Shown piece by piece: positions 1-64,000 of a stretch of 64,000 nt of DNA. The notes beneath the pieces were generated by a model that had not been told where the DNA came from, did not search any database, and saw only the letters and a program-made list of their open reading frames with translations. The translations under genes were made by a program, and so were the position numbers. Within the stretch, counting starts at the first letter, position 1. Every line of letters begins with the position of its first letter. Source of the stretch: a virus; the UHGV virus genome UHGV-0214148; one strand, given 5' to 3'.

Positions 1-711
1 GTCTAACCCTGAACAGAGTGCCAGTTCAGAGATAATTGAACTACGCGGGCTACCACGCATAATGCTCGTTACGTTCATATATTCCTGAACATCAAAGTCT
101 GTCCACGGAATAACCAGGTCAGCACCCGATTCGACATAACGACCATCTGGAATTGCAACGGTACCATCGTCGTCGTAATCGTAGTCCGGCAATACCTTCG
201 GTACGGGGTTTAATTCCGTGTCTGTGTACACAAAGTCTTCGACGGTCTCAACACCGTTCTCACGCCTGATATCGTAATCGGTGGTTTTTACAGCGCGCAT
301 GTCGATGCGTTTTAAATAATACGCCCAGTATTCGCGTTTGTTAAACGTTTCCAAAGTACGAAAAGCGTAGTTCTTACGTTGTTCGTCAGACAGATCATTG
401 TCTTTTGTACGCAGGACAAACGGAACGCGGGAAAACATCCCGGAAGCAATAGGTTCTTTACCTACAGGCACAACGTCAGCCACCACATCAGAGGTGTCGA
501 CCATATGGCCACGGTTGCCAATTGCCATGTACTGCAAATGAGGACGCGCTTTACCGTCCGGCACTGGTGTTTGCATGAGTTTATAGAACTCATTCAGTGT
601 GGATTTTTGCGGGTATTGCACGTCAGCACCGGTAATTAATGCGGTAGCCAAACGCATCGCATTAAGCGTTACCGTCGAGAGTTTACCGTCGTAAACTTTG
701 ACATTAGACAT
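1..711 (-). CDS. hypothetical protein, 3'-truncated by window edge (N-terminal 237 codons present)
   Basis: ATG at 709-711, then open minus-strand frame to position 1 with no stop (hand translation MSNVKVYDGKLSTVTLNAMRLATALITGADVQ...). Start overlaps stop of upstream gene (ATGTCTAA). Absent from ORF track because no stop lies inside window. Confidence 0.6.
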   Translation of the reverse strand, partial: MSNVKVYDGKLSTVTLNAMRLATALITGADVQYPQKSTLNEFYKLMQTPVPDGKARPHLQYMAIGNRGHMVDTSDVVADVVPVGKEPIASGMFSRVPFVLRTKDNDLSDEQRKNYAFRTLETFNKREYWAYYLKRIDMRAVKTTDYDIRRENGVETVEDFVYTDTELNPVPKVLPDYDYDDDGTVAIPDGRYVESGADLVIPWTDFDVQEYMNVTSIMRGSPRSSIISELALCSGLD

Positions 712-1231
712 TGATTAATTCTCCTGGGCGGAACCCATCCAACGCTAATTTCGTCACAAGAGACGCCAATTTGCGTGGGGTGGAATCAGTAAATACGACC
801 GGAATCGTTCCTTTAAAAGACAAATGATTCGGGACGAGACGAACATCATAAGAATCCAGCTCCTCTGAAATCGGCTCAATCATAATGTCGTCAGCACGCA
901 GGTCAATCCCTGTTTGTGCAACGATATAATCAGCCAACTCCTCGCTGGACGTTACTGCGCCTTTCGGTACACTCACCGGTTCATCGGCCAGGAACGTTGC
1001 CAAATCAACGCGAGTTAAAATGAATTCCTGGTTACCGACAACGCCGTTACGGAAGACGGCAGCAACCTTTGATTCTAGTCCGTAACGTTGACGTTCTGCT
1101 AAAGTTAGTGGTTGAACGCCGTTTGCGTTAAACTCGATGTTATCAGCAGTATAGGATAGACTAAATACGTAGTTAATCCGGTCTACTAAAATTTGTTTAG
1201 GTGCTTTCGTTAAATCGACACGATATGCCAT
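704..1231 (-). CDS. hypothetical protein (175 aa)
   Basis: ORF track; ATG at 1229-1231; co-oriented and coupled to downstream partial gene. Confidence 0.7.
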   Translation of the reverse strand: MAYRVDLTKAPKQILVDRINYVFSLSYTADNIEFNANGVQPLTLAERQRYGLESKVAAVFRNGVVGNQEFILTRVDLATFLADEPVSVPKGAVTSSEELADYIVAQTGIDLRADDIMIEPISEELDSYDVRLVPNHLSFKGTIPVVFTDSTPRKLASLVTKLALDGFRPGELINV

Positions 1232-1238
1232 GATTCTC

Positions 1239-3422
1239 TCACTTAGGTAGCTGGTCTAACGTAAACCCTTCGAGATCGTTAATTTTCACCTGTTCGTTTA
1301 ACGCCCAGTCGTCAAGTGAAGACTTGACCTTAACAATCCCGGTGGTCGGTTCATTAATATCCACCACGACTTGCTGATTCACTCTCACACGGATACCCAT
1401 GTAAATGTTCATCCGTAGTTTGATGTGTTGCGGCATGGACAGTTCTTTAATCACCGGCGCTGCGGGAAGCACTTTGTCCGTCGTCATGTATTGGTGTCGC
1501 GTAACTGACTGTACGCCTAAGAGAGGTTCAATAATGGTAACTGTACCCTCCCCACTCATAGGGATATCCCCTAAGATTGGACAAAGCGGGTCCATAACGT
1601 CGTAAGAATCTGACCCCATCCGCGCAGCAAAATGTACGGTATACGACGAAAGCGTGGTCATTAATCGGACCATCGCGCGCTGTATTTCAGATTGCGAAAT
1701 TGTTGCACGCGTTTCAAGGTTTGTTGCGGTGTTCAATGCATCGACTGCAATATCTTGCCACGTCTCTGCAGAGACCAACGTATAGTCTAGCCCAAAGGTC
1801 TTAAAGAACTCGTCGTAGTTACGATACTTTAACTTTAAATCACAGCGATAATCACGATAATGGTAATCGAACAACATTAAGCCCGCAGCACGATCGGGAA
1901 TCTTACGGCGGTTTTGGCTGTAACGCCAACGGCGTCGCTTCTGTAAGATAATTTCATTAACCGTATCGTAAAGTTCGTCGGCACTGAGAATGGTCCCGAC
2001 TACCTCGGTGTGGGTGTCGGTATAGTAGTTAATCAGCGCATCGAAACGATGTTCCCAACTCGGGATAAGATGTTGTTCCATTTCATCGAAGGGCACCCAA
2101 CGTTTAATCAACACATCAAAAACGTTAAATACGGGGATTTCTTCAAGGGCAACATCGGAGTAACCTTTATACGCCGCGTACAGAAACAGTGCCAACAGTT
2201 CTTTCGAACTTAACTTTAATGTATCGCCGTTCGTTGGGTTAAGAATCTCATGGTAGATGCTGTATTTTCCCTTCGCTACCAAATGTACCCATTCATTAAA
2301 GAGGTTATGTGTGTATTCAAAACGCTCAATAGCTTCTGGGTCAACGGCGGTTACTTCTACGAGTTTCGTCGTTAAGTTGGGGTATTGTGTCAGACTCAGT
2401 CGTGTGTCTAAGTCTTCTTGGTACTCTGGTTCGTACGCCGGGTTGTTATACGCTAACCCCACCTCTTTTTGGATTATGTCCGTAGTGGTAACAATATCCA
2501 AATCGCGTCCAGAGTCTTTCTCTGTGTAGTTTAAAGATTGCTGATAACCGATAGGCAACGGTGTTAAGGTTGAATCGTCATCATCTTTCGGCTCGTGAAT
2601 CTGCTGCGCAACATTATACCCAACCGCAGGCATTCCCCAGCCTGTCAGTAGCGCATCGATTTGCCAGTCGAAGATCTCCTCTTTCCCTGAGTTACGTTCC
2701 CAGTATCGAATATTTCGATAAAGAATGAATTTTTGTTTCTGAGTCAGGTACGGCATAAACTCATGCAGTTCCTGGTGCGAAGCTAAAAATTCGGTAACGA
2801 AGAAAGAGTGTGTTTCTGTCGTATGCTGTAAAGAAGAACGAATATAACCAATTATGCCCGGTAGCTGCGGAAACAACATGCAGTAGAAAGCTAACACAAA
2901 CGCATCGTTGTGGACCTTCCAACCCTCAGCCATGTAACGGACGTGGGCTGCACGAATTCTCGCTTCCAGTCGGCTAATCAATGACGTCTCTTGTGATTCT
3001 ACTAACGAACTGTCGTAGTACAAAATAGAACAATCGTCTACACGTAACGCGTAATTTAAATCGATTGGCGTAAAGACGCCGCGAATATAAACCGCGTATT
3101 CGGGATAAGTTGCGATCAACGCCTCGATATACTCGACATTCGAACGAAAAACGTTAGAGGTCTTTTTATGACGGGACAGGTTGGCTGTCGTTAATTCTAT
3201 CTGCTCTTGCGTGTCGAGCGACGTGATGTAAATGGGTTTATCCATTTCGTGACGTTGTCCTGCTAAATGCAGGTAGTATCGCCACGTACTACGGTTATCG
3301 GAAACGAAACCGCCGTTCTCGGTTATTGCCAGATTCATCTGTTGTGCGATTGATTCTGATTTAATAATCAGCGATTTCGCCAACGCGATGTTCTGATCAC
3401 GAAATATGTTAAATCTCTGCAT
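1239..3422 (-). CDS. hypothetical protein (~727 aa)
   Basis: ORF track lists 1239..3434 from a TTG; first ATG (MQRFNIF...) is at 3420-3422. Start is uncertain. Confidence 0.75.
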   Translation of the reverse strand: MQRFNIFRDQNIALAKSLIIKSESIAQQMNLAITENGGFVSDNRSTWRYYLHLAGQRHEMDKPIYITSLDTQEQIELTTANLSRHKKTSNVFRSNVEYIEALIATYPEYAVYIRGVFTPIDLNYALRVDDCSILYYDSSLVESQETSLISRLEARIRAAHVRYMAEGWKVHNDAFVLAFYCMLFPQLPGIIGYIRSSLQHTTETHSFFVTEFLASHQELHEFMPYLTQKQKFILYRNIRYWERNSGKEEIFDWQIDALLTGWGMPAVGYNVAQQIHEPKDDDDSTLTPLPIGYQQSLNYTEKDSGRDLDIVTTTDIIQKEVGLAYNNPAYEPEYQEDLDTRLSLTQYPNLTTKLVEVTAVDPEAIERFEYTHNLFNEWVHLVAKGKYSIYHEILNPTNGDTLKLSSKELLALFLYAAYKGYSDVALEEIPVFNVFDVLIKRWVPFDEMEQHLIPSWEHRFDALINYYTDTHTEVVGTILSADELYDTVNEIILQKRRRWRYSQNRRKIPDRAAGLMLFDYHYRDYRCDLKLKYRNYDEFFKTFGLDYTLVSAETWQDIAVDALNTATNLETRATISQSEIQRAMVRLMTTLSSYTVHFAARMGSDSYDVMDPLCPILGDIPMSGEGTVTIIEPLLGVQSVTRHQYMTTDKVLPAAPVIKELSMPQHIKLRMNIYMGIRVRVNQQVVVDINEPTTGIVKVKSSLDDWALNEQVKINDLEGFTLDQLPK

Positions 3423-3433
3423 CGGAGACCCCA

Positions 3434-6151
3434 ATGGACGATATTAGTAAATTAACGGGCGACCCCGCCGTAGCTGCAATTCTTCGTAAAACTACGGGCC
3501 CAGCACCCCAGCAACAACGCGGTACGCGTAGCGAGGGTGGTTCTACGCCAACACGTCAGGAACTTGCAGGAATTGTAAGTTCGCGTATTCGTACTATCAA
3601 AAATGCGGAACGTATCTTTGATGCGTTACCTGAACTCGAAACGATTGTTACCATTGCAACTTCGAGCTTGCTGTCGACAAAAGACTTAATCAACACCACG
3701 TTGATTTACGACAACATCGCAGACATTCCAATTGACTTACGTAATGACCTACTGACACCAACGCGTGATTATCATGATAACGTACGTCAATTACCTAAGA
3801 AATTATATCAGTGGATTTACGACGCGTTAAAAACAAAAGGCGCAAGTCCAGTGATGATAATCTCGGACAACGGTTTTGACCAGTTGTTCGGTTTAGACGC
3901 CAAAGTCGCTACCGAATCCGTACGTCGTTCTCAAGCTGCCTATTTCGAAGAACAGCTCGGTATTCTCGGTCCAATCAACGGGCAAGATGACGGGCAACGG
4001 GTGGGTGTGGAATCTATTCTGAGTCGTGTCCGTGGGCCTGTTAAAGGACCACAATCACTGAAAATCAATTTCAGTAACCATGATAAGATGTTCTCAGATA
4101 AGTTCGAAATGGACATCTCGATCACCGACAACCCACGTATCACGTTACTACCCCATGCTTATCGTCGAATCGCTCATGAGAACGCACGTACTGGTCTCTA
4201 CGGCCAATTAGAGCAAGCCGCATATGAAAAGCCTGCCACACCGACAGGTGCTACGCCGTATGAAGTTAATCAACAGTTTAACGACCGTCAGCGTGACGCG
4301 GCTGAAAAAGGCTTCATTAACTTAGGCGATCTGAACGAAGCGTACAAAGGTACACCAAAAACTCAGACTTATGGCGATATTCCGATTATTTCGATGAATG
4401 AAAACAACCAAATCGAATATTTCGAATGCCTATTGCCTGCTGAGTCTACCGCACCGTTGGTTATCGGCGACGACGTTCGTAACCCTATTGGGTTTCTGAC
4501 CATTATTGACGATATGGGTAACTTCATCAACTCACGTTCTTCACTTTACGGGGACGCGAACTTTATGAACTACCTTAATAACGACGGCATGACGGACAGT
4601 ATTATCAACCGCTCTAATTTGGGTTTGGGTAATACCTCTCGTATAACGCCAGAGATCGCCAACCGTTTAAGTGCCCGTTGTAGCGAGATTGCTGAGAACG
4701 AATTTACCCGTGCGTTAAGCCAGGCATTGGGTGGAGCTGAAATCAGCATGAAAATTACCGAAACTTTCGGTCGTATTCTGCTGGCACGTCACCTCGCAAA
4801 ACGTCACACACAGGTTGTCTATATCCCGGTTAATAACTTGTGCTACTTTGCAACGGACTTTAACGAAGATGGTATTGGGGTGTCTATCACTGAACGTTCC
4901 TTTATCATTTCTACGGTCAGGATGGCGCTGTTGTTCGCAACGATGAACTCTTCAGTGTTGAACTCAGCACGTCACATGCAATACGACATCGAGTTATCGC
5001 CGGACGATATGAACGGTCAGAAAACGGTTGACCAGGTTAAATCAGATATCCTTAACTCCTATAACCGTCGTTTACCGATGTGGGGTGATATCAATGACGC
5101 TTGGTCGATGGGGGCTAATGCCGGGATTGCATTTAACGTGACGGGTAATGAATACTACGCCAGTCATAAAGTGTCCGTTTCGGACACAACGCCTGAGTAT
5201 AAAGTGCCCGATCAACAAATCGATGAAAACTTACTCCGTCGTACTTGTCACATCGCGTGTGTAGACCCGGATCTTGTTTTGACGCCGGAAAACCTGGAAT
5301 TTGCTTCGCAGATTTATTCCAAGTCACTGCTGGTCACTCAGCAAATCGTGAAGAAACAAGAAATTCTGTCTACGCCGTTAACACGCTACGTGACAAACAG
5401 TTTGCAAGCCTCTCCTAAATTACAAGCAGAGTTGGTTCGTATTATTGTTGAATATATTCGCAATCAAAATCCTAATGTAACAGGTGAAGACTTGACCAAA
5501 CAAACGTCGGAGTATCTGGCGAAGTTCATCAACGGTATGAAGGTCACTTTACCACCACCAGACACATCAGCTTCTTCTTCACAAGCGGATCTGTTTGATA
5601 AACGCTATGAGTTCATTGAGAAACTGGCGGATCTGGTTGTTACCGACGATATTTCGAATATGCTTCAGAATGAAGGTATCGAAATGCAGCCTGATGATCT
5701 CAAGACGATGATTAAATCGTTCTATACGCGTAACTGGCTGCGTAATCAAGGCATCGAAACCGATCTGTTTGATTTGATCTACGACGAAGATAAACGTGGT
5801 GAAAACGTCAAGATGATTTCTGATGAAATCGCAGCAGCATCGAAGACGCTGATTCAGTTAGCTAAACGCACAACAGGTAAAGTTGAAACCTTAGCAAAAG
5901 CGGCTGATTTGAATCCTGAGGACGCCAATAACTTCGGCGGGGGTAGCGACTTCGGTGGCGGCTCTGAAGACGACGGTGGCTTAGGGGGCGATGAGGACTT
6001 AGGTGGTGACGATATGGGCGGTGATGAAGACTTGGACATGTCTGATGATGAAACGACGGAAACCGATACGACAACGGAAGAAGACGTTTCTGCTGAAGAC
6101 ACAGACGAGACGGATACCGGTACAGACGACAACGCCGATGAAACTCTCTAA
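3434..6151 (+). CDS. hypothetical large protein (905 aa) with acidic Gly/Asp/Glu/Thr-rich C-terminal tail
   Basis: ORF track; GGAGA Shine-Dalgarno 5 nt upstream of ATG 3434; followed by intrinsic terminator at 6157-6221. C-terminal ~70 aa low complexity (GGGSDFGGGSEDDGG...TDETDTGTDDNADETL). Confidence 0.85.
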   Translation: MDDISKLTGDPAVAAILRKTTGPAPQQQRGTRSEGGSTPTRQELAGIVSSRIRTIKNAERIFDALPELETIVTIATSSLLSTKDLINTTLIYDNIADIPIDLRNDLLTPTRDYHDNVRQLPKKLYQWIYDALKTKGASPVMIISDNGFDQLFGLDAKVATESVRRSQAAYFEEQLGILGPINGQDDGQRVGVESILSRVRGPVKGPQSLKINFSNHDKMFSDKFEMDISITDNPRITLLPHAYRRIAHENARTGLYGQLEQAAYEKPATPTGATPYEVNQQFNDRQRDAAEKGFINLGDLNEAYKGTPKTQTYGDIPIISMNENNQIEYFECLLPAESTAPLVIGDDVRNPIGFLTIIDDMGNFINSRSSLYGDANFMNYLNNDGMTDSIINRSNLGLGNTSRITPEIANRLSARCSEIAENEFTRALSQALGGAEISMKITETFGRILLARHLAKRHTQVVYIPVNNLCYFATDFNEDGIGVSITERSFIISTVRMALLFATMNSSVLNSARHMQYDIELSPDDMNGQKTVDQVKSDILNSYNRRLPMWGDINDAWSMGANAGIAFNVTGNEYYASHKVSVSDTTPEYKVPDQQIDENLLRRTCHIACVDPDLVLTPENLEFASQIYSKSLLVTQQIVKKQEILSTPLTRYVTNSLQASPKLQAELVRIIVEYIRNQNPNVTGEDLTKQTSEYLAKFINGMKVTLPPPDTSASSSQADLFDKRYEFIEKLADLVVTDDISNMLQNEGIEMQPDDLKTMIKSFYTRNWLRNQGIETDLFDLIYDEDKRGENVKMISDEIAAASKTLIQLAKRTTGKVETLAKAADLNPEDANNFGGGSDFGGGSEDDGGLGGDEDLGGDDMGGDEDLDMSDDETTETDTTTEEDVSAEDTDETDTGTDDNADETL

Positions 6152-6156
6152 ATAGC

Positions 6157-6221
6157 AAAAAAAAAATAATTCGAGCTTACTCCGACCCTTCTGGGGTCGG
6201 AGTGGCTTTTCTTTTTTTTTT
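6157..6221. terminator. bidirectional intrinsic terminator
   Basis: A-run 6157-6166, stem ctccgaccc (6180-6188) / gggtcggag (6194-6202) with TTCT loop, T-run 6207-6220; sits between converging genes. Confidence 0.75.
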
Positions 6222-6520
6222 CACCACGCTATCTCGTCTTTCTTAATAGCAAGGTCCAGCATCACTCCTATTGCTAAGGGATCGTTATCGTACGCCGTCA
6301 GTTTCGCTAACAGTTCCGACTGACCTGATTTCTTGACGGCTTTCAGTAACTCATTACGTGCATTATAGTAGATAAGCCAGTATCTACCGTGATTGATTTT
6401 GGTGTTTGAATGCTCTAATAAGTAGCGATTAAACTCCATGGTTGCTTTGGTTTCAGGTAACTCAAAACGAAAACGTGGGCTACGTTCGTAGTCTACATTA
6501 ATAACGACATATTTAATCAT
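6221..6520 (-). CDS. hypothetical protein (99 aa)
   Basis: ORF track; ATG 6518-6520 preceded by GAGGGAATGAGGAA; flanked by terminators on both sides. Confidence 0.65.
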   Translation of the reverse strand: MIKYVVINVDYERSPRFRFELPETKATMEFNRYLLEHSNTKINHGRYWLIYYNARNELLKAVKKSGQSELLAKLTAYDNDPLAIGVMLDLAIKKDEIAW

Positions 6521-6561
6521 TTCCTCATTCCCTCACTATAGTGGGCGGCTATAATAAATTG

Positions 6562-6597
6562 GGGAATAAAAATAAAGGAGGAGAGCCGAAGCTCTCC
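6562..6597 (-). terminator. intrinsic terminator (minus strand)
   Basis: Stem ggagagc (6580-6586) / gctctcc (6591-6597), 4-nt loop; on minus strand followed by TCCTTTATTTTTATT. Confidence 0.6.
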
Positions 6598-6607
6598 TGT
6601 GGGGCGA

Positions 6608-6856
6608 TTAGACAATAGCGGCAATACGTTCTTCTAACAACAACTTCTCTGCGGCCATTACCTCCAGTTCCGCAGTGATCAGTTTCACTTGGCGATCGTC
6701 AATGAAAATTGGGCGTTTTTCAATGAACTGTTCGCGTTCGTGCATCCGAACTTGGAGTTGGTATAACTCCAGATTAAGCTGTTGCTTTAAACGAGCGGCG
6801 GTATCAATCTCCTTTAACTCAATTTTTGTATTACTGTAATCAACATAGGCTGCCAT
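6608..6856 (-). CDS. hypothetical small coiled-coil-like protein (82 aa)
   Basis: ORF track; ATG 6854-6856; heptad-like charged/Leu-rich sequence. Confidence 0.6.
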   Translation of the reverse strand: MAAYVDYSNTKIELKEIDTAARLKQQLNLELYQLQVRMHEREQFIEKRPIFIDDRQVKLITAELEVMAAEKLLLEERIAAIV

Positions 6857-6900
6857 GATACTGTCCTGTGGTGTCTATAGATTAGGGGGCACGAAGCCCC

Positions 6901-8541
6901 TTAGTAACGCACCGGTGCGGTAATTTCACCATTGCTAAGCAGTGTATAGGATGCCGACGGGGTAGCCAGCTTCACAATAGCTTCAGGTGCGCGTTGGTTA
7001 ATTGCTTCATAGATACCGACAATAGGTTCAAACGCATTACCGAAGGAGGAAATCTCTACGATATTGCGACCTTTTGCAGACGGGTAATCCGCAGGCAGCT
7101 GAATGGTGTAAGTTACACGGCAAATTTCAATAGCACGATCGTTAGATTTCAGACGGAAGTGCAGCTTACGAACAGAACGTGCAACCAGCAAGCACAGTTC
7201 GCGGAAGAAATCCGCAGCCGTGGTTACGCCATTTTCACCGATAGTGCGCGGGAACAGCGTGTCACGGAAGTATTCGAGATCGCTTAAGTTACAATCGAAT
7301 TGTACAAATTTCGTACCTGGAATTCCTTTACCGTAGTTTGTCGCAACAGCAATCGCGTTATGAACCAAAACAGTGAGCGTTGCGTTAAACTGCTGACAGA
7401 ACTCCACACAGCTTTGTTTCAGTGTATCCGGCTCCTCTGCCTGAGTATTGAAATATTGCAGTAGGCGCTCAGACATTTTACGGATGCGGAACACCTCATC
7501 GATCGTACGCTTCAGCATTTCTTCAGGATCGTCAATATCGCGAATATCTTCGATACCATCGATTGCCTGGCGGGTGGCAGTATAAAATTCTTGAAGGTAA
7601 GTTTTGCTCGAATCCGTACTCACCATCGGGAACAATTTATACTCGCTTTCGGTTTTCACCATCACATCCGCTTCATCATAAACGCAATAATCGACGTCTT
7701 CATTATCGATGATTTCGTCAACCTTTTCTGACCAATTGTGATGGCTAGAATACGGTGAATTTTTGATGCGTTCATTGAGTTCTTTCGGCGTAAGAATATT
7801 TTTCTTAATCTGTTCTCTAAGTTCGTGATCTAAATAGTCTTCCACAATTTCCACCCGGAAATGATCGATGATAGGTTTATTGTAACGTTCGACAAGTTCT
7901 TCGATAGTTTTCTCGTCGAGCTCACGCGGCTTGTTAGCTTCCACCATAGACTGCGAAACAGTCGGTTTAGGCTGTGCCTGTTGCACGGGTTGCTGTGCAG
8001 GCTGGCCGAAGTTACCTTGCGGTTGCGCTGTTTGCTTCTGTGCCGCTGTGCGCGGATCGTAAGTTGACATTGGGATAGAACCCCCTTGTACCGCTGGTGC
8101 TGGTTGTGGACTACCATAGCCGCTGCCTGGGAAGCTAGACGCTGGCATCGCTAAGCTCGGAGACCCACCCATTGCTGGGCCACCAAAAGTGCTCGATTGC
8201 GCCATAAGCTGTTTAGCTTGTACCGCATACTGATTTGCCGTACGGAATTCCTGTTCCAGCTGGCTGTGAATACGCGGGTCCAGTGGCTGCATACCACGCC
8301 CCAGTAAGTCACTATACAGCGTCGATTTAAAAGTTGCCAGAATCGCCGATGCAGTTTCGTTATCTGGACGACGGTTGTATACAAACCACGTGGCGACGGT
8401 AACGGCATTATCCATGTATTTGTCGTCATTCAATCCAGCAGCACGTGCTTGATTACAAAGATACGATAAAAGTTCATCACGACCACTGGAGATCGTGCTA
8501 TAGATGTGGTTACGAATTACGTCTTTATTGACAGTTGCCAT
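6901..8541 (-). CDS. hypothetical protein (546 aa) with internal Gln/Pro/Gly-rich linker
   Basis: ORF track; AGGAG Shine-Dalgarno upstream of ATG 8541; low-complexity segment GGPAMGGSPSL...QPAQQPVQQAQPKP. Confidence 0.85.
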   Translation of the reverse strand: MATVNKDVIRNHIYSTISSGRDELLSYLCNQARAAGLNDDKYMDNAVTVATWFVYNRRPDNETASAILATFKSTLYSDLLGRGMQPLDPRIHSQLEQEFRTANQYAVQAKQLMAQSSTFGGPAMGGSPSLAMPASSFPGSGYGSPQPAPAVQGGSIPMSTYDPRTAAQKQTAQPQGNFGQPAQQPVQQAQPKPTVSQSMVEANKPRELDEKTIEELVERYNKPIIDHFRVEIVEDYLDHELREQIKKNILTPKELNERIKNSPYSSHHNWSEKVDEIIDNEDVDYCVYDEADVMVKTESEYKLFPMVSTDSSKTYLQEFYTATRQAIDGIEDIRDIDDPEEMLKRTIDEVFRIRKMSERLLQYFNTQAEEPDTLKQSCVEFCQQFNATLTVLVHNAIAVATNYGKGIPGTKFVQFDCNLSDLEYFRDTLFPRTIGENGVTTAADFFRELCLLVARSVRKLHFRLKSNDRAIEICRVTYTIQLPADYPSAKGRNIVEISSFGNAFEPIVGIYEAINQRAPEAIVKLATPSASYTLLSNGEITAPVRY

Positions 8542-8580
8542 TATTATACTCCTGTTACGTCTTTTCTATAATTTAATTCG

Positions 8581-10356
8581 TTAACGGCCAATCTTCGCAA
8601 TGTCTTCTTCGGTTGCTTGGATCAACTCGTTGAGTTTTGGATTACGTACCATCACCAGTTGGGTGTTCGTCTTCATATACGGATTGAGAATACCCGATTT
8701 AAACGGTGATGATTTCGGAATGTAATACACGTTACCACATTCCAGATGAGATGCAGAGGCATGTTTTGTCCGGTCATTAAGGTTAACCGTCTTACCGCCC
8801 TTGCTGTTACGTTTGGATTCTGTTTCTGTCTGGCTGATAGCATGGGTTGAAACCCCCAGCACCATAGACTCGGTAGAAGCGTTGAAATAACTTACACCGC
8901 CATTGCCGGTAATGTTGCGTAATACCAGGCTAGTTACAATGTCTTTATTCAACGCGCTGCGTATCATGTTCGCACAAGACTCCGGTGTTCGATTTTCCGT
9001 TTGTCCCAAGTGGAAACGAATCGCTGCGATGGTAGGCGTAAAGCCACGCTCACCCAATAACAGGTAATCTGTTACGGTCAGACGTTTTCCATACATTGAC
9101 GGAATATCACCTTGTTTCGTAAGGCGCGTTCTCACCATCAACTTCGTCGCGTACCAGAAGAAATCAAACATATCCATATCGTCCGGGATATCGGGATCTG
9201 ACATCATTAACTCACCACGGAATGTTGAGTTAACGTAGCGTTCGCACTCCGTATAGTGTTTCGTCATGCTGTGTGCCAGTTCAATATCGGACGGTTTAAG
9301 TCCAACAATACTTCTCCCCAAAATCTCCCGCCAAATTGCGGAGGAATTCAGGTTTACAACATCGTCCTCCATTGCAAGTTCGTTAATCGCGGTAAACAAC
9401 GGCGGTAAAGGAACAACGTTGCCGTTTTTAATCGCTTGCTTTCCGCAATAATAGTGCGCTGCTTTAAAGAATGCAGAAATCGCCACGAGTAATAAGTGCT
9501 CGTTTTGATCCCATCCCGCTTTATCGAGATTTGGTAAAGCCTCTGCAGGAACCGTCACTACGTACATAATCGACCGATTATGTTTAGGCTCACCTGAACT
9601 GATTACTACTTTTTTATCGAGATCGATTTCAGGTACTTTGAATGCAGGATATATCTCCACATCCACGCCAGTATAACGTTTGATGGCTTCCTTAAATCCA
9701 TAACGCCCGAATAGCCAGTACATTAACGGCTTTTCGTCCGTGTCAGGATGTGTGGCGTTTTTGGCTTTAAACAAATTGTTTGTTCCGGGCAAGAACAACT
9801 CTTCTTTCTTCCCATTCACTAAAATCCGTACCGGGTGCTTACAGAATTTTAATGACGCTTTACGTTTAAAGTCAAAATTAACAAACACCCCGCCGTGCTC
9901 ACGACAGATACCCGGCTGATGAATAACAGGTGCAACATGATACGTTGTTCCGTAATAGTTCATCAACCCACCACGACGAATGAAAGGCAAGTTAATCGGT
10001 CTTGAGATTGGTCTTGAGTCTCCAGGAATACGGAACGACGACATGACCATATACGCATCGGTATTAGCGATTGACATCACACCACGACGCTTATCCATCC
10101 TGCTGCTCTCTGAACGAGACAGCTTATAGATAAAAGTTTCGAACGGCGACATTAAACGAACACCCAACACGGCCAAGCCTTCAGGAACACGAGGGTTCTC
10201 TACAGGATGGTAATCTAGCTCACGTTTCAAGATACGATGTACACGATCGTGAATACCATCTTTGGCTTGTGTATAACCGACTCCTTCCGCAATCGCACGG
10301 TTAAAGGGTACTATTTTACCACTCTCTTTAAGCTTTTTGATTGCATCTTTAAACAC
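8581..10356 (-). CDS. hypothetical protein (591 aa)
   Basis: ORF track; co-oriented block. Confidence 0.85.
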   Translation of the reverse strand: MFKDAIKKLKESGKIVPFNRAIAEGVGYTQAKDGIHDRVHRILKRELDYHPVENPRVPEGLAVLGVRLMSPFETFIYKLSRSESSRMDKRRGVMSIANTDAYMVMSSFRIPGDSRPISRPINLPFIRRGGLMNYYGTTYHVAPVIHQPGICREHGGVFVNFDFKRKASLKFCKHPVRILVNGKKEELFLPGTNNLFKAKNATHPDTDEKPLMYWLFGRYGFKEAIKRYTGVDVEIYPAFKVPEIDLDKKVVISSGEPKHNRSIMYVVTVPAEALPNLDKAGWDQNEHLLLVAISAFFKAAHYYCGKQAIKNGNVVPLPPLFTAINELAMEDDVVNLNSSAIWREILGRSIVGLKPSDIELAHSMTKHYTECERYVNSTFRGELMMSDPDIPDDMDMFDFFWYATKLMVRTRLTKQGDIPSMYGKRLTVTDYLLLGERGFTPTIAAIRFHLGQTENRTPESCANMIRSALNKDIVTSLVLRNITGNGGVSYFNASTESMVLGVSTHAISQTETESKRNSKGGKTVNLNDRTKHASASHLECGNVYYIPKSSPFKSGILNPYMKTNTQLVMVRNPKLNELIQATEEDIAKIGR

Positions 10357-10366
10357 GCCATGCTCC

Positions 10367-11377
10367 TTACGTTAGCATCCCTATAAATGCGACACCCGCC
10401 GCCAAATACGCAGGGACAGATTTAAATAGGTCTGAGCCGTCCTTACGAATGTAAGAACGCGTCTCGTAGAATTCTTTACGCGCCTCAGCCCGTGACTTCG
10501 CTTCCAATTCCTGTTGCTTGAATGCTAAAGTCAATCGCTCCTTTTCTAAAGCCATGCTCTGTAGTTGTTTCTTGTGTTCCAATTCTAACTTGTCTTTTGC
10601 CGAATCCAAGCTTTCTAATTTTTCTTTGTACTGCTCCTCTAAACGTTGCTTAATCTCAAAGAGGCCGGGAACTGCTTCTTGCCATCGAAACGCGTCTGCC
10701 GCTGCCTCATCCTTAAATAATCTAAACGGTGAAGTAATGTCGTCAAATTCAAAATGAATCATTCGACTGCCTTCCACCCTCGTTCCACCTCCTATTATCA
10801 TGTAAACGCCCGGTTCATAATAGCGTGACGTTATTGGTTCGATTTTCATTTTCGTACCGTAGAAACGTAGCCACCGATAATTGTCAGGCTCGTCGTAGCG
10901 CTGCACAACAACAACACCCAATGTAAATTCAGTGCGCTCACCTCCAGGGCGCATAGTTGGGGGTTTACTATCTAAGCGTATCGGTGTTGTTGAGAAAGCA
11001 AAGCCTAACTGCTTTAGTACAACCAAATCTCCTCGCAGCAACGCACCAACGTCGTTTACTGCATACTCTAACGTTACCTCCCCTTTTTCTTTCAATTGGT
11101 CGCAAAAGCGAGAAAACTGTTTTCCCGGCATCAGTTCAGCAAACCCATTGAGATTCGCGCATCTTCCGTATGATTGATACGTCACGTAAACGATAACCCC
11201 ATGCTCATCAGCGGGGTTTTTCGAAGCATTTAAAATAAAGCTACCGCCACTGGTTTCAGTGACGTGGATAGGCACGCCAGTGTTATTTTCAAACGTAACA
11301 AGTTTCCTCAATCCAGACGTTTGACATAACGAGCGTTCAGAGATACTGGGCACCACATCAATATCAAGACGTTTCAT
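10367..11377 (-). CDS. hypothetical protein (336 aa) with central coiled coil and C-terminal hydrophobic anchor
   Basis: ORF track; Lys/Glu-rich heptad region (EIKQRLEEQYKEKLESLDSAKDKLELEHKK...) and C-terminal VPAYLAAGVAFIGMLT. Confidence 0.8.
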   Translation of the reverse strand: MKRLDIDVVPSISERSLCQTSGLRKLVTFENNTGVPIHVTETSGGSFILNASKNPADEHGVIVYVTYQSYGRCANLNGFAELMPGKQFSRFCDQLKEKGEVTLEYAVNDVGALLRGDLVVLKQLGFAFSTTPIRLDSKPPTMRPGGERTEFTLGVVVVQRYDEPDNYRWLRFYGTKMKIEPITSRYYEPGVYMIIGGGTRVEGSRMIHFEFDDITSPFRLFKDEAAADAFRWQEAVPGLFEIKQRLEEQYKEKLESLDSAKDKLELEHKKQLQSMALEKERLTLAFKQQELEAKSRAEARKEFYETRSYIRKDGSDLFKSVPAYLAAGVAFIGMLT

Positions 11378-11467
11378 GGGAACCCAAGCTAAATTTTAAT
11401 GATGACACATATCTTTAGTTTAAACTGTATTTTTTCCATACATACTCCTTTAAAACCAACTGGCCGT

Positions 11468-11490
11468 CTCCCTTTAATAATATCTATCCA
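11468..11490 (-). promoter_or_regulatory. promoter-like conserved motif, copy 5 (weakest)
   Basis: Minus-sense TGGATAGATATTATTAAAGGGAG, ~90 nt upstream of ATG 11377, immediately after the MCP terminator. Confidence 0.35.
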
Positions 11491-11491
11491 A

Positions 11492-11544
11492 AAAATAATA
11501 GAAAGAAAAAAAAATAAAAGGTCTAAGCCCCGAAGGGCTTAGAC
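11492..11544 (-). terminator. intrinsic terminator after putative capsid gene
   Basis: Stem gtctaagccc / gggcttagac (11521-11544) with 4-nt loop; on minus strand followed by CTTTTATTTTTTTTTCTTTC. Confidence 0.8.
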
Positions 11545-11559
11545 TCTTTTTAAGCAAGA

Positions 11560-13854
11560 TTACTTACCAGCAGCAGCTTTGCCTTCGCCAGCAACGTTAC
11601 CTGCTACACCACCTTCGGTTTGTTTCTGACCGTTCTGTTCAACAGAAACATTGTAAGCCAGTTTTTCTTCAACCAGTTTGGTGATGCCTTTAACCCAGAT
11701 CAGACCAGTGATCGGGCAGTGGCAGATGTGCGCGTTACGCGGCTGTACGGCCAGCTCTTTAGAGGTAGAACCGTTACGCTGAATGTTGATGTTGGTAACC
11801 ATGATCGGAGACCAGAAGTGGTTACCCCAGTTCAGCACGTTGTAGGAACCATCGTCCGCAGTCGGAACTTTCAGGAACCATTGCAGACGACGAGTCCAGG
11901 AACCGTCAGCTGCGTTGTAGATACGCCAGCGGTCATCGTTGGTGGTGATCACTTCGTATTCGTAGCGATCGCCCAGCAGACGTTGGTCGCCCTGTACCAG
12001 CAGCAGCATAGATGCAGTCGGTTCGTCAGTTGCAATAACAACTTTCGGCAGAATGTCCGGATCGGCAGTGTACAGACGCAGCGCAGGAATGAAGCGAGAT
12101 TCCTGGATAGCCTGAGTTACCTGATTACCGATACGCTGTACCAGGCCCTGACGAGCGTTGATCAGTGCATCTTTGGTATCCAGGGACTGTACAACTTCAT
12201 CAACGTTGTAGTCAGACTCTTTGAACCACGGAGCAACCCAGTGACGGCCCAGACCACGAATGGCCGGTTTGTCCCACGGAGTGATCATGCTTGCAGCAGC
12301 GTTACGTACCGCTTCGGTGTAAGACAGCGTCTGAGTGATAGCCAGCTGTTCGTTACGGATGTTAACTGCGGAAATCAGGTCGTCCAGACGTTCGGTATCG
12401 TCGTATTCAACGCCAACCGGAGACTTGGTCAGGATCGGAGAACCGTATTGCAGTTTGTAGTTTTCTTGTTCCCAGATTGGGTCAAGCAGCAGACCCTGGG
12501 TACGACGGTTTTCGTTGGTACGAGTACCATCGAAGCGCCAGCCCATCAGTTCAAGTTTCAGACCGTCCAGGATAACTTTGCCGGTACCAGATTTGGTATC
12601 AACTTTGTTACCGGTAGCGTCGTACAGACCTTCGATTTCCAGTTTGTGACCAGCGATGTCAACTTTACCACCGAACTGACCGGTAGTGAACAGAGACATG
12701 TTGATGGTGATCACATAACGCAGGGTGTAGGAGTTCTGTTCCAGTGATTTCAGTGCCGGAATAGCTTCGCCTTTCCAGTCGGTGGTTTTCGCATTCAGAG
12801 AGAACGCAGTACGACGGAATTGCAGTACCAGCTCACGGCCATCACCTTCAGCAGGACGCTGGAAGGTTGCGAACTGCATGTCACGAACGTGCAGTTTGAT
12901 GAATTTACCTGCTTTCGCTTCTTCGGTCGGTTTACGTACGGAAATCAGCAGGCTGCCCAGAGCACAACCCGGTGCGATTTCATCAGTTTCGTCGTAACCT
13001 TCCTGAACGATACCCGGATGCGCAGACAGCTGGAACAGGTTCAGAGTGTCTTTAGCAAAGCTCAGGTAGTTAGTCGGGTACGGAGGTACACGACCCAGGC
13101 GAACAGATTCGTTCGGTACCAGTTCTTCGCTTACGAAGTATTCAGCGTTTTCACCGGTTTCCATTACGTAAGGAACGATGTTGATCGCTTCGTCCTGAAG
13201 AACGGTGTGGTCAGTCAGCGCTTCGTGCAGGTTACGACGATGATCTTCAACAACGTCTTTGGTCAGTAACGCGTGCATGACACCACGAGAAACGGTGGTC
13301 ACTTTGGTACGTACGGTAATACCAACATCGTTGGTGTCAACGGTGATGGTCGGGAACAGAGTCTCAGCAAAACGAGACTGAGTTTCCAGAGCACGTACGT
13401 TCAGCGTCCAGGTCAGACCCAGGTTTTTGTCGTAATCTTTGTTGGTGTAGTATTCCTGAGCAACAACCATACGCTCTTTGCCCCAGTCGCCGTTACCAGC
13501 TTGGGAACCAGGAATCGCAACGTCCAGGTTAAAACGGCTATGGAATTCTGGCTTAGCGTATTCTTGCGCTACTTTTTCTTGCAGGTCCATACCGTGACCA
13601 GCAGCACCCAGAATCATTGCAGAAGCAACTTCCGCAGCGTGGGACATTTTCTTACCGCCAGCAAACGCGTTTGCGTAGTGCTGTGCAGCATCGTCACGCA
13701 GGGTACCAAAAACTTTCGTGTTGCTACGTACAGACTCACCAGCAACGATGGTGTTCCACATTTCGCCAGCACTGTTGTTACTAATGACGCTTTGTACCAG
13801 CGAGTTACCAGCTTGTACGAGTTTCTCCAGATTAGAGATTCGGGTATCTTTCAT
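11560..13854 (-). CDS. putative major capsid protein (764 aa)
   Basis: ORF track; strongly biased highly-expressed-type codon usage (produces a 375-aa antisense ORF artefact); strong terminator downstream; size matches phiKZ-like jumbo-phage capsid proteins. Function is inference. Confidence 0.55.
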   Translation of the reverse strand: MKDTRISNLEKLVQAGNSLVQSVISNNSAGEMWNTIVAGESVRSNTKVFGTLRDDAAQHYANAFAGGKKMSHAAEVASAMILGAAGHGMDLQEKVAQEYAKPEFHSRFNLDVAIPGSQAGNGDWGKERMVVAQEYYTNKDYDKNLGLTWTLNVRALETQSRFAETLFPTITVDTNDVGITVRTKVTTVSRGVMHALLTKDVVEDHRRNLHEALTDHTVLQDEAINIVPYVMETGENAEYFVSEELVPNESVRLGRVPPYPTNYLSFAKDTLNLFQLSAHPGIVQEGYDETDEIAPGCALGSLLISVRKPTEEAKAGKFIKLHVRDMQFATFQRPAEGDGRELVLQFRRTAFSLNAKTTDWKGEAIPALKSLEQNSYTLRYVITINMSLFTTGQFGGKVDIAGHKLEIEGLYDATGNKVDTKSGTGKVILDGLKLELMGWRFDGTRTNENRRTQGLLLDPIWEQENYKLQYGSPILTKSPVGVEYDDTERLDDLISAVNIRNEQLAITQTLSYTEAVRNAAASMITPWDKPAIRGLGRHWVAPWFKESDYNVDEVVQSLDTKDALINARQGLVQRIGNQVTQAIQESRFIPALRLYTADPDILPKVVIATDEPTASMLLLVQGDQRLLGDRYEYEVITTNDDRWRIYNAADGSWTRRLQWFLKVPTADDGSYNVLNWGNHFWSPIMVTNINIQRNGSTSKELAVQPRNAHICHCPITGLIWVKGITKLVEEKLAYNVSVEQNGQKQTEGGVAGNVAGEGKAAAGK

Positions 13855-13866
13855 TTGTTTAATACC

Positions 13867-14391
13867 TTAATGAGATAAATGACATGCGTATAATTGCGTC
13901 AGCACTTCGTTAGCGGCAAACTGCGTTGAGGTACTGAAGCAGTCATCCACGACGCGAGTCTTGGTACGCATATATTTAAAAAGTTCTGCGCAGAACATCT
14001 TTTTCGCAGCGTGGTCTTCACCCGAAGAAAAACCCGAACCGGACTTCGCTTCTGCAAATGACGCCACAATCGTATCACCACGTTGAGTAAACACCCAACG
14101 TACGCGACAAGGAATTGTTTCCCCATATAAATCGTCAAGGGAAACCTTTTCGCCTGATTCGACCAGACGTAACACCTGATCATAATATTTACCTGGAAGC
14201 ACAGGCGGAGCCATCAGTGCTTTATAAATAGCAGAACGACTTACTTCAGGTAAGATAATAGAACTGAAACCATTCGGACAGTCATATAACCAGTTAAAGA
14301 ACCCTGCCTGGAGCAATTCTATACTTTTAACGGCAGCGCCTTTATCTATGTTAGGTTGAACTTCCCACGGTGGACTAAAACGAATTTGCAT
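13867..14391 (-). CDS. hypothetical protein (174 aa), upstream of putative capsid gene
   Basis: ORF track; only 12 nt before capsid ATG, so co-transcribed; start lies 14 nt from a divergent plus-strand start. Confidence 0.75.
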   Translation of the reverse strand: MQIRFSPPWEVQPNIDKGAAVKSIELLQAGFFNWLYDCPNGFSSIILPEVSRSAIYKALMAPPVLPGKYYDQVLRLVESGEKVSLDDLYGETIPCRVRWVFTQRGDTIVASFAEAKSGSGFSSGEDHAAKKMFCAELFKYMRTKTRVVDDCFSTSTQFAANEVLTQLYACHLSH

Positions 14392-14404
14392 TTAAGGATG
14401 CTCC

Positions 14405-15967
14405 ATGAATAACAAAATGATGTTGATAACCGCCTTAGCCACATTATACGCTGAAAGTCTTCTGACCGATCCTGAAAAGGACCACGACATCATAAGAAAA
14501 GTGCTGTTAGAGGCTAAGCTTCCTGATTACGCAGAAGAAGGTGACGAACGTGCCGCCCTCGTCGAAATCAAGGATATCATCACATCCATCATAGACGGCG
14601 GTATGCCTTACGACCACACAAACGTCATGAAACGTTTGAAACTGGCCACTACGCAAATACGTCCTCTATACGATACGATTACCAAATTCCTGGAAGATGA
14701 TATTCCAGAAGAACCAGAAGCACGCATCGAGCATCTTAATCGCCAAGTAGCACAATACTACTTTCAGTTACGTCAAGCTATTCAAGGCGTACAACTGAAA
14801 CAAAAATTGGGTCGTACGTTAGGCGCACTGAACGGCACTGAAACGCGTGTTGATTTACAAACGGCGCTCAACGACCTTAAGGATACCTTATCCACGTTCA
14901 GTGAACGCTCTCATAATAAGATTCCTTCTCTGGTAGGGGAATTGATTACTGACAATAAAGCACCCTTCGTACATGTATTCGACTCTATCAGTAAGAAAGC
15001 GGCAGGGAACGGGTTGCGTACGGGGTGGAAAGCAATTAACCAAATGCTTGGCTGTAACAAAGGGATCACTGAAGAACTCTGGCTGATGCCTGCTCTCCCC
15101 TTTAACTGTAAGTCATTATTCAGTTTATTGCTCTCTATTAGCATTCCTGTATTCAACACCCCAGAAAAGGTGATGGCAAATGTTAAAGGTGACTTACAAC
15201 CGGTTATTCTGGATTTAAGTTTAGAAAACGAATTAGATGTTAACTTGGCTTACGCGTATCAAGCACTTTACGGACACTTTGAAGGTACAGCTCCGGTAAT
15301 GGTTGCACCTGAAACGGCAACTGACGAAGAAAAAGCGCTACACAATGCACAAATGTCAGATTACCTCTGTAGTAAAATGCGGGCAAACGGTTGGGAGTAT
15401 ATTTTCCAAAAACACACAAACTCCGATTTTAAAATTCACTATTTGAATGATTTGATTTTAGATTTAAAACGTCGAGGTTATCATGTAGCTGGAATACGCG
15501 GAGACTATTTCGGTACTATCAGCAAAGCAGGACACGGTAACGGTATTGCGGGTAGTGACATTAAAGAAATTTATCGTATCGCGCGAAACATCCAAGTGGT
15601 ACGTAATCGTGGTTTCCTCTTAGCACCACACCAAATCTCACCAGAAGGCAAAAAATTAAAAGCACTCGACCCAGCAAGTTTCTGTAAGAGCTTACCTGGT
15701 CGTGGTCTTTACGACAACTGCTCTAGCTTAGACAACGAAGCTGACGGTGAGATGTATTTTAACAAACGTGTCGTCAGCGGACACAGCTATTTAGAAGTAC
15801 AACGCGGTAAACACCGTACCATTATTGACACCAAAGAAGCTTATCATTATACTGTAATACCTTTCCGCGATGTTGGCATTTTGCCATGGGATTGTGATAA
15901 AGAAGAAACTGTAACAGCCTCGTCGATTAACGTATTTACCGGCGGCATGGGTGACGAACTCTTTTGA
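14405..15967 (+). CDS. hypothetical protein (520 aa)
   Basis: ORF track; AAGGA Shine-Dalgarno 6 nt upstream; followed by hairpin 15972-15989. Confidence 0.85.
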   Translation: MNNKMMLITALATLYAESLLTDPEKDHDIIRKVLLEAKLPDYAEEGDERAALVEIKDIITSIIDGGMPYDHTNVMKRLKLATTQIRPLYDTITKFLEDDIPEEPEARIEHLNRQVAQYYFQLRQAIQGVQLKQKLGRTLGALNGTETRVDLQTALNDLKDTLSTFSERSHNKIPSLVGELITDNKAPFVHVFDSISKKAAGNGLRTGWKAINQMLGCNKGITEELWLMPALPFNCKSLFSLLLSISIPVFNTPEKVMANVKGDLQPVILDLSLENELDVNLAYAYQALYGHFEGTAPVMVAPETATDEEKALHNAQMSDYLCSKMRANGWEYIFQKHTNSDFKIHYLNDLILDLKRRGYHVAGIRGDYFGTISKAGHGNGIAGSDIKEIYRIARNIQVVRNRGFLLAPHQISPEGKKLKALDPASFCKSLPGRGLYDNCSSLDNEADGEMYFNKRVVSGHSYLEVQRGKHRTIIDTKEAYHYTVIPFRDVGILPWDCDKEETVTASSINVFTGGMGDELF

Positions 15968-15971
15968 GTCT

Positions 15972-15989
15972 GGGGAGCTTCGGCTCCCC
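15972..15989. terminator. stem-loop with UUCG-type tetraloop after plus-strand gene
   Basis: ggggagc TTCG gctcccc; no T-run on plus strand, A9 run at 16018-16026. Confidence 0.45.
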
Positions 15990-16109
15990 CTATAACCCCT
16001 TATGCGTCTCGGAAAGCAAAAAAAAACAGAAGACTATTAATTATGAATGGAAAACAACTACCGAACTAAGCAGGGGGTGGTAGCAACACCCCCTTTATTA
16101 GTTAGTAAC

Positions 16110-16271
16110 TTATCTCCTTACAGGTGGTTGGTGAACATTGTGGTTGTTAACCGTTTTCGGTGCCGCAACGAGGCCGAGACGAACATATTCGTCCATGCGT
16201 TGGTTAAACTGAATTTGTTTCTCACGATTTCGCATCGCGGTATTGAACATCTGTATTTGATATTCGTTCAT
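16110..16271 (-). CDS. small basic protein, paralog family member A (53 aa)
   Basis: Hand translation MNEYQIQMFNTAMRNREKQIQFNQRMDEYVRLGLVAAPKTVNNHNVHQPPVRR; lies downstream of repeat copy 1; not in ORF track (under 60 aa). Confidence 0.45.
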   Translation of the reverse strand: MNEYQIQMFNTAMRNREKQIQFNQRMDEYVRLGLVAAPKTVNNHNVHQPPVRR

Positions 16272-16330
16272 TTTTCATTACCTTTCGTAATGTTGTAAAA
16301 ACGTCAACAACTTTATGTGTTGACACCGTA

Positions 16331-16420
16331 CAGTAGAGACTGTTCCACCAGTCTCTACTGCTTTAACTTCTCTTTGGAAAAGTTAAAGCTAAGAAAAGGG
16401 GTGGTGAAGCACCCTTTTTT
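16331..16420. repeat. structured repeat unit, copy 1
   Basis: Variable hairpin (cagtagagactg/cagtctctactg) + conserved core CTGCTTTAACTTCTCTTTGGAAAAGTTAAAGC (16358-16389) + hairpin with T-run (16394-16420). Confidence 0.7.
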
Positions 16421-16492
16421 ATACCTACGACCACCATCTCGGCAGGTTACTGTACGAGGAGGAGGGGCGCTGACACGCCCCTCCTTTATTTG

Positions 16493-16666
16493 TTAGTAGT
16501 GTTCACTCCTCTTTTCAGTGAATATCTGCGTGAAACGGTTGGTAGACGGTTTTAACCGTTTATCCATGCCGAGCTGACTATACTTGTAGATACGTTGCTG
16601 TAAATTGGTCTTTGCTGCACTCTGTTCTGCAAGCATTTTGTCAGTAAAGTAGTAACCATTGTTCAT
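16493..16666 (-). CDS. small basic protein, paralog family member B1 (57 aa)
   Basis: Hand translation MNNGYYFTDKMLAEQSAAKTNLQQRIYKYSQLGMDKRLKPSTNRFTQIFTEKRSEHY; clear protein-level paralog of B2 with many synonymous codon differences. Confidence 0.6.
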   Translation of the reverse strand: MNNGYYFTDKMLAEQSAAKTNLQQRIYKYSQLGMDKRLKPSTNRFTQIFTEKRSEHY

Positions 16667-16727
16667 GGTAAGCCCTCTTTGTAGGGTGATTAAAGAAATC
16701 CACTACGGAAACGTGGTGGTGCTGTAA

Positions 16728-16820
16728 AGGGTACGCTGGTGCTACAGCGTACCCTGCTTTAACTTCTCTTTCGAAAAGTTAAAGCTATGTAAAGGGGTGT
16801 GACAGCACCCCTTTATTTTA
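16728..16820. repeat. structured repeat unit, copy 2
   Basis: Variable hairpin (agggtacgctg/cagcgtaccct) + core CTGCTTTAACTTCTCTTTCGAAAAGTTAAAGC (16754-16785) + hairpin with T-rich tail (16791-16820). Confidence 0.7.
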
Positions 16821-16821
16821 T

Positions 16822-16992
16822 TTAGTAGTTACTTCTCCTTTCGGTGAAGATCTGTACTCGAGGATTGTTAGAGGCTTTAAGCCTTTTATTTAATCCGAGT
16901 TGTTGAACCTCTCTTAGTCGTTCATTAAACCTCGCTTGTTCTGCATAGCTGTTTGAGATAGAAGTAAAGATACGTGTATTGTTGTTAGTCAT
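16822..16992 (-). CDS. small basic protein, paralog family member B2 (56 aa)
   Basis: Hand translation MTNNNTRIFTSISNSYAEQARFNERLREVQQLGLNKRLKASNNPRVQIFTERRSNY; shares QLG(M/L)xKRLK...QIFTE(K/R)RS..Y with B1. Confidence 0.6.
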   Translation of the reverse strand: MTNNNTRIFTSISNSYAEQARFNERLREVQQLGLNKRLKASNNPRVQIFTERRSNY

Positions 16993-17048
16993 GTTAAAAC
17001 CTCACACGAGTTGGGGATTAAGCTATTACGTACCGGTAATAGCGACAA

Positions 17049-17135
17049 GTAGGGACTGTATAGGCAGTCCCTACTGCTTTAACTTCTCTTTCGAAAAGAT
17101 AAAGCGCCTATGGGGAGTGTTGGCGCATTCCCCCT
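17049..17135. repeat. structured repeat unit, copy 3
   Basis: Variable hairpin (gtagggactg/cagtccctac) + core CTGCTTTAACTTCTCTTTCGAAAAGATAAAGC (17074-17105) + G/C-rich structure. Confidence 0.65.
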
Positions 17136-17153
17136 TTAGGTTGTTACCCCCTC

Positions 17154-17282
17154 TCAACTACCGACTGGGTGTTTCTTGGGTTGTGTTAACGTTGGTTGCG
17201 CTATTTCACTAACCCTTCGTTGAAATTCGAGCTGTTTTACGGACAACTCGTTTAACCGTCGAAACAACAGTTCATGTTTCAT
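17154..17282 (-). CDS. small basic ORF C (42 aa)
   Basis: ATG 17280-17282 preceded by AGGAG 8 nt upstream; hand translation MKHELLFRRLNELSVKQLEFQRRVSEIAQPTLTQPKKHPVGS. Confidence 0.35.
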   Translation of the reverse strand: MKHELLFRRLNELSVKQLEFQRRVSEIAQPTLTQPKKHPVGS

Positions 17283-17309
17283 GAACTTATCTCCTATGTT
17301 GAATTTGCG

Positions 17310-17365
17310 AAAATAAATAAAGTGTACCCCTAATCCCGAAAAGGATTAGGGGTTGCTTTTATTTA
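17310..17365. terminator. bidirectional intrinsic terminator
   Basis: Stem cccctaatcc (17327-17336) / ggattagggg (17343-17352), 6-nt loop, A/T-rich runs on both sides. Confidence 0.6.
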
Positions 17366-18174
17366 GTCGCTACGTATTGAACATGACCACATTCCTTACA
17401 TTGCACGTTGGCTTTCGGGATTGTCAGGCCGGTTAAAGGAACACGTATTTGGTACTGTGCTCCACATTCTTCACAAACAAAATCGTATTCTGGATAGACA
17501 CGACCTTTTAATTTCTCTTCTTTCCTTAGTGTGCCTGCTAAGAACAGCATCGCACCTAACGCTTCATTAATCTGCTGTTCCCATTCTCCGTCTAACGGGT
17601 AAGCGAACGCACGAGTCAACGTTTCCACCATCTCTGGAGCATTACTTACATAAACGTGTTTCAGTTCAAACTCAACACGCTGTAAGCCAAACAATACGCG
17701 CGCTGTTACTGTAACGTTATCTAATGTTTGTGCAAACACAACAGGATTATCGTCACCGTACATTGCGAATAACGCAGCACGTTCGTATTCGATATCACTC
17801 CACTCGATTAGTTCTACAGATTTAATCTCTTCCGCAATCGCTGCATTACCGAACGTTTCATGTTCCAATAATCCGACGATAACTTCATTCAACGATTTCA
17901 ATTGCTGTAAACGAATCACAGGATCGGTGTTCACGATAAGCAAACGATGCATTCTGGATTTCAACCAGTTAATCGTTCCTTCTACACCACCCCCAAACGA
18001 GCAGATGCTTATCACTTCAGGTTCGCGAAGGATAAGAGTGGATTTTCCTGCTGCCGTACTCAAGTAGAGTTTAAAAGACTTATCGCTGGACTCTACAACG
18101 ATGGCAATGTCTTCAGTTGGAACGAAGTTTTCATTGCTCAGTCCACGCGGAAAATAATCTTTAATGGTAATCAT
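17359..18174 (-). CDS. hypothetical protein (271 aa) with C-terminal C4 zinc-ribbon-like motif
   Basis: ORF track; GGAG Shine-Dalgarno upstream of ATG 18174; C-terminal CEECG...(17 aa)...CKECG. Confidence 0.8.
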   Translation of the reverse strand: MITIKDYFPRGLSNENFVPTEDIAIVVESSDKSFKLYLSTAAGKSTLILREPEVISICSFGGGVEGTINWLKSRMHRLLIVNTDPVIRLQQLKSLNEVIVGLLEHETFGNAAIAEEIKSVELIEWSDIEYERAALFAMYGDDNPVVFAQTLDNVTVTARVLFGLQRVEFELKHVYVSNAPEMVETLTRAFAYPLDGEWEQQINEALGAMLFLAGTLRKEEKLKGRVYPEYDFVCEECGAQYQIRVPLTGLTIPKANVQCKECGHVQYVATK

Positions 18175-18190
18175 CTTTTATGCTCCAATT

Positions 18191-18222
18191 AATAAAAAAA
18201 TTAAGGGCACCCGAAGGTGCCT
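18191..18222 (-). terminator. intrinsic terminator after small lipoprotein-like gene
   Basis: Stem aagggcacc / ggtgcctt (18203-18222) with 4-nt loop; on minus strand followed by AATTTTTTTATT. Confidence 0.75.
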
Positions 18223-18228
18223 TATACA

Positions 18229-18372
18229 TTAACCACGACCAGTGCACTGTGCAACGGAATTACCGTTGTCGATGCAAGTGTCGTAGCCTTTGTCGATGTC
18301 CAGATACAGGCAACCCAGAACAACAGCGATAACAACAGCGAAGATAGCTTTTTTGTGTTTTACAGAAATCAT
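18229..18372 (-). CDS. small membrane/lipoprotein-like protein (47 aa)
   Basis: ATG 18370-18372 with AGGAG 8 nt upstream; hand translation MISVKHKKAIFAVVIAVVLGCLYLDIDKGYDTCIDNGNSVAQCTGRG; lipobox-like VVLGC; optimal codons; terminator directly downstream; promoter-like motif upstream. Not in ORF track. Confidence 0.55.
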   Translation of the reverse strand: MISVKHKKAIFAVVIAVVLGCLYLDIDKGYDTCIDNGNSVAQCTGRG

Positions 18373-18419
18373 GATATAACTCCTAATTAAGTATTCGATA
18401 AATGAGTATTACGTAAACT

Positions 18420-18443
18420 CTCACCTAGGTAATATATATCTGA
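18420..18443 (-). promoter_or_regulatory. promoter-like conserved motif, copy 1
   Basis: Minus-sense TCAGATATATATTACCTAGGTGAG, ~48 nt upstream of ATG 18372. Confidence 0.5.
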
Positions 18444-18607
18444 AATCTTTTTGAATCCATATACCCTCTAGAACGCTCTAAAACGCATTCTGACGCAATT
18501 TTCTTTTTAAAGGGTAATTAGTCGTCTTAGCGGTTAAATGACTTCTGCGTGTCGTTTAGGAATAAATAAAAGGTATTCCCGTTACCCATAGAGGTAACGG
18601 GAAGTTT

Positions 18608-19408
18608 TTACAGACCTTGCATCTTATCCATTACAGCGATTTCAGGATCGTTAATGCCCGTCTTCGAAGAAATCATAAAGCGCTTATCGCTAATAGCTTC
18701 TACAGATTCGCGAATAAACAATGACTTTTCTTCCGCAACAGGGAGAATAGAATCGTTATCCTGCGGACCCACAAGCTGACAACTGAATGGCACATAGCTG
18801 TTGAAAGTCACATAAGGACCTAACTGCAAGACCGGATACACTTCATTAAAGTTATTTGATGTACCGCTGTCTGTAGAAATCACAGAATAGCGCACCACCG
18901 CACGAACCGCTGTTGTGTATTCAGGATCGCGGGCTTCACCCACCACGGTAAAACGAAACGCATTGAAGTCGTAGTCTTCCGACTCACTAAAGTGTGAAGG
19001 GAGAATACGTTCAATATACTGAGGATAGGTTTCTTGTTGCCCTGGAACAACCGCTGCAGCTAATTTCTGAGCATAGAAGTAACAATAAGCAAAGCCGTAT
19101 TGCGCTTCTAAAGCACCAGACACCACGGCGGTTGTGATCGCGTGCAGGAACAACAAATGGCCTAACGTCCCTTTTTCTTCGATTGGTAATAAGCGACAAT
19201 TCTGTACACCGTCTACGGTATAAATAACAGAAATCGTTTTGTCAGCACTGGACGCCATGATGTAGTCCAACTGGCGTTGTTCGCCACCAGGAATAACATT
19301 AAGGCAACGTTCTAACAACTTCGACGGTTTCGAAAAATTCTCTTCTTCGAACTTGTCGATTTGAATTAACGTTTGGCCAGACATTCTGAAAGTAAGTAGA
19401 TTACTCAT
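18608..19408 (-). CDS. hypothetical protein (~266 aa)
   Basis: ORF track lists a TTG at 19414; ATG at 19406-19408 has AAAGGA Shine-Dalgarno 8 nt upstream. Confidence 0.8.
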   Translation of the reverse strand: MSNLLTFRMSGQTLIQIDKFEEENFSKPSKLLERCLNVIPGGEQRQLDYIMASSADKTISVIYTVDGVQNCRLLPIEEKGTLGHLLFLHAITTAVVSGALEAQYGFAYCYFYAQKLAAAVVPGQQETYPQYIERILPSHFSESEDYDFNAFRFTVVGEARDPEYTTAVRAVVRYSVISTDSGTSNNFNEVYPVLQLGPYVTFNSYVPFSCQLVGPQDNDSILPVAEEKSLFIRESVEAISDKRFMISSKTGINDPEIAVMDKMQGL

Positions 19409-19440
19409 TAACAAATCCTTTAGGTTACGGACGACATAAT

Positions 19441-20760
19441 TTACGTAGCGGTTGTAAATTTTTCATTAGTCAACCACAACGTCAATTGACTAATGGTATT
19501 AAATTGTGGGGACGCCATCGAACCACCGTCAACGGCAGCTTGGAAAACTTCACCAACCAACGTCCCATAACGAGTGTATACACCGTAATTATTCGCATAC
19601 AGATATTTTACTGCCATACCCGGCTGCAATAAACCGTACGCTGAACGGTTCCAGGTCGTTGCGGTCAGTGTCCCTCTGGCGGCAGCCAACTTAGAACGAC
19701 GAGGCTTATCCGTGTCGCTGAAGTGCTCGTTTGGATCAATAGGTGCATTAACAACACCGCCGGGGTACTGTGTAGGGTCTGCTGCCGAAACAAACGAATC
19801 TGACGTCGTTGCTGAAACGTCGCCTGGAGAGAAAGAACTTGCACGTCCATCTAAGGCACGGATTGAACCCACACGGTAACCTGTTCCCTGATTTAACGCG
19901 AGGGCGTCTTTGTCTTCGAAGGTGTGAACATCGCCACCGCAAATCAGATAAATGACGTCACCTGCAATGTGACACGTTTTATCTAAATAGGCAACTTTCT
20001 CTCTTGGAAGGTTAATTACCACCAGTTTCTTTTTTGCCGAAGAGAATTTCTTAGAATCCCACGGTTGAAAGATATGCCAACGGTGTTTATACAAGAAGAC
20101 ACCTAATCCTTGACTATACACACCGTAGCGGTTCTGAATGAAATCGAAAACCGAAAGAAAACTTTGCGAATCGGGAATCAAAATGTCACGATAAGGCTGT
20201 TGTTCTTCTTCCTCGTATTCCACACCAACCAACTGACCTTCTGGTGCATCCCCGGTAGGTAACGTATCGGCAAGTAATGCACGAACGACACTTAATCCAT
20301 CGGTTTCGTGGTAAATCCCTCCTACCTGACGACAACGAAGGAACCACATCGATTCGTCCATCAGTTCCAACGTTACCACGCCCAACCCTTTTTGGTCAGA
20401 TTCACCCAAAAACATTGTAGGTGATTCCATATCAGGATCGTGGTTGTTAACCACAATTCCTCGGTAGTTCAGTTGCGCAATGGTTTTCTTGTTCATTGTC
20501 CGCATCAGGATTTTAACTGATAAATCCCCTTCTGCCGATGACGTAAGAATACGTTGCTGGCTCAGTGGAATCACCACACTGAGGTGCGTGATGGTCGTTA
20601 AATCCTGAGCGAAATTACTGGCATGGATTATCGACATGGTTTTGTAAACGTCAATCGTCACCCCACGGACCGTGATAAGGGGTACGTAGTCGATGGCCGG
20701 TAATCCCGCCGCTTGTGCAATGTGCACGTTTGCTATGTTCTGTAACCGACCAAACGACAT
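19441..20760 (-). CDS. hypothetical protein (439 aa)
   Basis: ORF track; start overlaps upstream stop (TAATG). Confidence 0.85.
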   Translation of the reverse strand: MSFGRLQNIANVHIAQAAGLPAIDYVPLITVRGVTIDVYKTMSIIHASNFAQDLTTITHLSVVIPLSQQRILTSSAEGDLSVKILMRTMNKKTIAQLNYRGIVVNNHDPDMESPTMFLGESDQKGLGVVTLELMDESMWFLRCRQVGGIYHETDGLSVVRALLADTLPTGDAPEGQLVGVEYEEEEQQPYRDILIPDSQSFLSVFDFIQNRYGVYSQGLGVFLYKHRWHIFQPWDSKKFSSAKKKLVVINLPREKVAYLDKTCHIAGDVIYLICGGDVHTFEDKDALALNQGTGYRVGSIRALDGRASSFSPGDVSATTSDSFVSAADPTQYPGGVVNAPIDPNEHFSDTDKPRRSKLAAARGTLTATTWNRSAYGLLQPGMAVKYLYANNYGVYTRYGTLVGEVFQAAVDGGSMASPQFNTISQLTLWLTNEKFTTAT

Positions 20761-21299
20761 TACAGAATTCCTCCACGTCTACGGTATATCTGTTCAATAC
20801 GGTGCATAATCGTATCGTTGAACTGATGCCGCTCTGTTTCCAATCGGACTTCGCCAAATAACGCTTGTACGGAAACCGCCATTGTTACTTCGGGTTTCTT
20901 AAAGTAACCGTAACGGTTCGCTACCGGGAACAGTTTACGCGCTAACGCATTAAACTGACGCAAGCCCTCCATAGGGACTTTACGTGTTGTCAGGTGTGGG
21001 GTCTGCATGTAATTTAGCCAATCAGCTAAGTGTTCCATGATATACCCGTACACGATGATCCCGTCATGTGGGTCGTGGACGTCTAACGCCGCGCCAGATT
21101 CTGCATAAACCGCAACTTCGAAAGGTCGCATGTATACAGTCTTTTTATTGAGCAGTATCGCGCGTGCTTTTTTCTCGTCTTCCGGTAAGAACAACCCATG
21201 TTCCTGAGACATGTACGTTGAAATCGTCGTCCATTCAGGGACACGCCATCCCACCCACTTGTGAAACAGCATAAATGCTGCGCTACGTTTTTCAGCCAC
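20760..21299 (-). CDS. hypothetical protein (~179 aa; start uncertain)
   Basis: Track ORF 20760..21401 overlaps upstream gene by 100 nt; a GTG at 21297-21299 has GAGGGA Shine-Dalgarno 5 nt upstream. ATG alternatives at 21314 and 21272. Confidence 0.55.
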   Translation of the reverse strand: MAEKRSAAFMLFHKWVGWRVPEWTTISTYMSQEHGLFLPEDEKKARAILLNKKTVYMRPFEVAVYAESGAALDVHDPHDGIIVYGYIMEHLADWLNYMQTPHLTTRKVPMEGLRQFNALARKLFPVANRYGYFKKPEVTMAVSVQALFGEVRLETERHQFNDTIMHRIEQIYRRRGGIL

Positions 21300-21300
21300 G

Positions 21301-22671
21301 TTAATCCCTCGCATACCGTAACAACAAATACACCATCGGAATGTAATAGAATTGCGCATCCTTCGGCAAACGGTAAACTTCTTCAAACAACCGTAATGCA
21401 ATTACCGTTGACAGTGGGCGTTTATTCAGATAGAGATATAAACCGTATTCTAATAACGAACTGTACGAGCCCTCGTAGAACGTTGGGCTTAACAAATACG
21501 GTTCGTAAGTCAGTGGTAGAAATGCAGGGATTGATTCGCCTTCATTACCCCGATAGTTCTCCACTTCAACCGGTTCAAACTCCGTCCACTTCGGCCACTG
21601 TCCAGGGAAACGTTGCGCCATCCCATAGCCCGGTTTTAATTCATCGGTAAAGAATCGGGTATCCGAAATTAATGACCAGGTCACAGAATTCCGATGCTGC
21701 ATCGTACGGAAGGTTTTTACCTGCCAGACACTGGAATCACGTTTATAATCCGCTAAGAACGTTGGCGATTGATTTAACAACGCTGTCCAGACCGTTTCAA
21801 TATCTTCCACACGCATTGGTGGGTGCGGATAGATTTGAATATCTTTACCGACAGTCCGTAAACCTACAGAACGTACAAACTGTGCTAAGAACACGTCGTA
21901 GTACGCGCGACTACGCAGCCCATCGCTGTGCCGATCGTGCGGGAAAAGCAACGTTGCCGTTTCCCCATCGTAAAACCGTTTTACGTAAGTCTGTTCAATA
22001 TCCGCAATCGCATCAACAACCTTCAAAAACGCACGGTATTCTTTCGGTGTCAGTAACGTATCACCGCCCGTCCAGGCACGTTCAGAAACGTAATAATACT
22101 CACGGACCGTACAACGGCGAATGGTTTCTGCAACTTCTGGATCAACTTCAAACAGCAGCGTATATTCAATGTTATACGTTGCAATTTTGTTATTGGACAT
22201 CCGCACGACGTTCGTGACATTGAACAACGCGAACCGTCCGTCTCCAATCGGGGCAACAAAAAAACACCCTTCGTTGGGAATCACCGAGTTCGCCATTGTT
22301 GCGGCACCGGACATGGTGAACGTTTTGTTTGTCGTGTCCTGAGAACGATCTAACGGTGTAGTAACCCGCAATTCTAACCCGATGATTTTCTCTACTTGCT
22401 GGTCAGGCGTAAGTACCTTCGAATCGAAGAATTTCTTCGCGTCGTTACGCCCTTTCAGGAAATTAAAGAAATCCACTGTCCAGGAAGACCCTTCCAGGTA
22501 CTTCATCAGGTACTGTTTCGGTATACGCTCTAAATCCGTCACCGTTGTACGTGTCGGTTGTGTCACCACGTTCGTGGTTTCTTTCACACCGTCTTGTGGT
22601 TTATTCAACTCAGGGATCGGGCGTTCCACCGGTTCGAAAGAAGACGGTTTATCACGCTTCGCTTTGAGCAT
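21301..22671 (-). CDS. hypothetical protein (456 aa)
   Basis: ORF track; GAGGAA Shine-Dalgarno 7 nt upstream of ATG 22671; 20-nt overlap with upstream gene. Confidence 0.85.
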   Translation of the reverse strand: MLKAKRDKPSSFEPVERPIPELNKPQDGVKETTNVVTQPTRTTVTDLERIPKQYLMKYLEGSSWTVDFFNFLKGRNDAKKFFDSKVLTPDQQVEKIIGLELRVTTPLDRSQDTTNKTFTMSGAATMANSVIPNEGCFFVAPIGDGRFALFNVTNVVRMSNNKIATYNIEYTLLFEVDPEVAETIRRCTVREYYYVSERAWTGGDTLLTPKEYRAFLKVVDAIADIEQTYVKRFYDGETATLLFPHDRHSDGLRSRAYYDVFLAQFVRSVGLRTVGKDIQIYPHPPMRVEDIETVWTALLNQSPTFLADYKRDSSVWQVKTFRTMQHRNSVTWSLISDTRFFTDELKPGYGMAQRFPGQWPKWTEFEPVEVENYRGNEGESIPAFLPLTYEPYLLSPTFYEGSYSSLLEYGLYLYLNKRPLSTVIALRLFEEVYRLPKDAQFYYIPMVYLLLRYARD

Positions 22672-24160
22672 TCTCTGTTCCTCGCATGGTAATAATGGTC
22701 GAGTTCAGCACCGTCAATAACACACGGGCTTCTACGTTCGGAATCAGTTTATTAATGTCATCGATAACACTCGGCGGTAACACCGGCTTATCCCACCACC
22801 AATCAGGAACGTCCCATTTCGGGAACAACCACTCAATTAATACTTTCGCTGCCTGTGGATATAACTGTAATGGCCAGAGGTTCATTCCACGCCAGTCAAA
22901 CATGACCGATTCGGTTAAGTAATAACCCTTATTTACTTTCAGGTCACGACCTTTAAGCGAAAACGTATTTCCTTCCCAATGGTAGAAACGCGGTTCGATA
23001 ATCTGTCCCTCTTCGAACAACTCGATACGGAAAACACCCGTCTGTCCTGTCGGGTCGATCGCACGACAATGTTCGATATACGGTAGCAACGCTTCGTTCC
23101 ATTCGTAAGGTAAATCTTCCGTAGACATCACCTTCGGCGATAACATGTTGTCCGGTTCAAAAACAACATCTGTACCGAAAATCGGTAAGAGTTTATCTTT
23201 AAGCGGGGAGTGCGTACGATGGAACTGTTCCGTGGGAGATAACAAATACGGGAGACGAATATACTGACGAGTTTCGTTAATCCACCAGGTTGAATCGAGA
23301 TTCTTCTGTTGTGGATGGCGGTAAACTAACTCCTCGTTAGATACCCACGGAGGATCTATCTCCGGCCAATATTCATCGGGCAGTGGTGTCTGATTGATGA
23401 TATACGGATACGATACCACAATCTCTTCAGGGCGCTGATAAGAGAAACGGATAACGAACGTTGCTTCCCAGTGGTTTTCATCTTTATCCCAAGCCGGTGT
23501 TTGAACGTCATATACCGTTTCTAAACGCGTAGGTGCGTAACGTACCGCAATGGTTTCCTGCCCCCCGGCAACATTGGCTGCACGAAATACGTCGGGCGTA
23601 AAATACGCTTTCAAATAAGCTTTAAAATCGTCAAACGTCGGTACTCGTGTTCCTGCAGCAACGTAGCAGGCATTCAACAACTTTAACGCGGGTTTAGGGA
23701 TATAATAGAACGCTTCTGACTCTGTCATGGTCGAATAACGGCCCATGTCCACTAATGAGTCTAAACGGTTCGTCCAGCGCAATAACTCATCACGTGAGGC
23801 ACTGGTACGTCGTAACGTTACTGTTACGTTATACATCGTTCTAACGGGCCAGGCGCGTACCTGATCGACACGGTTCTCAAAGAAGTACGGTTCAGCCTGC
23901 TGACCAACCTGACGATTGATTCTGGCCCACTCATCGCGTTCTTCTTCTACTTCAACGTAAACCTTTTCAGGTGAACTGTACTCTACTTCAGTACCGTCAC
24001 CTAAAGTAGAATCCGGTTGATGGGCGCTATTGAATTCATCGAGGAAAACAACCGCTGCTGTATCAATACCAGACTCATTAAGTACACGTTGTATAACGCC
24101 ATCGATTATTGGTTTGCGAATGGTCGCGTCTAACGACGGAATTTCAAAATACTGTTGCAT
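22652..24160 (-). CDS. hypothetical protein (502 aa)
   Basis: ORF track; AAGGAA Shine-Dalgarno 8 nt upstream of ATG 24160. Confidence 0.85.
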   Translation of the reverse strand: MQQYFEIPSLDATIRKPIIDGVIQRVLNESGIDTAAVVFLDEFNSAHQPDSTLGDGTEVEYSSPEKVYVEVEEERDEWARINRQVGQQAEPYFFENRVDQVRAWPVRTMYNVTVTLRRTSASRDELLRWTNRLDSLVDMGRYSTMTESEAFYYIPKPALKLLNACYVAAGTRVPTFDDFKAYLKAYFTPDVFRAANVAGGQETIAVRYAPTRLETVYDVQTPAWDKDENHWEATFVIRFSYQRPEEIVVSYPYIINQTPLPDEYWPEIDPPWVSNEELVYRHPQQKNLDSTWWINETRQYIRLPYLLSPTEQFHRTHSPLKDKLLPIFGTDVVFEPDNMLSPKVMSTEDLPYEWNEALLPYIEHCRAIDPTGQTGVFRIELFEEGQIIEPRFYHWEGNTFSLKGRDLKVNKGYYLTESVMFDWRGMNLWPLQLYPQAAKVLIEWLFPKWDVPDWWWDKPVLPPSVIDDINKLIPNVEARVLLTVLNSTIITMRGTENAQSEA

Positions 24161-24250
24161 TGGCTTGTTCCTTCGTTATAGTCATATCACAGGCGCGAAA
24201 TGAAAAAAAAAATAAAAGGGAACCGAAGCCCCCTTTTACGTTTAACCTGC

Positions 24251-24547
24251 CTATAACAGATAAGGTATACCTTCAAAGATAATCTCATCGTTAGCGAAGC
24301 CAACAGACGCTTCCTCACCCCCAGAGGTGGTTGCCCAAATCTCTGCCGCAAAACGCTGGTTGTTAATCAACAGCCCACGGTTGTTTTCGAACAACACTAT
24401 CAAGATCAACCTGACGCTTTTCTCTTGATGTAAACGGCGTATAAACGCGTGCTTTACAGGAGAAGGATACCAGGTGAAGCGCGCTATTTTCCCTTTCGCA
24501 ACTCTACCTAAAAAGAGCTTTTCTAAGGTTACAAACTCAGTGCCCAT
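24251..24547 (-). CDS. hypothetical protein (~98 aa; start uncertain)
   Basis: Track ORF 24251..24583 overlaps the DHFR 3' end; in-frame ATG at 24545-24547 reduces overlap to 11 nt. Confidence 0.45.
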   Translation of the reverse strand: MGTEFVTLEKLFLGRVAKGKIARFTWYPSPVKHAFIRRLHQEKSVRLILIVLFENNRGLLINNQRFAAEIWATTSGGEEASVGFANDEIIFEGIPYLL

Positions 24548-25073
24548 CTCTTTTCCAAATCTGATAATGCCAACGCGGAACATCGCTATCCGGTTTGGAA
24601 GCGTGCGTTAAGTTATAAACCAGTCTAAACGTGTTACGATCGATTTCAGGAAAGAACGCATCCGCACCATCGACTTTAACTTCTACGCGTGACAAGTAAA
24701 TCTTATCCACGTAAGGTAACGCCTGATGGTAAATTTCTGCACCACCGATAATAAAGATTTCTTTAGGATAACCCTTTTTCTCAACCTCAGTTTTGAGGAA
24801 CTCAATAATCGAACCCATTTCACCCTTAAGGTTAAGCACCCCATCGATTTCGGGCACACCACCAGGTCTTCTCGTCAACACGACATGGTGACGATTAGGC
24901 AGGGGTTTATGCCCTAACGATTCCCATGTCTTGCTTCCCATCACGATAACCTTACCTGATGTAAGTGCCTTAAAATTCTTTAAGTCATCGGGAATACGCC
25001 ACGGTAATTTATTGTCTTTCCCAATTTCGTTATTCAACCCAGCAGCAGCTATCATCGAAACTGTAATTGTCAT
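24537..25073 (-). CDS. folA: dihydrofolate reductase
   Basis: Track ORF trimmed to ATG 25071-25073 (MTITVSMIAAAGLNNEIG...). Classical DHFR motifs: LPW, VIMGSKTWES, PLPNR, IIGGAEIY, FFP. GGAG Shine-Dalgarno upstream; ATGA overlap with upstream gene. Confidence 0.9.
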   Translation of the reverse strand: MTITVSMIAAAGLNNEIGKDNKLPWRIPDDLKNFKALTSGKVIVMGSKTWESLGHKPLPNRHHVVLTRRPGGVPEIDGVLNLKGEMGSIIEFLKTEVEKKGYPKEIFIIGGAEIYHQALPYVDKIYLSRVEVKVDGADAFFPEIDRNTFRLVYNLTHASKPDSDVPRWHYQIWKRDGH

Positions 25074-25375
25074 TTCTTTATCTCCAGTGAGCCTCTTAAA
25101 TGGCGTATAAAATCTTTTCGGGTATACCGACTCGTTTTGTACTGATCGGCTAAATGGTAAACGGTAACGTACCGCCCTTTGGCTTCCATATGCAAATGCG
25201 TTATATTGCCATCGTTCGTAGGGAGTGGTCTGATCAGAGGAATCATCAAATCCCCATTCCAACCAGGTTCATTAAGTCTCGGTATCAGTAATCGAATGTC
25301 TAGCCGTTTTACGCAGTACACCACATTACTTTCCGGCAACTTAACAACACATATCGCATCGGCTTTGAGTTTCAT
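25070..25375 (-). CDS. hypothetical protein (101 aa)
   Basis: ORF track; coupled to DHFR start. Confidence 0.6.
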   Translation of the reverse strand: MKLKADAICVVKLPESNVVYCVKRLDIRLLIPRLNEPGWNGDLMIPLIRPLPTNDGNITHLHMEAKGRYVTVYHLADQYKTSRYTRKDFIRHLRGSLEIKK

Positions 25376-25377
25376 TT

Positions 25378-25929
25378 TTAACCTTCCTGGTATTGTCTAA
25401 TTCCGTAATCAGGTAGAATGTTTTCTACTGTGTTTTTCGGTACAACTGAAAGCTGGTTGTATAAATTCAACAAATCTTCACGCAGTAACTTCTGCTCGAT
25501 ATCAAGTTTATAACAAGCCAGTTCTTTTTCTAGCGGTTTAAGTAACACAACGCGTGTTTGAAAACCGTCAATAGGCTCAGGAACACGATAACCACGACGA
25601 CGGTAAAAGGTTTCCAGCTTCGAATAATCGCGAATGTATGTTTTCGTCAGTGTGGAATAACCTGCGTCTAACATAAACTTGTAGAACGGACGTAAAGCAA
25701 TGAAACGATCGTATTCCAGGTGTTCTGGAATATAGAATTCGTAATTGTTGTAAGTGAGCGTGGAGAGTTGAGAACCATTACAATGCGCACAGTTAATAAA
25801 AATAGCCAGTCCAATCATTACCGGACGTGGGACGATAAGGGTTTTATCGCCAAACCGAATACGAAAGATTTCCTGCTGTAAACTGGTTTCAGATACAACT
25901 TCAGCGTCTAAAATATTAAATTTGTTCAT
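25378..25929 (-). CDS. hypothetical protein (~183 aa)
   Basis: Track ORF 25378..25977; ATG at 25927-25929 (MNKFNILDAEVV...) has AGGAG Shine-Dalgarno 8 nt upstream and lies just after the upstream stop. Confidence 0.7.
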   Translation of the reverse strand: MNKFNILDAEVVSETSLQQEIFRIRFGDKTLIVPRPVMIGLAIFINCAHCNGSQLSTLTYNNYEFYIPEHLEYDRFIALRPFYKFMLDAGYSTLTKTYIRDYSKLETFYRRRGYRVPEPIDGFQTRVVLLKPLEKELACYKLDIEQKLLREDLLNLYNQLSVVPKNTVENILPDYGIRQYQEG

Positions 25930-25982
25930 TTCTATTCTCCTAAAGGTCGAAAAAATAAAGCCCTCCGTAGAGGGCATTCTGA

Positions 25983-26624
25983 TTATAGAGCTTCGAAGAA
26001 ACGATCTACCGCCTGCGCAGCGGTAAGGTTAATCTGAATGAAAGTGCTTTCCTGTTCTGTTTCTTCGCTTGCTACCAGCGGGAGCAGCTTAAAGCCATCA
26101 CCTACTTCCAATACGCGCTCCACGATACGCGGTATGTCATTTAATCCAGATAGTGAACTGGTGACATCATCCATACGCATCTCGGCCGCATCATTCGCAA
26201 TACTGCAAACCAACTCTTCATTCGTAGGTTCAACAATACGAAAGTAGATAACGGTCGTAAAGAACTTATTCTCGCCTTCACAGATAGCAACATGCGAATC
26301 TTCAAAAGAGTAATATTTCACACCATCAAAAGTTCTGGTAACAACCGGGGTGTTGACATCTTTAAGCAAGCTGTTTAAAAGGGTCTGTGGCAAACGGCTC
26401 TGAATTTCTGTTTTATACACAAATTCACGTCGACCAACCTTCAGCACCTCTTCATCAAGACCCTTACAGCCAGCGTCTATAGCCCTTGCTAACCAAATCG
26501 AAATTGCAATAACTTCGGCTTGATACAACGATAAGACTCTTGCGTTTGGTGCCGCCATTACGAGTTTGTCGCCTTCAACAGAAAAGGCACATTCACAGAA
26601 GTCAGCTAAATTGTAACGTGTCAT
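25983..26624 (-). CDS. hypothetical protein (213 aa), first gene of the DHFR-containing block
   Basis: ORF track; AGGAG Shine-Dalgarno upstream; promoter-like motif ~50 nt upstream. Confidence 0.75.
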   Translation of the reverse strand: MTRYNLADFCECAFSVEGDKLVMAAPNARVLSLYQAEVIAISIWLARAIDAGCKGLDEEVLKVGRREFVYKTEIQSRLPQTLLNSLLKDVNTPVVTRTFDGVKYYSFEDSHVAICEGENKFFTTVIYFRIVEPTNEELVCSIANDAAEMRMDDVTSSLSGLNDIPRIVERVLEVGDGFKLLPLVASEETEQESTFIQINLTAAQAVDRFFEAL

Positions 26625-26675
26625 GATAATTCTCCTAAACGTAATAAACAGGTCGTTAAAAGATTACATTGTAAT

Positions 26676-26699
26676 CTCACTAAGGTAATATCTATCTGA
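26676..26699 (-). promoter_or_regulatory. promoter-like conserved motif, copy 2
   Basis: Minus-sense TCAGATAGATATTACCTTAGTGAG, between paralog-1 terminator and ATG 26624. Confidence 0.5.
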
Positions 26700-26715
26700 G
26701 ATTATTTTTAATGCG

Positions 26716-26761
26716 AAAAAAAAAAGAAAGGGGAGAACCACCCCATTACAGGGTGGTTCTC
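26716..26761 (-). terminator. intrinsic terminator after paralog 1
   Basis: Stem gagaaccaccc (26733-26743) / gggtggttctc (26751-26761); on minus strand followed by CCTTTCTTTTTTTTTT. Confidence 0.75.
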
Positions 26762-26779
26762 TTACTAAACAATCAGGGA

Positions 26780-28042
26780 TTATTTAGATTTTTCGTAAGC
26801 AGCGATACCTGCGGAGATATAGCCGTTCAGACCGCCAGCCAGATGTTTCTGAGTAGAGGCAATAACTTTCTCGCCCAGAGACACTGCCTGGTTAATGCTG
26901 TTGATGTAACGACGTGCGGTACGTACAGATTCGGTCAGTTCCGGTTTTTCGTCGATCTTCACGCTGTCGATTTCTTTCAGCAGCTTCTCAATCTGCTGAC
27001 TGAATTTCTCGCGAGCCTGTTCGGTCTTACGATATTCCAGAACGTTCTTCTCAATCTGTTTACCCACTTCGTTGAAGAAGGCATTGGTCTTAGCCAGTTC
27101 GCTAACAGACGGAGTTTTAACGTTGGTTTCAGCACGGTTTTCAGCTTCCACGTAGCTGGAGCTAAAGCCGCCTTCTTCGTCATATTCCATCTTCAGCGCC
27201 ATGTTACCAAGTTTGAACTTGTTAACGTCTTCTTTGGCCAGAGCAGCGAAGTCTGCTTTCAGTTTATCAACTTTAGCGCCATCGCCTTTAACAACGTTAC
27301 CAACCAAATCCGTACCGTTGTTCAGGAAGCTCTGAACGTTACCACTGTAGTAGGTGGAAACGTGGTTCAGGATATTCTTCAGGCGCACCAGATCGTCACC
27401 AACGAATTTACCGTCGACGGACAGAGACTTGATGAAGCCACCAGAGATTTCATCTTTCTTCTGTTTGCCCAGCTTACGAATAGCTTCGTCGTATTTCTTA
27501 GAACGGGCCTGGATGGATTTACCCTGGTTGGAGAATTTCAGCCAACGATCTTTGATCTTACGGCCTTGTTCTTTCAGCCATTCCCAAATACGTTTCAGGA
27601 AGGCTTTAATGTCTTCCCACAGGGATTCACGAGCAACCTGACGACGGTTACGAGAACCGTAGGATTCGTGAGCAACAGAAGAACGGTGTTCGAAGTTCCA
27701 ACGAGAACGGATAGATTCCTGAGCAACGTCCAGCGCAGTCGCAGCGTCGTCCGGCATATCTTCTTCGGCGTCCATCGGTTCTTCACCGTCTTCGCCAGCA
27801 CCTTCACCGTCAGCAGCAGCCTGAGCTTCATCCAGAACTTCCAGCTGAGCATCAGTTTCGTCACCGTCTTCTGCCAGCAGTTCAGCGTCAGCGTCCAGGG
27901 CTTCGATCGGTTTGGTATCATGCTCGATATCGGCCAGAGTACCTTCAACAGATTCTGCTGGCAGTTCGATGCCGTCTGGAACTACAGTGGCAGTAGCTTC
28001 CATCGATTCACGAGCGGCGCGAGTTTTTGCGAAATTTGCCAT
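26780..28042 (-). CDS. acidic paralog 1 of tandem pair (~420 aa); possible abundant virion/head protein
   Basis: Track ORF 26780..28069 starts at GTG; ATG at 28040-28042 gives MANFAKTRAARESMEA, identical to the paralog 2 N-terminus; shared C-terminus GLNGY..AGI.AY.KSK; optimal codon usage. Confidence 0.85.
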   Translation of the reverse strand: MANFAKTRAARESMEATATVVPDGIELPAESVEGTLADIEHDTKPIEALDADAELLAEDGDETDAQLEVLDEAQAAADGEGAGEDGEEPMDAEEDMPDDAATALDVAQESIRSRWNFEHRSSVAHESYGSRNRRQVARESLWEDIKAFLKRIWEWLKEQGRKIKDRWLKFSNQGKSIQARSKKYDEAIRKLGKQKKDEISGGFIKSLSVDGKFVGDDLVRLKNILNHVSTYYSGNVQSFLNNGTDLVGNVVKGDGAKVDKLKADFAALAKEDVNKFKLGNMALKMEYDEEGGFSSSYVEAENRAETNVKTPSVSELAKTNAFFNEVGKQIEKNVLEYRKTEQAREKFSQQIEKLLKEIDSVKIDEKPELTESVRTARRYINSINQAVSLGEKVIASTQKHLAGGLNGYISAGIAAYEKSK

Positions 28043-28118
28043 TTTAAGCTTTTCCTCTAAGGGGAACACGTCGTTCCCCTATTGATTTATTTCAAGAACT
28101 GTACGAGCGTAAGTCTAA

Positions 28119-29390
28119 TTATTTAGACTTTTTGTACGCGCCGATACCAGCACCCAGGTAACCGTTCAGACCGCTAATGACGGTGTTAGCTACGTAGCTA
28201 ACGGCACGGTTCAGGGTCTGGTAGTTCTTCACAGACTGATCAGCAGCTTGACGTGCATTACGCAGTCCTTCCCACTTACTCTCGTCTTTTTCGTTGTTCA
28301 GCGCGTTGGACGCTTTTTCAGCAGCCTGTTGCAGTTTCACGATTTCAGAATCGTAAGCACGGAAATCTTTCAGTACGGCTTCGAAGCCTTTACCGATTGC
28401 TTCCAGAGCAGATGCTGCGCCAGCCATTTCAGAAACAGACGGAGTAGCCACTTCTTTATCGTCAGAAGCGTCACCGGTGCTCATGAAAGCAATTGCGGTG
28501 AACTTGTGGCCGCCAGCCAGTTCTTTAGTACCAGCCTGAACGTAAGCGTTGCCCGGCAGTGCCAGCAGTTTAGACGCATCACCATTTTCAAAGTTCGGCA
28601 GAGAATGCAGTTTAGACGCTGCTTTACCAAACAGTTCTACCGGCTGATCGCCACGCATTGCTTTGAATGCGTCATCGTCACCTTTGGTAACAGCGGTCAC
28701 AGCTTCACCGGCTTGTTTTTCCAGTGCACCGATAGCACCTTTCGCTTTACCTGCGGTAACTTCTTTAGCGATGGCAATAGAGCCAGCAGCATCGAATTTA
28801 CCTTCGATGGACAGTTTGGTGATAAAGCCACCAGAAATGTTGTCTTTATCTTGTTTGCCCAGCTTGCGGATCATTTCCTGATATTTCTTCGCACGTTTCT
28901 GCGCGGTCTTACCGACGTTGAAATATTTCAGTTTCAGGTCTTTGATCTTCGCGATCACTTCTTTACAGAACTGAATGAAGCGCTCGTAAAGACCCTTCAG
29001 GGTTTCTTTCCAACCTTCCTGGGCAGCAGCAGTCATGCCACGACCACGGCGATAGGATTCGCGAGCCAGTTTAGTGCGCTCCAGGTTCCAACGACGTGCG
29101 ATGGATTCCTGTGCCACTTCGTGCAGGGCAACCGCTTCTTCCGGCATTTCTTCACCGTTAGCAACGGCTTCTTCCGCCTGTTCGATAGCGTCTTCAGTAC
29201 GCTCGGTATCGGCAGCCAGGGTTTCACCGTCGGTTTCCAGCTGATCGAGCTGACCGTCGATAGATGCTACGTCCGCAAGTTGGACGTCCAGGTTCTCTTC
29301 TGCCGGTTCAACGTTGCTGATACCGTCGATTACTTCATCGGCCGCTTCCATCGATTCACGAGCGGCGCGAGTTTTTGCGAAATTTGCCAT
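28119..29390 (-). CDS. acidic paralog 2 of tandem pair (423 aa); possible abundant virion/head protein
   Basis: ORF track; ATG 29388-29390 with AAGGA Shine-Dalgarno; N-terminal 16 aa identical to paralog 1 (47 nt identical at DNA level). Confidence 0.85.
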   Translation of the reverse strand: MANFAKTRAARESMEAADEVIDGISNVEPAEENLDVQLADVASIDGQLDQLETDGETLAADTERTEDAIEQAEEAVANGEEMPEEAVALHEVAQESIARRWNLERTKLARESYRRGRGMTAAAQEGWKETLKGLYERFIQFCKEVIAKIKDLKLKYFNVGKTAQKRAKKYQEMIRKLGKQDKDNISGGFITKLSIEGKFDAAGSIAIAKEVTAGKAKGAIGALEKQAGEAVTAVTKGDDDAFKAMRGDQPVELFGKAASKLHSLPNFENGDASKLLALPGNAYVQAGTKELAGGHKFTAIAFMSTGDASDDKEVATPSVSEMAGAASALEAIGKGFEAVLKDFRAYDSEIVKLQQAAEKASNALNNEKDESKWEGLRNARQAADQSVKNYQTLNRAVSYVANTVISGLNGYLGAGIGAYKKSK

Positions 29391-29449
29391 TTCGTTTATT
29401 TCCTTTGGTTATATAACCCAATTACACGCCCCTAGAATGAGGGGCCCCC

Positions 29450-30010
29450 TTAGGGACGTGCGATTTTCAAAAACACTGCTAACGACGAGATCATGTCGGA
29501 CAACCCGTTCGGGCGCGTCATCCAGCGTGCCAGCAGTTCATGGTCTGCATAAGATAAAAGACGTTTGCTACACTCAACAGATTGGTGAGCGGAGCCCATA
29601 TTACGTACAGTACCTCGGCGACCAAACGCAGCAGCTAACAGACGCGAGCCTAATGCACCCGTCTGTTCAACATTCTTCGTGTTACGAACATCGTTCATAT
29701 ACGACGACAGCAAAGTCGACCACTGCCCTAACGTCACATTACGTCGCTTACCATCCAGCAGGAAGGCTACGCTTTCGTTATAAAACGTATTAAAGGTAAA
29801 TCCGACCTGCGGATATTCGTCATATAATACCTGCTGCAATGAGTCAGCAGCCATCAGACGAAAGTACGGTAAAATAACGGCGGCGGCTTCCAGTGTTTTG
29901 TGAATAACCTCGTCATCGTGTGTGTCGATTGGGTTTTTCGATAAAATCGACATGTAGGATTTAATGCGCTCTACAGCAACATTAAATTCTGGACTATCGT
30001 GCTCAAACAT
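29450..30010 (-). CDS. hypothetical protein (186 aa)
   Basis: ORF track; co-oriented block. Confidence 0.75.
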   Translation of the reverse strand: MFEHDSPEFNVAVERIKSYMSILSKNPIDTHDDEVIHKTLEAAAVILPYFRLMAADSLQQVLYDEYPQVGFTFNTFYNESVAFLLDGKRRNVTLGQWSTLLSSYMNDVRNTKNVEQTGALGSRLLAAAFGRRGTVRNMGSAHQSVECSKRLLSYADHELLARWMTRPNGLSDMISSLAVFLKIARP

Positions 30011-30027
30011 TCGCCTCTCCTAACGGT

Positions 30028-30963
30028 TTACGCTAAACCGTATTTCTTTTCAAGACGCTCACGCTTGTGCTTGAGTTCCATCAGATGCTTTTCACTGATT
30101 TCAATCAGTTTCTCAATGTGGGCATCACCCTTACCTTCTGCGACTTGCTTTTTGTAAAGTAAGATACGCAGTTCCGCCGCTTTCGCCGCTTCTACACACT
30201 CGTCGTACTTATCCATCTGCCGTTCAGCGATATTCAAACGTACGCGCAATATCAGCGAGATTGGGAACGGTACACTGCTCATTCCCAGTGGGTCAACGGA
30301 GCTCGAACCGAACTGTTGCGCCAACTCACCGTAAGTTTCGTCGTTAAAGATCGCTTCAGGAATTTCCGCATAATCCGCTTTCAGTTTATTCAGCGGCGTT
30401 GCCAGCACACGGACAGCAATGCAGTAAGAAATAGAACGAGTATTGAGGTATTGAAGGTCATTCGGACCGACGCCTTTTACTTCAATATTCGAGCCTTCTA
30501 CGGCGGCTATTTCTTCTGCGGTTACGTAGTTAAGTAAGGTGGCACTGTAACCTGTAAAGAAGTCAATCAGGTCAAGCAGTCTGAGCACCGTTAATTTATT
30601 AAACGTCATTGAAGACGTGACTAACGCTTTACCAATGTCACGCGTAATACATTGGTCTAAGAAAGAACGCAATTGTAGCGTGTTTTCCATCGAGGCAACG
30701 ATGTATTCCAGCATCGAAGGATTACGGAGACCTTTGGCTTCCAGACCGGAATTCCGCAGGTATTTAACCAAATCATCCGACATGTCCTGCACCGTTTTCG
30801 ATTTAAACGGCTTGCCTTCTTTCGACGCTACCAGCTCTTGCAGAGACTGGAAACGCGGTAAAAGTTGTTCACCAATCGCATCACAGTTTGATGAGAGTTG
30901 GTTTTTCAAGTTTGTTGCTTCAAAGCTCGGCAACAACATAGCGAGCATATTCGGGATTGCCAT
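30028..30963 (-). CDS. hypothetical protein (311 aa)
   Basis: ORF track. Confidence 0.8.
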   Translation of the reverse strand: MAIPNMLAMLLPSFEATNLKNQLSSNCDAIGEQLLPRFQSLQELVASKEGKPFKSKTVQDMSDDLVKYLRNSGLEAKGLRNPSMLEYIVASMENTLQLRSFLDQCITRDIGKALVTSSMTFNKLTVLRLLDLIDFFTGYSATLLNYVTAEEIAAVEGSNIEVKGVGPNDLQYLNTRSISYCIAVRVLATPLNKLKADYAEIPEAIFNDETYGELAQQFGSSSVDPLGMSSVPFPISLILRVRLNIAERQMDKYDECVEAAKAAELRILLYKKQVAEGKGDAHIEKLIEISEKHLMELKHKRERLEKKYGLA

Positions 30964-30973
30964 GCCTTACCCC

Positions 30974-32080
30974 TTAAAGAACTGGCTGAGCGCCAGAGCG
31001 ATACGCTTCGATGATTTTATTTACATCGGCGCTACCAGACTTCGATTTACTAAAGTCAGATTTATCGAGTTCCTGAGAGCCGTTCTGACCACGGGTATAA
31101 ATAGTGACACGATTCCAGGTGGTGTCCACAACAACATAGTAGACGGTCAAGGTGTCTTTGAATACACGTTGACGGATATTGAAATCGTCGAATTCGCCAC
31201 CTAGCTGTGCGGTCAAACCGTCGATGGTGTCTTGAGAAACCACCATGACGGAAGATGCGTTATTGATAGACGGTGCCAGAGACAGCAAACCAGACAACCA
31301 GTTACCGTTCTTCTTCTCCATCATCTTACGGTAATAACCGGACTTATCGCGATAACGGTTCTTACGATATTCTTCTACCAGGTCGTTACAGAACGCGATG
31401 TCTTTTACGTAACTCAACGCACCAACACGTGCACGCAGCCAACGTTCCCAGAATGTTTTCGTCTGGTCACTGAACGCAATCAGCGTTTCAATTTGTTCGG
31501 TCGGTAAGGATTTCACATCCAAACGTAGGCGCATTGGGAGTTCGACTTTATTACCGTCACGTTCGAATGTTACTGAGAACATTTTCCCGTTGGACAACCC
31601 TTCTTGATCGAAAAGCAGTTTAATCGGTTCACCTTTCCCGCCACTGACCGAACCTTTTGATTCCTGGGCGACCCGTCGGGCAGATTCGCCGACTGCAATG
31701 CCGATTTTATCGTATGATGGTAAACCATAACGGGCAGATTCGCCGACTGCAAGCGCTGCTAAGCGGGAACCGCTGCGGACTGCGTTATCAAGTGCACTAC
31801 GACGTGTGCTGACCTGATCCAGGGTACCGATAATGTCAACATCCGGTACACCGGTTAACAGTGAGATAGCCGTTAATTGGTTTCCTGCCAGCAAAATTTG
31901 GATTTTCTCCAGAATTCCCGGAAGGTAATCTAAACCCAGCAGGCTTTGTTCGACTAAGGTAATGTGCTCGTTATAGAGCACTGAGTTAAATTCCTCCATC
32001 GACTCCGCACGCGAACGAAACAGCATGGGAAGTCTGGAGAGGAAAGAGACAACGCTTGTCTCAAACGTTTTTTCTAACAT
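30974..32080 (-). CDS. hypothetical protein (368 aa)
   Basis: ORF track; divergent from plus-strand gene at 32107. Confidence 0.8.
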   Translation of the reverse strand: MLEKTFETSVVSFLSRLPMLFRSRAESMEEFNSVLYNEHITLVEQSLLGLDYLPGILEKIQILLAGNQLTAISLLTGVPDVDIIGTLDQVSTRRSALDNAVRSGSRLAALAVGESARYGLPSYDKIGIAVGESARRVAQESKGSVSGGKGEPIKLLFDQEGLSNGKMFSVTFERDGNKVELPMRLRLDVKSLPTEQIETLIAFSDQTKTFWERWLRARVGALSYVKDIAFCNDLVEEYRKNRYRDKSGYYRKMMEKKNGNWLSGLLSLAPSINNASSVMVVSQDTIDGLTAQLGGEFDDFNIRQRVFKDTLTVYYVVVDTTWNRVTIYTRGQNGSQELDKSDFSKSKSGSADVNKIIEAYRSGAQPVL

Positions 32081-32106
32081 TTTCCTAATGAACTCCGGAG
32101 TTAAAG

Positions 32107-33405
32107 ATGAGTGACGAGACAGATAAGAACGATCCGGGGTATGACCCGAATACTGACTACGACGATTCTCTCCACAATCCGAATAACGCGGACGCGGTGC
32201 CTTCGGTCGCAGGATATTTCGACGGACGGATTAGTAATGCTAACCCCCCGACGCCTTACGACGCTAATACTGAACTTACGGCATGGAACGATCGTATCCG
32301 TCTTACTGTAGGTTTGGGTCTTGCTGCGCAGCGTTTGACCAACCCCTACATGGGGTTCAACCATATGATGGCGTCTAACCCCACGCCAATCAACCGAGAA
32401 TACGGTGGACTAACTTTTATTACCCGGCCCGATTTTAACCTGTGCTACGACAACATTGCTAAGTCACGTAAAATGTCGAACATGGCAATGCAGCCAAAGG
32501 ACTCCATAGATTATTCGATTTTAGCTGCGCTTGACCCCGATTTTGAACTCGGATTTACGGACGCACCTATGGAAAACGGTAGGCGGAAAAATCGCTTAGG
32601 TACGCCGTTTATGCCTCAAGTAAAATTCGATAATCTACAAGCGTTCATACCAATACTCAGTACGCAGCTGATTAGCCTTAGTGGTGCACCCGATCAATCT
32701 ATTGATAACTGGATGGCAAGTGAAGGTTTAATGCGTGAACAGTGGGGGATGGTTGACTCTACCCATGAAGTTAACAACAGCTTTTCCATCAGCATGTCAT
32801 TAAACAACCCCTATGGCGACCCATTAATGAAAATGATGGGCGTGTGGCTAGAGTATATGTCTGGTGTGAAGATGGGTAAGTTCCGTCCGAAAATGCGTAA
32901 CTCCATTCAACGTAGAATCGATTATCAATCGCGAATCTACGGGATGCGTTACGATGCCTTAGGGAACATCACCCGTTTCTGGACGATTTGTGTCGCATGG
33001 CCGATGAACGATAACGCGGGACAAATGGCGAACGTTGATAACTCCAAACCGCAGTTAAACGACGATGTTACGATTACTATTAACTGGCAAGCTATCGGTG
33101 CGCGGTTTAACGATCCATTATACATGGAAATGTTTAACCGCACCGTTTCCATTTTTAATCCCGATATGCTCCCGCAGCCAGGCTCTATTCAATCGGGCAA
33201 CTTCATCCCGATTGCTAGTGATCAATTAGTCCCCATCGCACCACAATTGCTGCCGTTGTTTAACTATTACGGTTATCCGCATATCGATTCCGTACGACGC
33301 AAACTTACCTGGTATGTTTACCAGGCAGACTACCAACATATTCTCAAGAAAGCGGGATTACTGGATAACGCTAATGCCGCTTCACTACCGACAGGTAATA
33401 ACTGA
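32107..33405 (+). CDS. hypothetical protein (432 aa)
   Basis: ORF track; GGAG Shine-Dalgarno 8 nt upstream; stop overlaps next start (TGATG). Confidence 0.8.
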   Translation: MSDETDKNDPGYDPNTDYDDSLHNPNNADAVPSVAGYFDGRISNANPPTPYDANTELTAWNDRIRLTVGLGLAAQRLTNPYMGFNHMMASNPTPINREYGGLTFITRPDFNLCYDNIAKSRKMSNMAMQPKDSIDYSILAALDPDFELGFTDAPMENGRRKNRLGTPFMPQVKFDNLQAFIPILSTQLISLSGAPDQSIDNWMASEGLMREQWGMVDSTHEVNNSFSISMSLNNPYGDPLMKMMGVWLEYMSGVKMGKFRPKMRNSIQRRIDYQSRIYGMRYDALGNITRFWTICVAWPMNDNAGQMANVDNSKPQLNDDVTITINWQAIGARFNDPLYMEMFNRTVSIFNPDMLPQPGSIQSGNFIPIASDQLVPIAPQLLPLFNYYGYPHIDSVRRKLTWYVYQADYQHILKKAGLLDNANAASLPTGNN

Positions 33406-36359
33406 TGAGTTCTACGACTTACGATACTTTGGCAAAGAACATATTGTTGTTTGCCCACCATCCGGCAGCGATGCAAACACTGCTCTTGAATCAGCTTCTG
33501 GATGTAGAAGACGCCGAAGGCCAAATAGTGTTACGTGACCCAACAGACCCTGTTGTTTATTTGGCGGAAATGGGGACAATGTTGGGCCATGCAACGCTTA
33601 TGGGGTTGCAAGAATCAGTGCCAAAGACATTTCCATCAATGGCGCAAACGTACGACGACCTGTTCCGACATATGTCCGATGTGGACTACGTTGATGTGTT
33701 CGCCCAACCTTCAACCACCGAGCTGTTGTTATTAATCGATGTTGATAGCTTAATCTCCAAGGCGTACCCTTTACAGATTGCGGGTGTGCGTAAGGTTGTT
33801 ATCCCACGTGACACAGTTTTCACGGTGTCAGGTTACACCTTTGCCATCCAGTACCCGATTGAAATCAGGGTACTTCCTTACGGCACCAATGAAAACCCAG
33901 CGTTTCAAGTTCTTTGGATTACCGAAACACAGTCGCCTATTTCTCCTGTGTCGACGAATGCGCTGGATTGGGAATTGACATCGTCTAACACCACGGCCTC
34001 GCAACTACTGGCAATCCATATCCCGGTTATGCAGTATGCGGTGAAGAACGAAAGCGACACCGTTGCGGGGAAAAATACCTTTGTCATGACCCGCCATTAC
34101 ACTAACAAATTTTTCTACGTAAGGGTGTGGATGAAATCAACCAACGATAACAAGTGGGTTGAAATTCAGCATACGCACAGTCGTGACGTTTACGACCCCA
34201 ACACCCCAACCGCGTTAATCCAGGTCGGTGACGGTGTTATACGGTGTACTATCCCCTCGATCTACATGGCGAAGAATTTGGTCAGTGGTGAAATTCGTAT
34301 GGATATCTACACGACCTTAGGGCCTTTAAGTGTCGATATCTCGGCTTATCCGTCTGACGAATACACGTTCACGTTGCGTGATTTAAACGGCGAATACGAC
34401 GAAAACTACGTTAACCCGATTAAGAGTTTTTCCATCAAACAGATGGCTGCAAAAGCAGGTAAAATGTTGTCAGGTGGTCGTAGCCAGCTCACGTTCGAAG
34501 ATTTGCGTACACGTGTAGTCAACAACGCTGTAGGTGCACGAAAACTCCCTGTAACGGAGAAACAATTAGAAGCAACGGTTTCTGACTACGGTCTAACGTT
34601 GTCGAAACCAAACGACTATGTTACTAGCCGTACATACTTCTTAACGGCACCGATGCTCGAATCGACAATTCCTAATGTCAGTTCTCCCATCGGGACGATC
34701 ACGGCACCGTTCTATTTCTCCTGGAATGAATTGGTTAATCTACCGACGGTAAAGGTTAACGGTAATCGCCTGACGATTCTTCCTGACACACTTTATCGGT
34801 TCACCGACACCAGCCTGACGGTTGATGCGGAGATGACGGTCTTGGCAAAAACCATGCGAAAAGAAGATTTGATTAACGCGGCCAACGCTAATCGTTATCT
34901 CTTTACACCATTCCATTACGTTGTGGATATCAACAATAAAGCCATTGACGTTCGTATTTATCAATTAGATAAACCGACGTTAAACTCCAAACGCTTTATT
35001 GCTACTAACGTAAGCACGGAACTCAGTGTGGTAACGGCCGACTACACTATCGAAAAGACCGAAGCAGGTTATGTTTTGCGTACCGTAACGAAGTCGGAGG
35101 CACCTTATCAAGCACTGACTGACGACCAAGTTTTTGCGCAGCTATCGTTCCGTCCGCGTAACGCAGACAACACTTTAGCGTACATCAACGGTACGTTAGT
35201 CGGTAAGCAGGGTAGCGAACGTGTATGGGAGTTCCTACTGGAAACCAACCTGGACGTTGACCGTAATGACGAATTGGTACTAACGAATACGCGTATTAGT
35301 AGTAGCACGCCAACGGAAACGCCTGTACCGCTGACAACAGACTTCAACCTGTTCTACGGCTGCACGGGTTACTACCCTGGCAATTACGAACGTGCGGAAA
35401 TGGATGCGTTAATCACTGCCCCATCACGTGATGCGATAGGTATTACCCATGAAATTTTCAAAATCGAATTGGGTAAGGCAATGACGTACTACTGGCGTAA
35501 AGCGCGTGCTGTTACTGACAGCATTAACTACCAGTATTACGAACAAGACGTGATGGCAACGTGGGAGATCGATGTTGTTAAACGCGATGAGAATGGTGTA
35601 CCAATCTATACTTACGATGCAGGCCGCACACCACCACTTCAGATCACGTACGAACATCGTAAAGGCGATCCTAAACTCGACGAAGCTGGGGAACAGATCG
35701 TCCTACATCGTGAAGGCGACTTAGTTAAAGACGAGTTTGGTAATCCGAAAATTGCGAAATCACGTTCTATCAAATTCCGGAGTGAGATGGCAGTGTTCGA
35801 TGCGCGATATAAATTCGCGACGACGTCTTCTGCAAAATCGTATCTGAATGAAGTTATCGAAAACATCGTTAACTACGTCACGGTAATACTCCCGACTTTG
35901 AAGCCTATGTTGTTAGAACGCACCGAAGGTTACTTTGTGCCGATTACAACAATGGGGTATATCGACGCTCGTACAGAGGACGGGGTAGTAACACCTGTCC
36001 CTGCGGAAAACCAGTTCACAGTACGCTATTACCTAACGGCTGCTAACCGTAATAACACCGAGCTCTTAACGCAGATTCGTAAGAAAACTTCTCAGGTTAT
36101 CAACGATTACTTGGGTAGCCATCTAACAATCTCTGCAACAGAAATCGGTAATGCGTTGAGTGAAACCCTCGATGCGTCTATTATCGGTGTTGAACTCGAT
36201 GCTATGGGGCCAGATAAAGACATGCGTCTCTTTACCGTTGTCTCAGAAGCATCAAGAGCAACTATAGGTAAAAAGCTGGACATTGAGGCCAGCGGCGACA
36301 TCGGGCTTAAAGACGATATCGTTATTGTTTATAACCGCCACGATACTACCGCCGATTAA
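33405..36359 (+). CDS. hypothetical large protein (984 aa), possibly structural
   Basis: ORF track; coupled to upstream gene; strong terminator downstream. Confidence 0.85.
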   Translation: MSSTTYDTLAKNILLFAHHPAAMQTLLLNQLLDVEDAEGQIVLRDPTDPVVYLAEMGTMLGHATLMGLQESVPKTFPSMAQTYDDLFRHMSDVDYVDVFAQPSTTELLLLIDVDSLISKAYPLQIAGVRKVVIPRDTVFTVSGYTFAIQYPIEIRVLPYGTNENPAFQVLWITETQSPISPVSTNALDWELTSSNTTASQLLAIHIPVMQYAVKNESDTVAGKNTFVMTRHYTNKFFYVRVWMKSTNDNKWVEIQHTHSRDVYDPNTPTALIQVGDGVIRCTIPSIYMAKNLVSGEIRMDIYTTLGPLSVDISAYPSDEYTFTLRDLNGEYDENYVNPIKSFSIKQMAAKAGKMLSGGRSQLTFEDLRTRVVNNAVGARKLPVTEKQLEATVSDYGLTLSKPNDYVTSRTYFLTAPMLESTIPNVSSPIGTITAPFYFSWNELVNLPTVKVNGNRLTILPDTLYRFTDTSLTVDAEMTVLAKTMRKEDLINAANANRYLFTPFHYVVDINNKAIDVRIYQLDKPTLNSKRFIATNVSTELSVVTADYTIEKTEAGYVLRTVTKSEAPYQALTDDQVFAQLSFRPRNADNTLAYINGTLVGKQGSERVWEFLLETNLDVDRNDELVLTNTRISSSTPTETPVPLTTDFNLFYGCTGYYPGNYERAEMDALITAPSRDAIGITHEIFKIELGKAMTYYWRKARAVTDSINYQYYEQDVMATWEIDVVKRDENGVPIYTYDAGRTPPLQITYEHRKGDPKLDEAGEQIVLHREGDLVKDEFGNPKIAKSRSIKFRSEMAVFDARYKFATTSSAKSYLNEVIENIVNYVTVILPTLKPMLLERTEGYFVPITTMGYIDARTEDGVVTPVPAENQFTVRYYLTAANRNNTELLTQIRKKTSQVINDYLGSHLTISATEIGNALSETLDASIIGVELDAMGPDKDMRLFTVVSEASRATIGKKLDIEASGDIGLKDDIVIVYNRHDTTAD

Positions 36360-36360
36360 G

Positions 36361-36412
36361 AAAAAATAATAAAAGTTACCCTACTCCCGGAGGAGTAGGG
36401 TAATCTTTTTTT
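36361..36412. terminator. bidirectional intrinsic terminator (stem shared with 41721-41770)
   Basis: A-run, stem ttaccctactcc (36376-36387) / ggagtagggtaa (36392-36403), T-run 36404-36412. Confidence 0.8.
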
Positions 36413-38081
36413 AATCAACTAATTTATTGAACTTCCCGCCTTTTACAAGTGGGTTGGACTTGGCGCGTTTCAACACCGTTGCCATAGACCCTGCAGCCTT
36501 GCACCACATGTTAATCATGTTTGCACTGTGCGCAACAGAATCCCAGACATTACGGTCAGGGTTTAACACCATCATCGTGGTCAATTCACGGCCGTGAATG
36601 TTAAAATTTTCCCTTCGCGTCACCTGGTCTTTAAACGCCTGTTCCATCGCCTGCCATTTCTCAGTGTCAACACCAGAACGTGACTGACGCGCCATCTCTT
36701 TCAGCGTTTTTACAACCTGATCGACACGTTTTTCCAACACCTTATACTTGTCCAGCGCAGTATTCGCCACACCGTCCGAGATACCACTACGTGCCAGCGT
36801 AATCAGACATGCTAACAGCTCACGATAGTCGCCGTTACTTAAGCTCAACTCCTGGCGCATCATCTCCAGGTTTGTTGTGGAGCCAAAGAAAGAGTTAACA
36901 CCGACTGATGCAATCATCCAACCGTTGTCTAATTCACGTGTGGTATAGCCGAGAAGCTCAACCTTGTCTTTTACACGCAAAATTGGGCCCGGGCTACCTT
37001 TCTGTCGACCGAACTCCGTGGCAGTAAATTCAATTCGGCCGTTGATCTCACCTAACGCACGGACCAGATGCACCGCAGCAACTTGGTTCTCTTGCGACGT
37101 GCCTACCTTCGGGTTATTTGACAGGTAGTAAGTTTTGATATCTTTCAGCGACTGGTCTAAGTCCTGAAGCGCACGAGCAAAACTGTCAAGAATCATGCTC
37201 ATTAGGTTGAACTGGGTATCTGACGGAATGTTCACACCAGCACGTTTCACATCAGGCGGCAAACCGTTATAGACTTCCTCAGCAACCCCGAAATCAAATA
37301 CACCGTAACCGATGTTCGTCCGTAGCAGCGTATCTAGCAGATCCTGAATAACCTGCAGCTCATTCTGACGTCGTTTAAGGTGGTTCTTAAACGTATCGAT
37401 AAACGGCGATTTCCCTAACGCGGCGGCGAGTTTATTTAGAAACTCTTCAGCTTCCATGTTCACGAAAACATCGTCGGCCAGTGAAAGAGATAACTCCAGG
37501 TTGCTTAACTCGCTGTCTTTCAAACCTTTTGACAGTACCAGATAAACTTCTTTCAGTACAGTAGTTTTCAAGCGCTCTGTGAAAGGAAGATCGGCCAACT
37601 TCTCTTCCAGTTTCTCGCGATAGTCGTTCCCGTCAATGTTCGCAGCGCCCGCAAAAGGAACAGCGTTGCTGATAATCCAACTGAGGATTTTCATTATCCC
37701 CATCATCACCATCACGATAAGGCTAATCTTACCGAAATTAGCGTAAGACTCTAATGCCACCACCGTTTCTTTCTGGTGTGTTTTGGAATAATTCGACGTC
37801 AGTACACTTTGTACAGCCTTCGGGATCGTGCCAGGACGCAAAGATTCAGTCGCTACAGCAACATCACGGTTCAATCCTGCTTTACGGATTTCACGCAGAA
37901 TCGCTTCAATCTGTGCGATAAGACGAGAACCGTAGATCAGGTCTGCTTCATTACGCTGCATGTAGAGATTGAGTTGGCTAACAGAATCGATTCGTTCTTC
38001 CATACGTTGTTCTAATAACGCAGGAAGTTCATCGAGTTTCCACTGCGGTTGCGCAATGTTTGCCATCATCTCCATGCTCAT
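36411..38081 (-). CDS. hypothetical protein (556 aa) with a hydrophobic segment
   Basis: ORF track; ISLIVMVMMGIMKILSWIISNAV hydrophobic stretch; ATGA overlap with upstream gene. Confidence 0.8.
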   Translation of the reverse strand: MSMEMMANIAQPQWKLDELPALLEQRMEERIDSVSQLNLYMQRNEADLIYGSRLIAQIEAILREIRKAGLNRDVAVATESLRPGTIPKAVQSVLTSNYSKTHQKETVVALESYANFGKISLIVMVMMGIMKILSWIISNAVPFAGAANIDGNDYREKLEEKLADLPFTERLKTTVLKEVYLVLSKGLKDSELSNLELSLSLADDVFVNMEAEEFLNKLAAALGKSPFIDTFKNHLKRRQNELQVIQDLLDTLLRTNIGYGVFDFGVAEEVYNGLPPDVKRAGVNIPSDTQFNLMSMILDSFARALQDLDQSLKDIKTYYLSNNPKVGTSQENQVAAVHLVRALGEINGRIEFTATEFGRQKGSPGPILRVKDKVELLGYTTRELDNGWMIASVGVNSFFGSTTNLEMMRQELSLSNGDYRELLACLITLARSGISDGVANTALDKYKVLEKRVDQVVKTLKEMARQSRSGVDTEKWQAMEQAFKDQVTRRENFNIHGRELTTMMVLNPDRNVWDSVAHSANMINMWCKAAGSMATVLKRAKSNPLVKGGKFNKLVD

Positions 38082-38521
38082 ACCAGTTTGCCTCGCGTTT
38101 CATCCATATAGAATTTCACCGTTTCCATGAAGCGTTCCAGCCACAGGTTAACGGTATCCCATACATCATCGCCCAGCGCTTCATTGAAAATCTCACGAAC
38201 AGAGAAATTCTCAATAGCGCGACGACCGCCCCAAGCACTGTCGTAACGGTTGCAGAATAGCCCAACGGTCAAATCTTCGATGCTGCCCAGGTCGACACAA
38301 TAGAGTTCGTTCACATCGGACACAACATTTTTCATCAACGGACGAAGTTTAAGTTGTGCTACCTCATTCGCTCCCAGCGGTCCATTATCGGGCATATCGG
38401 CGTTATACGCCAGTGTGAATGCAACCAGGCCAGTCAGAGCACGTTGTGCCTGTACTCCCTTACCCTCGTTCGTACGTTTAAAGTCCAGAACTAAGGAGTT
38501 TAAAGAAACTTTATGCGTCAT
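38078..38521 (-). CDS. hypothetical protein (147 aa)
   Basis: ORF track. Confidence 0.7.
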   Translation of the reverse strand: MTHKVSLNSLVLDFKRTNEGKGVQAQRALTGLVAFTLAYNADMPDNGPLGANEVAQLKLRPLMKNVVSDVNELYCVDLGSIEDLTVGLFCNRYDSAWGGRRAIENFSVREIFNEALGDDVWDTVNLWLERFMETVKFYMDETRGKLV

Positions 38522-38535
38522 GATTTTACCTTTAC

Positions 38536-39903
38536 TTATTCGACATTAAACATGGCTGAAGCAATACGAAGGTCATTCGACATGTACTTCCCGATTGCAC
38601 GCTGATAGTCCACAGCAGCACGTGAACGACGACCCTTCGGCGTCAAGGTATTCCAGATAAACTGATACAGATTATCTTTGTCTTTTACCGTTTCTAACAG
38701 CTTGTCGATAACCGCAATACCATCCAGAATACGTTTACGTTGTTCGTTAGCAGCTTTCGTATTCTTGTCTTTAATCGTATTGAGTTCTTCAACGAGTGTA
38801 CGACGCATCGCCTCAAAACGCTGCTGCGGCGGATCGTAAATGGTGTTATCCGGGTCATTTAAGATCATTCCGAACGTCACAGAGATCACCGGAATAATTG
38901 GAATCGTAGAAGAAACTATCAGCGCAGTCACGCGGAAAAGCTCCAGTGTCAAATGGACACCCATGTTCATATACGCTGAGTTCCGCAGCAAATAGAACGG
39001 ACTGGTTTCCATTTTATACAGTGCCGAGGCCAGATAAGGAGCGCCACCAAAGCGGGAAGCAAAATCATCCGCAGCACGTTCCCATGTCCTGTTAGCAAAA
39101 CCTTGACTGCCGCTAATGTACGGACGATCTAATAACAGCTGTGTGACTAAGTGCATATAGACGTTTTCTTTTTTGTACTCAGTACAAATCGTTTCCGGCT
39201 GATTCACTTTCGTGTTCAGCATCTTTTCCACGTCTTTAACGATACGCAGGCGGACAGTTTGGTCTTCCGTTTCCATAATGCGGTTAGCCGCAGCATCTGC
39301 CAGCAAATCAGTCACTACAGTGCGCATCAGCGTACGGAAATAATAGTAGATGTGGCCCACCTCGTGAAGAATCACCGAAGCGATCTCCAGATCGGTCAAG
39401 TTTAGTTTTTCCAGCAGCACCGGGGTAAGGTAAAGCGGAGAACCTACTTTGCTTAGGTCACCACTGATTTTTGCACTGCTGTCATCGATTGTTGTGTTTA
39501 ACTCGTTTTCTTTGATGAACTTACTGTACATATCCAGGTCTTTGTTACCTGCGTACAGTGCGCGAGTCATCGATGCGATGATTGGGCTGTTTGCATCCAA
39601 TTTCGGTGGTTCTACACCTGCAAAAGCAACGTCAGCAAGACCCAGTTCGCCACCGTTCTTAAAGTGAATCGTAATGCCGATATTCTTAAATACCCAATCC
39701 GAAACCCCGGCACTTTCGTAGCCCGCAGGACTGAAATCGCCTGCCCCACGAAACTTAGCAATAACATCAGCCAATTCTGCCAGCTTCTTTTTGTCTTGGA
39801 ATTTAATCGATTCTGCGGCTACAACCTTTGCATCCGCAACTGATGCAATGTGATTTTGCCAATATCCCATTTGTGTTTCCTTTTGAGAAATTACATTACC
39901 CAC
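38536..39903 (-). CDS. putative zinc metalloprotease (HExxH; M48/M56-like)
   Basis: ORF track; ILHEVGHIYYY (HExxH) followed ~75 aa later by WERAADDFA (ExxADxxA-like third-ligand motif). Confidence 0.6.
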   Translation of the reverse strand: MGNVISQKETQMGYWQNHIASVADAKVVAAESIKFQDKKKLAELADVIAKFRGAGDFSPAGYESAGVSDWVFKNIGITIHFKNGGELGLADVAFAGVEPPKLDANSPIIASMTRALYAGNKDLDMYSKFIKENELNTTIDDSSAKISGDLSKVGSPLYLTPVLLEKLNLTDLEIASVILHEVGHIYYYFRTLMRTVVTDLLADAAANRIMETEDQTVRLRIVKDVEKMLNTKVNQPETICTEYKKENVYMHLVTQLLLDRPYISGSQGFANRTWERAADDFASRFGGAPYLASALYKMETSPFYLLRNSAYMNMGVHLTLELFRVTALIVSSTIPIIPVISVTFGMILNDPDNTIYDPPQQRFEAMRRTLVEELNTIKDKNTKAANEQRKRILDGIAVIDKLLETVKDKDNLYQFIWNTLTPKGRRSRAAVDYQRAIGKYMSNDLRIASAMFNVE

Positions 39904-39941
39904 AAATCAGTATAGCAGCCGCTAGATTTGAGAGTGAAATC

Positions 39942-41723
39942 ATGAATAACTATTACGCACCGGAAGACGTTATTGCCAAGGAGTGCAAGTTTGTTTCTTA
40001 CGCAACCGATCAGCAGAAAGAAAACGACTTCGTGCTCATAAAGGAGGTCGTCCATACTAAAGATGGCAGATATATCCCACGAATTGTCATGCGTGAAAAT
40101 CTGAAACGTCCCATCTACATTACATTACCACAACATCGTAACCACAAGGAAAAGAAGGAATACGAGGAACGTAGTAAGTGTCAGGAGTATTTAACAACGG
40201 ATGTAATGATGTCCTCAACCATACAGATGGGTTTGGGGATTCGTTTTCCCGACAAAAAGAAACCACTCCGCCAAGTTTGCACTTCACCGTTTGTTTACTG
40301 GGCCGATTTGCCCATTACGAGCTGGATTAAAGAAAAGTACATGCGTAAATGGCCTAATGCTGTTTCACCCAACCGCATCTGTGTATACGACGTGGAAACT
40401 CGAGAAGAAGACAAATCTCGAGACCCCTGGATTATGAGTTTTGTTTTAGACGACGAAATTCATTTCTTTGCTACGAAAGACTATGTCACACGCTGCGGAC
40501 GTGAAAACTTTGAAGCGCGACTCGTCAATCGTGCTCAGGAATTGCTTTCTAAAATCGCTTTTCGTGGGAAAGACGAGAACGACAATCCTATCGTTAAATA
40601 CAAAAACGTTATCGACGGTTACAAAATCTTCGTTTACGAATGTCTCAATTCGGGCTGTTGTATTCAACGGATGTTTGAGGAAATTCACCCTCGTCTCCCT
40701 GACTTACTCGTCGCATGGAACCACGAGTTCGATATTTCACGTATGTTAGAAGCTTTAGAAGCAGCGGGCATTCCACCGGAAGACGTCTTCTGTCATCCAG
40801 ACGTGCCGAAACAGTACCGTCGTGTCTACTTTAAGAAAGACGAAGCATCGAAGAAAACGGAATCAAAGTCACTAACAAAAGCACCTTCACAGCAGTGGCA
40901 CATTCTTTATTGTACGGCGTCATTCTACTGTGTAGATGCGATGTGTCTATTCCGTTCATTGCGTGTACACGAAGGGCAACGTCCTTCTTACAAACTTAAC
41001 GCGATACTGGAAACCGAGTTGGGTTTAAACAAGTTAGACTTACCGGATTTACCCTACGAGGAAAAATTGGAATGGCACTTAAAGGCACAGAAAGATTTCC
41101 CGTTAGAATACTGCGTTTATAACATCTTCGATAACCTGATGATTGTTCTGCTTGATAAAAAGACGAACGATCTGTCTTCTGCTATTTCAGTGTTGGCAGG
41201 TTATTCGATGTACGATATCTTCCCTTCACTGCCGAAGCGAATCTGTATTGCGTACACGTACTACCTCTACGAACAAGGTCTGGTTATCGGCTGTGTTGGT
41301 AGCGCGATGCGTAACGATTTTGACAATGAAGTCATTGGGACAGACGGTTGGATTGTTACATTGACCGCGTGTATGAACGCAGAGAATGGCCTACGAAACA
41401 TCATCAAGGAGGTTGATGATTTCTACACGGCTTTCCGTGGACAAACCGCAGATGCTGACTTAACCCAGGCATACCCATCCGCAACAAACATGATGAACCA
41501 GTCTCGTGAGACGACGTTAATCGAGTTATTAAGCATTCACGGTGTTCCTGAAGAAGTACGGCGTCGCGTCGGTATTAACCTTACTGCAGGTCGCGTTAAC
41601 GCAATGGAGATCGCGACAGATTTCTTCCTATTACCCGATAAAAACGACGTCTTAGAAGCTTTTCTACGTCGACAAGGAGAAGCAATTACCGATCCTTTTG
41701 AATACATCAAAGCCGCAAAGTAA
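39942..41723 (+). CDS. putative 3'-5' exonuclease (DnaQ / family-B polymerase exonuclease-domain-like)
   Basis: Track ORF 39828..41723 trimmed to ATG 39942 (MNNYYAPEDV) to avoid overlapping the divergent gene; motifs VYDVETRE (Exo I DxE), WNHEFD (Exo II), YNIFDNL (Exo III YxxxD). No polymerase motifs A/C seen. Confidence 0.55.
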   Translation: MNNYYAPEDVIAKECKFVSYATDQQKENDFVLIKEVVHTKDGRYIPRIVMRENLKRPIYITLPQHRNHKEKKEYEERSKCQEYLTTDVMMSSTIQMGLGIRFPDKKKPLRQVCTSPFVYWADLPITSWIKEKYMRKWPNAVSPNRICVYDVETREEDKSRDPWIMSFVLDDEIHFFATKDYVTRCGRENFEARLVNRAQELLSKIAFRGKDENDNPIVKYKNVIDGYKIFVYECLNSGCCIQRMFEEIHPRLPDLLVAWNHEFDISRMLEALEAAGIPPEDVFCHPDVPKQYRRVYFKKDEASKKTESKSLTKAPSQQWHILYCTASFYCVDAMCLFRSLRVHEGQRPSYKLNAILETELGLNKLDLPDLPYEEKLEWHLKAQKDFPLEYCVYNIFDNLMIVLLDKKTNDLSSAISVLAGYSMYDIFPSLPKRICIAYTYYLYEQGLVIGCVGSAMRNDFDNEVIGTDGWIVTLTACMNAENGLRNIIKEVDDFYTAFRGQTADADLTQAYPSATNMMNQSRETTLIELLSIHGVPEEVRRRVGINLTAGRVNAMEIATDFFLLPDKNDVLEAFLRRQGEAITDPFEYIKAAK

Positions 41724-41770
41724 AAAAAAATAAACGTTACCCTACTCCCATCGGGAGTAGGGTAATACTT
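41721..41770. terminator. bidirectional intrinsic terminator (stem shared with 36361-36412)
   Basis: A-run 41721-41733, stem ttaccctactccc (41737-41749) / gggagtagggtaa (41753-41765), T-rich tail. Confidence 0.8.
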
Positions 41771-42280
41771 TTATGCCGCGTTGAAGCAGTAAGCCAGTAA
41801 GTGTTGCAGCTCTGGATCGGTCACACGTTGTACCAAACGACCAACGTTGTCACGCTGAGCGAAGTTTGCTTTATCCTGGGAATTTGCGAAACGTACTAAC
41901 ATATTGATGAACACGACGTATGTTTCACGTTCGGCGGAATCGTAAAACCAATCTAAATGGTAGTTTACATTCGGATAGTAGAAGATACCGCGCTTGTGTT
42001 TAATTGCAGCTTCAACGAACACGTTGAAAGCATCAATGAACGCCTGACCGCGTAATTCAAATAACGAACGGAACGATTGATGCAGCTTACGGAAAGCGTC
42101 GTCAGCTTCTGGGGTATCTTTCGGTTTATTTTGGCTAATTGCCCCGCCAGCCTCATCGAGCTGAGTAGCAATAAGTCGCACCTGGTACGCATCATCCTGA
42201 CTGTAAGTTACCGCATTTTCCTCAGCGCGTCTTACCGCTGATGGGCGTTCATCTTGTGTCGAAATATCTTTAGTTGCCAT
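41771..42280 (-). CDS. hypothetical protein (169 aa)
   Basis: ORF track. Confidence 0.7.
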   Translation of the reverse strand: MATKDISTQDERPSAVRRAEENAVTYSQDDAYQVRLIATQLDEAGGAISQNKPKDTPEADDAFRKLHQSFRSLFELRGQAFIDAFNVFVEAAIKHKRGIFYYPNVNYHLDWFYDSAERETYVVFINMLVRFANSQDKANFAQRDNVGRLVQRVTDPELQHLLAYCFNAA

Positions 42281-42293
42281 TGGCTAATAATCC

Positions 42294-43595
42294 TTACGTA
42301 ATGTGGATCGATGGATTAAATTCGTGTACCACTGTCTCTTTACCGTGCATCGCGGCCATTGCCACGGACATAACGTTAGAGAACGCCGAGGATATATCCG
42401 CAGCGATTGCGCGAGGTTCTTCCCCTTTATTCGCAGACGAACACGCTGTGCAGGTGTCGATGTGGCCATACTGACATAAGATGGGTCGGCGTAACCGCAC
42501 CACTTTACCTAACTGCTGTTTTAAATATTCCTCAGTCAGTGGTGTCAGTTTACCATTAACCATCGCGTTCATCCCAACGTAACGTTTTACGTTATCATCG
42601 GTAATCACAACTGGATACGTTAATTTCGTTCCACAGTCACCAGGGACGATTCGGTGGTTCTGGAAAATCATCTGGATAATACGTACCTGCTCACCCCCTT
42701 TCGCTGTTTCCGCACCACGAGAGAACGAACCTTCGCGGATAGAGTTGAATTTCGCGACCAGGTTTTCCATCCCCGCCTTATCAACTTCAACTAATGCGTT
42801 CGGAATGAGCGTATAATGCCCCCCTTCCTGAAAAGACGATTCAATACCGTACATCAGCATTAATTTACGTCGACGCATCCGCGATTTCGGCGAGTTATAA
42901 AACTCAATAGATTGGTCACCCGACAACCACTCTTTATCTAACTCATCCAGCGCTTTTTCAATCTTAACGATAACGGCAGGATCGTCTAACTCGTCCTTAT
43001 GCTTTAATAGCAACGCATCACGTATTTTATACGCATCAGGATGCACCGTGAGACTTCGTAACGTACCGGTTGGTGCAATACCTGACGTGAGCGGTGCGAG
43101 CTCGTGTAAGCCGCTTACAAAGCGCTCAATCATACTCGGTCGAATTGCACCTTCGTTTTCTGGCTCATCGGTTTCATGGTCTAAACAACGACGATGCATC
43201 TCTTTGCGATATTCCAACGGGTTTTGTGAAATCGCCAGATAGGGTAAGCGTGTACCAAATGCATACCAGATAACAATCCAGTTAAAAACGTATCGTCCTA
43301 CTGTCGTGGGAATAGGACCGTCTAAACCGGGATAATCGTCAGGGCGTAGCTCGAACTGTTCTTCAGGGATAAACAGCTCCTGGTCCTTTACACCGTCAGT
43401 AATCGGTTCCCAACTGCCCTTACCGTCTTCTACAGCGTAATAATGCGGTAAGCCGTCGATATACGTTATATCAAACGCTTCGGGTTCTTCGCGTCCTGTT
43501 GGAAACACCGACATGTTAAAAATAGCAATACGCCAAACCAGACGTCGCCAAGCTTCTGCTTTACATGCCGCTACTAAGAACTCAAACCTCGTCAT
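42294..43595 (-). CDS. hypothetical protein (~433 aa)
   Basis: Track ORF starts at TTG 43613; ATG at 43593-43595 has GAGGAGG Shine-Dalgarno ~10 nt upstream. Confidence 0.8.
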   Translation of the reverse strand: MTRFEFLVAACKAEAWRRLVWRIAIFNMSVFPTGREEPEAFDITYIDGLPHYYAVEDGKGSWEPITDGVKDQELFIPEEQFELRPDDYPGLDGPIPTTVGRYVFNWIVIWYAFGTRLPYLAISQNPLEYRKEMHRRCLDHETDEPENEGAIRPSMIERFVSGLHELAPLTSGIAPTGTLRSLTVHPDAYKIRDALLLKHKDELDDPAVIVKIEKALDELDKEWLSGDQSIEFYNSPKSRMRRRKLMLMYGIESSFQEGGHYTLIPNALVEVDKAGMENLVAKFNSIREGSFSRGAETAKGGEQVRIIQMIFQNHRIVPGDCGTKLTYPVVITDDNVKRYVGMNAMVNGKLTPLTEEYLKQQLGKVVRLRRPILCQYGHIDTCTACSSANKGEEPRAIAADISSAFSNVMSVAMAAMHGKETVVHEFNPSIHIT

Positions 43596-44448
43596 CGTGC
43601 TCTGCCTCCTCAACCTGATAAATCAGCCGTAGGCTTTTTAATGCAGGTTGTAAAACAGTAATGGGTTGTAACCCATCATTATTAAGTTTCTCTAAGTTCG
43701 TCGAAAGATCGGCATACGCGTCATCGAAGTCATCGTTATCGATAATCGAAAGTCCTACCGTATACATCTCGAGTAACTCTGTTTCGCTGTAATCTTCGAC
43801 GTCAAACACTAACGATTGTTGGACAACCGTCAAATCAGGATCTTCAGGTAAGTTTAGGAATACGAACGCAGAAGGGTTTTGCGGATAAAGACGCAAGTAT
43901 TCTGCAATACGTGTCAGACGCGCATCGTTACCTACTGCGAGTTGTTCATCCACAACCATAGCTGAGAGATAGTTACGCATCACTGTCATTACACGGGGTG
44001 AAACACGAATGACTAAATCTTCAAAATGGATATTGTCATCGCCGTATACGTAACGGCAGATACTTTCCAGGATAAACTCTGGCGTTTCTCCAGACATCAC
44101 GAGGCCGTATAGCGTATCGGTGTCTTCGAACTCTTCGAATTTAGACGTAATACCATCCAGAATACGTACGGTCTCTTTCGGTTTACGGAAAACTTCTTGT
44201 GGGTTTAAAGCAACGCCTAAACGGTTACCTAACGCCACGGCACATTTTACAATAATCCCTTCCAGTCTTACGGTTTCGTCGGCAGGATCAGACGACGGTT
44301 GCCAATACACATCGCTTAACGCAACATCGTAACCGTAATCCATACACAGCGTTACTAAGTCCAGGAAAGGCGCAGCACGTTCTTCCGCACGATTGACGGT
44401 AAGAACGGCGGCGTAATCGGTATAAATGTCAATCATAGCCTTTTCCAA
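43582..44448 (-). CDS. hypothetical protein (288 aa)
   Basis: ORF track. Confidence 0.8.
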   Translation of the reverse strand: MEKAMIDIYTDYAAVLTVNRAEERAAPFLDLVTLCMDYGYDVALSDVYWQPSSDPADETVRLEGIIVKCAVALGNRLGVALNPQEVFRKPKETVRILDGITSKFEEFEDTDTLYGLVMSGETPEFILESICRYVYGDDNIHFEDLVIRVSPRVMTVMRNYLSAMVVDEQLAVGNDARLTRIAEYLRLYPQNPSAFVFLNLPEDPDLTVVQQSLVFDVEDYSETELLEMYTVGLSIIDNDDFDDAYADLSTNLEKLNNDGLQPITVLQPALKSLRLIYQVEEAEHDDEV

Positions 44449-44470
44449 TACAAGGGGTTCATACCAAAGC

Positions 44471-44513
44471 GAAAAAAAAAAGAAAAAGCTAAGGGAGTCG
44501 TAAAGACTCCCTT
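44471..44513 (-). terminator. intrinsic terminator
   Basis: Stem aagggagtc (44491-44499) / gactccctt (44505-44513), loop GTAAA; on minus strand followed by AGCTTTTTCTTTTTTTTTT. Confidence 0.75.
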
Positions 44514-44517
44514 ATAC

Positions 44518-44823
44518 TTAATTTTTCAGCTTAAGTTCTTTCTCCAAACCTTGTAGCTCTGGATCACCGGCAGTAACGTCACTCATGACTTTCTTAATCG
44601 CAGCTTTACGACGATTAAGCACACGGAGCATCATCATAATCTCCCACCGTGGCCGATCTAACCACTCGTCGAAGGTCATTCTGAAATGCTCGCCTATCTG
44701 CTCGCGCAGATACACTTCCATCCAGATTTCATACAGACTTCCATATTCGGCGTTTTCGAAATCTGATAACCCAACATGTCTCGTCCCGGTGTCTAGTCCG
44801 ACCGATAAATCGTACGCACCCAA
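44518..44823 (-). CDS. hypothetical protein (101 aa; start uncertain)
   Basis: ORF track begins at TTG; first in-frame ATG would give 67 aa. Confidence 0.45.
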   Translation of the reverse strand: MGAYDLSVGLDTGTRHVGLSDFENAEYGSLYEIWMEVYLREQIGEHFRMTFDEWLDRPRWEIMMMLRVLNRRKAAIKKVMSDVTAGDPELQGLEKELKLKN

Positions 44824-44939
44824 AAGCTCGTCGTGGGCTTCCTGATAAGTTATCGGGCGCGTGCTACGTTGTTTGAACAGAGAGGTGGTATCAAGCTTAA
44901 GCGTATTAATGACGTGATCCGAAGGAATCTCGTTCGGGT

Positions 44940-46898
44940 CTAGCCAATAACGGCGTATTGATCCCTCAGATACCGCTGAATCTCGGACACCACTCGAGAT
45001 AGCTCGAAAAAAACGCGGTCCGGTGAGATCGTCACGATACCACGGTAAGTGCCTTCTTTCTCGCCTTCATGCGTTTTGCCGCAAGACGGACATTTCTGTC
45101 CCATATATCCGAACACCGCCAAACGACTACGTTCGTTATAGTTCGCTGCAGCCGCCTCAAACTCATACACATAGCGACGATCGGAGGACAGCTCCTCCAG
45201 AATCTGGATAATCTTATCAGTATCCGTTTCTGTGGTGCTTACCTCACGAATCTCATCGTCCTGCACAACTTCTTCACTTACTGTAATGGATTCCACCATG
45301 TACGCGTAACGTGTTAGGCGACGTGCTTCGGTAATGAGCCGGAGATGATTTTCACGCTCACGTTCGGTACCTTTCTCAGCCAACGCAGATGTAGACGCGG
45401 TGTTGTTCTCTTCCACCCAACGTTCTGTATTGTCAAAGAACTTACCTAACGTCGAACGGCCGAATTTAACGGTAATACCATCGCTTACGAATGTCGCAGA
45501 CGGATCTTTCAGATGTTCTTCAACAAACTTACGTTGCTCCAAACGACTGATCGTAACGTCTTCTTTACCGCGCTGCTGGGCCCACAGGCTACGCTGCATA
45601 TCGGTGTAAAGTGACGTACCCATACGGATACAACGAGCCAAGTTCAGACGAATGTCTTCCTGATAGCCACAACCCTCATGGCCACAGATTAACGTCCACG
45701 GTAAACCACCCGGATATTTCGCTTGCATCACACCAATCAGCAACAGCCAATAATCCGCAAGATCGATAGTATCCAGCAGCACGGTCTTCATGTCGTTCCC
45801 TTCGCAATCCAACGTGCAGTCGGTGACGAAGCGTAACGCAAATTCAACCATATGGCTTAAATAGATACCTGAAGACGCAGATAACATCAGACCGTAAGTC
45901 TGCATACCGATTTTTGCAGTTTCCAGGGTCAGCTGAATATCAAAATCACAGATTTCGCGTTCTAACGGTGCGCGGAAACCTACGAAGATGCCCGTTGCGG
46001 GTAGCCATACCCAGTTAGGGATACCTGACTTACGGCGACGACGAAGTGCCGCAATAGCACCAGTGTGTTGACTGTTACGTGGTGTAATGAAGCCGACCGG
46101 CTTAGACATTCCCGGCAACTGCACACGCTGTTCCCAGGCGGTATCTTCACGAGACAATGCACCATCGAACGCTTGCTGTTGGTTTTGTAAACGCGGCGGC
46201 ATCATGTTCAATGCACGATACAAACGCTCGTACAGGTCACGCTGTTCTTCCGATTTAAACAGGAGCCGACCATCATTACCACGCGGAACGCTGGAAAAGA
46301 ATTTCTTCAGTTCTCTACCGATGAGATTAGGATCTTCACGTAAACCAATCAGTGTATTAAACTCCGTCAGAATTTGACCCGGGTCGTCTTCAGGCAATTC
46401 ACTGAACTCTTCGTGCGGTGCTTGCGTACCGAAATTCACATGGTGTTCACCAGGTTGTTCTTTCACTGCCGGTGACGCTTCAGGTTCGTGATCAGCGGCA
46501 ATCTTCGAACCTTCAATCGCTTGAGGAACGTAAGGTTCTTCGGCTTTCTTTTCTACCACAGGCTCAGACTTGTGTGTGGCAGGGGCAGCATCAGTTTGCT
46601 GAATAACCGGCTCAACGACGACGGGTTCTGGCTCGGTAATTGTCACTACCGGAGCAGGTTCTTCTTCATAAACCGGTTTAGGTAGAACGGGTTCTTCAGC
46701 AGGTTTCGCTTTTACGAGATTGTGATACATCTCTTCTGCTTGAGCAAATGAAAATTGGGGATTACTGCGCTTGATTGCCATAATCCCATCATCGGCGGAC
46801 ATCGTAGACAAGTCAACCTCAGGCACGACGACGTGAGGTGCGTCTTCCTGAGCCCGCCGACGCCCATTGCCCGGGCGTTGGTCTAAAGTATCTGACAT
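44940..46898 (-). CDS. hypothetical protein (652 aa) with Pro/Glu/Val-rich N-terminal region
   Basis: ORF track; N-terminal ~150 aa low complexity (PEPVVVEPV...EPVVEKKAEEPYVPQ). Confidence 0.85.
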   Translation of the reverse strand: MSDTLDQRPGNGRRRAQEDAPHVVVPEVDLSTMSADDGIMAIKRSNPQFSFAQAEEMYHNLVKAKPAEEPVLPKPVYEEEPAPVVTITEPEPVVVEPVIQQTDAAPATHKSEPVVEKKAEEPYVPQAIEGSKIAADHEPEASPAVKEQPGEHHVNFGTQAPHEEFSELPEDDPGQILTEFNTLIGLREDPNLIGRELKKFFSSVPRGNDGRLLFKSEEQRDLYERLYRALNMMPPRLQNQQQAFDGALSREDTAWEQRVQLPGMSKPVGFITPRNSQHTGAIAALRRRRKSGIPNWVWLPATGIFVGFRAPLEREICDFDIQLTLETAKIGMQTYGLMLSASSGIYLSHMVEFALRFVTDCTLDCEGNDMKTVLLDTIDLADYWLLLIGVMQAKYPGGLPWTLICGHEGCGYQEDIRLNLARCIRMGTSLYTDMQRSLWAQQRGKEDVTISRLEQRKFVEEHLKDPSATFVSDGITVKFGRSTLGKFFDNTERWVEENNTASTSALAEKGTERERENHLRLITEARRLTRYAYMVESITVSEEVVQDDEIREVSTTETDTDKIIQILEELSSDRRYVYEFEAAAANYNERSRLAVFGYMGQKCPSCGKTHEGEKEGTYRGIVTISPDRVFFELSRVVSEIQRYLRDQYAVIG

Positions 46899-46901
46899 TA
46901 A

Positions 46902-47474
46902 TTAACCCTCTGCTTCAACGACGGTGTCTGGTTGTTTTACAGCCTGCTCGGCTTGCTGTAGAAGTTCGTACGCTTCGGCGAACGTGCTACCTTGCTGCAT
47001 TGCACGTTTTACGAAATCGGCGCGACTATTGTACAGTGACAAGATTTCAATCGCGGCACCCTGAATATCTTTGCCCAGGAAGATCGCATCGGTTTCCAGG
47101 TTAGTCACCAGAAGGGTATCCAGCTCGTATTGCTCTTTGACATTGGCCCAATTTGTGCTTTCCAACATCGTTTTGGTTTTGGTTGCCACTTCATCGATCG
47201 CAATCAATTTAGCACCCAGCTTTTCTTTCCCCTCTGCCATCAGACCCACGAAAGCCGCTTTCGCTTCGTCTAACGCGTTAATGGCAAATTCTTTATATTC
47301 TGGTTCTTGCAGCGCGTCCAGAATCTCGCGTTCTTTGTCGATACGCTCAGCCAAAATCTTCATTTGGTCTTCGAACAGAATGACCAGTTTATACACGTTC
47401 TTCACGCTATCACGAAGGGTTTTCTTCGCCAGAGCACGTGGGTTATAAGCGGGTTTCTTTTTACGACGTGACAT
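46902..47474 (-). CDS. hypothetical protein (190 aa)
   Basis: ORF track; AAAGGAA Shine-Dalgarno upstream. Confidence 0.75.
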   Translation of the reverse strand: MSRRKKKPAYNPRALAKKTLRDSVKNVYKLVILFEDQMKILAERIDKEREILDALQEPEYKEFAINALDEAKAAFVGLMAEGKEKLGAKLIAIDEVATKTKTMLESTNWANVKEQYELDTLLVTNLETDAIFLGKDIQGAAIEILSLYNSRADFVKRAMQQGSTFAEAYELLQQAEQAVKQPDTVVEAEG

Positions 47475-47491
47475 TTTTATATTCCTTTAGC

Positions 47492-47523
47492 AAAAAAAGA
47501 AAGGGTGTACACAATATACACCC
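47492..47523 (-). terminator. intrinsic terminator
   Basis: Stem gggtgta (47503-47509) / tacaccc (47517-47523); on minus strand followed by TTTCTTTTTTTG. Confidence 0.65.
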
Positions 47524-47535
47524 GTTCTGTTCTTT

Positions 47536-47784
47536 TTAACCGTTATCATGAGGAACGGTTACCCAACTGTGCCATTTCTCGGAGTATAACCGATAGGCCA
47601 CTTTCGGGTTTTGGTCTACATTACCTGCTGGGTTTTCAGACCACAGAACCCAACTGTACAATTCATAAGACGAAGTATTACGAATACTGGAGTTACGTGT
47701 GATATAATAGCATTTACCACGTTGGAAAATCTGCATTCCTGCATAGTGTTCATTCACCATGTAATAGTGAAATGCAACGCCCAT
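47536..47784 (-). CDS. hypothetical small protein (~82 aa; start uncertain)
   Basis: Track ORF 47536..47919 overlaps the upstream helicase gene by 116 nt; first ATG after the helicase stop is at 47782-47784; no clear Shine-Dalgarno. Confidence 0.4.
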   Translation of the reverse strand: MGVAFHYYMVNEHYAGMQIFQRGKCYYITRNSSIRNTSSYELYSWVLWSENPAGNVDQNPKVAYRLYSEKWHSWVTVPHDNG

Positions 47785-47803
47785 CACAGGATCGGTACAG
47801 AGT

Positions 47804-49513
47804 TTATTTACGACGTCTAAAACGTCGGGATACGCCTTTAAAACTTTTTCGAGAAAACTTGCTAAGTTCAGACCGGCATACGGCGCGGTTGGCTCTGTTG
47901 GCTGCGGCGGTAGTAACATCAGCTTTCCTTACAATATACGGTGAGGTGGCTATCTTAAACGACAACACAGAATCACTCAGTGATTTTTGACGCGCATTCA
48001 AATAATTACAATGCTTCGGTATCGAATAAGAATGGAATAACCACACAACGGGATCGAGTTCACCCCAGTCGTTGTGGAGAATCTTACGAGGGCGTCCGGC
48101 CATCTGGCGGTTTAACTGCTGGTCTTCCACAGGGGTAGTGATGTACATGTGTACCAACCCCGGTTTGTCGACCGCAGTACCTGCTTTCCCTGGTGTTGAA
48201 ATAGAGAAATCCGCTTGAATAAAGTCGTCATACGAATCCCCTGCGTTATATTTCGCAACCATCAAAGCGTGGAACTTATCAGATTGTGCGAGCTTCTCTC
48301 GCACGTAATCCGTAAAGAACTCACACATTGCGACGGTTGCAAACAACACCAACACTTTCTGACCAGGTTGATAACCTGCCAGATACGTCCGTTCTATTAC
48401 ATCCCAGACCATATCCGCGTACGACTGATGAAGGTTTTCGCTAATCAGCTTCCCTTCAAACAGTTTGTGGTTATACGGGGTCATCTTCGTTGCCCACCAC
48501 GCAAACCGTTTATTCTCAATTCGGTAATACAACGCTTTCACGTGCACCGCAGGAATAATCGGAATGGTGATACGTGCCTCTTGTGGGAAACGTTCTTTAT
48601 ACCGTTCTGCCAAGAACGCTTTCGATTCACCCGGTTGGAGTGTGGCTGACATCTCAACAGAGGGCGGCGGATTCAACATAATTCCAGCCATGTACACCAA
48701 GTGGAAATGTTCGTGCACTTCATCCATCGATAAAAACCCAACACCTAGCGTGTTATAGAAATCATCGATGTTCGCTGGGTTAGTCGCAGCGGTATTGATA
48801 TATTCTTTCAAAAACCGCTGTAACGTCACTGTAGAGACGATAATAACTTTGATGCCACGTTTATCCAACTCACCACTTTCACCCATTTCTAGCGCTTCGT
48901 AGACCGCTTGTACGCCCTGTATAACCAAGACGTCCTCTTTCGATTCACGAAGTCCAGTAGGATCTTCCGTTAAGTCGAATAACCATTTAGAGATGTACGT
49001 GGGTCGATGAATCAATAACGTTCTTACCCCTTTACGAACCATCACTTTCATGTTCGTCTTCGACTTACCCATCCCTGTACCAATCTCAAAGATGGTTTGT
49101 AAGCGGTTAGGCTGGCACGCCGTTTCTACAACGCCATTCTGATAAAAGAAACGTGACGACTCATCTTCTTCTATCATGTTAAAGCCGTAGTTTTCAAACG
49201 TACAGCGGTAAGGTGTTCCCTGGGTTAAGTGGTGCTCGTAGAGTTTAAAGTCAATAGCAAACTCAGCGGCCGTTCGGTTAATAATGATTCGTAAACGTTC
49301 GGAAAAATTCCGGTGGAATATAAAGGTACGGATAGAAGGTATATGCGCGTAATACGGATCGCCACGTTCGGTGATGATTCTTCCGTATTGTTTACCCATT
49401 TTCGGGGCGTGCATATTCTCTTCTGCCCACTTTAGGATTGCCGACTCTATAGGTCGACAAGGGACTTCGACCCTCACGCCCATGCTCGTAAAGGTCATGT
49501 GGAATTCGTACAT
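47804..49513 (-). CDS. SF2 DExH-box helicase
   Basis: ORF track; Walker A GTGMGKSKT, Walker B DEVHE, motif III SAT, motif VI QMAGRPRK. Confidence 0.8.
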   Translation of the reverse strand: MYEFHMTFTSMGVRVEVPCRPIESAILKWAEENMHAPKMGKQYGRIITERGDPYYAHIPSIRTFIFHRNFSERLRIIINRTAAEFAIDFKLYEHHLTQGTPYRCTFENYGFNMIEEDESSRFFYQNGVVETACQPNRLQTIFEIGTGMGKSKTNMKVMVRKGVRTLLIHRPTYISKWLFDLTEDPTGLRESKEDVLVIQGVQAVYEALEMGESGELDKRGIKVIIVSTVTLQRFLKEYINTAATNPANIDDFYNTLGVGFLSMDEVHEHFHLVYMAGIMLNPPPSVEMSATLQPGESKAFLAERYKERFPQEARITIPIIPAVHVKALYYRIENKRFAWWATKMTPYNHKLFEGKLISENLHQSYADMVWDVIERTYLAGYQPGQKVLVLFATVAMCEFFTDYVREKLAQSDKFHALMVAKYNAGDSYDDFIQADFSISTPGKAGTAVDKPGLVHMYITTPVEDQQLNRQMAGRPRKILHNDWGELDPVVWLFHSYSIPKHCNYLNARQKSLSDSVLSFKIATSPYIVRKADVTTAAANRANRAVCRSELSKFSRKSFKGVSRRFRRRK

Positions 49514-49523
49514 GCTCCCCTCT

Positions 49524-49551
49524 TACAAAAAAAGAGGGGCGCAGGCCCCTC
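49524..49551 (-). terminator. intrinsic terminator between beta-prime-like gene and helicase gene
   Basis: Stem gaggggc (49534-49540) / gcccctc (49545-49551); on minus strand followed by TTTTTTTGT. Confidence 0.6.
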
Positions 49552-49555
49552 TCGT

Positions 49556-51655
49556 TTACTCAATGATAGTCGCGGCCACCGTATTGTCGTATAACGACGC
49601 CGGACGTTTACGCGACGTGTAGAAACGCACGTTGTCCAGGTTTTTCTGTTGGCCTTCGAATAACAACATCGGTACAGCTGAACGCATCGCAATCAACGTA
49701 TTGTGATCCTCGAAACGTTTGCCATCCATCACATCAGCATCTTCACTATCAAACCCAACCGCCGGGAAAGGATTGGTCGGTGATTCAACGCGTGATATCG
49801 CCAGCATAATCGCGATGTGTGTCATCGGAATACCACCGAGCTTACGTTGGATATATTTAAACACATCAAATAACGCGTGCGTACATTGCTTTTCTGTAGC
49901 ACCGCGCATCTGAACCAGTGTCGTTGGTTTTACCTTACCCGACTTCTTGCTCAAGCGCATTGAGTCATCAGAGAACTGTTCGAAAGTATCCGATTTATCA
50001 GATGCAACCGAACGAAGTTTCAATTCTAACCCTGCTACAAACTCCGCCATAGATTCAGACCGATTCGTATAAATTAGTATCGGCCAACTCGGCTTCCAAC
50101 CTTTCAGAGGAATCCGTACCAGTTTCTTCGACGGAAACGTAATGTTATCACGCTGCTTCAGGAAGAAATGCAAGAAGGCTTTCGAGAAGTTACCACAAAC
50201 CCCCATACGGACGTCAATGGGATCTTCAGCCAACACATTCCCAGCTTCATCCAACCGCAAAAAGGTCAGTTCGTTAATCTCCGGCAATGCCGTTTCGTCA
50301 ATCACTTCCAAATCGTCGTGATACGCGATTTGGCTGATTTCAGAATAGACTTCATCAGAAATAACGAGTTGGTATTCATCCCAATTACCGTACTGTGGTT
50401 TCTCCCGTAAACTCAACCCTTTTACGGAGTTGTGTTTATACTCCCCAAGATAATCCCGCATTCTTGGGGTCAGCACCAGATTCAGCAGATAACGTAAGAA
50501 GTCCAAGTGCTTCGTTGAGAGAATCCCCTGCGTACCCTTTACAGATATCGAGGTTGAGGCCAAGTGACCTGGGGATGTTCCCGGCGAAAGGTTATAAATC
50601 AAATCACCCATGCATGTTGCACAAATGCTTTGACGTGCCATCCCCTTACAACACATCGCGGTACGAAACTCAATAGGTTTGCCTAAGACTTTCTCAAACT
50701 CCCCTTTCTCGAATCGTAGCCACGGGCCACCCACACCTTCAAAACGATAACGCATCCCTACCATCGCATCGTACTTCTTACGCTCCAGTTTACTTTCTGT
50801 AAACGTGTGGCGATGAACATGATGCGTACCACAATCGTCGTATTCGAAATACATTAACACGTTGGCTGCTAACTGTAGCTTACGTGACGCATATTCCGCA
50901 TCGGCGATTTTATCGGTATTATACAGGTGAGAACGTGACGTTGCTCCCGCTTCTTTCAGACGACTAATTACAGAATGTAGACCCGTAAAGAAACCTTCCC
51001 ATACCTGGTTAGAATAAACACGAGAATCAATCTCTGATGTTTTCCCGCGTATATACGCCTGAAGAACCTGGTTCATTTTGATGGTCTTATCCAAGACCGA
51101 CATCACCACAGGGTTTAAACGAAGTTGTGGGTCTTTGAAGATATCTTCGATAAGAAGATACGCTTCCTCAACCATATCCCGACCTTCTTCGTCGTACCCA
51201 GTAGGATACATTTGTGCCCACTGATGAATCTGCGTAAAGTTTCGGTGTTGGTAAATTTCCATCATCGTATCGTAGTCAATCGTGACGCAATACGATAACA
51301 AATTTTTCACCGATAAATTAAACGCATCCGCATAAACGTGCTGCTGTAATAAATAACGGGTGTCTGCTAAATCCACACCCGCTTTACGAGCCGCTACAGC
51401 TGCCAATGACATAAACTTCAGATGTGCGTCGTCTGTAGCAGTATCGCCATGTTTATACGCCATTTGCGAACTGATTGGGATCTGCGGATAAAATCGTGTT
51501 AGCCCCCAATAAGGCCAACTGATTTTAATGTGACGTCCTGACATGTTTAAGGTTACCCCGTCATCAAACGTCACTTCATATCTGCCGCGCAATAGCCACA
51601 CCTGATCCGAGTTCAGTTTACACAGATCACGCACGTGAACTGGAGTGCCCTTCAT
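49556..51655 (-). CDS. possible RNA polymerase beta-prime-like subunit (bridge-helix region)
   Basis: ORF track; coupled to beta gene (TAATG). Segment KGTQGILSTKHLDFLRYLLNLV resembles the beta-prime bridge helix (G.RKGLADTALKTA.SGYLTRRLV). No NADFDGD motif present. Confidence 0.4.
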   Translation of the reverse strand: MKGTPVHVRDLCKLNSDQVWLLRGRYEVTFDDGVTLNMSGRHIKISWPYWGLTRFYPQIPISSQMAYKHGDTATDDAHLKFMSLAAVAARKAGVDLADTRYLLQQHVYADAFNLSVKNLLSYCVTIDYDTMMEIYQHRNFTQIHQWAQMYPTGYDEEGRDMVEEAYLLIEDIFKDPQLRLNPVVMSVLDKTIKMNQVLQAYIRGKTSEIDSRVYSNQVWEGFFTGLHSVISRLKEAGATSRSHLYNTDKIADAEYASRKLQLAANVLMYFEYDDCGTHHVHRHTFTESKLERKKYDAMVGMRYRFEGVGGPWLRFEKGEFEKVLGKPIEFRTAMCCKGMARQSICATCMGDLIYNLSPGTSPGHLASTSISVKGTQGILSTKHLDFLRYLLNLVLTPRMRDYLGEYKHNSVKGLSLREKPQYGNWDEYQLVISDEVYSEISQIAYHDDLEVIDETALPEINELTFLRLDEAGNVLAEDPIDVRMGVCGNFSKAFLHFFLKQRDNITFPSKKLVRIPLKGWKPSWPILIYTNRSESMAEFVAGLELKLRSVASDKSDTFEQFSDDSMRLSKKSGKVKPTTLVQMRGATEKQCTHALFDVFKYIQRKLGGIPMTHIAIMLAISRVESPTNPFPAVGFDSEDADVMDGKRFEDHNTLIAMRSAVPMLLFEGQQKNLDNVRFYTSRKRPASLYDNTVAATIIE

Positions 51656-53892
51656 TATTCATCGCCCCTTTTCATTTTCACCAATTCAAACCCTTCACAG
51701 TTGTGGATGTTTTTCATCATCCTGTCAATCTGCGAATCCCCTAACGGGAATTTATTCCGGTCTACTAATGGACCCGGATTAGATGGGGTTTGAGATCGAT
51801 AAAGCCCTACTAAAATCTCACGATGTACCGCAGGGTTATTTGCCCTGTCGTGAACTTCTTCGTAGTTACCTGGACCATAACCCGCTAACAGTCGTTCTTC
51901 CGAAGGACCAGCCCATTTTAGCGTTTTATAGTTTATCGGATACGAGCCACGACCTTGGTTAGACGCGTCTATCGTACCCAGATAATTCAGATACATTGAC
52001 GAGATACTGGAAAACTCACGACCTGTTTTATCCAGACGTAATGTCTCCACACCACCTACGTAAAACTCATTTTTTGTCCATTCCTGTTTACCATCGAAAT
52101 TAGTAATCAGGAGTTTGGATTTACGCGGTTTAAATTCACCCAACCGTTCACTAATATCGACTGGTGTGTCGTCAAGTTCATGTGGTAAGTAAATACGGAT
52201 TGTAAAATCGTAAATCTCTTTGAAAAGTTCGCGTTGTAAATCCTCCGTAGGATGTGTTACCTGTAGTGTGTTGGCCCATTCAGGATTAAAGCGTGACAGA
52301 TAATCCATCAGAATTTCCCAACACTCACTGATACGACCTTCGTCCAGCATCGGTTTAAGACGCATCTTCAACTGCTCAGACGCAGCTGACCAATACATGT
52401 GGAATAATGCTGCATAAGTCGAGCGACGAATTACAGCGTTCATCGAACGTAAAACGTGAACACGTTCACCGAATTCGTTAATCGGCATCTGTTCAACGGG
52501 TAATACACGACCAACAATCCCTTTCGTGCCCGAGCGGTCGGTAATCTTAGACGACACCGTTACCGGGATCGGATAACGAACAGCAATACGAATGGTATAC
52601 GTGTTGATGGGATCGCTGAGTCCACGTTGTACTGGTGAGGTCAACTTAGAAAGAATCTGCTGACTGACATTTTCTTTACCGTATTCACCACGACGAATTG
52701 CTTCATCAATCACCACGCGTATCTCTTCACGAAACTCGTGATAGACCTCGTACGTTTCAGAAGCGAACGCTTTTTCCAACAACACACACGCTTTCGGCGA
52801 CCAGATAATATTTTTGTCACGGGACATCGAGAAATAGAATCGTACGATGGCATTGTAATAGTCTTTCAATGCTAATGCGTATTTATCCAGTTCTCGTTTG
52901 TTCTCTTCGGTACAAGAAATATTGTTAGCACCATTCGCGCAAGACGTTTCATCACGCCACACCTGGATATCGACGATACGTGTACCGCTACGTTCCATCA
53001 GTTCTTTGTCGCCTGCAAGGCGTGCTTTATAGTGAACGGGATCGGCATCCACATATTCGCAGCTATCGAAGAACGGAGAGACGTGTTGGGTTTCCCCAAG
53101 CGACGCATCAATTGCACCGTAAAGCTCATCGAAACGACGCGATGCAATGACCAACCCATCGTCACGAATAGCCTCCCCCACATCCGGGAAATACCGTGGG
53201 ACGCGATTACCGTTCGGATCGATATAACCGTAAGTATCCAGTAAAAACTCGTCTTCACGTAGCGTCTTTTCAACGATTTTCAAACCATAACCGTGGAGTT
53301 TTTGGGCGGCGTACTCAGAGATGGTGTAGGAATCCTCGATGATATCAGGATGCGAAATCGTAACGGTTGGTAACACGACGCTATCGGCGTACTCGCCTTC
53401 CACCATACACGACATCGTTGTAAGGATTTCATCCTTTTCCAACTGATCGGTTTCGCCACGTAAAATACTACGCAGTTTCATCGACTCACGTTTCTCAGAT
53501 GAGAAGATGTTGTCGTGGTTAGTATAGAAATTAATCTCCAGCACATCTATCATGGTTTTACCGCCCTTCATTTCTGCACGGCGGAAGAAGATAGCATGTT
53601 CCAACGCTTTAGAATCCCCACGACGTCCATAACGTGTAAACGTCGCGCGGCGCTGACGACCGTCTTTGGTCATATAGTGGCAGATGCTACCGGGATCTTC
53701 TACAACGTCATTGAACAGAAAATCGTGGTAGTTTATATCAGCCCCTGTAAAATGTGGCGATGGTTCAGGATTGTCGATAGGGACCGCAGACTTCATATGG
53801 TTGCCTACCATCGATGCCCTTGCACCTGATACTTCGGTGATATTAATCTCACGGTCAGCCACACTGCTCATTAGCTCTACTGGCGTTTTCAT
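51655..53892 (-). CDS. multisubunit RNA polymerase beta subunit, C-terminal half
   Basis: ORF track; GEYADSVVLP matches beta NGYNFEDS; RSGTKGIVGRVLPVEQMP...LRSMNAVI matches beta GNKGVISKINPIEDMP...SRMNIGQ. AAAGGAG Shine-Dalgarno; promoter-like motif ~22 nt upstream. Confidence 0.8.
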   Translation of the reverse strand: MKTPVELMSSVADREINITEVSGARASMVGNHMKSAVPIDNPEPSPHFTGADINYHDFLFNDVVEDPGSICHYMTKDGRQRRATFTRYGRRGDSKALEHAIFFRRAEMKGGKTMIDVLEINFYTNHDNIFSSEKRESMKLRSILRGETDQLEKDEILTTMSCMVEGEYADSVVLPTVTISHPDIIEDSYTISEYAAQKLHGYGLKIVEKTLREDEFLLDTYGYIDPNGNRVPRYFPDVGEAIRDDGLVIASRRFDELYGAIDASLGETQHVSPFFDSCEYVDADPVHYKARLAGDKELMERSGTRIVDIQVWRDETSCANGANNISCTEENKRELDKYALALKDYYNAIVRFYFSMSRDKNIIWSPKACVLLEKAFASETYEVYHEFREEIRVVIDEAIRRGEYGKENVSQQILSKLTSPVQRGLSDPINTYTIRIAVRYPIPVTVSSKITDRSGTKGIVGRVLPVEQMPINEFGERVHVLRSMNAVIRRSTYAALFHMYWSAASEQLKMRLKPMLDEGRISECWEILMDYLSRFNPEWANTLQVTHPTEDLQRELFKEIYDFTIRIYLPHELDDTPVDISERLGEFKPRKSKLLITNFDGKQEWTKNEFYVGGVETLRLDKTGREFSSISSMYLNYLGTIDASNQGRGSYPINYKTLKWAGPSEERLLAGYGPGNYEEVHDRANNPAVHREILVGLYRSQTPSNPGPLVDRNKFPLGDSQIDRMMKNIHNCEGFELVKMKRGDE

Positions 53893-53913
53893 TTTAATGC
53901 TCCTTTAGGTTGA

Positions 53914-53937
53914 TTCAGTAGGATAATATCTATCTCA
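53914..53937 (-). promoter_or_regulatory. promoter-like conserved motif, copy 3
   Basis: Minus-sense TGAGATAGATATTATCCTACTGAA, ~22 nt upstream of beta gene ATG 53892; sits in the divergent region with plus gene 53956. Confidence 0.5.
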
Positions 53938-53955
53938 CTTATTTTAGGAACGATT

Positions 53956-54279
53956 ATGTTAGACAATTTTATTACCCTAGAAGAATTCATACCTGCGCCT
54001 TACACCACGACATGGAAAGTGATGCACGATTACACAGACTATCTGCGTAAACACCCGAAAACTAAAATAGAAAATGTTGACCCACGCTACAGTTGGCCTG
54101 AGGTCCACAATTTCTACGCCTACTGTAAACTCAAAGGTTACGCCGATATCATTATCTATCCGATGATGCTATTAAACGGGCTAGAAGACCCCATGAATTT
54201 CACCCCTGAAATCACGCAACTAATCGTACCCGACGTCGGAACGGTTAGTGAGATTATTAGCACCATCGGTAATGATTAA
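53956..54279 (+). CDS. hypothetical protein (107 aa)
   Basis: ORF track; AGGAA Shine-Dalgarno upstream; bidirectional terminator downstream. Confidence 0.65.
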   Translation: MLDNFITLEEFIPAPYTTTWKVMHDYTDYLRKHPKTKIENVDPRYSWPEVHNFYAYCKLKGYADIIIYPMMLLNGLEDPMNFTPEITQLIVPDVGTVSEIISTIGND

Positions 54280-54310
54280 AAAAAGAAGGGACCGAGTCCC
54301 TTCTTTTATA
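54277..54310. terminator. bidirectional intrinsic terminator
   Basis: A-run, stem aagaagggac (54283-54292) / gtcccttctt (54296-54305), 3-nt loop, T-rich tail. Confidence 0.75.
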
Positions 54311-54316
54311 CTTCAC

Positions 54317-55672
54317 TTAACGCGTAAATGCCGAAGTTGCAAATCCACCGAAACTGCTGTTCGTTGCAAATGCTGAACTCGTGCTAAACGCGCTAGTCCC
54401 ACCGACATCCCCGCTGAAAGAATTATTCCCTCCACCAAAGGTACTTGCCAAAGAGCCTCCGGTATTCCCTACACCAAAAATACTCTGACCACCGAAAGGT
54501 GACACCTTGCGCTCACCACCAAACGCATCCACAACAGAAATTCGACTTACCATACCGTTGGCAGGGCTAGTTGTTCCGTGTTGCTCAGCGTAACGTTGCA
54601 TCGCTGGCGTCAAATTCCCATAAGGACTTCGCGCGGCCATGTTACGTTCACGAGCACGGAAGAATTCCATCGGATCTGACTTATCCGCTTTATCCGCATC
54701 CGATGCACGTTTTTGTGGAATCTGCTGCGGAGCCTGCGCACGATCGATACGGAAATCATGCGCCGTGGTATCACGTTCAGGGCTGTCAGAACGTGGGCCG
54801 GTGTTATACGGTAAAGTCTGAATAACGTTATCGTAAATATCCATATTGTCCAGCTGAGAAATCCATTCATCTTCCAACGGACGTAAAGATGTGTGGTCGC
54901 GCAATCCCTTAACGACATTATTGTAATTCACAACGTACTGCGCCCAGCCACGTGCTAAGCAACCGAAATACGGACGCGAATCATTAGACCCCGTTACGCT
55001 CGGATACCAACCGAACACGGTGGTCAGTAAACGGTGGATAATGATTTTGTCTTGTTTACGTTGAAGCTTCGCAGAGAAGTACATTGCAGTACCATCTAAC
55101 GATTCTTCTTCGAACATATTCCGATAATTAGCTACGCGGTTAAACTTCACGCCGTCGATAACTAAATCAGATGCAATAAAAAGCTGGGTGATCTTGTGCT
55201 TTTTATCTTTTTCCAATTGTCCATAGACGAACGCTTTCACCGCTTCCCAGGATTTCACCAAACGTTCGTCGAACGTCGGATCTTTCATCCCTTCGCAAAT
55301 CTGTTCTGTTAAGAACTTCTTGTAGGATGCAGAACGTACTGCTTTACCACTTGCCCCCGTTTCCAGAATCGCGTCGATTAATGCAAAGGAACGAATGAAC
55401 AGGTTCGCATTAATGGATTTCTTCAGGAAACGAATTGTCCCTGATTCACCTGCCAGTACCGATTCACACAGTGGATGAAATGCCTGACATTCACGACCAT
55501 CATCGTCTTCCATACCACGCTTAATCATCGCTGGGGTGGGAAGCGCCAAACGGCGCTTCACTTTGTTATACGTAAACTCTGCCGGTTCACCACCGTCACG
55601 AGTGAGTAAATCGTTTTCAAAATCGAATCCTTGTGATTTAAGAAACGATTTGTAGAATTCAATAATTTTCAT
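54317..55672 (-). CDS. hypothetical protein (451 aa) with Gly/Ser/Phe-rich C-terminal tail
   Basis: ORF track; AAGGA Shine-Dalgarno; C-terminal ~60 aa FGGQSIFGVGNTGGSLASTFGGGNNSFSG...FGGFATSAF. Confidence 0.8.
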   Translation of the reverse strand: MKIIEFYKSFLKSQGFDFENDLLTRDGGEPAEFTYNKVKRRLALPTPAMIKRGMEDDDGRECQAFHPLCESVLAGESGTIRFLKKSINANLFIRSFALIDAILETGASGKAVRSASYKKFLTEQICEGMKDPTFDERLVKSWEAVKAFVYGQLEKDKKHKITQLFIASDLVIDGVKFNRVANYRNMFEEESLDGTAMYFSAKLQRKQDKIIIHRLLTTVFGWYPSVTGSNDSRPYFGCLARGWAQYVVNYNNVVKGLRDHTSLRPLEDEWISQLDNMDIYDNVIQTLPYNTGPRSDSPERDTTAHDFRIDRAQAPQQIPQKRASDADKADKSDPMEFFRARERNMAARSPYGNLTPAMQRYAEQHGTTSPANGMVSRISVVDAFGGERKVSPFGGQSIFGVGNTGGSLASTFGGGNNSFSGDVGGTSAFSTSSAFATNSSFGGFATSAFTR

Positions 55673-55694
55673 TTAAGAGTCCTTGATTAATCTT

Positions 55695-57401
55695 TTACTC
55701 GCCGAATGCACCAAAGCCAGACACTGGCGCAGAGGTTGACATATCGCCACCACCAAAGCTACCGAAGCTACCCAGGCTCGTAGGTGCAGACACAGGGGCA
55801 GTTGGGATATTCGACAGGATATTCGAACGGTTCTGACCACGGTTGAATTCTTGGTACCCTTCTTCCACTTTGTTCATCAGCTGCGCTGTTTCTGCAGCTA
55901 ACTGGTTCGTGTACTGAAGGTCAGTCGTTGTACCACAATGCAGACGTGCTTTCATGAACGACGCATGAGTATAATACTCAGGTAGCTCACCATCGATTTC
56001 GATTTCAATACGTGAAACCACCCCAACGATACACGTTACGGTCATCTTACAACGAATACGGTTGTGTTTAGTCACTTGCAAGAACACGCCTTGTAAGTCA
56101 CTTAAGAAGCGACGTGCTAACACATCCGGTAATCCGTCTTCAGTTAATGCCCCAACGTTGTGTTTTGACACTTGCAGCAGAGGAGGTGTTGCAATATCCG
56201 CCATACGGTTATCGTAGAAGAAAGTCACTTCGCCGATAAGGTTACGAGTGACCACAGGCCCCAGTAACATGGCTAAATCAAATGCCACCAACGAACCCTG
56301 AGTAGAATAGTTGTTACGTCCTACCCAATCATCGGTGCGTTCAATTTCACCAAAACCACGACGGGCTGCGACAGCCAGCGAGTGCGCAATTGCAGCATCC
56401 ACATCTTCGGGATTAATCACCGCGTTACGCAGGTCGCACAGTTTGAATGCTGCACGGTTCGCAACGTTCCAACCGCTAGTCATATCGGACGTGGCGTTGG
56501 ATATGGCGGTTCTAAAAGCCTTCACCAACTCGTAACTGTTGAAATTACGCATCACACCAATCTGGCTAAGTTCAGATTCTACCCCAAGAGAATGATCTCC
56601 TGCGAAGAAGCTGTCTACTGCGCTCAACTCCGTTTCAATCCCCATGGTGTTAATAAAGGAATTGGAGATCGCCGTCACGAAAGATTCTGGTCTGGTTAAT
56701 TGACTAGACATCAACTGTGGCGCACGCTGGCAATTAGCGGAGATAACGGTGTTGTTATCCAGCTCAATCTGCTCACCTGCTTTCACCACTTTACGCACCA
56801 TATCAGCTGCTTTCGCGGTAGAAATAACGTCAATGGTGTGCTCTACATAGCTGTCTGCGGTTAATGTCTTGGACAACACATAGTTGTCTATCAAACGGAA
56901 GGAATCCGGGTTGATACGACGTCCACCAAACGCATCGGTGATATACGTACATTGTAACCCGTATATTTCGTTGATATACAGAACCATGTCATCCGGCAGG
57001 TGATTAAACATGGATCGCTCTGCCTGGGACGTATACCCGGAAACAACATAACGTGTTTCTTGAGTCCGTGTGTCATTTAACGAGTTCGAAACAATAATCG
57101 CCACGAAGTTATACACACCAGTATCGCGAGAATTATACGCAAAATGGATTGGTTGCGATTCGTTATCACTCACGTTAATGAATGGACGTTCAATGCCAGT
57201 TGGGGTATTGTCGAAACCCACAATCTGCCCCAAGGCTTCTTGATAAGCCCGAGAACCTGTTGCTTTATCACCATGTTCTGCAACCACATCCACTAACTCA
57301 TCCAAAGCGTGCTGCGATTCAAAGAACCCAATGCGACGACGAATCTGCTCTGGGATTTCGTACACTGGATACATTTGTAGTTTCAAAAGTTTCATTGCCA
57401 T
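55695..57401 (-). CDS. hypothetical protein (568 aa) with Gly/Ser/Phe-rich C-terminal tail
   Basis: ORF track; AAAGGAG Shine-Dalgarno; C-terminus SLGSFGSFGGGDMSTSAPVSGFGAFGE. Confidence 0.8.
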   Translation of the reverse strand: MAMKLLKLQMYPVYEIPEQIRRRIGFFESQHALDELVDVVAEHGDKATGSRAYQEALGQIVGFDNTPTGIERPFINVSDNESQPIHFAYNSRDTGVYNFVAIIVSNSLNDTRTQETRYVVSGYTSQAERSMFNHLPDDMVLYINEIYGLQCTYITDAFGGRRINPDSFRLIDNYVLSKTLTADSYVEHTIDVISTAKAADMVRKVVKAGEQIELDNNTVISANCQRAPQLMSSQLTRPESFVTAISNSFINTMGIETELSAVDSFFAGDHSLGVESELSQIGVMRNFNSYELVKAFRTAISNATSDMTSGWNVANRAAFKLCDLRNAVINPEDVDAAIAHSLAVAARRGFGEIERTDDWVGRNNYSTQGSLVAFDLAMLLGPVVTRNLIGEVTFFYDNRMADIATPPLLQVSKHNVGALTEDGLPDVLARRFLSDLQGVFLQVTKHNRIRCKMTVTCIVGVVSRIEIEIDGELPEYYTHASFMKARLHCGTTTDLQYTNQLAAETAQLMNKVEEGYQEFNRGQNRSNILSNIPTAPVSAPTSLGSFGSFGGGDMSTSAPVSGFGAFGE

Positions 57402-57431
57402 TGTAAATGCTCCTTTAGGTCAAGCCGAAAA

Positions 57432-59060
57432 TTATTGATTAAACCATGCTACTTCTTCGCATTTCTTTCTGTTTTGAATTAACAGAAATTCTGCTAACAT
57501 GTTCTGAAGTCGCGGATGAGGTGAATAGTCCAACATCACTGTCCCACACCGTAACATTCTGGCTGCTTCCGGTGTTGCCCTGAGATTGAAGTTGAACGGC
57601 GCAATATGTTCACGAACCAACAAGCTGAGAGAATCCTTCAATGTTGATTGTTCGTAAGTATTACGATGTTTACGGTATGCTTGTGGATAATATCTATCCG
57701 TTTTTATTTTAATCTCATTATCGATAGGCTCGATGGGATACCCGCCATTTAGTGGTGCCCGGATCATTTCACAACTTAACAACTGTGCAATCTCAGGCAT
57801 TCCGTAATAGATGTAAACGGCTTGGGATATACCCATCGCGTTCTTAAACGCTTCTGAGTCGATTTCCTTGTATGTACGACGATCTGCAAATCGGTGCATC
57901 ACTGCCGCCACCAACCATTCGTAGAGTTCGTAGAACGGATATTGATGATTAATGTTGATGGAATCTATCAACACTTTCACATCAGCGGGAGCAATATCGA
58001 GATTCAAAGCACGTACCGCACGACGATAGTCATTAAAGAATTCTTGGGTACGAACGAATTCCTTCATTGGTGCTTTAGTCCGAGCTTGAACCAGGTCAAT
58101 CGACGAAGTTTTCCCCTTCTCGCCATTGAACATGATTTTCTCAGGATTCGCTTTTAACATCACGTTTTGGCCGGAAATTTTTCCCGCGAAGCCCGTTTCG
58201 ATTTCTTGTCGAATATTGAAATACATCCCCGCCACGATGTTGTTTTCAACCATCGTACCTGGCGGTAGTTCGGCACCGATTAACTTCATTGCAATTAAAC
58301 GGATAACGGCGAACGCTATGATGTATTCCTCTACCATATCCGTACCGTAGCCACAGATAGATGCCAGGACGGTAAGGTTTGCAGTATTGGGTCCTTTACT
58401 CCCTCCGTCCTGAACTTTCGAAATCACCGACACTAAAAACTCACGCAACTTTGTAATGGCTGGCAGTGTAGCAATCTCGGTATCAGACAACAACTCCATG
58501 CAGTAGGTCAGGTTATAAACACTTTTGCGCTTCGACTCAACAGAAGCGCGTGTTGCAGGAAAAGCGTCCAAAATCAAGAATACGGGAATAAACGGTTTTG
58601 TCATCAAAGACAAAATCACCAATTCGTAATAATCTTGTACGATATACGTCATCTCTTTTGGATAATTCGACGACATCTCTTCGTACGTTTCGTGGACGTT
58701 TTGAGGAATCCACACCGAACCGTGTGGATAAAGCTGGCGGAATCTATCTGCGTGATGAAATTTAGCAATTCTCGCGACGAGCGTGGGGACGTGTTCACGA
58801 ATAACTTCTGGGGGTTCATTAGCTAACAACTCTAATTCTTCGTAAACTGAAAACAGTTCGCTTTTCTCTTCAGGCGTTAAAGTTGACCAATAACGCTCGA
58901 TTTCCATGAACATGATTTTATCGTGCGTTACGATCTGTCCGAAACTATCGCGTACGTCTGGCACATTCACGTCTTTACGTCCATTTCGGAAACCATTAAA
59001 CGCGACCTCTTTTTCGCCGTACTTTATCACTAAACGGTCACGATTCTTTTCAATGCGCAT
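57432..59060 (-). CDS. hypothetical protein (~542 aa)
   Basis: Track ORF starts upstream at a non-ATG codon (59144); ATG at 59058-59060 (MRIEKNRDRL) has GGAG Shine-Dalgarno 9 nt upstream and lies ~30 nt downstream of promoter-like motif copy 4. Confidence 0.75.
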   Translation of the reverse strand: MRIEKNRDRLVIKYGEKEVAFNGFRNGRKDVNVPDVRDSFGQIVTHDKIMFMEIERYWSTLTPEEKSELFSVYEELELLANEPPEVIREHVPTLVARIAKFHHADRFRQLYPHGSVWIPQNVHETYEEMSSNYPKEMTYIVQDYYELVILSLMTKPFIPVFLILDAFPATRASVESKRKSVYNLTYCMELLSDTEIATLPAITKLREFLVSVISKVQDGGSKGPNTANLTVLASICGYGTDMVEEYIIAFAVIRLIAMKLIGAELPPGTMVENNIVAGMYFNIRQEIETGFAGKISGQNVMLKANPEKIMFNGEKGKTSSIDLVQARTKAPMKEFVRTQEFFNDYRRAVRALNLDIAPADVKVLIDSININHQYPFYELYEWLVAAVMHRFADRRTYKEIDSEAFKNAMGISQAVYIYYGMPEIAQLLSCEMIRAPLNGGYPIEPIDNEIKIKTDRYYPQAYRKHRNTYEQSTLKDSLSLLVREHIAPFNFNLRATPEAARMLRCGTVMLDYSPHPRLQNMLAEFLLIQNRKKCEEVAWFNQ

Positions 59061-59088
59061 TTTAAAATCTCCAGGAATAACATAGTCG

Positions 59089-59112
59089 TCCACTAAGATA
59101 AAATCTATCTCA
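59089..59112 (-). promoter_or_regulatory. promoter-like conserved motif, copy 4
   Basis: Minus-sense TGAGATAGATTTTATCTTAGTGGA, ~29 nt upstream of ATG 59060. Confidence 0.45.
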
Positions 59113-59193
59113 GATAACTTCGACTGTATTCTACACACATACACGATAAAGAGCCCCAGGATATCCTGGGGCTATGTTATAGTTTTACATTAT

Positions 59194-59838
59194 TTAGATA
59201 ATATCGTCAAAATCGTTAGTTGGTGTTGGGGCTTTTGCACCGGATTGGTTGTTATAACCGCCGCCATTGCCGCCGTTATTGTAACCACCACGACCGTAAC
59301 TACCACCACCCGCATTATTAAACTCACGCGGTTTGTAGTTGTCACGGAAATCTTCCAGGAATACATCCGCATTTTTCAGGAACGCGCGTAGCTGACGCTC
59401 TGCCAGTTCCAGATCGGAGACCAGTTGTCCATTACGGAAAACACGATAACCTTTCGGATAAGTGAAATAGAATTTCTTCTGACGCGCACCAACCCCTGGG
59501 ATCTCGCCGCTCAGTGCAAAGAACGGTGTCAGGTTTTCATCACGACCTACGTGTAAGCTAACCGGTGCCTTCTTACCTTTTGCATCTTCCCATTTGAAAA
59601 CAACTTTTTCGGGTTTCTGCATCACCGTACGTAGGGTTTCAAAGATATCAACGCAAACGGTATAGCCTGCGGTGAAATAAAGACCTTCGCCTTTACCAAA
59701 GGAGTAGTGGAATTTCATCAGTTCCACATCACCATTGAACTCGTTCAGTTCAATGCCCAGTTTACGCGTACGGCCCTGTTGATCCGGCTCAGTCTGCGGG
59801 TAAAGCCATTTCTCTTTAAGGAAGTTTTTATTGACCAT
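59194..59838 (-). CDS. putative single-stranded DNA-binding protein (SSB-like)
   Basis: ORF track; C-terminal Gly/Asn/Tyr-rich linker ending in acidic tip NDFDDII, like the SSB C-terminal tail (DFDDDIPF); AGGA Shine-Dalgarno. Confidence 0.5.
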   Translation of the reverse strand: MVNKNFLKEKWLYPQTEPDQQGRTRKLGIELNEFNGDVELMKFHYSFGKGEGLYFTAGYTVCVDIFETLRTVMQKPEKVVFKWEDAKGKKAPVSLHVGRDENLTPFFALSGEIPGVGARQKKFYFTYPKGYRVFRNGQLVSDLELAERQLRAFLKNADVFLEDFRDNYKPREFNNAGGGSYGRGGYNNGGNGGGYNNQSGAKAPTPTNDFDDII

Positions 59839-59896
59839 TTACTTATCCTATTTTTACATTTTCGGAGTGCTCAAACTAACAAAACGATCTGTAAAA

Positions 59897-60733
59897 TTAG
59901 CGAGACAATCTACGAAGGAACTCAATGACAAAGGGTTCGTTAACCAACTTCAAACAACTGTAAATACGATCCATAGTCGTATCTTGTCGCCAGTGGTATT
60001 TCTCGGCAGTCTTCAAAACCACCTTACGCACCTTTCTGTCAAGTGGGGAGAACATATACCCATCGCCAAATAGCGTTAGAAACGCTTTGTTAAACGGGAT
60101 CTGTTCGGGTTTACCGTAAAGCTTCGTGTACCATTCTAACCGACCTTTAATCTTACCCGTGTGTGATTCTAGCAGATTCAACAGCGGGAAATCTTTGTAG
60201 GCCAGTAGATCGGCAGGGTAATGGGTTAAAATCAATGTGTCATGCTGCCCTTTCGGAAACACATCAAAGCTTTTGAATTGTTCAGGGTATTTTTCACCGT
60301 ATAACTTTAACGTATCGTGTTCTAGCGCATTAAAGTGATGCTGGTTAGGTGTCATCTTTTCCTGCCCTCCTGCAATCGTACGGAACGCTGCTTCGGGGAA
60401 GATTCTGTTCGCACTTTTATACGTACAGATATAGGGGACACATAGCACCGAAGGCGCTACCGCTTTCGCGGTAGCGTTAATAGAAGCAATATCTTCTTCA
60501 ATCGATGCCAGCAACACTTCAGGTGTTAATCGTTCACGATTCGTTTCAAACGCGTAAAACGCGTTACGGAACAACGTCCGTAGATTCAGGTAAATATCCT
60601 GATACTTGTGGATAGGGACAGGACCCTTCCAATCGGCATATTCTCCTTCATGGAGAAGCCCTTCAAAAGCCAACGATGTAGCAATTGACATTTGATAAAA
60701 CCCAAACGTGCGATCAACACTGATTGGGGTCAT
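59897..60733 (-). CDS. hypothetical protein (278 aa)
   Basis: ORF track; ATGA overlap with upstream gene. Confidence 0.75.
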   Translation of the reverse strand: MTPISVDRTFGFYQMSIATSLAFEGLLHEGEYADWKGPVPIHKYQDIYLNLRTLFRNAFYAFETNRERLTPEVLLASIEEDIASINATAKAVAPSVLCVPYICTYKSANRIFPEAAFRTIAGGQEKMTPNQHHFNALEHDTLKLYGEKYPEQFKSFDVFPKGQHDTLILTHYPADLLAYKDFPLLNLLESHTGKIKGRLEWYTKLYGKPEQIPFNKAFLTLFGDGYMFSPLDRKVRKVVLKTAEKYHWRQDTTMDRIYSCLKLVNEPFVIEFLRRLSR

Positions 60734-61878
60734 TTGATGCTCCTGATAATGTCAGTGACAATTTGTGCATCGTATTTAAACGGCACTAATGCTTCTAACA
60801 AAATCGCTTCCACATTCTCTTCAGAGATGGTTTCCTCGACCTCTGCGTCGATAGCAAAACCGGCTGCGAGAATTTGCTCCTCTTCAGGCGTACGTATACG
60901 CGTACCTGAAATATGGAAAGAATATTGTGATTTCCAACGAGTGATGGCTTCCGCCAATGGAGAATCAGGGTAATATTCAATTTCCAATCGTCCAATCACT
61001 GAGGACGGATGAGTATCAATGTACTCAAGCGCAGAGAGACATTTCGCGTACTGCGATTCATAGTCCTCCTCCGCAGCAATCTTAATCTGCGGGCAAGCGC
61101 GTTCATTAACCAAGAAATAATCTCTGGCTAAATCAGGAGTGAAATCGACAATAGCAAAGCCTTTGTCCTCTTCTTCACCCATTGCCAGGCGATCAGGGCT
61201 GCCTGGTACACGAATCTTACCCAATTGTTTCCTACGATGATCGTGATGGATGATAATCAAATGCTTGACTAACGGTTCCCAAAAATCCGTATGGAAAAAG
61301 CGGGTAGACTCAACGGGAACTTGGAACTGAAAGCAGCCATGCATAAAGCAGAAATCCATCTGCTGTATACCACGCGTGGCTAATAATTCAGCCATTTCCT
61401 GTTCTGTTGCGGCAGCATCAATGGATTCGGAACCCAGGGCTTTATACTCGTCCTGGACCCAACCGACTGTCGCTTCTAACGCCTCGTCGTAAAACACGCC
61501 AATCTTATCCAGATACAAACAATCTGCACCCACCGCCTGATTTAACTCTTCGACGATTTTCGATTGTTTGTGATCGTGGGAGGGTGTTCCTTCCAAGACA
61601 CGAATAGCGGTATTCGTCTGTTTGGCCCAGAGCAATAACCAAGTTAAAAACCCTATGGCTTCCTGAGAATCTTCTTGCCGCAAATGCCGGGAATCATCAA
61701 ATAAATCACCAGCTATATAAATAGCGTCAATCGTATTATCGAACCGTTCTAAGGTTTCCTTGAGCACGTTAACAATATGCCACGTCGGTACACGACGGTG
61801 CAATAAGTGTACATCGCCCGTTGAGAAAATGCGCTTAACGCCAACTGGTTTCGGTGGCGGATTAGTAATCCTCTTCAT
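60730..61878 (-). CDS. calcineurin-like metallophosphoesterase, Mre11/SbcD-like nuclease
   Basis: ORF track; phosphoesterase motifs GDVHL (I), AGDLFDD (II), GTPSHDH (III), MHG (IV), IIHHDH (V). Confidence 0.65.
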   Translation of the reverse strand: MKRITNPPPKPVGVKRIFSTGDVHLLHRRVPTWHIVNVLKETLERFDNTIDAIYIAGDLFDDSRHLRQEDSQEAIGFLTWLLLWAKQTNTAIRVLEGTPSHDHKQSKIVEELNQAVGADCLYLDKIGVFYDEALEATVGWVQDEYKALGSESIDAAATEQEMAELLATRGIQQMDFCFMHGCFQFQVPVESTRFFHTDFWEPLVKHLIIIHHDHRRKQLGKIRVPGSPDRLAMGEEEDKGFAIVDFTPDLARDYFLVNERACPQIKIAAEEDYESQYAKCLSALEYIDTHPSSVIGRLEIEYYPDSPLAEAITRWKSQYSFHISGTRIRTPEEEQILAAGFAIDAEVEETISEENVEAILLEALVPFKYDAQIVTDIIRSIK

Positions 61879-62530
61879 CGATGATTCTTCTTCCCTTAGC
61901 AGGGGAGGACTGTTCAGGCTGTGCCGCCGTTACAGGTTTCTTTTGTCCCTGGATACGATTGCACAATTCTTCAAGTCCTTCAGGATAAGGTAATTGTCCT
62001 GACACGTTATAACGACGGAAGATCCAGTTTAACAGATCGATAGTCTGTTTCGCACGAAGTGCATTTTCTTCGTACGACAACTTTTCGATGCCGTCCAACG
62101 TATAGTCGATCATCTGATACATCTGCCGTTCACCGACCTCGGAAATGATATCGGCTTGTTGGCGAATCATCTCTGTTTCTTCAGTGAGCGACGGCTGACC
62201 ATCGACGTGTTGGAGCGACCGACCAGTATTAAGCAGGGGCGGGATCGTAAAGAGTAGTTTTGAATTATCCGAATCCGAAACAATCTGTAACGGAACGAAA
62301 GCACTACCTACATAATCCGTCCAGGTATCTTCGTTAAACGTACCGTCCAACATCCCCGACAACAGCGGTAAACCTTGTCGACGGAACATCGATTCAGTAA
62401 ACACGCTGCACACACCCTGGCCCTGTTTAAGCATCTCTTCCATTTCAAGAAGTTTCTCAAACTCAAACTTAGCACGGCCAGAAAGTTCTTCAATGGCCAC
62501 CCCATTAAATTTTCCCGGTTCTTGATCCAT
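61862..62530 (-). CDS. hypothetical protein (222 aa)
   Basis: ORF track. Confidence 0.7.
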   Translation of the reverse strand: MDQEPGKFNGVAIEELSGRAKFEFEKLLEMEEMLKQGQGVCSVFTESMFRRQGLPLLSGMLDGTFNEDTWTDYVGSAFVPLQIVSDSDNSKLLFTIPPLLNTGRSLQHVDGQPSLTEETEMIRQQADIISEVGERQMYQMIDYTLDGIEKLSYEENALRAKQTIDLLNWIFRRYNVSGQLPYPEGLEELCNRIQGQKKPVTAAQPEQSSPAKGRRIIDEEDY

Positions 62531-62532
62531 CC

Positions 62533-62916
62533 TTACTCATCCTCAATGACTGATGATTCAGTTTCAACGTAACGTTCCACATCATACCACACCCCACCCG
62601 ACATAACACGAGCTTGGATGATGATACGGTAGCGTACATCGGTATCCGGCAAATATTCCCAGGTTGTCTCTACTTCAACCCCCTCAGGGAAAATATGTTC
62701 GTAAAGCGTGGTTAAGTCTGTTTTCACCCGATTGGCTAAGCCGTCGGGATCTTGAGCAAACATTTGCTTTGCTTTCGCAAGTGACCGGACGTTGCCTTGA
62801 TAAATTTGCGATTGGCTATACCCCGCTTCCGTGTAATGATTCATCATCTCACGAATACGTTCACGGGGAGTTTTTGCCCAGCCGCGTGTAGAAACCGTGC
62901 CTACTGCAATCGCCAT
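62533..62916 (-). CDS. hypothetical protein (127 aa)
   Basis: ORF track; AGGAG Shine-Dalgarno upstream. Confidence 0.65.
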   Translation of the reverse strand: MAIAVGTVSTRGWAKTPRERIREMMNHYTEAGYSQSQIYQGNVRSLAKAKQMFAQDPDGLANRVKTDLTTLYEHIFPEGVEVETTWEYLPDTDVRYRIIIQARVMSGGVWYDVERYVETESSVIEDE

Positions 62917-62954
62917 TCTCTACTCCTATCACATTGATAGCTGCTGCTGTAAAT

Positions 62955-62990
62955 AAGAAAAAAGAAGGGGGTGCCCAATCCCCTTCTTTT
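62955..62990. terminator. bidirectional intrinsic terminator
   Basis: A-run, stem agaagggg (62963-62970) / ccccttct (62980-62987), T-run 62987-62990. Confidence 0.65.
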
Positions 62991-62993
62991 CGA

Positions 62994-63581
62994 TTAACAC
63001 GAAGCGCCGAGTTCAGAACACGGATCTTCGTCTTCCCAATCAAAACTCCGCATACGTGCCCAGTTGATTTGCATGTCAACTTGCTCCACACGCGTGAGTT
63101 TGTTGGATCGATCTTCGTTGGATACCCAGTTCCAAATACGATCTTCATCGTACTCGTTGGACATACCCGACGTTACTTCGCGGAAGTTATCGTCCGTATG
63201 CATATACGCCGAACCACGGAAGTTATCGATTTTCGAATACCCGTTCTCGTAACCGGTCGCCATGTTGTTATTGTACAATTGTCGATATTCAGGCAATGCC
63301 ATCAGCAACGGCTGTAAAGTTGCGTTTGCAAACTGGAATTGTCCTATCTTCTCCAATTGTCGTACAACGTCAGTCGCATCGCTGTGCTGTACTTTGCGTG
63401 CGGCTGCATACATCTCACGGAAACGCTCTAATGAAATTAACTCATTACATTTTCGTTTAACGCTTTCGATCATGTCAGGAGCAAAGGCGTTAATATCGAA
63501 ATTGTCTCTGAAATAGCGATACATCCCGCTATTTTCAGTTTGTCGCGTCCAGATGGTTCCGCCTAAGTTCCACATGCCCAT
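62994..63581 (-). CDS. hypothetical protein (195 aa)
   Basis: ORF track; separated from the upstream ORF by tandem in-frame stops TAA TGA. Confidence 0.65.
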   Translation of the reverse strand: MGMWNLGGTIWTRQTENSGMYRYFRDNFDINAFAPDMIESVKRKCNELISLERFREMYAAARKVQHSDATDVVRQLEKIGQFQFANATLQPLLMALPEYRQLYNNNMATGYENGYSKIDNFRGSAYMHTDDNFREVTSGMSNEYDEDRIWNWVSNEDRSNKLTRVEQVDMQINWARMRSFDWEDEDPCSELGASC

Positions 63582-63587
63582 GTTTCA

Positions 63588-63872
63588 TTACCCCGCCAAT
63601 TTTAATAATTCCGAGTCAAGCGCGATACCGGCTTCCAAGTCCTCTTCAGTATCCTGGAAGAAACTGTTTATGTTGCTGATATTCTCGTTATGGAGAATCA
63701 TGCAACTCGAAACCTCGTCCACATTCGTGCTTGACATAAACCCGTTGTCTGGGCGATAAGCCATGCCCAGTTCCATTTCAATCTGGTCGATTGCCAATCT
63801 GCATTGTAACTGGTCGCCATCGAAATCCTGTTTGTCCACTCCATTCCTTTTGGAGCAGGTGTGCAATGACAC
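63588..63872 (-). CDS. hypothetical small protein (94 aa) carrying a DFDGD motif
   Basis: ORF track; starts at GTG, in-frame stop 13 nt upstream; contains KQDFDGDQLQCRLAIDQIEMEL. Confidence 0.45.
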   Translation of the reverse strand: MSLHTCSKRNGVDKQDFDGDQLQCRLAIDQIEMELGMAYRPDNGFMSSTNVDEVSSCMILHNENISNINSFFQDTEEDLEAGIALDSELLKLAG

Positions 63873-64000
63873 CCTCCCATGCTTTCACATGGGCACAGAC
63901 TATATCATAACCGTAGGTATTGCTACCCGTAGGTCTCCCCCACTTCGCCGCTAAACTAAGCAGCTACTCTACTCGGTTTTACCCTTTCGATAGTCGTTGA

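What the first reader, a model, noticed from the sequence alone, without database searches (positions are those of the whole stretch)
10367..11377. Coiled-coil protein with C-terminal membrane anchor downstream of a promoter-like motif
A ~220-aa N-terminal region, a ~60-aa Lys/Glu-rich heptad segment and a terminal hydrophobic helix give a tail-anchored architecture. It is the first gene after the capsid terminator and is preceded by the weakest motif copy.
Basis: seen in the sequence. Interest (0 to 1): 0.35.

Follow-up and report, generated by a model that had tools for sequence, protein, structure and literature searches.

The report
Tail-anchored stalk protein of nucleus-forming phages
This gene encodes an uncharacterised protein found only in nucleus-forming jumbo phages; its last 17 residues probably pin it to a membrane while a rigid helical stalk holds a globular head about 12 nm away, which offers a way to test how these phages use host membranes.

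Summary
The ORF is real: window 10367-11377, minus strand, 336 aa. It lies in an SPN3US/Asesino-like jumbo phage, between the phiKZ-type major capsid gene and a non-virion RNA polymerase (nvRNAP) subunit gene. It belongs to PHROG 7286, the Chimalliviridae-specific core gene cg35 (SPN3US gp76, Goslar gp040, phiKZ gp122), whose function is unknown.

AlphaFold2 (pLDDT 86.7) gives a beta-rich head (residues about 22-229) with no match in the PDB. A single helix then runs from residue 239 to 335.

The helix is charged, but hydrophobic heptad periodicity is at chance level, so "coiled coil" is not shown.

The terminal hydrophobic run is only marginally hydrophobic here. It is nevertheless conserved in about 150 distant relatives, together with a strict juxtamembrane signature (RKDxYExRSxxRKDxSExxKxxP). 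The phiKZ/PhiPA3/Phabio clade keeps the head but lacks the stalk, signature and anchor.

The upstream motif (GATAGATATTAY; 7 copies against 0.47 expected) also precedes nvRNAP operons, so it is probably an early promoter.

My best reading is an early-expressed, tail-anchored membrane tether. Its exact role is inferred, not shown. I rate it a new member of a known but unstudied family, of moderate interest.

The parts
10367..11377 (-). Complete ORF, 336 aa (stop codon 10367-10369). Member of PHROG 7286, Chimalliviridae core gene cg35 (SPN3US gp76, Asesino gp93, Goslar gp040, phiKZ gp122).
   Evidence: (E 5.8e-115).
10691..11377 (-). Residues 1-229: beta-rich globular head domain ending in the conserved 'F..(D/T).(E)A' motif. 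This is the only part shared with phiKZ gp122, PhiPA3 gp138 and Phabio gp189.
   Evidence: AF2 model at pLDDT 86.7. hhalign A2 vs A6: probability 99%, E 8e-18, covering the head only. No PDB fold match, best E 0.3. BFVD matches are all uncharacterised jumbo-phage proteins.
10481..10663 (-). Residues 239-299: highly charged, proline- and glycine-poor alpha-helical stalk. A straight helix over residues 239-319 would be about 12 nm long.
   Evidence: AF2 gives a continuous helix 239-335, with pLDDT 90-98 over residues 250-300. Charged fraction is 0.41 in the target and 0.44 as family median; P+G is 1.3%. Heptad periodicity is not significant. Stalk length in the family ranges from 67 to 114 residues, clustering at steps of about 3.6 residues.
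10412..10480 (-). Residues 300-322: juxtamembrane signature RKEFYETRSYIRKDGSDLFKSVP. Family consensus is RKDxYExRSxxRKDxSExxKxxP. It is the best-conserved part of the family.
   Evidence: Position frequencies in 158 sequences: R 100%, K 99%, D 89%, S 82%, E 88%, K 99%, P 92%. The same residues are invariant in A1.
10370..10420 (-). Residues 320-336: C-terminal hydrophobic helix SVPAYLAAGVAFIGMLT, the putative tail anchor. Small residues (A/G/T) line one face.
   Evidence: In 149 relatives the uncharged run has a median of 17 residues (102 have 16-17). A median of 4 residues, mostly K/R, follow it.
11477..11488 (-). GATAGATATTAT: promoter-like motif (probable early, virion-RNAP type), about 100 nt upstream of the ATG.
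   Evidence: 7 copies with at most 1 mismatch against 0.47 expected. Other copies precede RNAP beta-subunit operons. The motif is also present upstream of the SPN3US and Asesino orthologues. It fits the published description of jumbo-phage early promoters (PMC7598289).
11521..11544 (-). Intrinsic-terminator-like hairpin (10 pairs, 6 GC) followed by a T-run. It closes the capsid gene transcript.
   Evidence: Conserved in the 81%-identity relative.
11389..11439 (-). 16-codon upstream ORF (MEKIQFKLKICVIIKI) with a strong AAGGAG Shine-Dalgarno 5 nt upstream. Its stop lies 11 nt before the target ATG. The target ATG itself has only GGG at -8 to -6.
   Evidence: Read from the sequence. The ORF and its stop position are kept, with amino-acid changes, in relative L040. 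Translation has not been tested.
8581..10356 (-). Downstream gene, 10 nt after the target stop: nvRNAP beta/beta'-like subunit (phiKZ gp123-like, PHROG 2943). Probably co-transcribed with the target.
   Evidence: The same adjacency is seen in 28 of 31 metagenomic loci.
11560..13854 (-). Upstream gene: phiKZ-type major capsid protein.
   Evidence: PF25620, E 4e-209. PHROG 3231.

Best explanation
The ORF encodes a non-virion protein of the Chimalliviridae-specific core family cg35.

Proposed architecture:
- A cytoplasmic beta-rich head domain of a fold not seen in the PDB.
- A rigid, highly charged alpha-helical stalk of about 80 residues (about 12 nm).
- A strictly conserved juxtamembrane signature.
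- A 16-17-residue C-terminal hydrophobic helix that acts as a tail anchor in a lipid membrane, either the inner membrane or a compartment derived from it. One face of this helix is lined with small residues, which suggests that anchors pack against each other.

Proposed expression: the gene is the first of an operon that continues into an nvRNAP subunit gene. It is probably transcribed early from a virion-RNAP-type promoter. Its own translation may be throttled through a short upstream ORF.

Proposed function: a membrane tether or adaptor that holds its head domain at a fixed distance and orientation from the membrane, to bind a phage partner needed early in infection.

Status of each step:
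- Shown: the ORF, family membership, synteny, the predicted fold, the conserved C-terminal module, and the enrichment of the motif.
- Inferred: membrane insertion, early timing, oligomerisation, and the tethering role.
For: Family and context:
- PHROG 7286 at E 6e-115.
- Orthologues occupy the same position in SPN3US and Asesino.
- Listed as core gene cg35 (Goslar gp040, phiKZ gp122, RAY gp001) and marked unique to chimallin-encoding phages (PMC10299810 Table S3).
- In 31 metagenomic loci, a capsid gene lies upstream in 29 and an nvRNAP subunit gene lies downstream in 28.

Architecture:
- AF2 pLDDT 86.7, with a single helix 239-335.
- 375 relatives at E <= 1e-3. Among the 150 listed, almost all end in the signature followed by a 16-17-residue uncharged run and a short K/R tail.
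- Goslar gp040 has the same layout with a longer ER/K-like stalk.
- No other window protein has a comparably hydrophobic C-terminal 17-mer (0 of 48).
- There is no N-terminal signal-like segment.

Timing:
- The motif is enriched 15-fold and is shared with RNAP beta-subunit operons.
- It is conserved before the orthologues.
- It matches the published description of early promoters, and nvRNAP genes are early genes (PMC7598289).

Relevance to infection:
- Both antisense oligomers against phiKZ 122 reduced phage propagation ('+'). Knock-down strongly altered phage transcription at 30 min (PMC12571901).

Not a virion protein, as far as could be checked:
- phiKZ gp122 carries no structural note, unlike its neighbours.
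- Goslar gp40 is not mentioned in the main text of the Goslar virion structure and proteomics paper, which I searched.
Against: - The anchor is only marginally hydrophobic. For the target, KD is 1.61 and a recalled Hessa sum is +3.4 kcal/mol. The family median is +1.7, and only 13% of members are <= 0. No dedicated TM predictor was available.
- The phiKZ, PhiPA3 and Phabio orthologues lack the stalk, signature and anchor. These phages still form early-infection vesicles and assemble capsids on the membrane. The head domain's function therefore does not strictly need a membrane anchor.
- The phiKZ knock-down phenotype is mild. It could be a polar effect on gp123, which starts 10 nt downstream.
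- The early timing rests on a motif, not on transcript data.
- No partner of the head domain was identified.
Confidence: 0.5

Rival explanations
1. Membrane platform for procapsid assembly. The tail-anchored protein sits in the inner membrane, and its head recruits portal, scaffold or capsid protein. This would explain why chimallivirus capsids start to assemble on the inner membrane. It would be a functional analogue of membrane-initiated prohead assembly in T4.
For: - The gene is adjacent to the major capsid gene in all lineages examined.
- Partially assembled capsids are seen on the inner membrane, and no anchoring factor was named in the passages of the review that I read (PMC12908238).
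- The architecture suits a tether.
Against: - A terminator separates it from the capsid gene.
- Its promoter motif is the one used by nvRNAP operons.
- The phiKZ-clade orthologues have no anchor, although their capsids also assemble at the membrane.
- The phiKZ knock-down affected transcription.
- Core-gene blocks are syntenic throughout the family anyway, so adjacency is weak evidence.
Confidence: 0.17
2. Not a membrane protein. The Ala/Gly-rich C-terminal helix and the conserved charged signature form a protein-protein module. This could be the core of a homo-oligomeric bundle, or a helix that docks into a phage partner such as the nuclear shell. The protein would then be soluble, like phiKZ gp122.
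For: - Hydrophobicity is marginal on a translocon-type scale.
- The run is only 16-17 residues long.
- Small residues line one face.
- Stalk length is quantised in whole helical turns, which suggests fixed helix-helix geometry.
- The phiKZ-clade orthologues work without any hydrophobic tail.
- PhiPA3 gp138 and 201phi2-1 gp202 are mentioned in a phage-nucleus interaction-network paper that I could not open.
Against: - The hydrophobic run is always at or within a few residues of the C-terminus, is free of charges, and is flanked by K/R on both sides. That is the classic tail-anchor pattern.
- Many relatives are clearly hydrophobic, with KD 19-mer values of 2.0-2.6.
- AF2 does not fold the helix back onto the head.
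Confidence: 0.2
3. A dedicated factor of the non-virion RNA polymerase. The head domain would bind, chaperone or sequester the neighbouring nvRNAP subunit. The membrane anchor would be a lineage-specific way of controlling when that subunit is released.
For: - The gene lies immediately next to the nvRNAP subunit gene in 28 of 31 loci, 10 nt apart in the window.
- It shares a promoter class with other nvRNAP genes.
- Knock-down of phiKZ 122 gave strong transcription effects, listed alongside nvRNAP subunits.
Against: - In that study the 122 profile was not reported to cluster with ChmA, nvRNAP and PicA.
- The effect may be polar.
- The review I consulted (PMC7598289) describes the nvRNAP as built from beta/beta'-like subunits. 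From my own recollection, the purified phiKZ enzyme has five subunits that do not include gp122.
- nvRNAP acts inside the nucleus, where a membrane-anchored protein cannot go.
Confidence: 0.08
4. An accessory membrane protein for host takeover, superinfection exclusion or lysis control.
For: It appears to be an early, membrane-directed, non-virion protein.
Against: - Such genes are usually small, variable and non-core. This one is a family-wide core gene with a conserved head.
- Its topology is the opposite of spanins.
- Its large cytoplasmic domain is unlike holins.
- It has no PADLOC or Pfam match.
Confidence: 0.05

Closest known systems
Chimalliviridae core gene cg35: SPN3US gp76, Asesino gp93, Goslar gp040, RAY gp001, phiKZ gp122, PhiPA3 gp138 (PHROGs 7286, 7727, 15024)
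   Same: - Sequence family (E 6e-115 to PHROG 7286).
- Same position between the capsid gene and the nvRNAP subunit gene.
- Same head domain.
- The SPN3US, Asesino and Goslar proteins share the stalk, signature and hydrophobic tail.
   Different: - Only 49-54% identical to the nearest isolated phages.
- The phiKZ, PhiPA3 and Phabio proteins share only the head and lack the stalk, signature and anchor.
- No member has an assigned function.
Eukaryotic tail-anchored tethers VAP-A/B and MOSPD2 (MSP beta-sandwich head, coiled coil, C-terminal TM)
   Same: Same order of parts, and the same logic of a head held off a membrane by a helical stalk.
   Different: - No homology. Foldseek matches to MSP domains are insignificant (E 0.5-1.9, probability <= 0.08).
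- No heptad coiled coil was detected.
- This is an analogy only.
Bacterial C-tail-anchored proteins ElaB, YqjD and YgaM (DUF883)
   Same: A helical, charged cytoplasmic part followed by a Gly/Ala-rich C-terminal anchor ending in basic residues (resemblance recalled from memory).
   Different: - No Pfam match to DUF883 or to any other family, in the target or in 130 relatives.
- Those proteins have no large beta-rich head.
ER/K single alpha-helix (SAH) spacers
   Same: A long, proline-free, charged helix of variable length. Goslar gp040 carries RRRDEEAKRKHEEF-type repeats.
   Different: - The target stalk is only 41% charged, with 11 i/i+4 opposite-charge pairs in 72 positions.
- Stalk length varies in whole helical turns, which a free monomeric spacer would not require.
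Membrane-initiated prohead assembly in T4 (portal gp20 with gp40 and YidC)
   Same: A possible functional parallel, because chimallivirus capsids also start to assemble on the inner membrane.
   Different: No sequence or structural relation was tested or found. The timing and operon context point away from a capsid role.

Membership tests
Chimalliviridae core gene cg35 (PHROG 7286 and relatives) | Significant full-length sequence match to the family profile | tested here: met
   PHROG 7286 at E 5.8e-115, covering residues 1-335 of 336. 62 phage records match by tblastn.
Chimalliviridae core gene cg35 (PHROG 7286 and relatives) | Conserved position between the phiKZ-type capsid gene and the gp123-like nvRNAP subunit gene | tested here: met
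   Seen in the window and in SPN3US, Asesino, phiKZ, PhiPA3, Phabio and Goslar. Also seen in 28-29 of 31 IMG/VR loci.
Chimalliviridae core gene cg35 (PHROG 7286 and relatives) | Head domain homologous to phiKZ gp122 | tested here: met
   hhalign A2 vs A6: probability 99%, E 8.2e-18, 224 aligned columns. Foldseek BFVD hits to the 201phi2-1 and Phabio proteins.
Chimalliviridae core gene cg35 (PHROG 7286 and relatives) | Found only in chimallin-encoding (nucleus-forming) phages | tested here: inconclusive
   All named hits are jumbo phages of this group. Table S3 of PMC10299810 marks the gene as unique to them. I did not look for chimallin in this window or in the metagenomic contigs.
Tail-anchored membrane proteins | A single hydrophobic segment within about 30 residues of the C-terminus, and no other TM or signal peptide | tested here: met
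   Uncharged run 320-336 ends at the last residue. The next-best KD 19-mer is 1.27, inside the head. In the family, the run is followed by a median of 4 residues.
Tail-anchored membrane proteins | Segment hydrophobic and long enough to span a bilayer | tested here: inconclusive
   Target: 17 residues, KD 1.61, Wimley-White -2.9, recalled Hessa sum +3.4 kcal/mol. Relatives: KD up to 2.6, Hessa median +1.7. TMHMM or DeepTMHMM were not available.
Tail-anchored membrane proteins | Actual post-translational insertion with the N-terminus in the cytoplasm | not testable with these tools
   Needs fractionation, extraction and topology assays.
Canonical (heptad) coiled coil | Hydrophobic a/d periodicity of about 3.5 residues sustained over several heptads | tested here: not met
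   Target: power at 3.4-3.6 is not above shuffles (p = 0.62), and the best register changes along the helix. Family: 3.4% and 8.8% of 148 sequences reach p <= 0.05. COILS, MARCOIL or DeepCoil were not available.
Canonical (heptad) coiled coil | Long uninterrupted alpha-helix | tested here: met
   AF2 helix 239-335, with pLDDT 90-98 in its centre. P+G is 1.3% in family stalks.
ER/K single alpha-helix domain | Very high E/K/R content with dense i/i+4 salt bridges | tested here: inconclusive
   41% charged, with 11 opposite-charge i/i+4 pairs in 72 positions in the target. Goslar gp040 does carry ER/K-like repeats.
VAP/MOSPD2-type MSP-domain tethers | MSP beta-sandwich head | tested here: not met
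   Foldseek matches to MSP domains have E 0.5-1.9 and probability <= 0.08.
DUF883 (ElaB/YqjD/YgaM) | Pfam profile match | tested here: not met
   No Pfam family at E <= 0.1 for the target. None is shared by the 130 relatives.

The most novel reading that the evidence does not exclude
The protein is made among the first phage products and inserts post-translationally into the lipid vesicle that encloses the injected genome (the early phage infection vesicle), or into the inner membrane beside it. Its head, held at a fixed distance on the stalk, recruits a phage component such as chimallin. It would thereby link the membrane-bound early compartment to the protein-bound nucleus. That would make it the first phage-encoded membrane protein with a defined role in this handover. 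The phiKZ clade would have replaced the lipid anchor with another mode of attachment.
Probability: 0.1. Interest if true: 0.85.

Novelty: new member of a known kind. Interest (0 to 1): 0.5.

Why it matters
Nucleus-forming jumbo phages depend on membranes at two poorly understood steps. The injected genome first sits in a lipid vesicle, and capsids begin to assemble on the inner membrane. In the literature I could reach, no phage-encoded membrane protein has been assigned to either step.

This gene belongs to the small set of core genes found only in these phages. Knock-down of its phiKZ orthologue impairs infection. In most lineages (SPN3US-like, Erwinia phages, Goslar and hundreds of metagenomic relatives) the protein carries a conserved tail-anchor module. 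The standard Pseudomonas models lack that module, which may be why it has gone unnoticed.

SPN3US has amber-mutant genetics and Goslar has cryo-tomography. A direct test of what a membrane-tethered core protein does is therefore feasible.

Tried and rejected
- Sequence search of the PDB, with the single protein and with the 130-sequence profile. Only insignificant coiled-coil-type matches appeared, best E 0.21.
- Foldseek against the PDB, with a weak model (pLDDT 67) and a good one (pLDDT 86.7). Nothing scored below E 0.03 and E 0.3 respectively.
- Pfam on the target and on all 130 relatives, and PADLOC. No family was found, only scattered low-complexity hits.
- A second database search with the alignment added no named or cellular homologues.
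- Sigma-70 promoter scan of the region: nothing in the intergenic space.
- Heptad tests were negative.
- Amphipathic-helix test of the phiKZ, PhiPA3 and Phabio C-termini, to see whether they could bind membranes peripherally. Moments of 0.40-0.47 were not exceptional within those proteins, so this is inconclusive.
- The stalk-length quantisation is strong when all sequences are counted (R 0.65-0.76). It is not significant on distinct values only, and control segments also beat the jitter null. I therefore treat it as suggestive.
- Literature searches for SPN3US gp76, phiKZ gp122 and Goslar gp40/gp040 found no functional study.
- The SPN3US virion proteomics supplements do not use gp labels, so the absence of 'gp76' there says nothing.
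- The search for related loci with the broad alignment failed for lack of a conserved stretch. A narrower alignment worked.
- Plus-strand ORFs inside the gene (10518-10757 and 10932-11177) were considered and dismissed as shadows of the conserved minus-strand gene.
Full report
**What is there**

Window 10367-11377 holds a 336-codon ORF on the minus strand. Full-length alignment with ten homologues supports the annotated start.

The surrounding genes identify the window as a phiKZ-like jumbo phage of the SPN3US/Asesino lineage:
- a divergent DnaB-like helicase (PF20307);
- a phiKZ gp119-like gene;
- a phiKZ-type major capsid protein (PF25620, E 4e-209) immediately upstream;
- a gp123-like 'polymerase' (an nvRNAP subunit, PHROG 2943) 10 nt downstream;
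- a gp124-like protein after that.

The same gene order occurs in SPN3US, Asesino, phiKZ, PhiPA3, Phabio and Goslar. In 31 IMG/VR contigs that encode distant relatives, a capsid gene lies upstream in 29 and the nvRNAP subunit gene lies downstream in 28.

The exact protein is encoded on roughly 225-kb metagenomic contigs and is indexed in 136 blocks of the assembly collection.

**Family**

The protein matches PHROG 7286 (unknown function) end to end at E 6e-115, and PHROG 7727 weakly. It has no Pfam family. The nearest isolated phages are Asesino (54% identity) and SPN3US gp76 (49%).

Prichard et al. list this position as core gene cg35 (Goslar gp040, phiKZ gp122, RAY gp001), 'hypothetical', and mark it as unique to chimallin-encoding phages (PMC10299810 Table S3).

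A profile search of 1.8 billion representative proteins found 375 relatives at E <= 1e-3, mostly 330-400 aa long.

A profile-profile comparison with phiKZ gp122, PhiPA3 gp138 and Phabio gp189 gives 99% probability (E 8e-18). The match covers the N-terminal domain only.

**Structure**

With an 11-sequence alignment AF2 was uncertain (pLDDT 67). With 130 sequences it was confident (pLDDT 86.7).
- The head (residues about 22-229) is beta-rich with two short helical stretches.
- One uninterrupted helix then runs from residue 239 to 335.
- The head has no significant match in the PDB by sequence or by fold.
- In BFVD it matches only uncharacterised proteins of jumbo phages: Kwan, Eowyn, RP12, Noxifer, PhiEaH1, Phabio, Psa21, pEt-SU, 201phi2-1 and others.
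- The few invariant head residues (for example N31, P132, G190 and A227 across 130 sequences) do not look like a catalytic set. This last point is my inference.

**The 'coiled coil'**

The helix is 41% charged and almost free of Pro and Gly. Its hydrophobic residues do not keep a heptad register.
- Power at 3.4-3.6 residues is no better than shuffles (p = 0.62), and the best register drifts along the helix.
- Across 148 relatives, only 3-9% reach p <= 0.05, which is the chance rate.
- Goslar gp040 carries ER/K-like repeats in a stalk about twice as long. Some relatives insert extra 11-residue 'RKDxxxERSxx' units.
- Stalk length in 121 representatives ranges from 67 to 114 residues. The common classes are 75, 82, 85, 89, 93, 96, 100 and 107.
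- These classes differ by steps of 3-4 residues. The Rayleigh R is 0.65-0.76 at a period of about 3.6, against 0.24-0.27 for two control segments.
- That pattern suggests a rigid helix whose angular register between head and anchor matters. The signal is not corrected for phylogeny and fades when only distinct lengths are counted, so I treat it as suggestive.

**The anchor**

The last 17 residues (SVPAYLAAGVAFIGMLT) carry no charge. By hydropathy alone they are marginal:
- KD 19-mer is 1.61, Wimley-White is -2.9 kcal/mol, and an unweighted Hessa sum (scale recalled from memory) is +3.4 kcal/mol.
- Seven of 48 other window proteins contain an internal 17-mer at least as hydrophobic. None has one in its last 45 residues.

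The family comparison is what decides the matter:
- In 149 relatives the uncharged run has a median of 17 residues (102 have 16-17).
- It sits at the C-terminus, followed by a median of 4 mostly basic residues.
- It is often clearly hydrophobic, with KD up to 2.6.
- Small residues recur at positions 12, 15/16, 19 and 22/23 of the module, which lie on one helical face.

Just before the run lies the most conserved part of the whole family: RKDxYExRSxxRKDxSExxKxxP. Here R is 100%, K 99%, K 99% and P 92% conserved in 158 sequences that otherwise share about 17% identity.

This pattern fits a tail anchor with a specific juxtamembrane function. It does not prove insertion into a membrane.

The phiKZ, PhiPA3 and Phabio proteins end instead in a short, charged, mildly amphipathic tail.

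**Expression signals**

- The capsid gene stop is followed by a GC-rich hairpin and T-run at 11521-11544.
- Next comes GATAGATATTAT at 11477-11488. This 12-mer occurs 7 times in the window with at most one mismatch, against 0.47 expected. Six copies are on the gene-dense minus strand.
- The other copies precede, among others, the operon of two RNAP beta-like subunits (51655-53892 and 49556-51655) and the block upstream of it.
- The copies before the SPN3US and Asesino orthologues are intact.
- The target's copy has a perfect core but divergent flanks.
- A review of jumbo-phage RNA polymerases states three relevant points (PMC7598289). A conserved AT-rich motif of about 10 nt can be found upstream of early operons in each such phage. 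Middle and late promoters cannot be found this way. The nvRNAP genes are early genes.
- I therefore infer that the target is an early gene co-transcribed with the nvRNAP subunit. No transcript data exist for this phage.
- Between the motif and the ATG lies a 16-codon ORF with a strong Shine-Dalgarno, ending 11 nt before the target ATG. The target ATG has only a weak GGG.
- The whole intergenic region is 94% identical to that of a relative whose protein is 81% identical, and the small ORF is retained there.

**Functional clues from the literature**

- In phiKZ, both antisense oligomers against gene 122 reduced phage propagation ('+').
- Knock-down of 122 is listed with ChmA, nvRNAP subunits, PicA, 124 and 151 as producing strong effects on phage transcription at 30 min (PMC12571901). 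Polarity on gp123 is not excluded.
- phiKZ gp122 carries no structural-protein note, unlike many of its neighbours.
- Goslar gp40 does not appear in the main text of the virion structure and proteomics preprint.
- Capsids of these phages begin to assemble on the inner membrane (PMC12908238), and the injected genome first resides in a lipid vesicle.
- I found no paper that assigns a function to any member of the family.
- Two papers mention PhiPA3 gp138 and/or 201phi2-1 gp202, but I could not open them.

**Interpretation**

The best-supported reading is an early-expressed, non-virion, tail-anchored membrane protein. Its novel head domain is held about 12 nm from the membrane on a rigid charged helix, and it acts as a tether or adaptor.

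The architecture and family assignment are well supported. Membrane insertion is probable, at about 0.6-0.65. The early timing is probable. The specific role is a guess.

The rivals are:
- a membrane platform for procapsid assembly (favoured by position, disfavoured by operon context and by the anchor-less phiKZ clade);
- a soluble protein whose hydrophobic tail is a protein-protein module;
- an nvRNAP-dedicated factor;
- an accessory takeover or exclusion protein.

**Novelty**

The gene is a new member (49-54% identical to isolated phages) of a catalogued but unstudied family. In the literature I could reach, three things had not been described: the conserved stalk, signature and tail-anchor module; its absence from the Pseudomonas model phages; and the likely early-operon context. 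This is of moderate interest, because it makes a membrane-related step of the nucleus-forming phage life cycle directly testable.

Noticed in passing
window 11389-11439 (-): A 16-codon upstream ORF (MEKIQFKLKICVIIKI) with a strong AAGGAG ribosome-binding site lies between the promoter-like motif and the target ATG, which itself has a weak site. The ORF is retained with four amino-acid changes in an 81%-identity relative. SPN3US has a different 27-codon ORF in the equivalent place. This may indicate translational coupling or attenuation.
   Followed up: partly
window 11477-11488, 18429-18440, 26685-26696, 53923-53934, 57687-57698, 59098-59109 (all -); 35435-35446 (+): The motif GATAGATATTAY occurs 7 times against 0.47 expected. 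It has an extended consensus (AT-rich, then GAGATAGATATTAYCYTAGTGA) and lies upstream of nvRNAP-subunit and other operons. It is probably the early, virion-RNAP promoter of this phage. The copy at 57687 lies inside the 57432-59060 gene and could be an internal promoter. The plus-strand copy at 35435 is inside a gene and may be a chance match.
   Followed up: partly
window 6901-8541 (-): The gp124-like protein (546 aa, PHROG 8185) contains a long low-complexity Gly/Pro/Ser/Gln-rich stretch, with a 30-residue uncharged run starting at residue 116. Knock-down of its phiKZ counterpart (124) also strongly affected phage transcription in the antisense screen.
   Followed up: no
window 14391-14405: The gp119-like gene (minus strand) and the DnaB-like helicase gene (plus strand) diverge with only 13 nt between their start codons. 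Their promoters must therefore lie inside each other's coding sequence.
   Followed up: no
L002 (Asesino) 5081-5890; L001 (SPN3US) 5750-5761 and 5948-5959: The capsid-to-target spacer is variable. Asesino carries an extra 269-aa gene (gp92) with its own motif copy. SPN3US has two motif copies and a small ORF. The window phage has one copy and a 16-codon ORF.
   Followed up: partly
P0158, P0099, P0156 (distant relatives): A few family members continue for 40-80 residues beyond the anchor with Gly/Ala/Ser-rich hydrophobic sequence. P0158 weakly matches a tape-measure PHROG there. These members may have more than one membrane segment.
   Followed up: no
window 36411-38081 (-) and 38536-39870 (-): Two other proteins of unknown function (PHROGs 8131 and 2767) have the most hydrophobic internal segments in the window: KD 2.31 at residue 119, and a 24-residue uncharged run at residue 314. 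They are possible further membrane proteins of this phage.
   Followed up: partly
L041, L042 (ENA metagenome contigs of about 224.6-225.0 kb): The identical protein occurs on contigs listed in 136 blocks of the public assembly collection, with several contigs near 225 kb. This phage, or very close relatives, is common in sequenced samples, and its genome is about 225 kb.
   Followed up: no

Follow-up and report, generated by a model that had tools for sequence, protein, structure and literature searches.

Early transcription in phiKZ-like jumbo phages is associated with a short, AT-rich promoter motif. In phiKZ, 28-32 such sites share the consensus TATATTAC (Ceyssens 2014, as summarised in PMC7598289, PMC8244752 and PMC10914365), early transcription is resistant to rifampicin (PMC7598289), and TEX-based dRNA-seq has identified the RNA ends downstream of the motif as primary starts (PMC8244752). 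The equivalent motif of phiKZ and 201phi2-1 lies at a fixed position of about -10 relative to mapped primary 5' ends (PMC7598289, PMC11512511); upstream of 201phi2-1 gp124, for example, ONT-cappable-seq placed an early start site ~10 bp downstream of an AT-rich motif (PMC11512511). Related consensus sequences have been predicted for the Pseudomonas phage OBP (BSHAWWWWWTTTYARRYAKATATTATYWWADTG) and the Klebsiella phage N1M2 (TBYAWWWWWTTTCARRYAKATATTATYWAAGTGWA; PMC7058600, Table 2). The virion polymerase promoters of AR9 and PBS2 follow the same logic, with an over-represented AT-rich motif near -10 of early genes and an injected multisubunit polymerase, but these phages are distant relatives with another consensus and uracil-containing DNA (PMC5312081). 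Our literature search found no description of in vitro initiation at such a motif by purified virion polymerase. The promoters of the N4 virion polymerase and of T7-type polymerases are likewise phage-specific, are read by a phage-encoded polymerase (injected in the case of N4) and bypass host sigma factors; however, these are unrelated enzymes of a single subunit, which initiate at DNA hairpins in N4 and at duplex sites of 23 bp in T7, and neither sequence nor structure resembles the motif described here.

We analyzed a 64,000-nt stretch of UHGV virus genome UHGV-0214148 (the window), a segment of an SPN3US-like, phiKZ-related jumbo phage that is colinear with ~19-83 kb of SPN3US in reversed orientation. 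An original prediction made from the letters of the window had reported a promoter-like motif at 18420-18443, 26676-26699, 53914-53937 and 59089-59112, and a weaker copy at 11468-11490. All five are present on the minus strand at these positions and carry 13-nt cores similar to GATAGATATTAYC; 18420-18443 deviates at one base from the consensus written for them. A sixth copy, s57, which the prediction lacked, lies within a gene (Table 1). The repeated motif is real and is the local version of the known phiKZ-like early promoter, an already described class; the only mildly new point is the intragenic copy. By analogy with phiKZ, 201phi2-1 and AR9, from which start sites, timing and polymerase dependence are carried over, the six sites are very probably early promoters.

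Table 1. Motif sites, adjoining terminator-like hairpins and downstream genes in the window. Distances are counted from the 3' end of the 13-nt core.
Feature	Position	Strand	Remarks
s59 core GATAGATTTTATC	59097..59109	-	extended 40-nt motif 59086-59125; 37 nt upstream of ATG of gp68-like gene
s57 core GATAGATATTATC	57686..57698	-	intragenic, near 3' end of gp68-like gene
s53 core GATAGATATTATC	53922..53934	-	divergent intergenic region; 30 nt upstream of ATG of non-virion polymerase beta-like gene
s26 core GATAGATATTACC	26684..26696	-	60 nt upstream of first gene of dihydrofolate reductase (DHFR)-containing block
s18 core GATATATATTACC	18428..18440	-	contains phiKZ octamer TATATTAC; 56 nt upstream of 47-codon lipoprotein-like gene
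s11 core GATAGATATTATT	11476..11488	-	weakest of the reported sites; ATG 11377 lies 99 nt downstream
Terminator-like hairpin and T-run	59152..59173	-	9 pairs, 7 G-C; directly upstream of s59
Terminator-like hairpin and T-run	26733..26761	-	13 pairs; after gene 26780..28069, directly upstream of s26
Terminator-like hairpin	18576..18603	-	12 pairs; after gene 18608..19408, ~135 nt upstream of s18
Terminator-like hairpin and T-run	11521..11544	-	10 pairs; after major capsid gene, directly upstream of s11
phiKZ gp68 homologue	57432..59060	-	downstream of s59; fifth, sigma-like subunit of non-virion RNA polymerase; SPN3US gp30 orthologue
Two conserved genes, function without assignment	54317..57401	-	downstream of s57; SPN3US gp31/gp32 orthologues; by synteny phiKZ gp69/gp70-like
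Non-virion polymerase beta-like subunit	51655..53892	-	downstream of s53; phiKZ gp71/73 homologue (PHIKZ071, E=3.4e-29); SPN3US gp34 orthologue
Non-virion polymerase beta'-like subunit	49556..51655	-	next after 51655..53892, same unit; phiKZ gp74 homologue (PHIKZ074, E=3e-31); SPN3US gp35 orthologue
First gene after s26	25983..26624	-	no family match found
Lipoprotein-like gene, 47 codons	18229..18372	-	downstream of s18; positional counterpart of SPN3US gp66; ORF MISVKHKKAIFAVVIAVVLGC...
Genes downstream of s11	6901..11377	-	gp76 orthologue, polymerase-family protein (phrog_2943; gp77 orthologue), gp78 orthologue

Each site contains the AT-rich core GATA(G/T)ATATTA(C/T)C. A T-rich/TCAG element precedes the core by ~4-6 nt, an A-tract lies ~10 nt farther upstream, and a conserved (A/C)(G/T)TGA block follows downstream. 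The motif also has partial dyad symmetry (AGATA-N5-TATCT, with flanks TCTCA...TGAGA). The claimed distance of 22-91 nt between the end of the 24-nt motif and the start codon was borne out.

With at most one mismatch, the pattern AGATAKATWTTAYC has five matches in the window against 0.12 expected, s57 (57686-57699) being among them, and none of 100 dinucleotide-preserving shuffles reached this count; s11 (11476-11488) was recovered with a slightly shorter core pattern. The weight-matrix scan that had been proposed as a check gave a clean score gap: with a 40-nt matrix built from the six sites, these score 29-43 bits and the next best position on either strand 13. When sites were left out one at a time, each of the five reported sites was the top non-training match among 127,922 positions, including s11 at 16.1 bits, while s57, whose flanks fit the motif poorly, scored 8.5 bits and ranked 13. 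Equal frequency inside coding regions or on the opposite strand had been named as a refuting observation; instead, five of the six sites fall within the 5.4% of intergenic DNA (P=2.6e-6), and the plus strand has none. When all intergenic 8-mers were counted without bias, the only words to recur besides T-runs and ribosome-binding sites were those of the motif.

The suspected resemblance to phiKZ-type early promoters is supported by the published OBP and N1M2 consensus sequences, which differ from the sites by 2-7 mismatches over 33-35 positions. Scanned blind, both retrieve exactly the five reported sites, which differ from the OBP consensus by 2-5 mismatches each. The elements of the two consensus sequences follow nearly the same position-for-position order as here, from an A/T tract through TTTCA, RRYAKATATTAY and a spacer to GTG. 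Both are bioinformatic predictions from other genera. In the present lineage the core is preferentially preceded by TCAG/TGAG, and TTAY is preferentially followed by C. With phiKZ the sites share an AT-rich core of ~10 nt with ATATTAC/T (the exact octamer in s18) and an upstream T-rich element, and they likewise head operons, here predicted to be early, that include non-virion polymerase genes. The core is extended in the 5' direction to GATAG/GATAT, unlike that of phiKZ, and its last A-T-T-A-Y position may be C or T. For phiKZ, start sites and resistance to rifampicin are experimental findings; the promoters of this phage are predicted from sequence.

Orthologous positions in four other genera also carry the motif, and it is conserved at such positions in five to six phages in which the flanking spacer diverges. 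The site orthologous to s59 is found in Asesino, SPN3US, Caitlin and pEa_SNUABM_38, and also upstream of 201phi2-1 gp124. A five-phage alignment of s53 reduces the conserved islands to the core, the upstream A-tract and the ribosome-binding site; in a four-phage alignment of s18, TTTCAGATATATATTACCT is invariant. Counterparts of s26 lie upstream of SPN3US gp55 and Asesino gp72, and the SPN3US gap between gp75 and gp76, orthologous to s11, holds two sites. Applied to SPN3US, the matrix from the window finds ~24 sites, a count similar to the 28-32 of phiKZ; all are on the gene strand, and 22-23 are intergenic, at ~30-270 nt or less from a start codon.

The genes downstream of the sites also fit an early-promoter reading. 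The RNA polymerase beta gene that had been noted behind s53 matches PHIKZ071 and belongs to the non-virion polymerase. The prediction also listed two hypotheticals, a label that no longer holds for the gene behind s59, which is a phiKZ gp68 homologue (PHIKZ068, E=2.8e-10; residues 42-453 against 34-433 of 521). This gene and the two that follow are syntenic with 201phi2-1 gp121-gp131. In that phage the gp68 homologue gp124 is preceded by the motif at the orthologous position, the beta and beta' genes follow at the same distances as here (5.2 and 7.4 kb), and a further match upstream of gp128/gp129 corresponds to s53. 201phi2-1 uses GAGATTTATATTAC, however, and its beta and beta' genes are reportedly transcribed from a middle promoter (PMC11512511) despite the match upstream of gp128, so a motif match is no guarantee of the dominant start site. 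Site s26 does head the DHFR block as described, with DHFR at 24537..25262, and s11 lies between the major capsid gene (11560..13854, 79% identity to SPN3US gp75) and a gp76-like/DNA-polymerase-like block. The matrix scan of the window found no motif at the virion-polymerase subunit gene 42294..43595 (SPN3US gp42 orthologue, PMC5694885) or at the structural plus-strand genes. Early promoters would be expected to show just this combination of absence at the virion-polymerase gene and presence at non-virion polymerase genes (PMC7598289, PMC13282480). As far as sequence goes, this supports the proposed regulon, read by a phage polymerase and containing genes for the phage's own RNA polymerase, here the non-virion beta-like, beta'-like and gp68-like subunits.

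The sites were said to follow terminators in most cases, and strong minus-strand hairpins with T-runs indeed lie upstream of s11, s18, s26 and s59; s53 instead occupies a divergent intergenic region. The hairpin ahead of s59 has counterparts of different sequence in relatives, and the minus-strand frame that ends before the s26 hairpin (26780..28069) is a real gene.

The intragenic core of s57 is embedded in the codons D-R-Y-Y-P, 285 nt upstream of the start codon of the gp69-like gene, and five phages share it at this position. Among the 493 five-codon windows of its gene in the five-phage comparison, it ranks first for both nucleotide identity and third-codon-position identity. In pEa_SNUABM_38 the codons D-R are changed to E-I, toward that phage's own core variant. 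The copy has no downstream GTG block and scores low outside the core, and a scan of 201phi2-1 gp124 found no intragenic copy. Searches of solved structures and Pfam gave no match for the two genes downstream. We consider s57 probably an internal promoter that would give these gp69/gp70-like genes an early start of their own.

Several other functions could be envisaged for such a motif. Its partial dyad symmetry keeps a DNA-binding regulator among the candidates, and several sites reach 9-20 bits when scored as their reverse complement; a main role as operator of a regulator carried by the phage or virion, be it an early shut-off repressor or an activator, rather than as the polymerase recognition element, nevertheless seems unlikely. 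The motif is clearly directional (30-43 bits forward, at most 20 in reverse), all six window sites and the ~24 SPN3US sites point toward the downstream gene, and the position near -10 in phiKZ and 201phi2-1 is fixed relative to mapped primary 5' ends (PMC7598289, PMC11512511). An operator role would also be compatible with a promoter role, and the two need not exclude each other. We regard as slightly less probable still that the sites are strong host sigma-70 early promoters as in T4, with the ATATTA core as the -10 box and the A-tract as an UP element. Hexamers resembling a -10 box (TATATT, GATATT) do occur in the core downstream of an A-rich tract, and some polymerase-encoding jumbo phages are rifampicin-sensitive (PMC7598289), but none of the six sites is overlapped by a sigma-70-type hexamer pair, and such matches in the site regions are if anything depleted (18 where 26.6 were expected, and 26 where 31.8 were expected). 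Conservation is strongest where sigma-70 does not read, in GATAG 5' and YC..GTGA 3' of the -10-like hexamer. The motif is moreover common to phages of Pseudomonas, Klebsiella, Erwinia and Salmonella (PMC7058600 and this analysis), and early transcription of phiKZ resists rifampicin (PMC7598289).

An RNA-level element, that is, a processing site or 5'-leader element in longer transcripts, would fit sites in the leaders of co-directional gene strings and a copy inside a gene. It is a very improbable reading given that four sites directly follow strong terminators, one lies in a divergent gap without an upstream co-directional transcript, there is no conserved fold or Rfam match, and the phiKZ ends downstream of the motif were classed as primary starts by TEX-based dRNA-seq (PMC8244752). 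Chance recurrence in AT-rich spacers might be considered with a sample of six sites, intergenic DNA being AT-rich, but is ruled out for practical purposes by the shuffles, the score gap and the retention of orthologous sites in five to six phages whose flanking spacers have diverged.

As early promoters, the sites would be recognized, by analogy with phiKZ, 201phi2-1 and AR9, by a multisubunit RNA polymerase that is packaged in the virion, injected with the DNA and independent of the host polymerase. The core would be centered near -10 and transcription would start within the downstream GTG block or beside it, which gives predicted 5' leaders of ~26-95 nt. Upstream terminators may insulate most of the units from read-through. 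These units would encode host-takeover and replication functions together with three subunits of the non-virion polymerase (gp68-like, beta-like and beta'-like), and this second polymerase would then take over middle and late transcription.

All five promoter-like sites of the original prediction are present on the minus strand, and the motif that they share is real, with a bias of strand and position, a terminator context, conservation in relatives, a fit to a known promoter class and identifiable genes downstream. With at most one mismatch allowed, the core AGATAKATWTTAYC matches five times where 0.12 matches would be expected, a count not reached in any of 100 shuffles; a slightly shortened core pattern also picks up the weak site s11. 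A sixth match, s57, is new and lies within a coding sequence (see Table for all minus-strand sites, s59 to s11). The six cores read GATA(G/T)ATATTAYC, with variants also written as ATATATTACCTAGGTGAGAG and ATAGATATTATCTNNGTGA, and the full motif consists, from 5' to 3', of an A-rich tract, a T-rich/TCAG element, the AT-rich core, a short spacer and an (A/C)(G/T)TGA block. Among sites of Salmonella phage SPN3US, and between s18 and s53/s59 in the window, the core occurs in two flavours, CAGATATATATTACCTAGGTGAGAG and GAGATAGATATTATCT..GTGA, of which the second forms a 5-nt inverted repeat (AGATA-N5-TATCT).

A 40-nt weight matrix built on all six sites scored them at 29-43 bits and every other position on both strands of the window at 13 bits or less. 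In leave-one-out scoring, used to avoid circularity, each of the five reported sites was the top non-training match among 127,922 positions (16-33 bits); s57 ranked 13th with 8.5 bits because its fit to the motif is confined to the core. Intergenic DNA makes up 5.4% of the window and holds five of the six sites (binomial P=2.6e-6), and the plus strand has none; the minus strand carries about 50 of the 60 called genes. Counting intergenic 8-mers across the window returned only T-runs, ribosome-binding-site words, motif words and a shared terminator stem, with no second promoter class.

Motif sites aligned on the core, with associated genes, terminators (hairpin plus T-run, minus strand, directly upstream of the site) and further features
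Feature	Position	Strand	Sequence	Remarks
s59	core at 59097	minus	AGTCGAAGTTATCTGA-GATAGATTTTATC-TTAGTGGACGA	terminator 59152-59173; precedes gp68-like gene
s57	57686-57699 (core 57686-57698)	minus	GATTAAAATAAAAACG-GATAGATATTATC-CACAAGCATAC	inside 3' end of gp68-like gene
s53	core at 53922	minus	TTCCTAAAATAAGTGA-GATAGATATTATC-CTACTGAATCA	divergent gap in place of upstream terminator; precedes beta-like and beta'-like genes
s26	core at 26684	minus	ATTAAAAATAATCTCA-GATAGATATTACC-TTAGTGAGATT	terminator 26733-26761; heads dihydrofolate reductase block
s18	core at 18428	minus	ATTCAAAAAGATTTCA-GATATATATTACC-TAGGTGAGAGT	terminator 18576-18603; precedes 47-codon lipoprotein-like ORF
s11	11476-11488	minus	TTTCTATTATTTTTTG-GATAGATATTATT-AAAGGGAGACG	terminator 11521-11544; directly after major capsid gene and terminator; heads block with polymerase-family protein (phrog_2943)
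gp68-like gene	57432..59060	minus		matches PHIKZ068, E=2.8e-10 (7OGP, 7OGR, 8QUE, 9RJS chains)
beta-like gene	51655..53892	minus		matches PHIKZ071, E=3.4e-29
beta'-like gene	49556..51655			matches PHIKZ074, E=3e-31
SPN3US gp42 orthologue	42294..43595			without motif
ORF beside s26	26711..28060	plus		449 codons; antisense shadow
Gene overlapping that ORF	26780..28069	minus		429 codons
Adjoining paralogue	28119..29390
Block upstream of s18	18458-18487	minus	tandem CGTTTTAGAG-CGTTCTAGAG, then GGTATA	about 20-45 nt upstream of s18 core
Predicted leader after s11	11377-11472	minus		95 nt
Convergent terminator	36360-36410		ATTACCCTACTCC...GGAGTAGGGTAA	followed by T-run
Convergent terminator	41724-41770		near-identical stem	followed by T-run
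Module of about 102 nt, three copies	16317-16418, 16713-16814, 17033-17134	read minus		between tiny ORFs
201phi2-1 motif match	L017:7287-7326		TTTGAGATTTATATTACTAAAGTG	divergent gap before gp128/gp129 (non-virion polymerase beta gene)

According to a review, a conserved motif can be found upstream of the presumed early operons of every jumbo phage with its own polymerase; it is AT-rich, about 10 nt long and has its centre near -10. Transcript profiling, in the phages where it was done, identified this motif as the early promoter, necessarily read by the virion polymerase (PMC7598289). Published forms are TBYAWWWWWTTTCARRYAKATATTATYWAAGTGWA for the Klebsiella phage N1M2, BSHAWWWWWTTTYARRYAKATATTATYWWADTG for OBP, ...TATATTAC...GTG for 201phi2-1 and TATATTAC for phiKZ (PMC7058600), and s18 contains this phiKZ core. 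Scanning the whole window with the 33-nt OBP string at up to 6 mismatches, blind to the predicted positions, returned only the five reported sites. These differ from the consensus at 2-5 of 33 positions for OBP and 4-7 of 35 for N1M2, and the agreement includes the A/T tract, TTTCA and the downstream GTG; s57 has 8-10 mismatches to the published consensus (8 for OBP). Since published consensus strings pick out the reported sites, the likeness to phiKZ-type early promoters, pointed out in the original prediction, is correct and the promoter grammar is the same. Sequence comparison supports the interpretation of the motif as an early promoter and as the SPN3US-clade version of this well-known class.

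The early promoters of phiKZ and AR9 are active at once after infection, in the presence of rifampicin and without new protein synthesis, through the injected polymerase (PMC7598289). By analogy with phiKZ, 201phi2-1 and AR9, an injected multisubunit polymerase would recognize the core near -10 and transcribe immediately after infection without host polymerase. Initiation would be expected in or beside the conserved (A/C)(G/T)TGA block, at about positions 17-19 from the first G of the core (PMC7598289, PMC11512511), with predicted 5' leaders of about 26-95 nt. In the leader predicted after s11, a strong ribosome-binding site (AAGGAG) precedes two mini-ORFs, of about 7 and 16 codons, that overlap each other; the start at 11377 comes after these and has no obvious ribosome-binding site. 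Our literature search found no transcriptome, early-promoter description or early rifampicin-resistant activity for SPN3US-like phages, and no study in the literature searched of a virion polymerase initiating at such a promoter in vitro.

The genes behind the sites bear on the further suggestion of a regulon that includes the phage's own RNA polymerase. The gene after s59 matches PHIKZ068 of the solved phiKZ non-virion polymerase, and those after s53 match PHIKZ071 and PHIKZ074. The gene after s59, whose SPN3US orthologue gp30 is annotated as a hypothetical protein, is a homologue of phiKZ gp68, the fifth, sigma-like subunit required for promoter recognition (PMC13282480). Both polymerases are represented in the window, the non-virion enzyme by the gp68-, gp71- and gp74-like genes and the virion enzyme by the orthologue of gp42, a proven virion-polymerase subunit of SPN3US (PMC5694885); other subunits are encoded outside it. 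The suggested regulon would include the non-virion enzyme: the motif precedes its subunit genes and is absent before the gp42 orthologue, as it is upstream of the plus-strand structural genes of the window. Likewise, a whole-genome matrix scan of SPN3US placed sites at the non-virion genes gp23 (via gp22), gp34 and gp35 and at the gp68-like gp30, with none upstream of the five virion-polymerase genes (gp42, gp218, gp240/241, gp244). This split is expected if the injected enzyme makes the second enzyme through these promoters (PMC7598289, PMC13282480).

At the DNA level the phage collection contains nothing close to the window (72% identity, covering 15% of a 10-kb query), and the window therefore belongs to an unrepresented SPN3US-like jumbo phage. 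Its beta-like protein has 77% amino-acid identity to that of Erwinia phage Asesino and 70% to that of SPN3US, with remoter matches in phiKZ-like phages of Pseudomonas, Ralstonia, Vibrio and others, and by tblastn of the window proteins the gene order is near-completely colinear, in reverse, with SPN3US from about 83 kb to 19 kb. In the complete SPN3US genome the window-derived matrix finds about 24 sites above 19 bits, a number resembling the 28-32 early promoters of phiKZ (PMC8244752, PMC10914365). All are on the plus strand, the main gene strand there, and minus-strand matches are only weaker reverse-complement echoes. According to the annotation, 22-23 are intergenic and lie about 30-270 nt from the start of a plus-strand gene (gp5, 9, 22 (two sites), 30, 34, 55, 66, 76 (two sites), 99, 101, 112, 125, 135, 175, 180, 209, 221, 249, 263 and others).

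Each of the six window sites has its orthologous counterpart in SPN3US. Within the stretches examined, counterparts were found for all of the sites covered: five in Asesino, three in Caitlin and three in pEa_SNUABM_38, a more distant phage whose polymerase has 54% identity. In alignments of orthologous spacers the core, the A-tract and the ribosome-binding site stand out as conserved islands amid diverged sequence. Further afield, gp121-gp131 of 201phi2-1 correspond gene for gene to 61878..47804 of the window (SbcD, two genes, gp68-like, gp69-like, gp70-like, a small divergent gene, beta, beta', helicase), and the two top matrix matches in this 17.6-kb locus lie upstream of gp124 and gp128/gp129, as counterparts of s59 and s53. 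Upstream of gp124, at distances of 5.2 and 7.4 kb from the genes for beta and beta', 201phi2-1 has an early promoter mapped by ONT-cappable-seq, whose start site follows an AT-rich motif by about 10 bp (PMC11512511). As gp124 is the syntenic counterpart of the gp68-like gene, s59 matches an experimentally mapped early promoter in position, and the start of the gene behind s59 lies at the same two distances from 53892 and 51655. The second match, in the divergent gap before gp128/gp129, is a good one; the same study assigned gp129/gp130 to a middle promoter and did not report an early promoter near them (PMC11512511). New in this analysis, these sequence comparisons demonstrate that individual predicted promoter positions are conserved as far as 201phi2-1.

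Strong terminators directly precede four of the sites. At s26 this description, part of the original prediction, stands because the neighbouring plus-strand ORF is an antisense shadow that fully overlaps a minus-strand gene. Identity to the counterparts in SPN3US and Asesino is 59-61% for this gene but 40-43% for the antisense frame; the gene also has a normal codon-position composition (GC) and is a paralogue of the adjoining gene. Elsewhere in the window, terminators at two convergent junctions share a near-identical stem, recalling the conserved terminator motifs of phiKZ and 201phi2-1 (PMC11512511). The window also holds three copies of a module of about 102 nt, each made up of three successive hairpins: a variable GGGGTGCT..CACCCC, an invariant palindrome GCTTTAACTTTTCGAAAGAGAAGTTAAAGC, and a third with compensatory stem changes among copies (CAGTAGAGACTG/CAGTCTCTACTG, CAGGGTACGCTG/CAGCGTACCCT, CAGTAGGGACTG/CAGTCCCTACT). 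It has no match in Rfam and contains no tRNA; it could act as a compound terminator or encode a small RNA with a defined structure.

Recurrence of the motif by chance is excluded by the number of core matches (5 against 0.12 expected), the score gap and the conserved islands in relatives. The sites are also unlikely to be host sigma-70 promoters: none of the six offers, on the minus strand, a TTGACA-like and a TATAAT-like hexamer 16-18 nt apart, sigma-70-like matches are not enriched in scans of both window halves holding sites, the most conserved motif positions are ones that sigma-70 ignores, and the motif is common to phages of unrelated hosts. We reject a role at the RNA level, to which sites placed after terminators or in a divergent gap are ill suited; the window moreover contains no Rfam family and no tRNA.

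Because its core is a partial palindrome, the motif may in addition bind a regulator, although as a whole it is strongly directional. Apart from the motif, a block upstream of s18 is kept in Asesino, SPN3US and Caitlin amid diverged spacer and is specific to this promoter; it is possibly a regulator-binding site. The megablast match of the s18 intergenic stretch in Erwinia phages reflects conservation of both the promoter and this separate block; structured RNA was considered as a cause of the roughly 90-nt conservation around s18 and discarded, the consensus fold being weak (-4.8 kcal/mol).

The early-promoter reading extends with less certainty to s57. Its core is read in frame as D-R-Y-Y-P (GAT AGA TAT TAT CCN) close to the end of the gp68-like gene, and Asesino, SPN3US and Caitlin have it at the corresponding codons. 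The first two of these read GAA ATA (E-I) in pEa_SNUABM_38, a change that brings the DNA nearer to the core variant which this phage uses at the two other sites (AAATATAT / GCATATAT). In a five-gene codon alignment this 5-codon window ranks first of 493 both in mean nucleotide identity (0.89 vs a gene mean of 0.56) and in third-position identity (0.84 vs 0.38). Such conservation argues for selection on the DNA itself and, on that count, makes an internal early promoter for the gp69/gp70-like genes likely. The flanks of s57 fit the motif poorly, and no intragenic copy was seen in 201phi2-1 gp124. We regard it as an evenly balanced call that s57 is an internal early promoter serving these genes. 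The fuller reading falls slightly short of that balance: an early promoter embedded in the gp68-like coding sequence would be kept across at least five genera of SPN3US-like phages, its codons constrained by promoter function, and would give the gp69/gp70-like genes an early start independent of the gp68-like gene. If true, this would clearly exemplify co-evolution between a phage-polymerase promoter and a protein sequence.

New here are the intragenic site with its nucleotide-level conservation and the recognition that the gene behind s59 encodes a gp68-like subunit; the promoter finding leaves the existing picture of how such phages work unchanged. The sites offer a ready-made map of putative early transcription units for this part of an uncharacterized SPN3US-like jumbo phage, which can help in annotation, in the selection of targets for 5'-end mapping and in engineering. 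They single out the polymerase genes of the presumably early-expressed, non-virion enzyme, including the formerly hypothetical gp68-like subunit, and show that the early-promoter grammar of A-tract, TCAG, ATATTAY core and GTG is conserved from Pseudomonas to enterobacterial phages, down to individual orthologous positions.

Follow-up and report, generated by a model that had tools for sequence, protein, structure and literature searches.

PeSLs (promoter-early stem-loops) of T4-like phages combine an early host sigma-70 promoter with a terminator stem-loop and are dispersed over many loci (PMC2839356, PMC4122927). In jumbo phages, early promoters are AT-rich motifs of about 10 nt near −10, and middle and late promoters are almost without consensus (PMC7598289). 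Phage phiKZ produces antisense RNAs and short leader RNAs, with premature terminators in 5' untranslated regions that consist of a stem followed by TTAT (PMC10914365). We found neither transcript maps nor promoter definitions for SPN3US-like phages in the literature, and no binding motif is reported in the ChmC eCLIP paper. To our knowledge, almost nothing is known of gene regulation in nucleus-forming jumbo phages apart from the early promoter motif, and we know of nothing on antitermination of chimallivirus polymerases. In T7 and T3, each early RNase III site is one irregular hairpin, at least about 20 bp long and interrupted by an internal loop. HK022 put and lambda boxB are adjacent stem-loops in the nascent early phage transcript, placed among terminators, and the lambda partner is a small basic peptide. 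The enterobacterial tandem type I toxin-antitoxin repeats (ibs/sib and ldr/rdl) encode hydrophobic peptides.

The locus described here lies in a stretch of 64,000 nucleotides of virus genome UHGV-0214148 (the window) and holds a tandem array of structured units. These resembled PeSLs in being short conserved composites with a terminator stem-loop that lie among small accessory genes where the genome of a large lytic phage is hyperplastic, with copies at the points where indels or gene swaps separate close relatives. They differed from PeSLs, which carry a recognizable promoter after the stem-loop, in that the terminator-like hairpin (H3) was present but no promoter was identifiable behind it. 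Moreover, PeSL copies are many and dispersed, whereas the conserved core of the array units was found in one locus and with one gene family, and the conserved part here is a hairpin with RNA-type constraints.

The array and its small genes

The window was assigned to an SPN3US/phiEaH2-like chimallivirus. Neighboring genes encode a DnaB-like helicase and the phiKZ-type major head protein, which are 83 to 85% identical in amino acid sequence to those of SPN3US and phiEaH2; sequenced relatives of the window phage are only about 80% identical. The array is flanked by the helicase gene (plus strand) on one side and a 271-aa gene on the other. The region is best explained as a hyperplastic accessory-gene array in an SPN3US-like nucleus-forming jumbo phage, and the array itself is a fast-changing tandem set of tiny paralogous protein genes beside the helicase gene. 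Its genes and flanking signals are as follows.

16072 to 16094, no strand assigned: terminator-like hairpin between the convergent helicase gene (plus) and ORF A (minus), with the T-run TTATTAG on the plus strand
16110 to 16271, minus strand: ORF A, 53 aa, member of the small basic peptide family
16425 to 16457, minus strand: remnant of paralogue D, last 10 codons (SYSNLPRWWS) and stop codon
16458 to 16487, no strand assigned: terminator-like hairpin directly 3' of ORF B1
16493 to 16666, minus strand: ORF B1, 57 aa, orthologue pN/pS about 0.2
16822 to 16992, minus strand: ORF B2, 56 aa, orthologue pN 0 at pS about 0.1
17154 to 17282, minus strand: ORF C, 42 aa, frameshifted copy of a 52-aa orthologue, with no core upstream
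17307 to 17353, minus strand: terminator of the 271-aa gene (hairpin itself, 17326 to 17353) with the T-tract TTTATTTATTTTCGC
18430 to 18440, minus strand: early-promoter-like motif tcaGATATATATTAcctaggtgaga, upstream of a 47-aa gene, the 271-aa gene and the array

All four minus-strand ORFs named in the first-pass annotation (53, 57, 56 and 42 codons) were present, and all were basic as it had claimed, with a net charge of about +4 to +6 counted from the translations of these hydrophilic peptides. The motifs on which it had called B1 and B2 paralogues were carried by both. Its statement that the two differ mostly at synonymous positions did not hold: in 54 aligned codons there were 34 amino acid changes, 10 synonymous changes and 10 identities, and the case for translation therefore rests on orthologue comparisons. 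There, pN/pS was about 0.1 to 0.25, and judged from these sequence comparisons A, B1, B2 and C are real genes under purifying selection. Frame disruption of the ORFs with retention of the repeats had been named beforehand as the pattern that would point to a purely RNA or DNA element; some ORF copies were indeed truncated or deleted while units persisted, but the intact copies were clearly constrained as proteins.

Orthologues of ORF A were found in relatives L004, L005, L006, L008, L030 and L031 and in RefSeq NZ_CP173450.1, where it is annotated as a hypothetical protein; one of two small genes was annotated in the RefSeq relative, and routine annotation mostly misses such genes. ORF B2 is 100% identical to P0001, found on 90 contigs. 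An intact version of the fifth paralogue, D, with 61 aa, exists in L006, L022 and L023. In ORF C, a 13-nt deletion takes away the conserved C-terminal motif present in the 52-aa version of relatives. Units were found upstream of A, B1 and B2 and none upstream of C, which, together with ORF E of relatives, is presumably expressed without a core.

A profile search, which the first-pass annotation had proposed, yielded 63 clusters, in which every source-given name was "hypothetical protein"; the long contigs among the longest ones were phage-sized (220 to 250 kb). The family is phage only, with basic members of about 50 aa made up of one long helix and a conserved C-terminal tail, and it numbers 1 to 5 copies per genome, with frequent gain, loss and truncation. 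The four window ORFs had no match in Pfam or PHROGs (threshold for PHROG 18219, E ≤ 1), but a joint profile retrieved both the window-type group and the PHROG 18219 group at E values of 1e-15 to 1e-9. PHROG 18219 contains gp194 and gp195 of SPN3US, which occupy the same slot, and the family alignment was collinear with these two included. The two groups share slot, length, the helix motif FxQR(V/L)xE and a basic C-terminal tail, and differ in the C-terminal motif, which is GLGG(D/E)I(I/L)FNK in PHROG 18219 and of the VQIFTERRSN type in the window.

The suggestion that the peptides are of a nucleic-acid-binding type was not substantiated, as there was no Pfam match and the AlphaFold2 model of ORF B2 consisted of one long amphipathic helix and a disordered tail. 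With 4 to 8 arginines dispersed across about 55 aa and no arginine cluster, the peptides are not RNA binders of the arginine-rich kind, and the predicted single helix also counts against the peptides as binders of the leader RNA.

Anatomy and conservation of the cassette

Three cassettes were delimited (about 16300 to 16424, 16696 to 16820 and 17019 to 17140), each with four hairpins and each arranged on the mRNA-sense (minus) strand in the order H3, core, H1, H0, Shine-Dalgarno sequence and start codon. H3, terminator-like and G-rich, belongs to the preceding gene and always stands 8 to 9 nt from the core. The core, of 30 nt, forms a 13-bp AU-rich hairpin and is kept as sequence. H1, an 11-bp hairpin kept as structure only, abuts the core with 0 nt between, the two stacking into a helix of about 24 bp, and H0, a second structure-only hairpin, lies beside the ribosome-binding site.

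16303 to 16324, minus strand: unit 1 H0, GTCAACA / TGTTGAC, structure only, between H1 and the ribosome-binding site of ORF A
16332 to 16359, minus strand: unit 1 H1, 11 bp, 6-nt loop, no spacer to the core
16360 to 16389, minus strand: unit 1 core, 13 bp, AU-rich, minus strand GCUUUAACUUUUC-CAAA-GAGAAGUUAAAGC, one U.G pair
16398 to 16420, no strand assigned: unit 1 H3, G-rich, terminator-like, T6 on the plus strand and TTTTCTT on the minus strand
16700 to 16719, minus strand: unit 2 H0, CCACTACG-GAAA-CGTGGTGG
16728 to 16755, minus strand: unit 2 H1
16756 to 16785, minus strand: unit 2 core, exact consensus, minus-strand loop GAAA
16789 to 16816, no strand assigned: unit 2 H3, bidirectional terminator-like, directly 3' of ORF B2
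17022 to 17043, minus strand: unit 3 H0, GCTATTAC / GTAATAGC
17048 to 17075, minus strand: unit 3 H1, loop TATAGG, inverted to CCTATA in L003/L006 and L029
17076 to 17105, minus strand: unit 3 core, AAC arm against GAT arm, giving one mismatch
17112 to 17133, no strand assigned: unit 3 H3, directly 3' of ORF C, one G.T pair on the plus strand, no T-run on the minus strand

The triplicated repeat of the first-pass annotation was recovered as three direct repeats (16317 to 16418, 16713 to 16814 and 17033 to 17134), but its unit size of about 90 nt was too small; the unit measures about 125 nt and has four hairpins, because H0 adjoins the ribosome-binding site. Other elements of that description stood. 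The near-identical core (consensus GCTTTAACTTCTCTTT(C/G)GAAAAG(T/A)TAAAGC) occurred in three copies in the window at up to one mismatch, against 0 expected from 100 shuffles; the hairpin 5' of it on the plus strand differed in stem sequence among copies with pairing kept; the G-rich hairpin with a plus-strand T-run after the core was recovered in the terminator scan; and the view of an amplified cassette of structured leader plus small basic protein gene agreed with the position of each unit upstream of one ORF. The units, at 122 to 125 nt, folded with z scores of −7.2 to −9.7, and 0 of 200 shuffles folded as well.

Thirteen close relatives, with one or two cassettes each, brought the number of cassette copies to 24 with the window's three. 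Pairing was assessed on 22 unit copies (window plus 10 relatives): 98.7% of cells were paired, compared with 90.1% in shuffles. In H1, 7 of 11 pairs had changed on both sides and 0 were broken, whereas 12 of 13 core pairs were invariant and one switched from A-U to U-A. A U.G pair of the core (minus strand; C.A on plus) was fixed and retained in all 24 copies. The core loop varied (GAAA, CAAA, CGAA and GAAAA), including a 1-nt change in size, which fits a hairpin and would not be tolerated by a dimer operator on double-stranded DNA. Between the paralogous units of the window, identity was 93 to 97% in the core and lower in the ORFs (57 to 69%), leader (51 to 57%), H1 (48 to 72%) and H3 (49 to 83%). 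The core sequence may be under selection, although recombination or gene conversion could partly keep its identity instead of function.

This pattern bears on whether the cassettes are passive punctuation of a polycistronic early mRNA, that is, RNase III or RNase E sites or 3' or 5' stabilizers with no dedicated factor. The intercistronic position, the long stacked helix and the existence of putatively co-transcribed variants would suit such a role, for which the T7 early region offers a parallel, but we consider it improbable: nuclease sites and stabilizers require structure and not 30 nt of invariant sequence, and it is H1 and H0 that exemplify a structure-only constraint, while the core behaves otherwise. 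The T7/T3 RNase III sites are likewise repeated, structured, born by duplication and placed between small early genes within a polycistronic unit; the units differ from them in consisting of two perfect short hairpins, stacked, with a core sequence conserved beyond the need of a nuclease site.

Searches for the core elsewhere returned the array only. A covariance model, as had been proposed beforehand, recovered the three window units at 107 to 128 bits and one unit in a complete 221,873-bp relative; in the latter, a core search at up to 8 mismatches gave no further copy. An extra match in L032 (37742 to 37839, 26.8 bits) was rejected as an ordinary terminator hairpin. Neither the core nor its halves recurred as a general promoter or terminator elsewhere in the 64-kb window or the complete relative genome. 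No Rfam family was matched (the sole hit, 18 nt of CrcZ, scored 17 bits where the gathering score is 95), and the array had no megablast or blastn match among 50,697 GenBank phages. The core appears private to this locus and gene family.

Strand and transcription signals

Of the independent non-Watson-Crick cases in the core, H1 and H0, about 8 were G.U when read on the minus strand, compared with 1 on the plus strand. These wobble pairs favor the mRNA-sense strand, with modest support because about 9 events are involved in total, and the signature would also fit a coding-strand DNA hairpin because G.T is the most tolerated mismatch in single-stranded DNA. Folding energy of the whole unit did not discriminate between strands; the palindromes fold about equally on either, and the window's three copies scored slightly better on plus. 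H3 had better T-runs and some wobble pairs on the plus strand, which suggests that antisense transcription must be stopped there.

The first-pass annotation had offered plus-strand small RNAs as its alternative. In that case H0, H1, core and H3 with its T-run would form an RNA of about 120 to 150 nt, antisense to the 5' region of the small ORF, comparable to tandem type I toxin-antitoxin loci or loci under antisense control. A good T-run follows every H3 on the plus strand, H1 also scored as terminator-like, the plus folds are as stable as the minus folds, the window's other minus-strand genes have their T-runs on the minus strand, and antisense and short leader RNAs of phiKZ give a precedent (PMC10914365). 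The plus-strand core, however, has a fixed C.A mismatch, the exceptional pairs of H1 and H0 are mismatched on that strand and wobbles on minus, and no promoter-like motif was found upstream on plus; we rate the idea as having a low chance of being correct. The array shares with ibs/sib and ldr/rdl the tandem repeats, the very small ORF, the structured leader and a terminator-flanked antisense potential, but its peptides, hydrophilic and charged +4 to +6, are not membrane toxins, and the wobble bias speaks against a functional plus-strand RNA.

The array contained 17 terminator-like hairpins, against 2.5 expected. On the plus strand all three H3 hairpins qualified as intrinsic terminators (a GC-rich stem-loop, then a T-run); on the minus strand, which is the gene strand, only that of unit 1 did, unit 2 having TTTACAT and unit 3 no T-run. 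Several array hairpins were followed by TTAT or TTAAT, and structured leaders with terminator-like hairpins before start codons recall phiKZ, although the phiKZ elements have not been described as an invariant hairpin that recurs with one gene family, as the core does.

Efficient minus-strand termination at H3 would require a promoter within the core or behind it. A strict PeSL-type pairing of terminator and promoter, with the core (with or without H1) as promoter or upstream element for the phage RNA polymerase and each small gene as an autonomous transcription unit, is in our judgment unlikely. The core always stands 8 to 9 nt behind H3, and the two are missing together in L008, L025 and L028. 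Early-type promoters of the window phage likewise stand after terminators, and the T-run/CGC/A-run just upstream of the early promoter motif resembles the AT-rich palindrome of SPN3US-type units; because middle and late jumbo promoters are nearly without consensus (PMC7598289), a promoter could go unrecognized in the sequence. The promoter that the first-pass annotation suggested for the unit was not substantiated. Sigma-70-type promoters were not enriched (4 found, 6.2 expected), and the phage's own early-type motif GATAGATATTA was absent from the units; tcaGATATATATTAcctaggtgaga has about 17 copies in the complete relative genome, all on the main coding strand. A polymerase signal would not be expected to be confined to a single locus of a 222-kb genome, as the core is, and stem pairing, the fixed U.G pair, the loop-size change and the minus-strand wobble bias all point to a folded single strand and not a duplex.

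A cis-acting processive antiterminator RNA, in which core and H1 in the nascent transcript let the phage polymerase pass the array terminators, either directly like HK022 put or with a peptide like lambda N/boxB, is very unlikely in our view. In its favor, core and H1 have a gap of 0 nt (for put, ≤1 nt), the array is rich in terminator-like hairpins, and in every cassette the unit lies upstream of the next terminator. The polymerase of the window phage is its own multisubunit enzyme, unlike in HK022 and lambda. The first terminators (18206 to 18221 and 17326 to 17353) come before any core, and ORF C has none. Lambda N/boxB pairs a short stem and its conserved GNRA-like loop with an arginine-rich peptide, whereas the units have a 13-bp stem and a variable loop, and their peptides have no arginine-rich motif.

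Cassette shuffling and the proposed role of the core

Cassette copy number varied from 1 to 3, down to 1 in viable relatives. Depending on the genome, the gene whose 3' end precedes the A-type leader and core was D, C, E or B2, and the other leader types had 2 to 3 different upstream partners each. Two core variants with mismatched arms, AAC/GAT in window unit 3 and ATC/GTT in L024 and L027, look like crossovers within the core, being the product expected of a crossover between AAC/GTT and ATC/GAT alleles. The comparison of relatives indicates that cassette shuffling via the conserved regulatory repeat occurs in this locus. In L008, L025 and L028, both core and H3 are lacking between B2' and the B1 or A copy that comes after it, an arrangement that makes co-transcription of array genes possible. 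Joint decay of ORF A and core in L026 was rejected as evidence, because its seven single A/T insertions within about 130 nt look like sequencing error. In SPN3US, L012, L013 and L015, the arrangement is a terminator, an AT-rich palindrome (TTTATTTTC-loop-GAAAATAAA), a GC hairpin and a Shine-Dalgarno sequence, upstream of the family member that adjoins the terminator of the preceding gene; this is probably the ancestral form, and the T-tract TTTATTTATTTTCGC of the window is the counterpart of the left arm of the palindrome at the same position.

Loops of H0 and H1 were frequently inverted (TATAGG/CCTATA, TTACCG/CGGTAA, TTGGCG/CGCCAA and GAAA/TTTC, the last in unit 2 H0 of L022, L023, L025, L028 and L008), which implies that the palindromes are active as DNA. 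This, the mapping of crossovers in or at the core and the change in copy number from 1 to 3 would agree with an element acting at the DNA level, whether a cruciform or hairpin for recombination, replication initiation beside the helicase gene, a hairpin-type promoter, or a functionless gene-converted repeat. We give that view hardly any credence. The asymmetric U.G/C.A pair is present in all 24 copies, and template switching or conversion would erase it; the units are always oriented with, and spaced from, the downstream ORF; and the gene-filled spacings of 320 to 396 bp are unlike iterons. Replication-origin iterons, which are direct repeats set close together in AT-rich non-coding DNA, were rejected on that spacing, the genes between the repeats and the copy number down to 1. 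A CRISPR array, with palindromic repeats of about 28 to 37 nt and short non-coding spacers, or a solitary mimic of a host repeat was also rejected, since the spacings of 396 and 320 bp hold conserved protein genes; one H1 loop resembles a type I-F CRISPR repeat, a resemblance not conserved between relatives.

The leading reading, which we hold tentatively and as somewhat short of probable, is that the cassette is a structured RNA module dedicated to one gene family, acting between cistrons or as a 5' leader, and doubles as a PeSL-like recombination module. It would be transcribed within the minus-strand mRNA, either by polymerase reading through from the early-type promoter near 18440 or by polymerase re-initiating immediately after H3. 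A sequence-specific factor, which could be the family's own basic peptides or a nuclease, would dock on the core, marked by the fixed U.G pair, and on the H1 stacked against it, and would set processing, stability or translation of each cistron. In a second role, the core would be the crossover point for duplication, deletion and re-pairing of cassettes, like PeSLs in T4-like phages, because the same 30-nt core flanks every gene. The analysis shows the cassette anatomy, its pattern of conservation, its restriction to this locus, the coding constraint on the ORFs and the shuffling of cassettes; that the active form is RNA, and which factor docks on it, we infer. That core and H1 constitute a dedicated recognition element for transcription or RNA machinery of phage origin, be it a folded-strand promoter, a put-like antiterminator or an RNA operator of self-binding peptides, we regard as quite unlikely.

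The locus offers direct comparative evidence that cassette shuffling via regulatory repeats, in the style of T4-like phages, extends to Chimalliviridae. The fast evolution of the ~50-aa peptide family, with its gain, loss and truncation, is the pattern expected of host-takeover or anti-defense factors. Core and H1 provide a compact, testable candidate cis-regulatory RNA linked to one gene family and, if they do form a dedicated recognition element, would represent a kind of gene control undescribed for nucleus-forming jumbo phages.

A tandem array of real small genes

The PHROG matches of the ORFs around the array, virion proteins among them, placed the window in a phiKZ-type (Chimalliviridae) jumbo phage.

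Genes around the array
14405-15967, +, DnaB-like helicase (PHROG family match)
11560-13854, -, major head protein (PHROG family match)
17359-18174, -, 271-aa gene with a zinc-ribbon-like C-terminus; the array lies between the helicase gene and this gene

The helicase shared 83-85% identity with its counterparts in Erwinia phage phiEaH2 and Salmonella phage SPN3US. DNA identity of the nearest GenBank phages to the window was only ~80%, and a nucleotide search with the array gave no match among GenBank phages. Close relatives were IMG/VR and metagenome contigs of 200 to 228 kb, two shorter ones (a partial IMG/VR contig of 152 kb and a metagenome fragment of 9.9 kb) and two database entries classed as circular 'plasmids', E. 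coli 98232 NZ_CP173450.1 (221,873 bp; loci L030 and L032-L036) and Enterobacter ludwigii NZ_CP134650.1 (L031). The latter two, complete genomes of the clade deposited as non-mobilizable, came from urine in Egypt (E. coli 98232) and from a gull cloaca (E. ludwigii 51A:C); they suggest a carrier state or co-purified phage and point to hosts among the Enterobacteriaceae. Of the small ORFs in the E. coli entry, A was annotated by PGAP and C was not.

The four minus-strand ORFs (A, B1, B2 and C) described in the first-pass annotation were all present, three of them with a cassette of four hairpins upstream. Its statement that most differences between B1 and B2 are synonymous was refuted, as the amino acid was changed at 34 of 54 aligned codons. 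ORF C did not fit the proposed unit-plus-gene cassette either: it has no upstream unit and is a frameshifted copy, ending early after a loss of 13 nt, where orthologues in relatives have 52 aa and end in ...TQLIVERRSN. In close relatives, pN/pS between orthologues of the small ORFs was ~0.1 to 0.25 (B1 in the window versus L023, pS 0.34 and pN 0.065; B2, pN 0 at pS ~0.1; the further paralogue D, pN/pS ~0.2); on sequence evidence, the small ORFs of the array are real genes.

A, B1, B2, C and the paralogues D and E of relatives aligned collinearly with each other, with SPN3US gp194/gp195 and with counterparts in other genera. Members share an N-terminal segment, which carries the motif FxQR(V/L/I)xE, and end in a basic tail of one of two types, GLGG(D/E)I(I/L)FNK(K/R) or VQIFTERRSN. 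A profile search, one of the checks proposed at first pass, retrieved 63 clusters of 44 to 87 aa, whose longest contigs, where long, were phage-sized (220 to 250 kb); where a source gave a name, it was always 'hypothetical protein'. SPN3US gp194/gp195 belong to PHROG 18219 (unknown function); the window's copies were below the reach of that profile, and the small ORFs had no match in Pfam. With the family alignment as input, AlphaFold2 predicted one helix (residues 2 to 34, pLDDT 84 to 94) and a disordered tail; nucleic acid binding by these peptides is only a guess from their charge. One family member (P0012) was chimeric, a C-type peptide with the D-type tail ...RRSNLPSWWS, and B1 copies in L022, L023 and L027 had an in-frame upstream ATG that would add 13 residues read from inside H0, the last hairpin of the unit. 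The occurrence of such chimeric and extended members suggests that paralogues recombine within coding sequences and that start codons are uncertain.

A core hairpin invariant in sequence and private to the locus, stacked on one conserved only in structure

The triplicated repeat was recovered by a repeat finder as one family (three 102-nt copies), and its near-identical 30-nt core occurred three times at ≤1 mismatch and in none of 100 shuffles. Each 122- to 125-nt unit folded with a z of -7.2 to -9.7 against shuffles. On the minus (mRNA-sense) strand, all three units had four hairpins in constant order (H3, core, H1 and H0), of which the first-pass annotation had correctly described three and overlooked H0. 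H3, a G-rich terminator-like hairpin, lies directly 3' of the preceding ORF; the core, GCUUUAACUUUUC-GAAA-GAGAAGUUAAAGC, has 13 pairs, one of them U.G; H1 (11 pairs, 6-nt loop) begins at the base right after the core; and H0 (7 to 8 pairs) is followed by a Shine-Dalgarno sequence and then ATG.

The window and 13 records of relatives yielded 24 unit copies, and we counted pairing on 22 of these (window plus 10 relatives). A further record, L026, was discounted for probable sequencing indels. Cells were paired in 98.7%, versus 90.1% for column shuffles and 42 to 57% for slid partners; with so few relatives, all of them close, the shuffle controls make significance look greater than it is, and H3 and H0 could be aligned only approximately between unit types. 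In H1, both partners had changed in 7 of 11 pairs with no pair broken; the only constant pairs were the closing A-U and the three nearest the loop (CUG/CAG). Twelve of the 13 core pairs were without any variation, the single variable one being A-U, U-A or mismatched; one position was U.G in all copies, and the loop was free to vary (GAAA, CAAA, CGAA or GAAAA). Between the window's paralogous units, core identity was 93 to 97%, and H1, H3, leader and ORFs were only 48 to 83% identical. These pairing counts and identities indicate that the constraint on H1 and H0 is on structure and that on the core is on sequence; recombination itself may partly maintain core identity.

Since a DNA palindrome folds on both strands, strand was judged by counting non-Watson-Crick exceptions. 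In core, H1 and H0, ~8 independent exceptions were G.U when read on the minus strand and C.A on the plus strand, and 1 was the reverse (two-sided binomial P ~0.04 under equal odds), a bias toward mRNA-sense folding that lends modest support to function in that strand. Plus-strand small RNAs, proposed at first pass, are a lesser rival beside this bias. H3 was unlike the other hairpins; given its better T-runs on the plus strand and mixed wobbles, it may mainly stop antisense transcription or work bidirectionally.

Cassettes shuffled with the core at the junction

The layout of the array differed between all lineages.

Array layouts, starting at the helicase gene (U, unit; ', copy that is divergent or truncated; L numbers, loci of relatives)
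window: A-U-(D remnant)-B1-U-B2-U-C'
L005: A-U-(D remnant)-B1-U-(B2 remnant)
L003/L006: A-U-D-U-(B1 remnant)
L004/L007 and E. coli 'plasmid': A-U-C
Enterobacter 'plasmid': A-U-E
L008: A-(H1,H0 only)-B2'-U-C
L022/L023: B1-U-D-U-C
L024/L027: B1-U-B2-U-C'
L025: B1-(H1,H0 only)-B2'-U-E

In these layouts, the 3' ends joined to the A-type leader and core are those of four different genes, and each of the other leader types has two or three partners. At pair 7/24, the core exists as AAC/GTT and ATC/GAT alleles and as mixed forms (AAC/GAT in window unit 3, ATC/GTT in L024 and L027) that are the exact product a crossover inside the core would be expected to produce. H0 and H1 loops were often inverted between relatives, which shows that these palindromes are also active at the DNA level; as a full account, a purely DNA-level element is a lesser rival beside the strand bias. 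The same shuffling behavior has been described for the PeSL elements of T4-like phages (PMC2839356, PMC4122927), which the turnover of the window's array resembles; unlike them, its element has no recognizable promoter and is confined to one locus.

In SPN3US (gp195) and, as the sole copy, in L012, L013 and L015, a family member stands beside the preceding gene's terminator, and the order before it is terminator, AT-rich palindrome, GC-rich hairpin, TTAATCAC and Shine-Dalgarno sequence. The palindrome is the terminator's T-tract paired with an A-tract (e.g., TTTATTTTC-CGAAAA-GAAAATAAA), and the window core, CTTTAACTTTTC-GAAA-GAGAAGTTAAAG, looks like a derived, G/C-punctuated form of it. Upstream of ORF C, the T-tract half alone survives.

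A further element was observed at the helicase end of the array.

15972-16094, +, element with a GC hairpin directly past the helicase stop codon

The sequence of this hairpin varies between genera with pairing kept (GGGGAGC-TTCG-GCTCCCC in the window, CTGGAGAC-TTCG-GTCTCCAG and TGCCGACC-TTCG-GGTCGGCA elsewhere), and it was seen at the same position in L001, L002, L009-L014 and L018. Some 9 to 10 nt past it come a conserved TTATG(C/T)GTCC and 8 to 10 A, with a terminator ~70 to 90 nt downstream. The TATG is similar to the start motif of phiKZ late promoters (PMC7598289), and Rfam returned only a spurious CrcZ match. The feature could be a conserved element of the helicase 3' UTR or else a ~90-nt small RNA from the plus strand.

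Locus specificity, promoters and reading of the cassette

The covariance-model search, likewise proposed at first pass, recovered the three window copies of the unit (107 to 128 bits) plus palindromic echoes, one copy in the complete 221,873-bp relative, and nothing else in that genome or in 16 loci of less closely related phages; the score for SPN3US was 11 to 17 bits (not significant). A string search at ≤8 mismatches agreed, with no further cores.

A different, strongly conserved motif of ~25 nt, tcaGATAGATATTAcCTtAGTGAGA, had ~17 sites in the complete relative (L032-L036), always on the main coding strand, mostly intergenic and often behind a terminator, T-run, CGC and A-run. It agrees with the published description of jumbo-phage early promoters as ~10-nt AT-rich motifs (PMC7598289) and probably represents the clade's consensus for early (virion polymerase) promoters; no published consensus was found for SPN3US-like phages.

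Sites of the motif in the window
11478-11488, -
18430-18440, -, followed downstream by a 47-aa membrane-type ORF, then the 271-aa gene and then the array
26686-26696, -
53924-53934, -
57688-57698, -
59099-59109, -

The 47-aa ORF (18229-18372, -), directly behind this early-type promoter motif, matches PHROG 8574 (E 3e-23); its N-terminal segment is hydrophobic, its C-terminal motif CxxNGNSVAxCTGRG is conserved, and its position is kept from the window's clade to SPN3US and phiEaH2.

Repeats of other kinds, separate from the private core, were also seen. One is the bidirectional terminator that follows the 271-aa gene, AAATAAATAAAG-hairpin-CTTTTATTTA, with near-identical family members at no fewer than four sites between convergent genes, and terminator plus early-promoter composites are repeated too (e.g., 40290-40381 and 90862-90954); general PeSL-like repeats thus do exist in the NZ_CP173450.1 genome.

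Terminators of this type (NZ_CP173450.1 coordinate in parentheses)
L033 39806-39856 (89806)
L034 8399-8452 (108399)
L034 13767-13807 (113767)
L036 14295-14343 (214295)

A ~100-nt imperfect palindrome (82% self-complementary, 26-nt perfect center) was also seen outside the window, at L035 2640-2741 (NZ_CP173450.1 152640-152741), beside a tRNA-Ile gene in a 2-kb stretch without annotated gene (151405-153492).

Between the motif copy at 18430-18440 and the array stand two terminators, and if H3 terminates well, the genes behind it need some source of expression. A true terminator-promoter cassette, the main rival, would supply one; the units contained neither the tcaGATAGATATTAcCTtAGTGAGA motif nor sigma-70-type promoters, and we consider this rival rather unlikely. 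No transcript maps were found in the literature for the SPN3US-like group. We tentatively favor, at somewhat less than even confidence, a cassette that would work as RNA, in a leader or intercistronic region, with its core read by a sequence-specific factor. Passive nuclease punctuation and a put-like antiterminator are lesser rivals to this leader or intercistronic RNA. Because the core sequence is invariant with a fixed wobble pair, recognition by a protein is suggested, and because the core is private to one gene family, a family-specific circuit, possibly autoregulation, is suggested.
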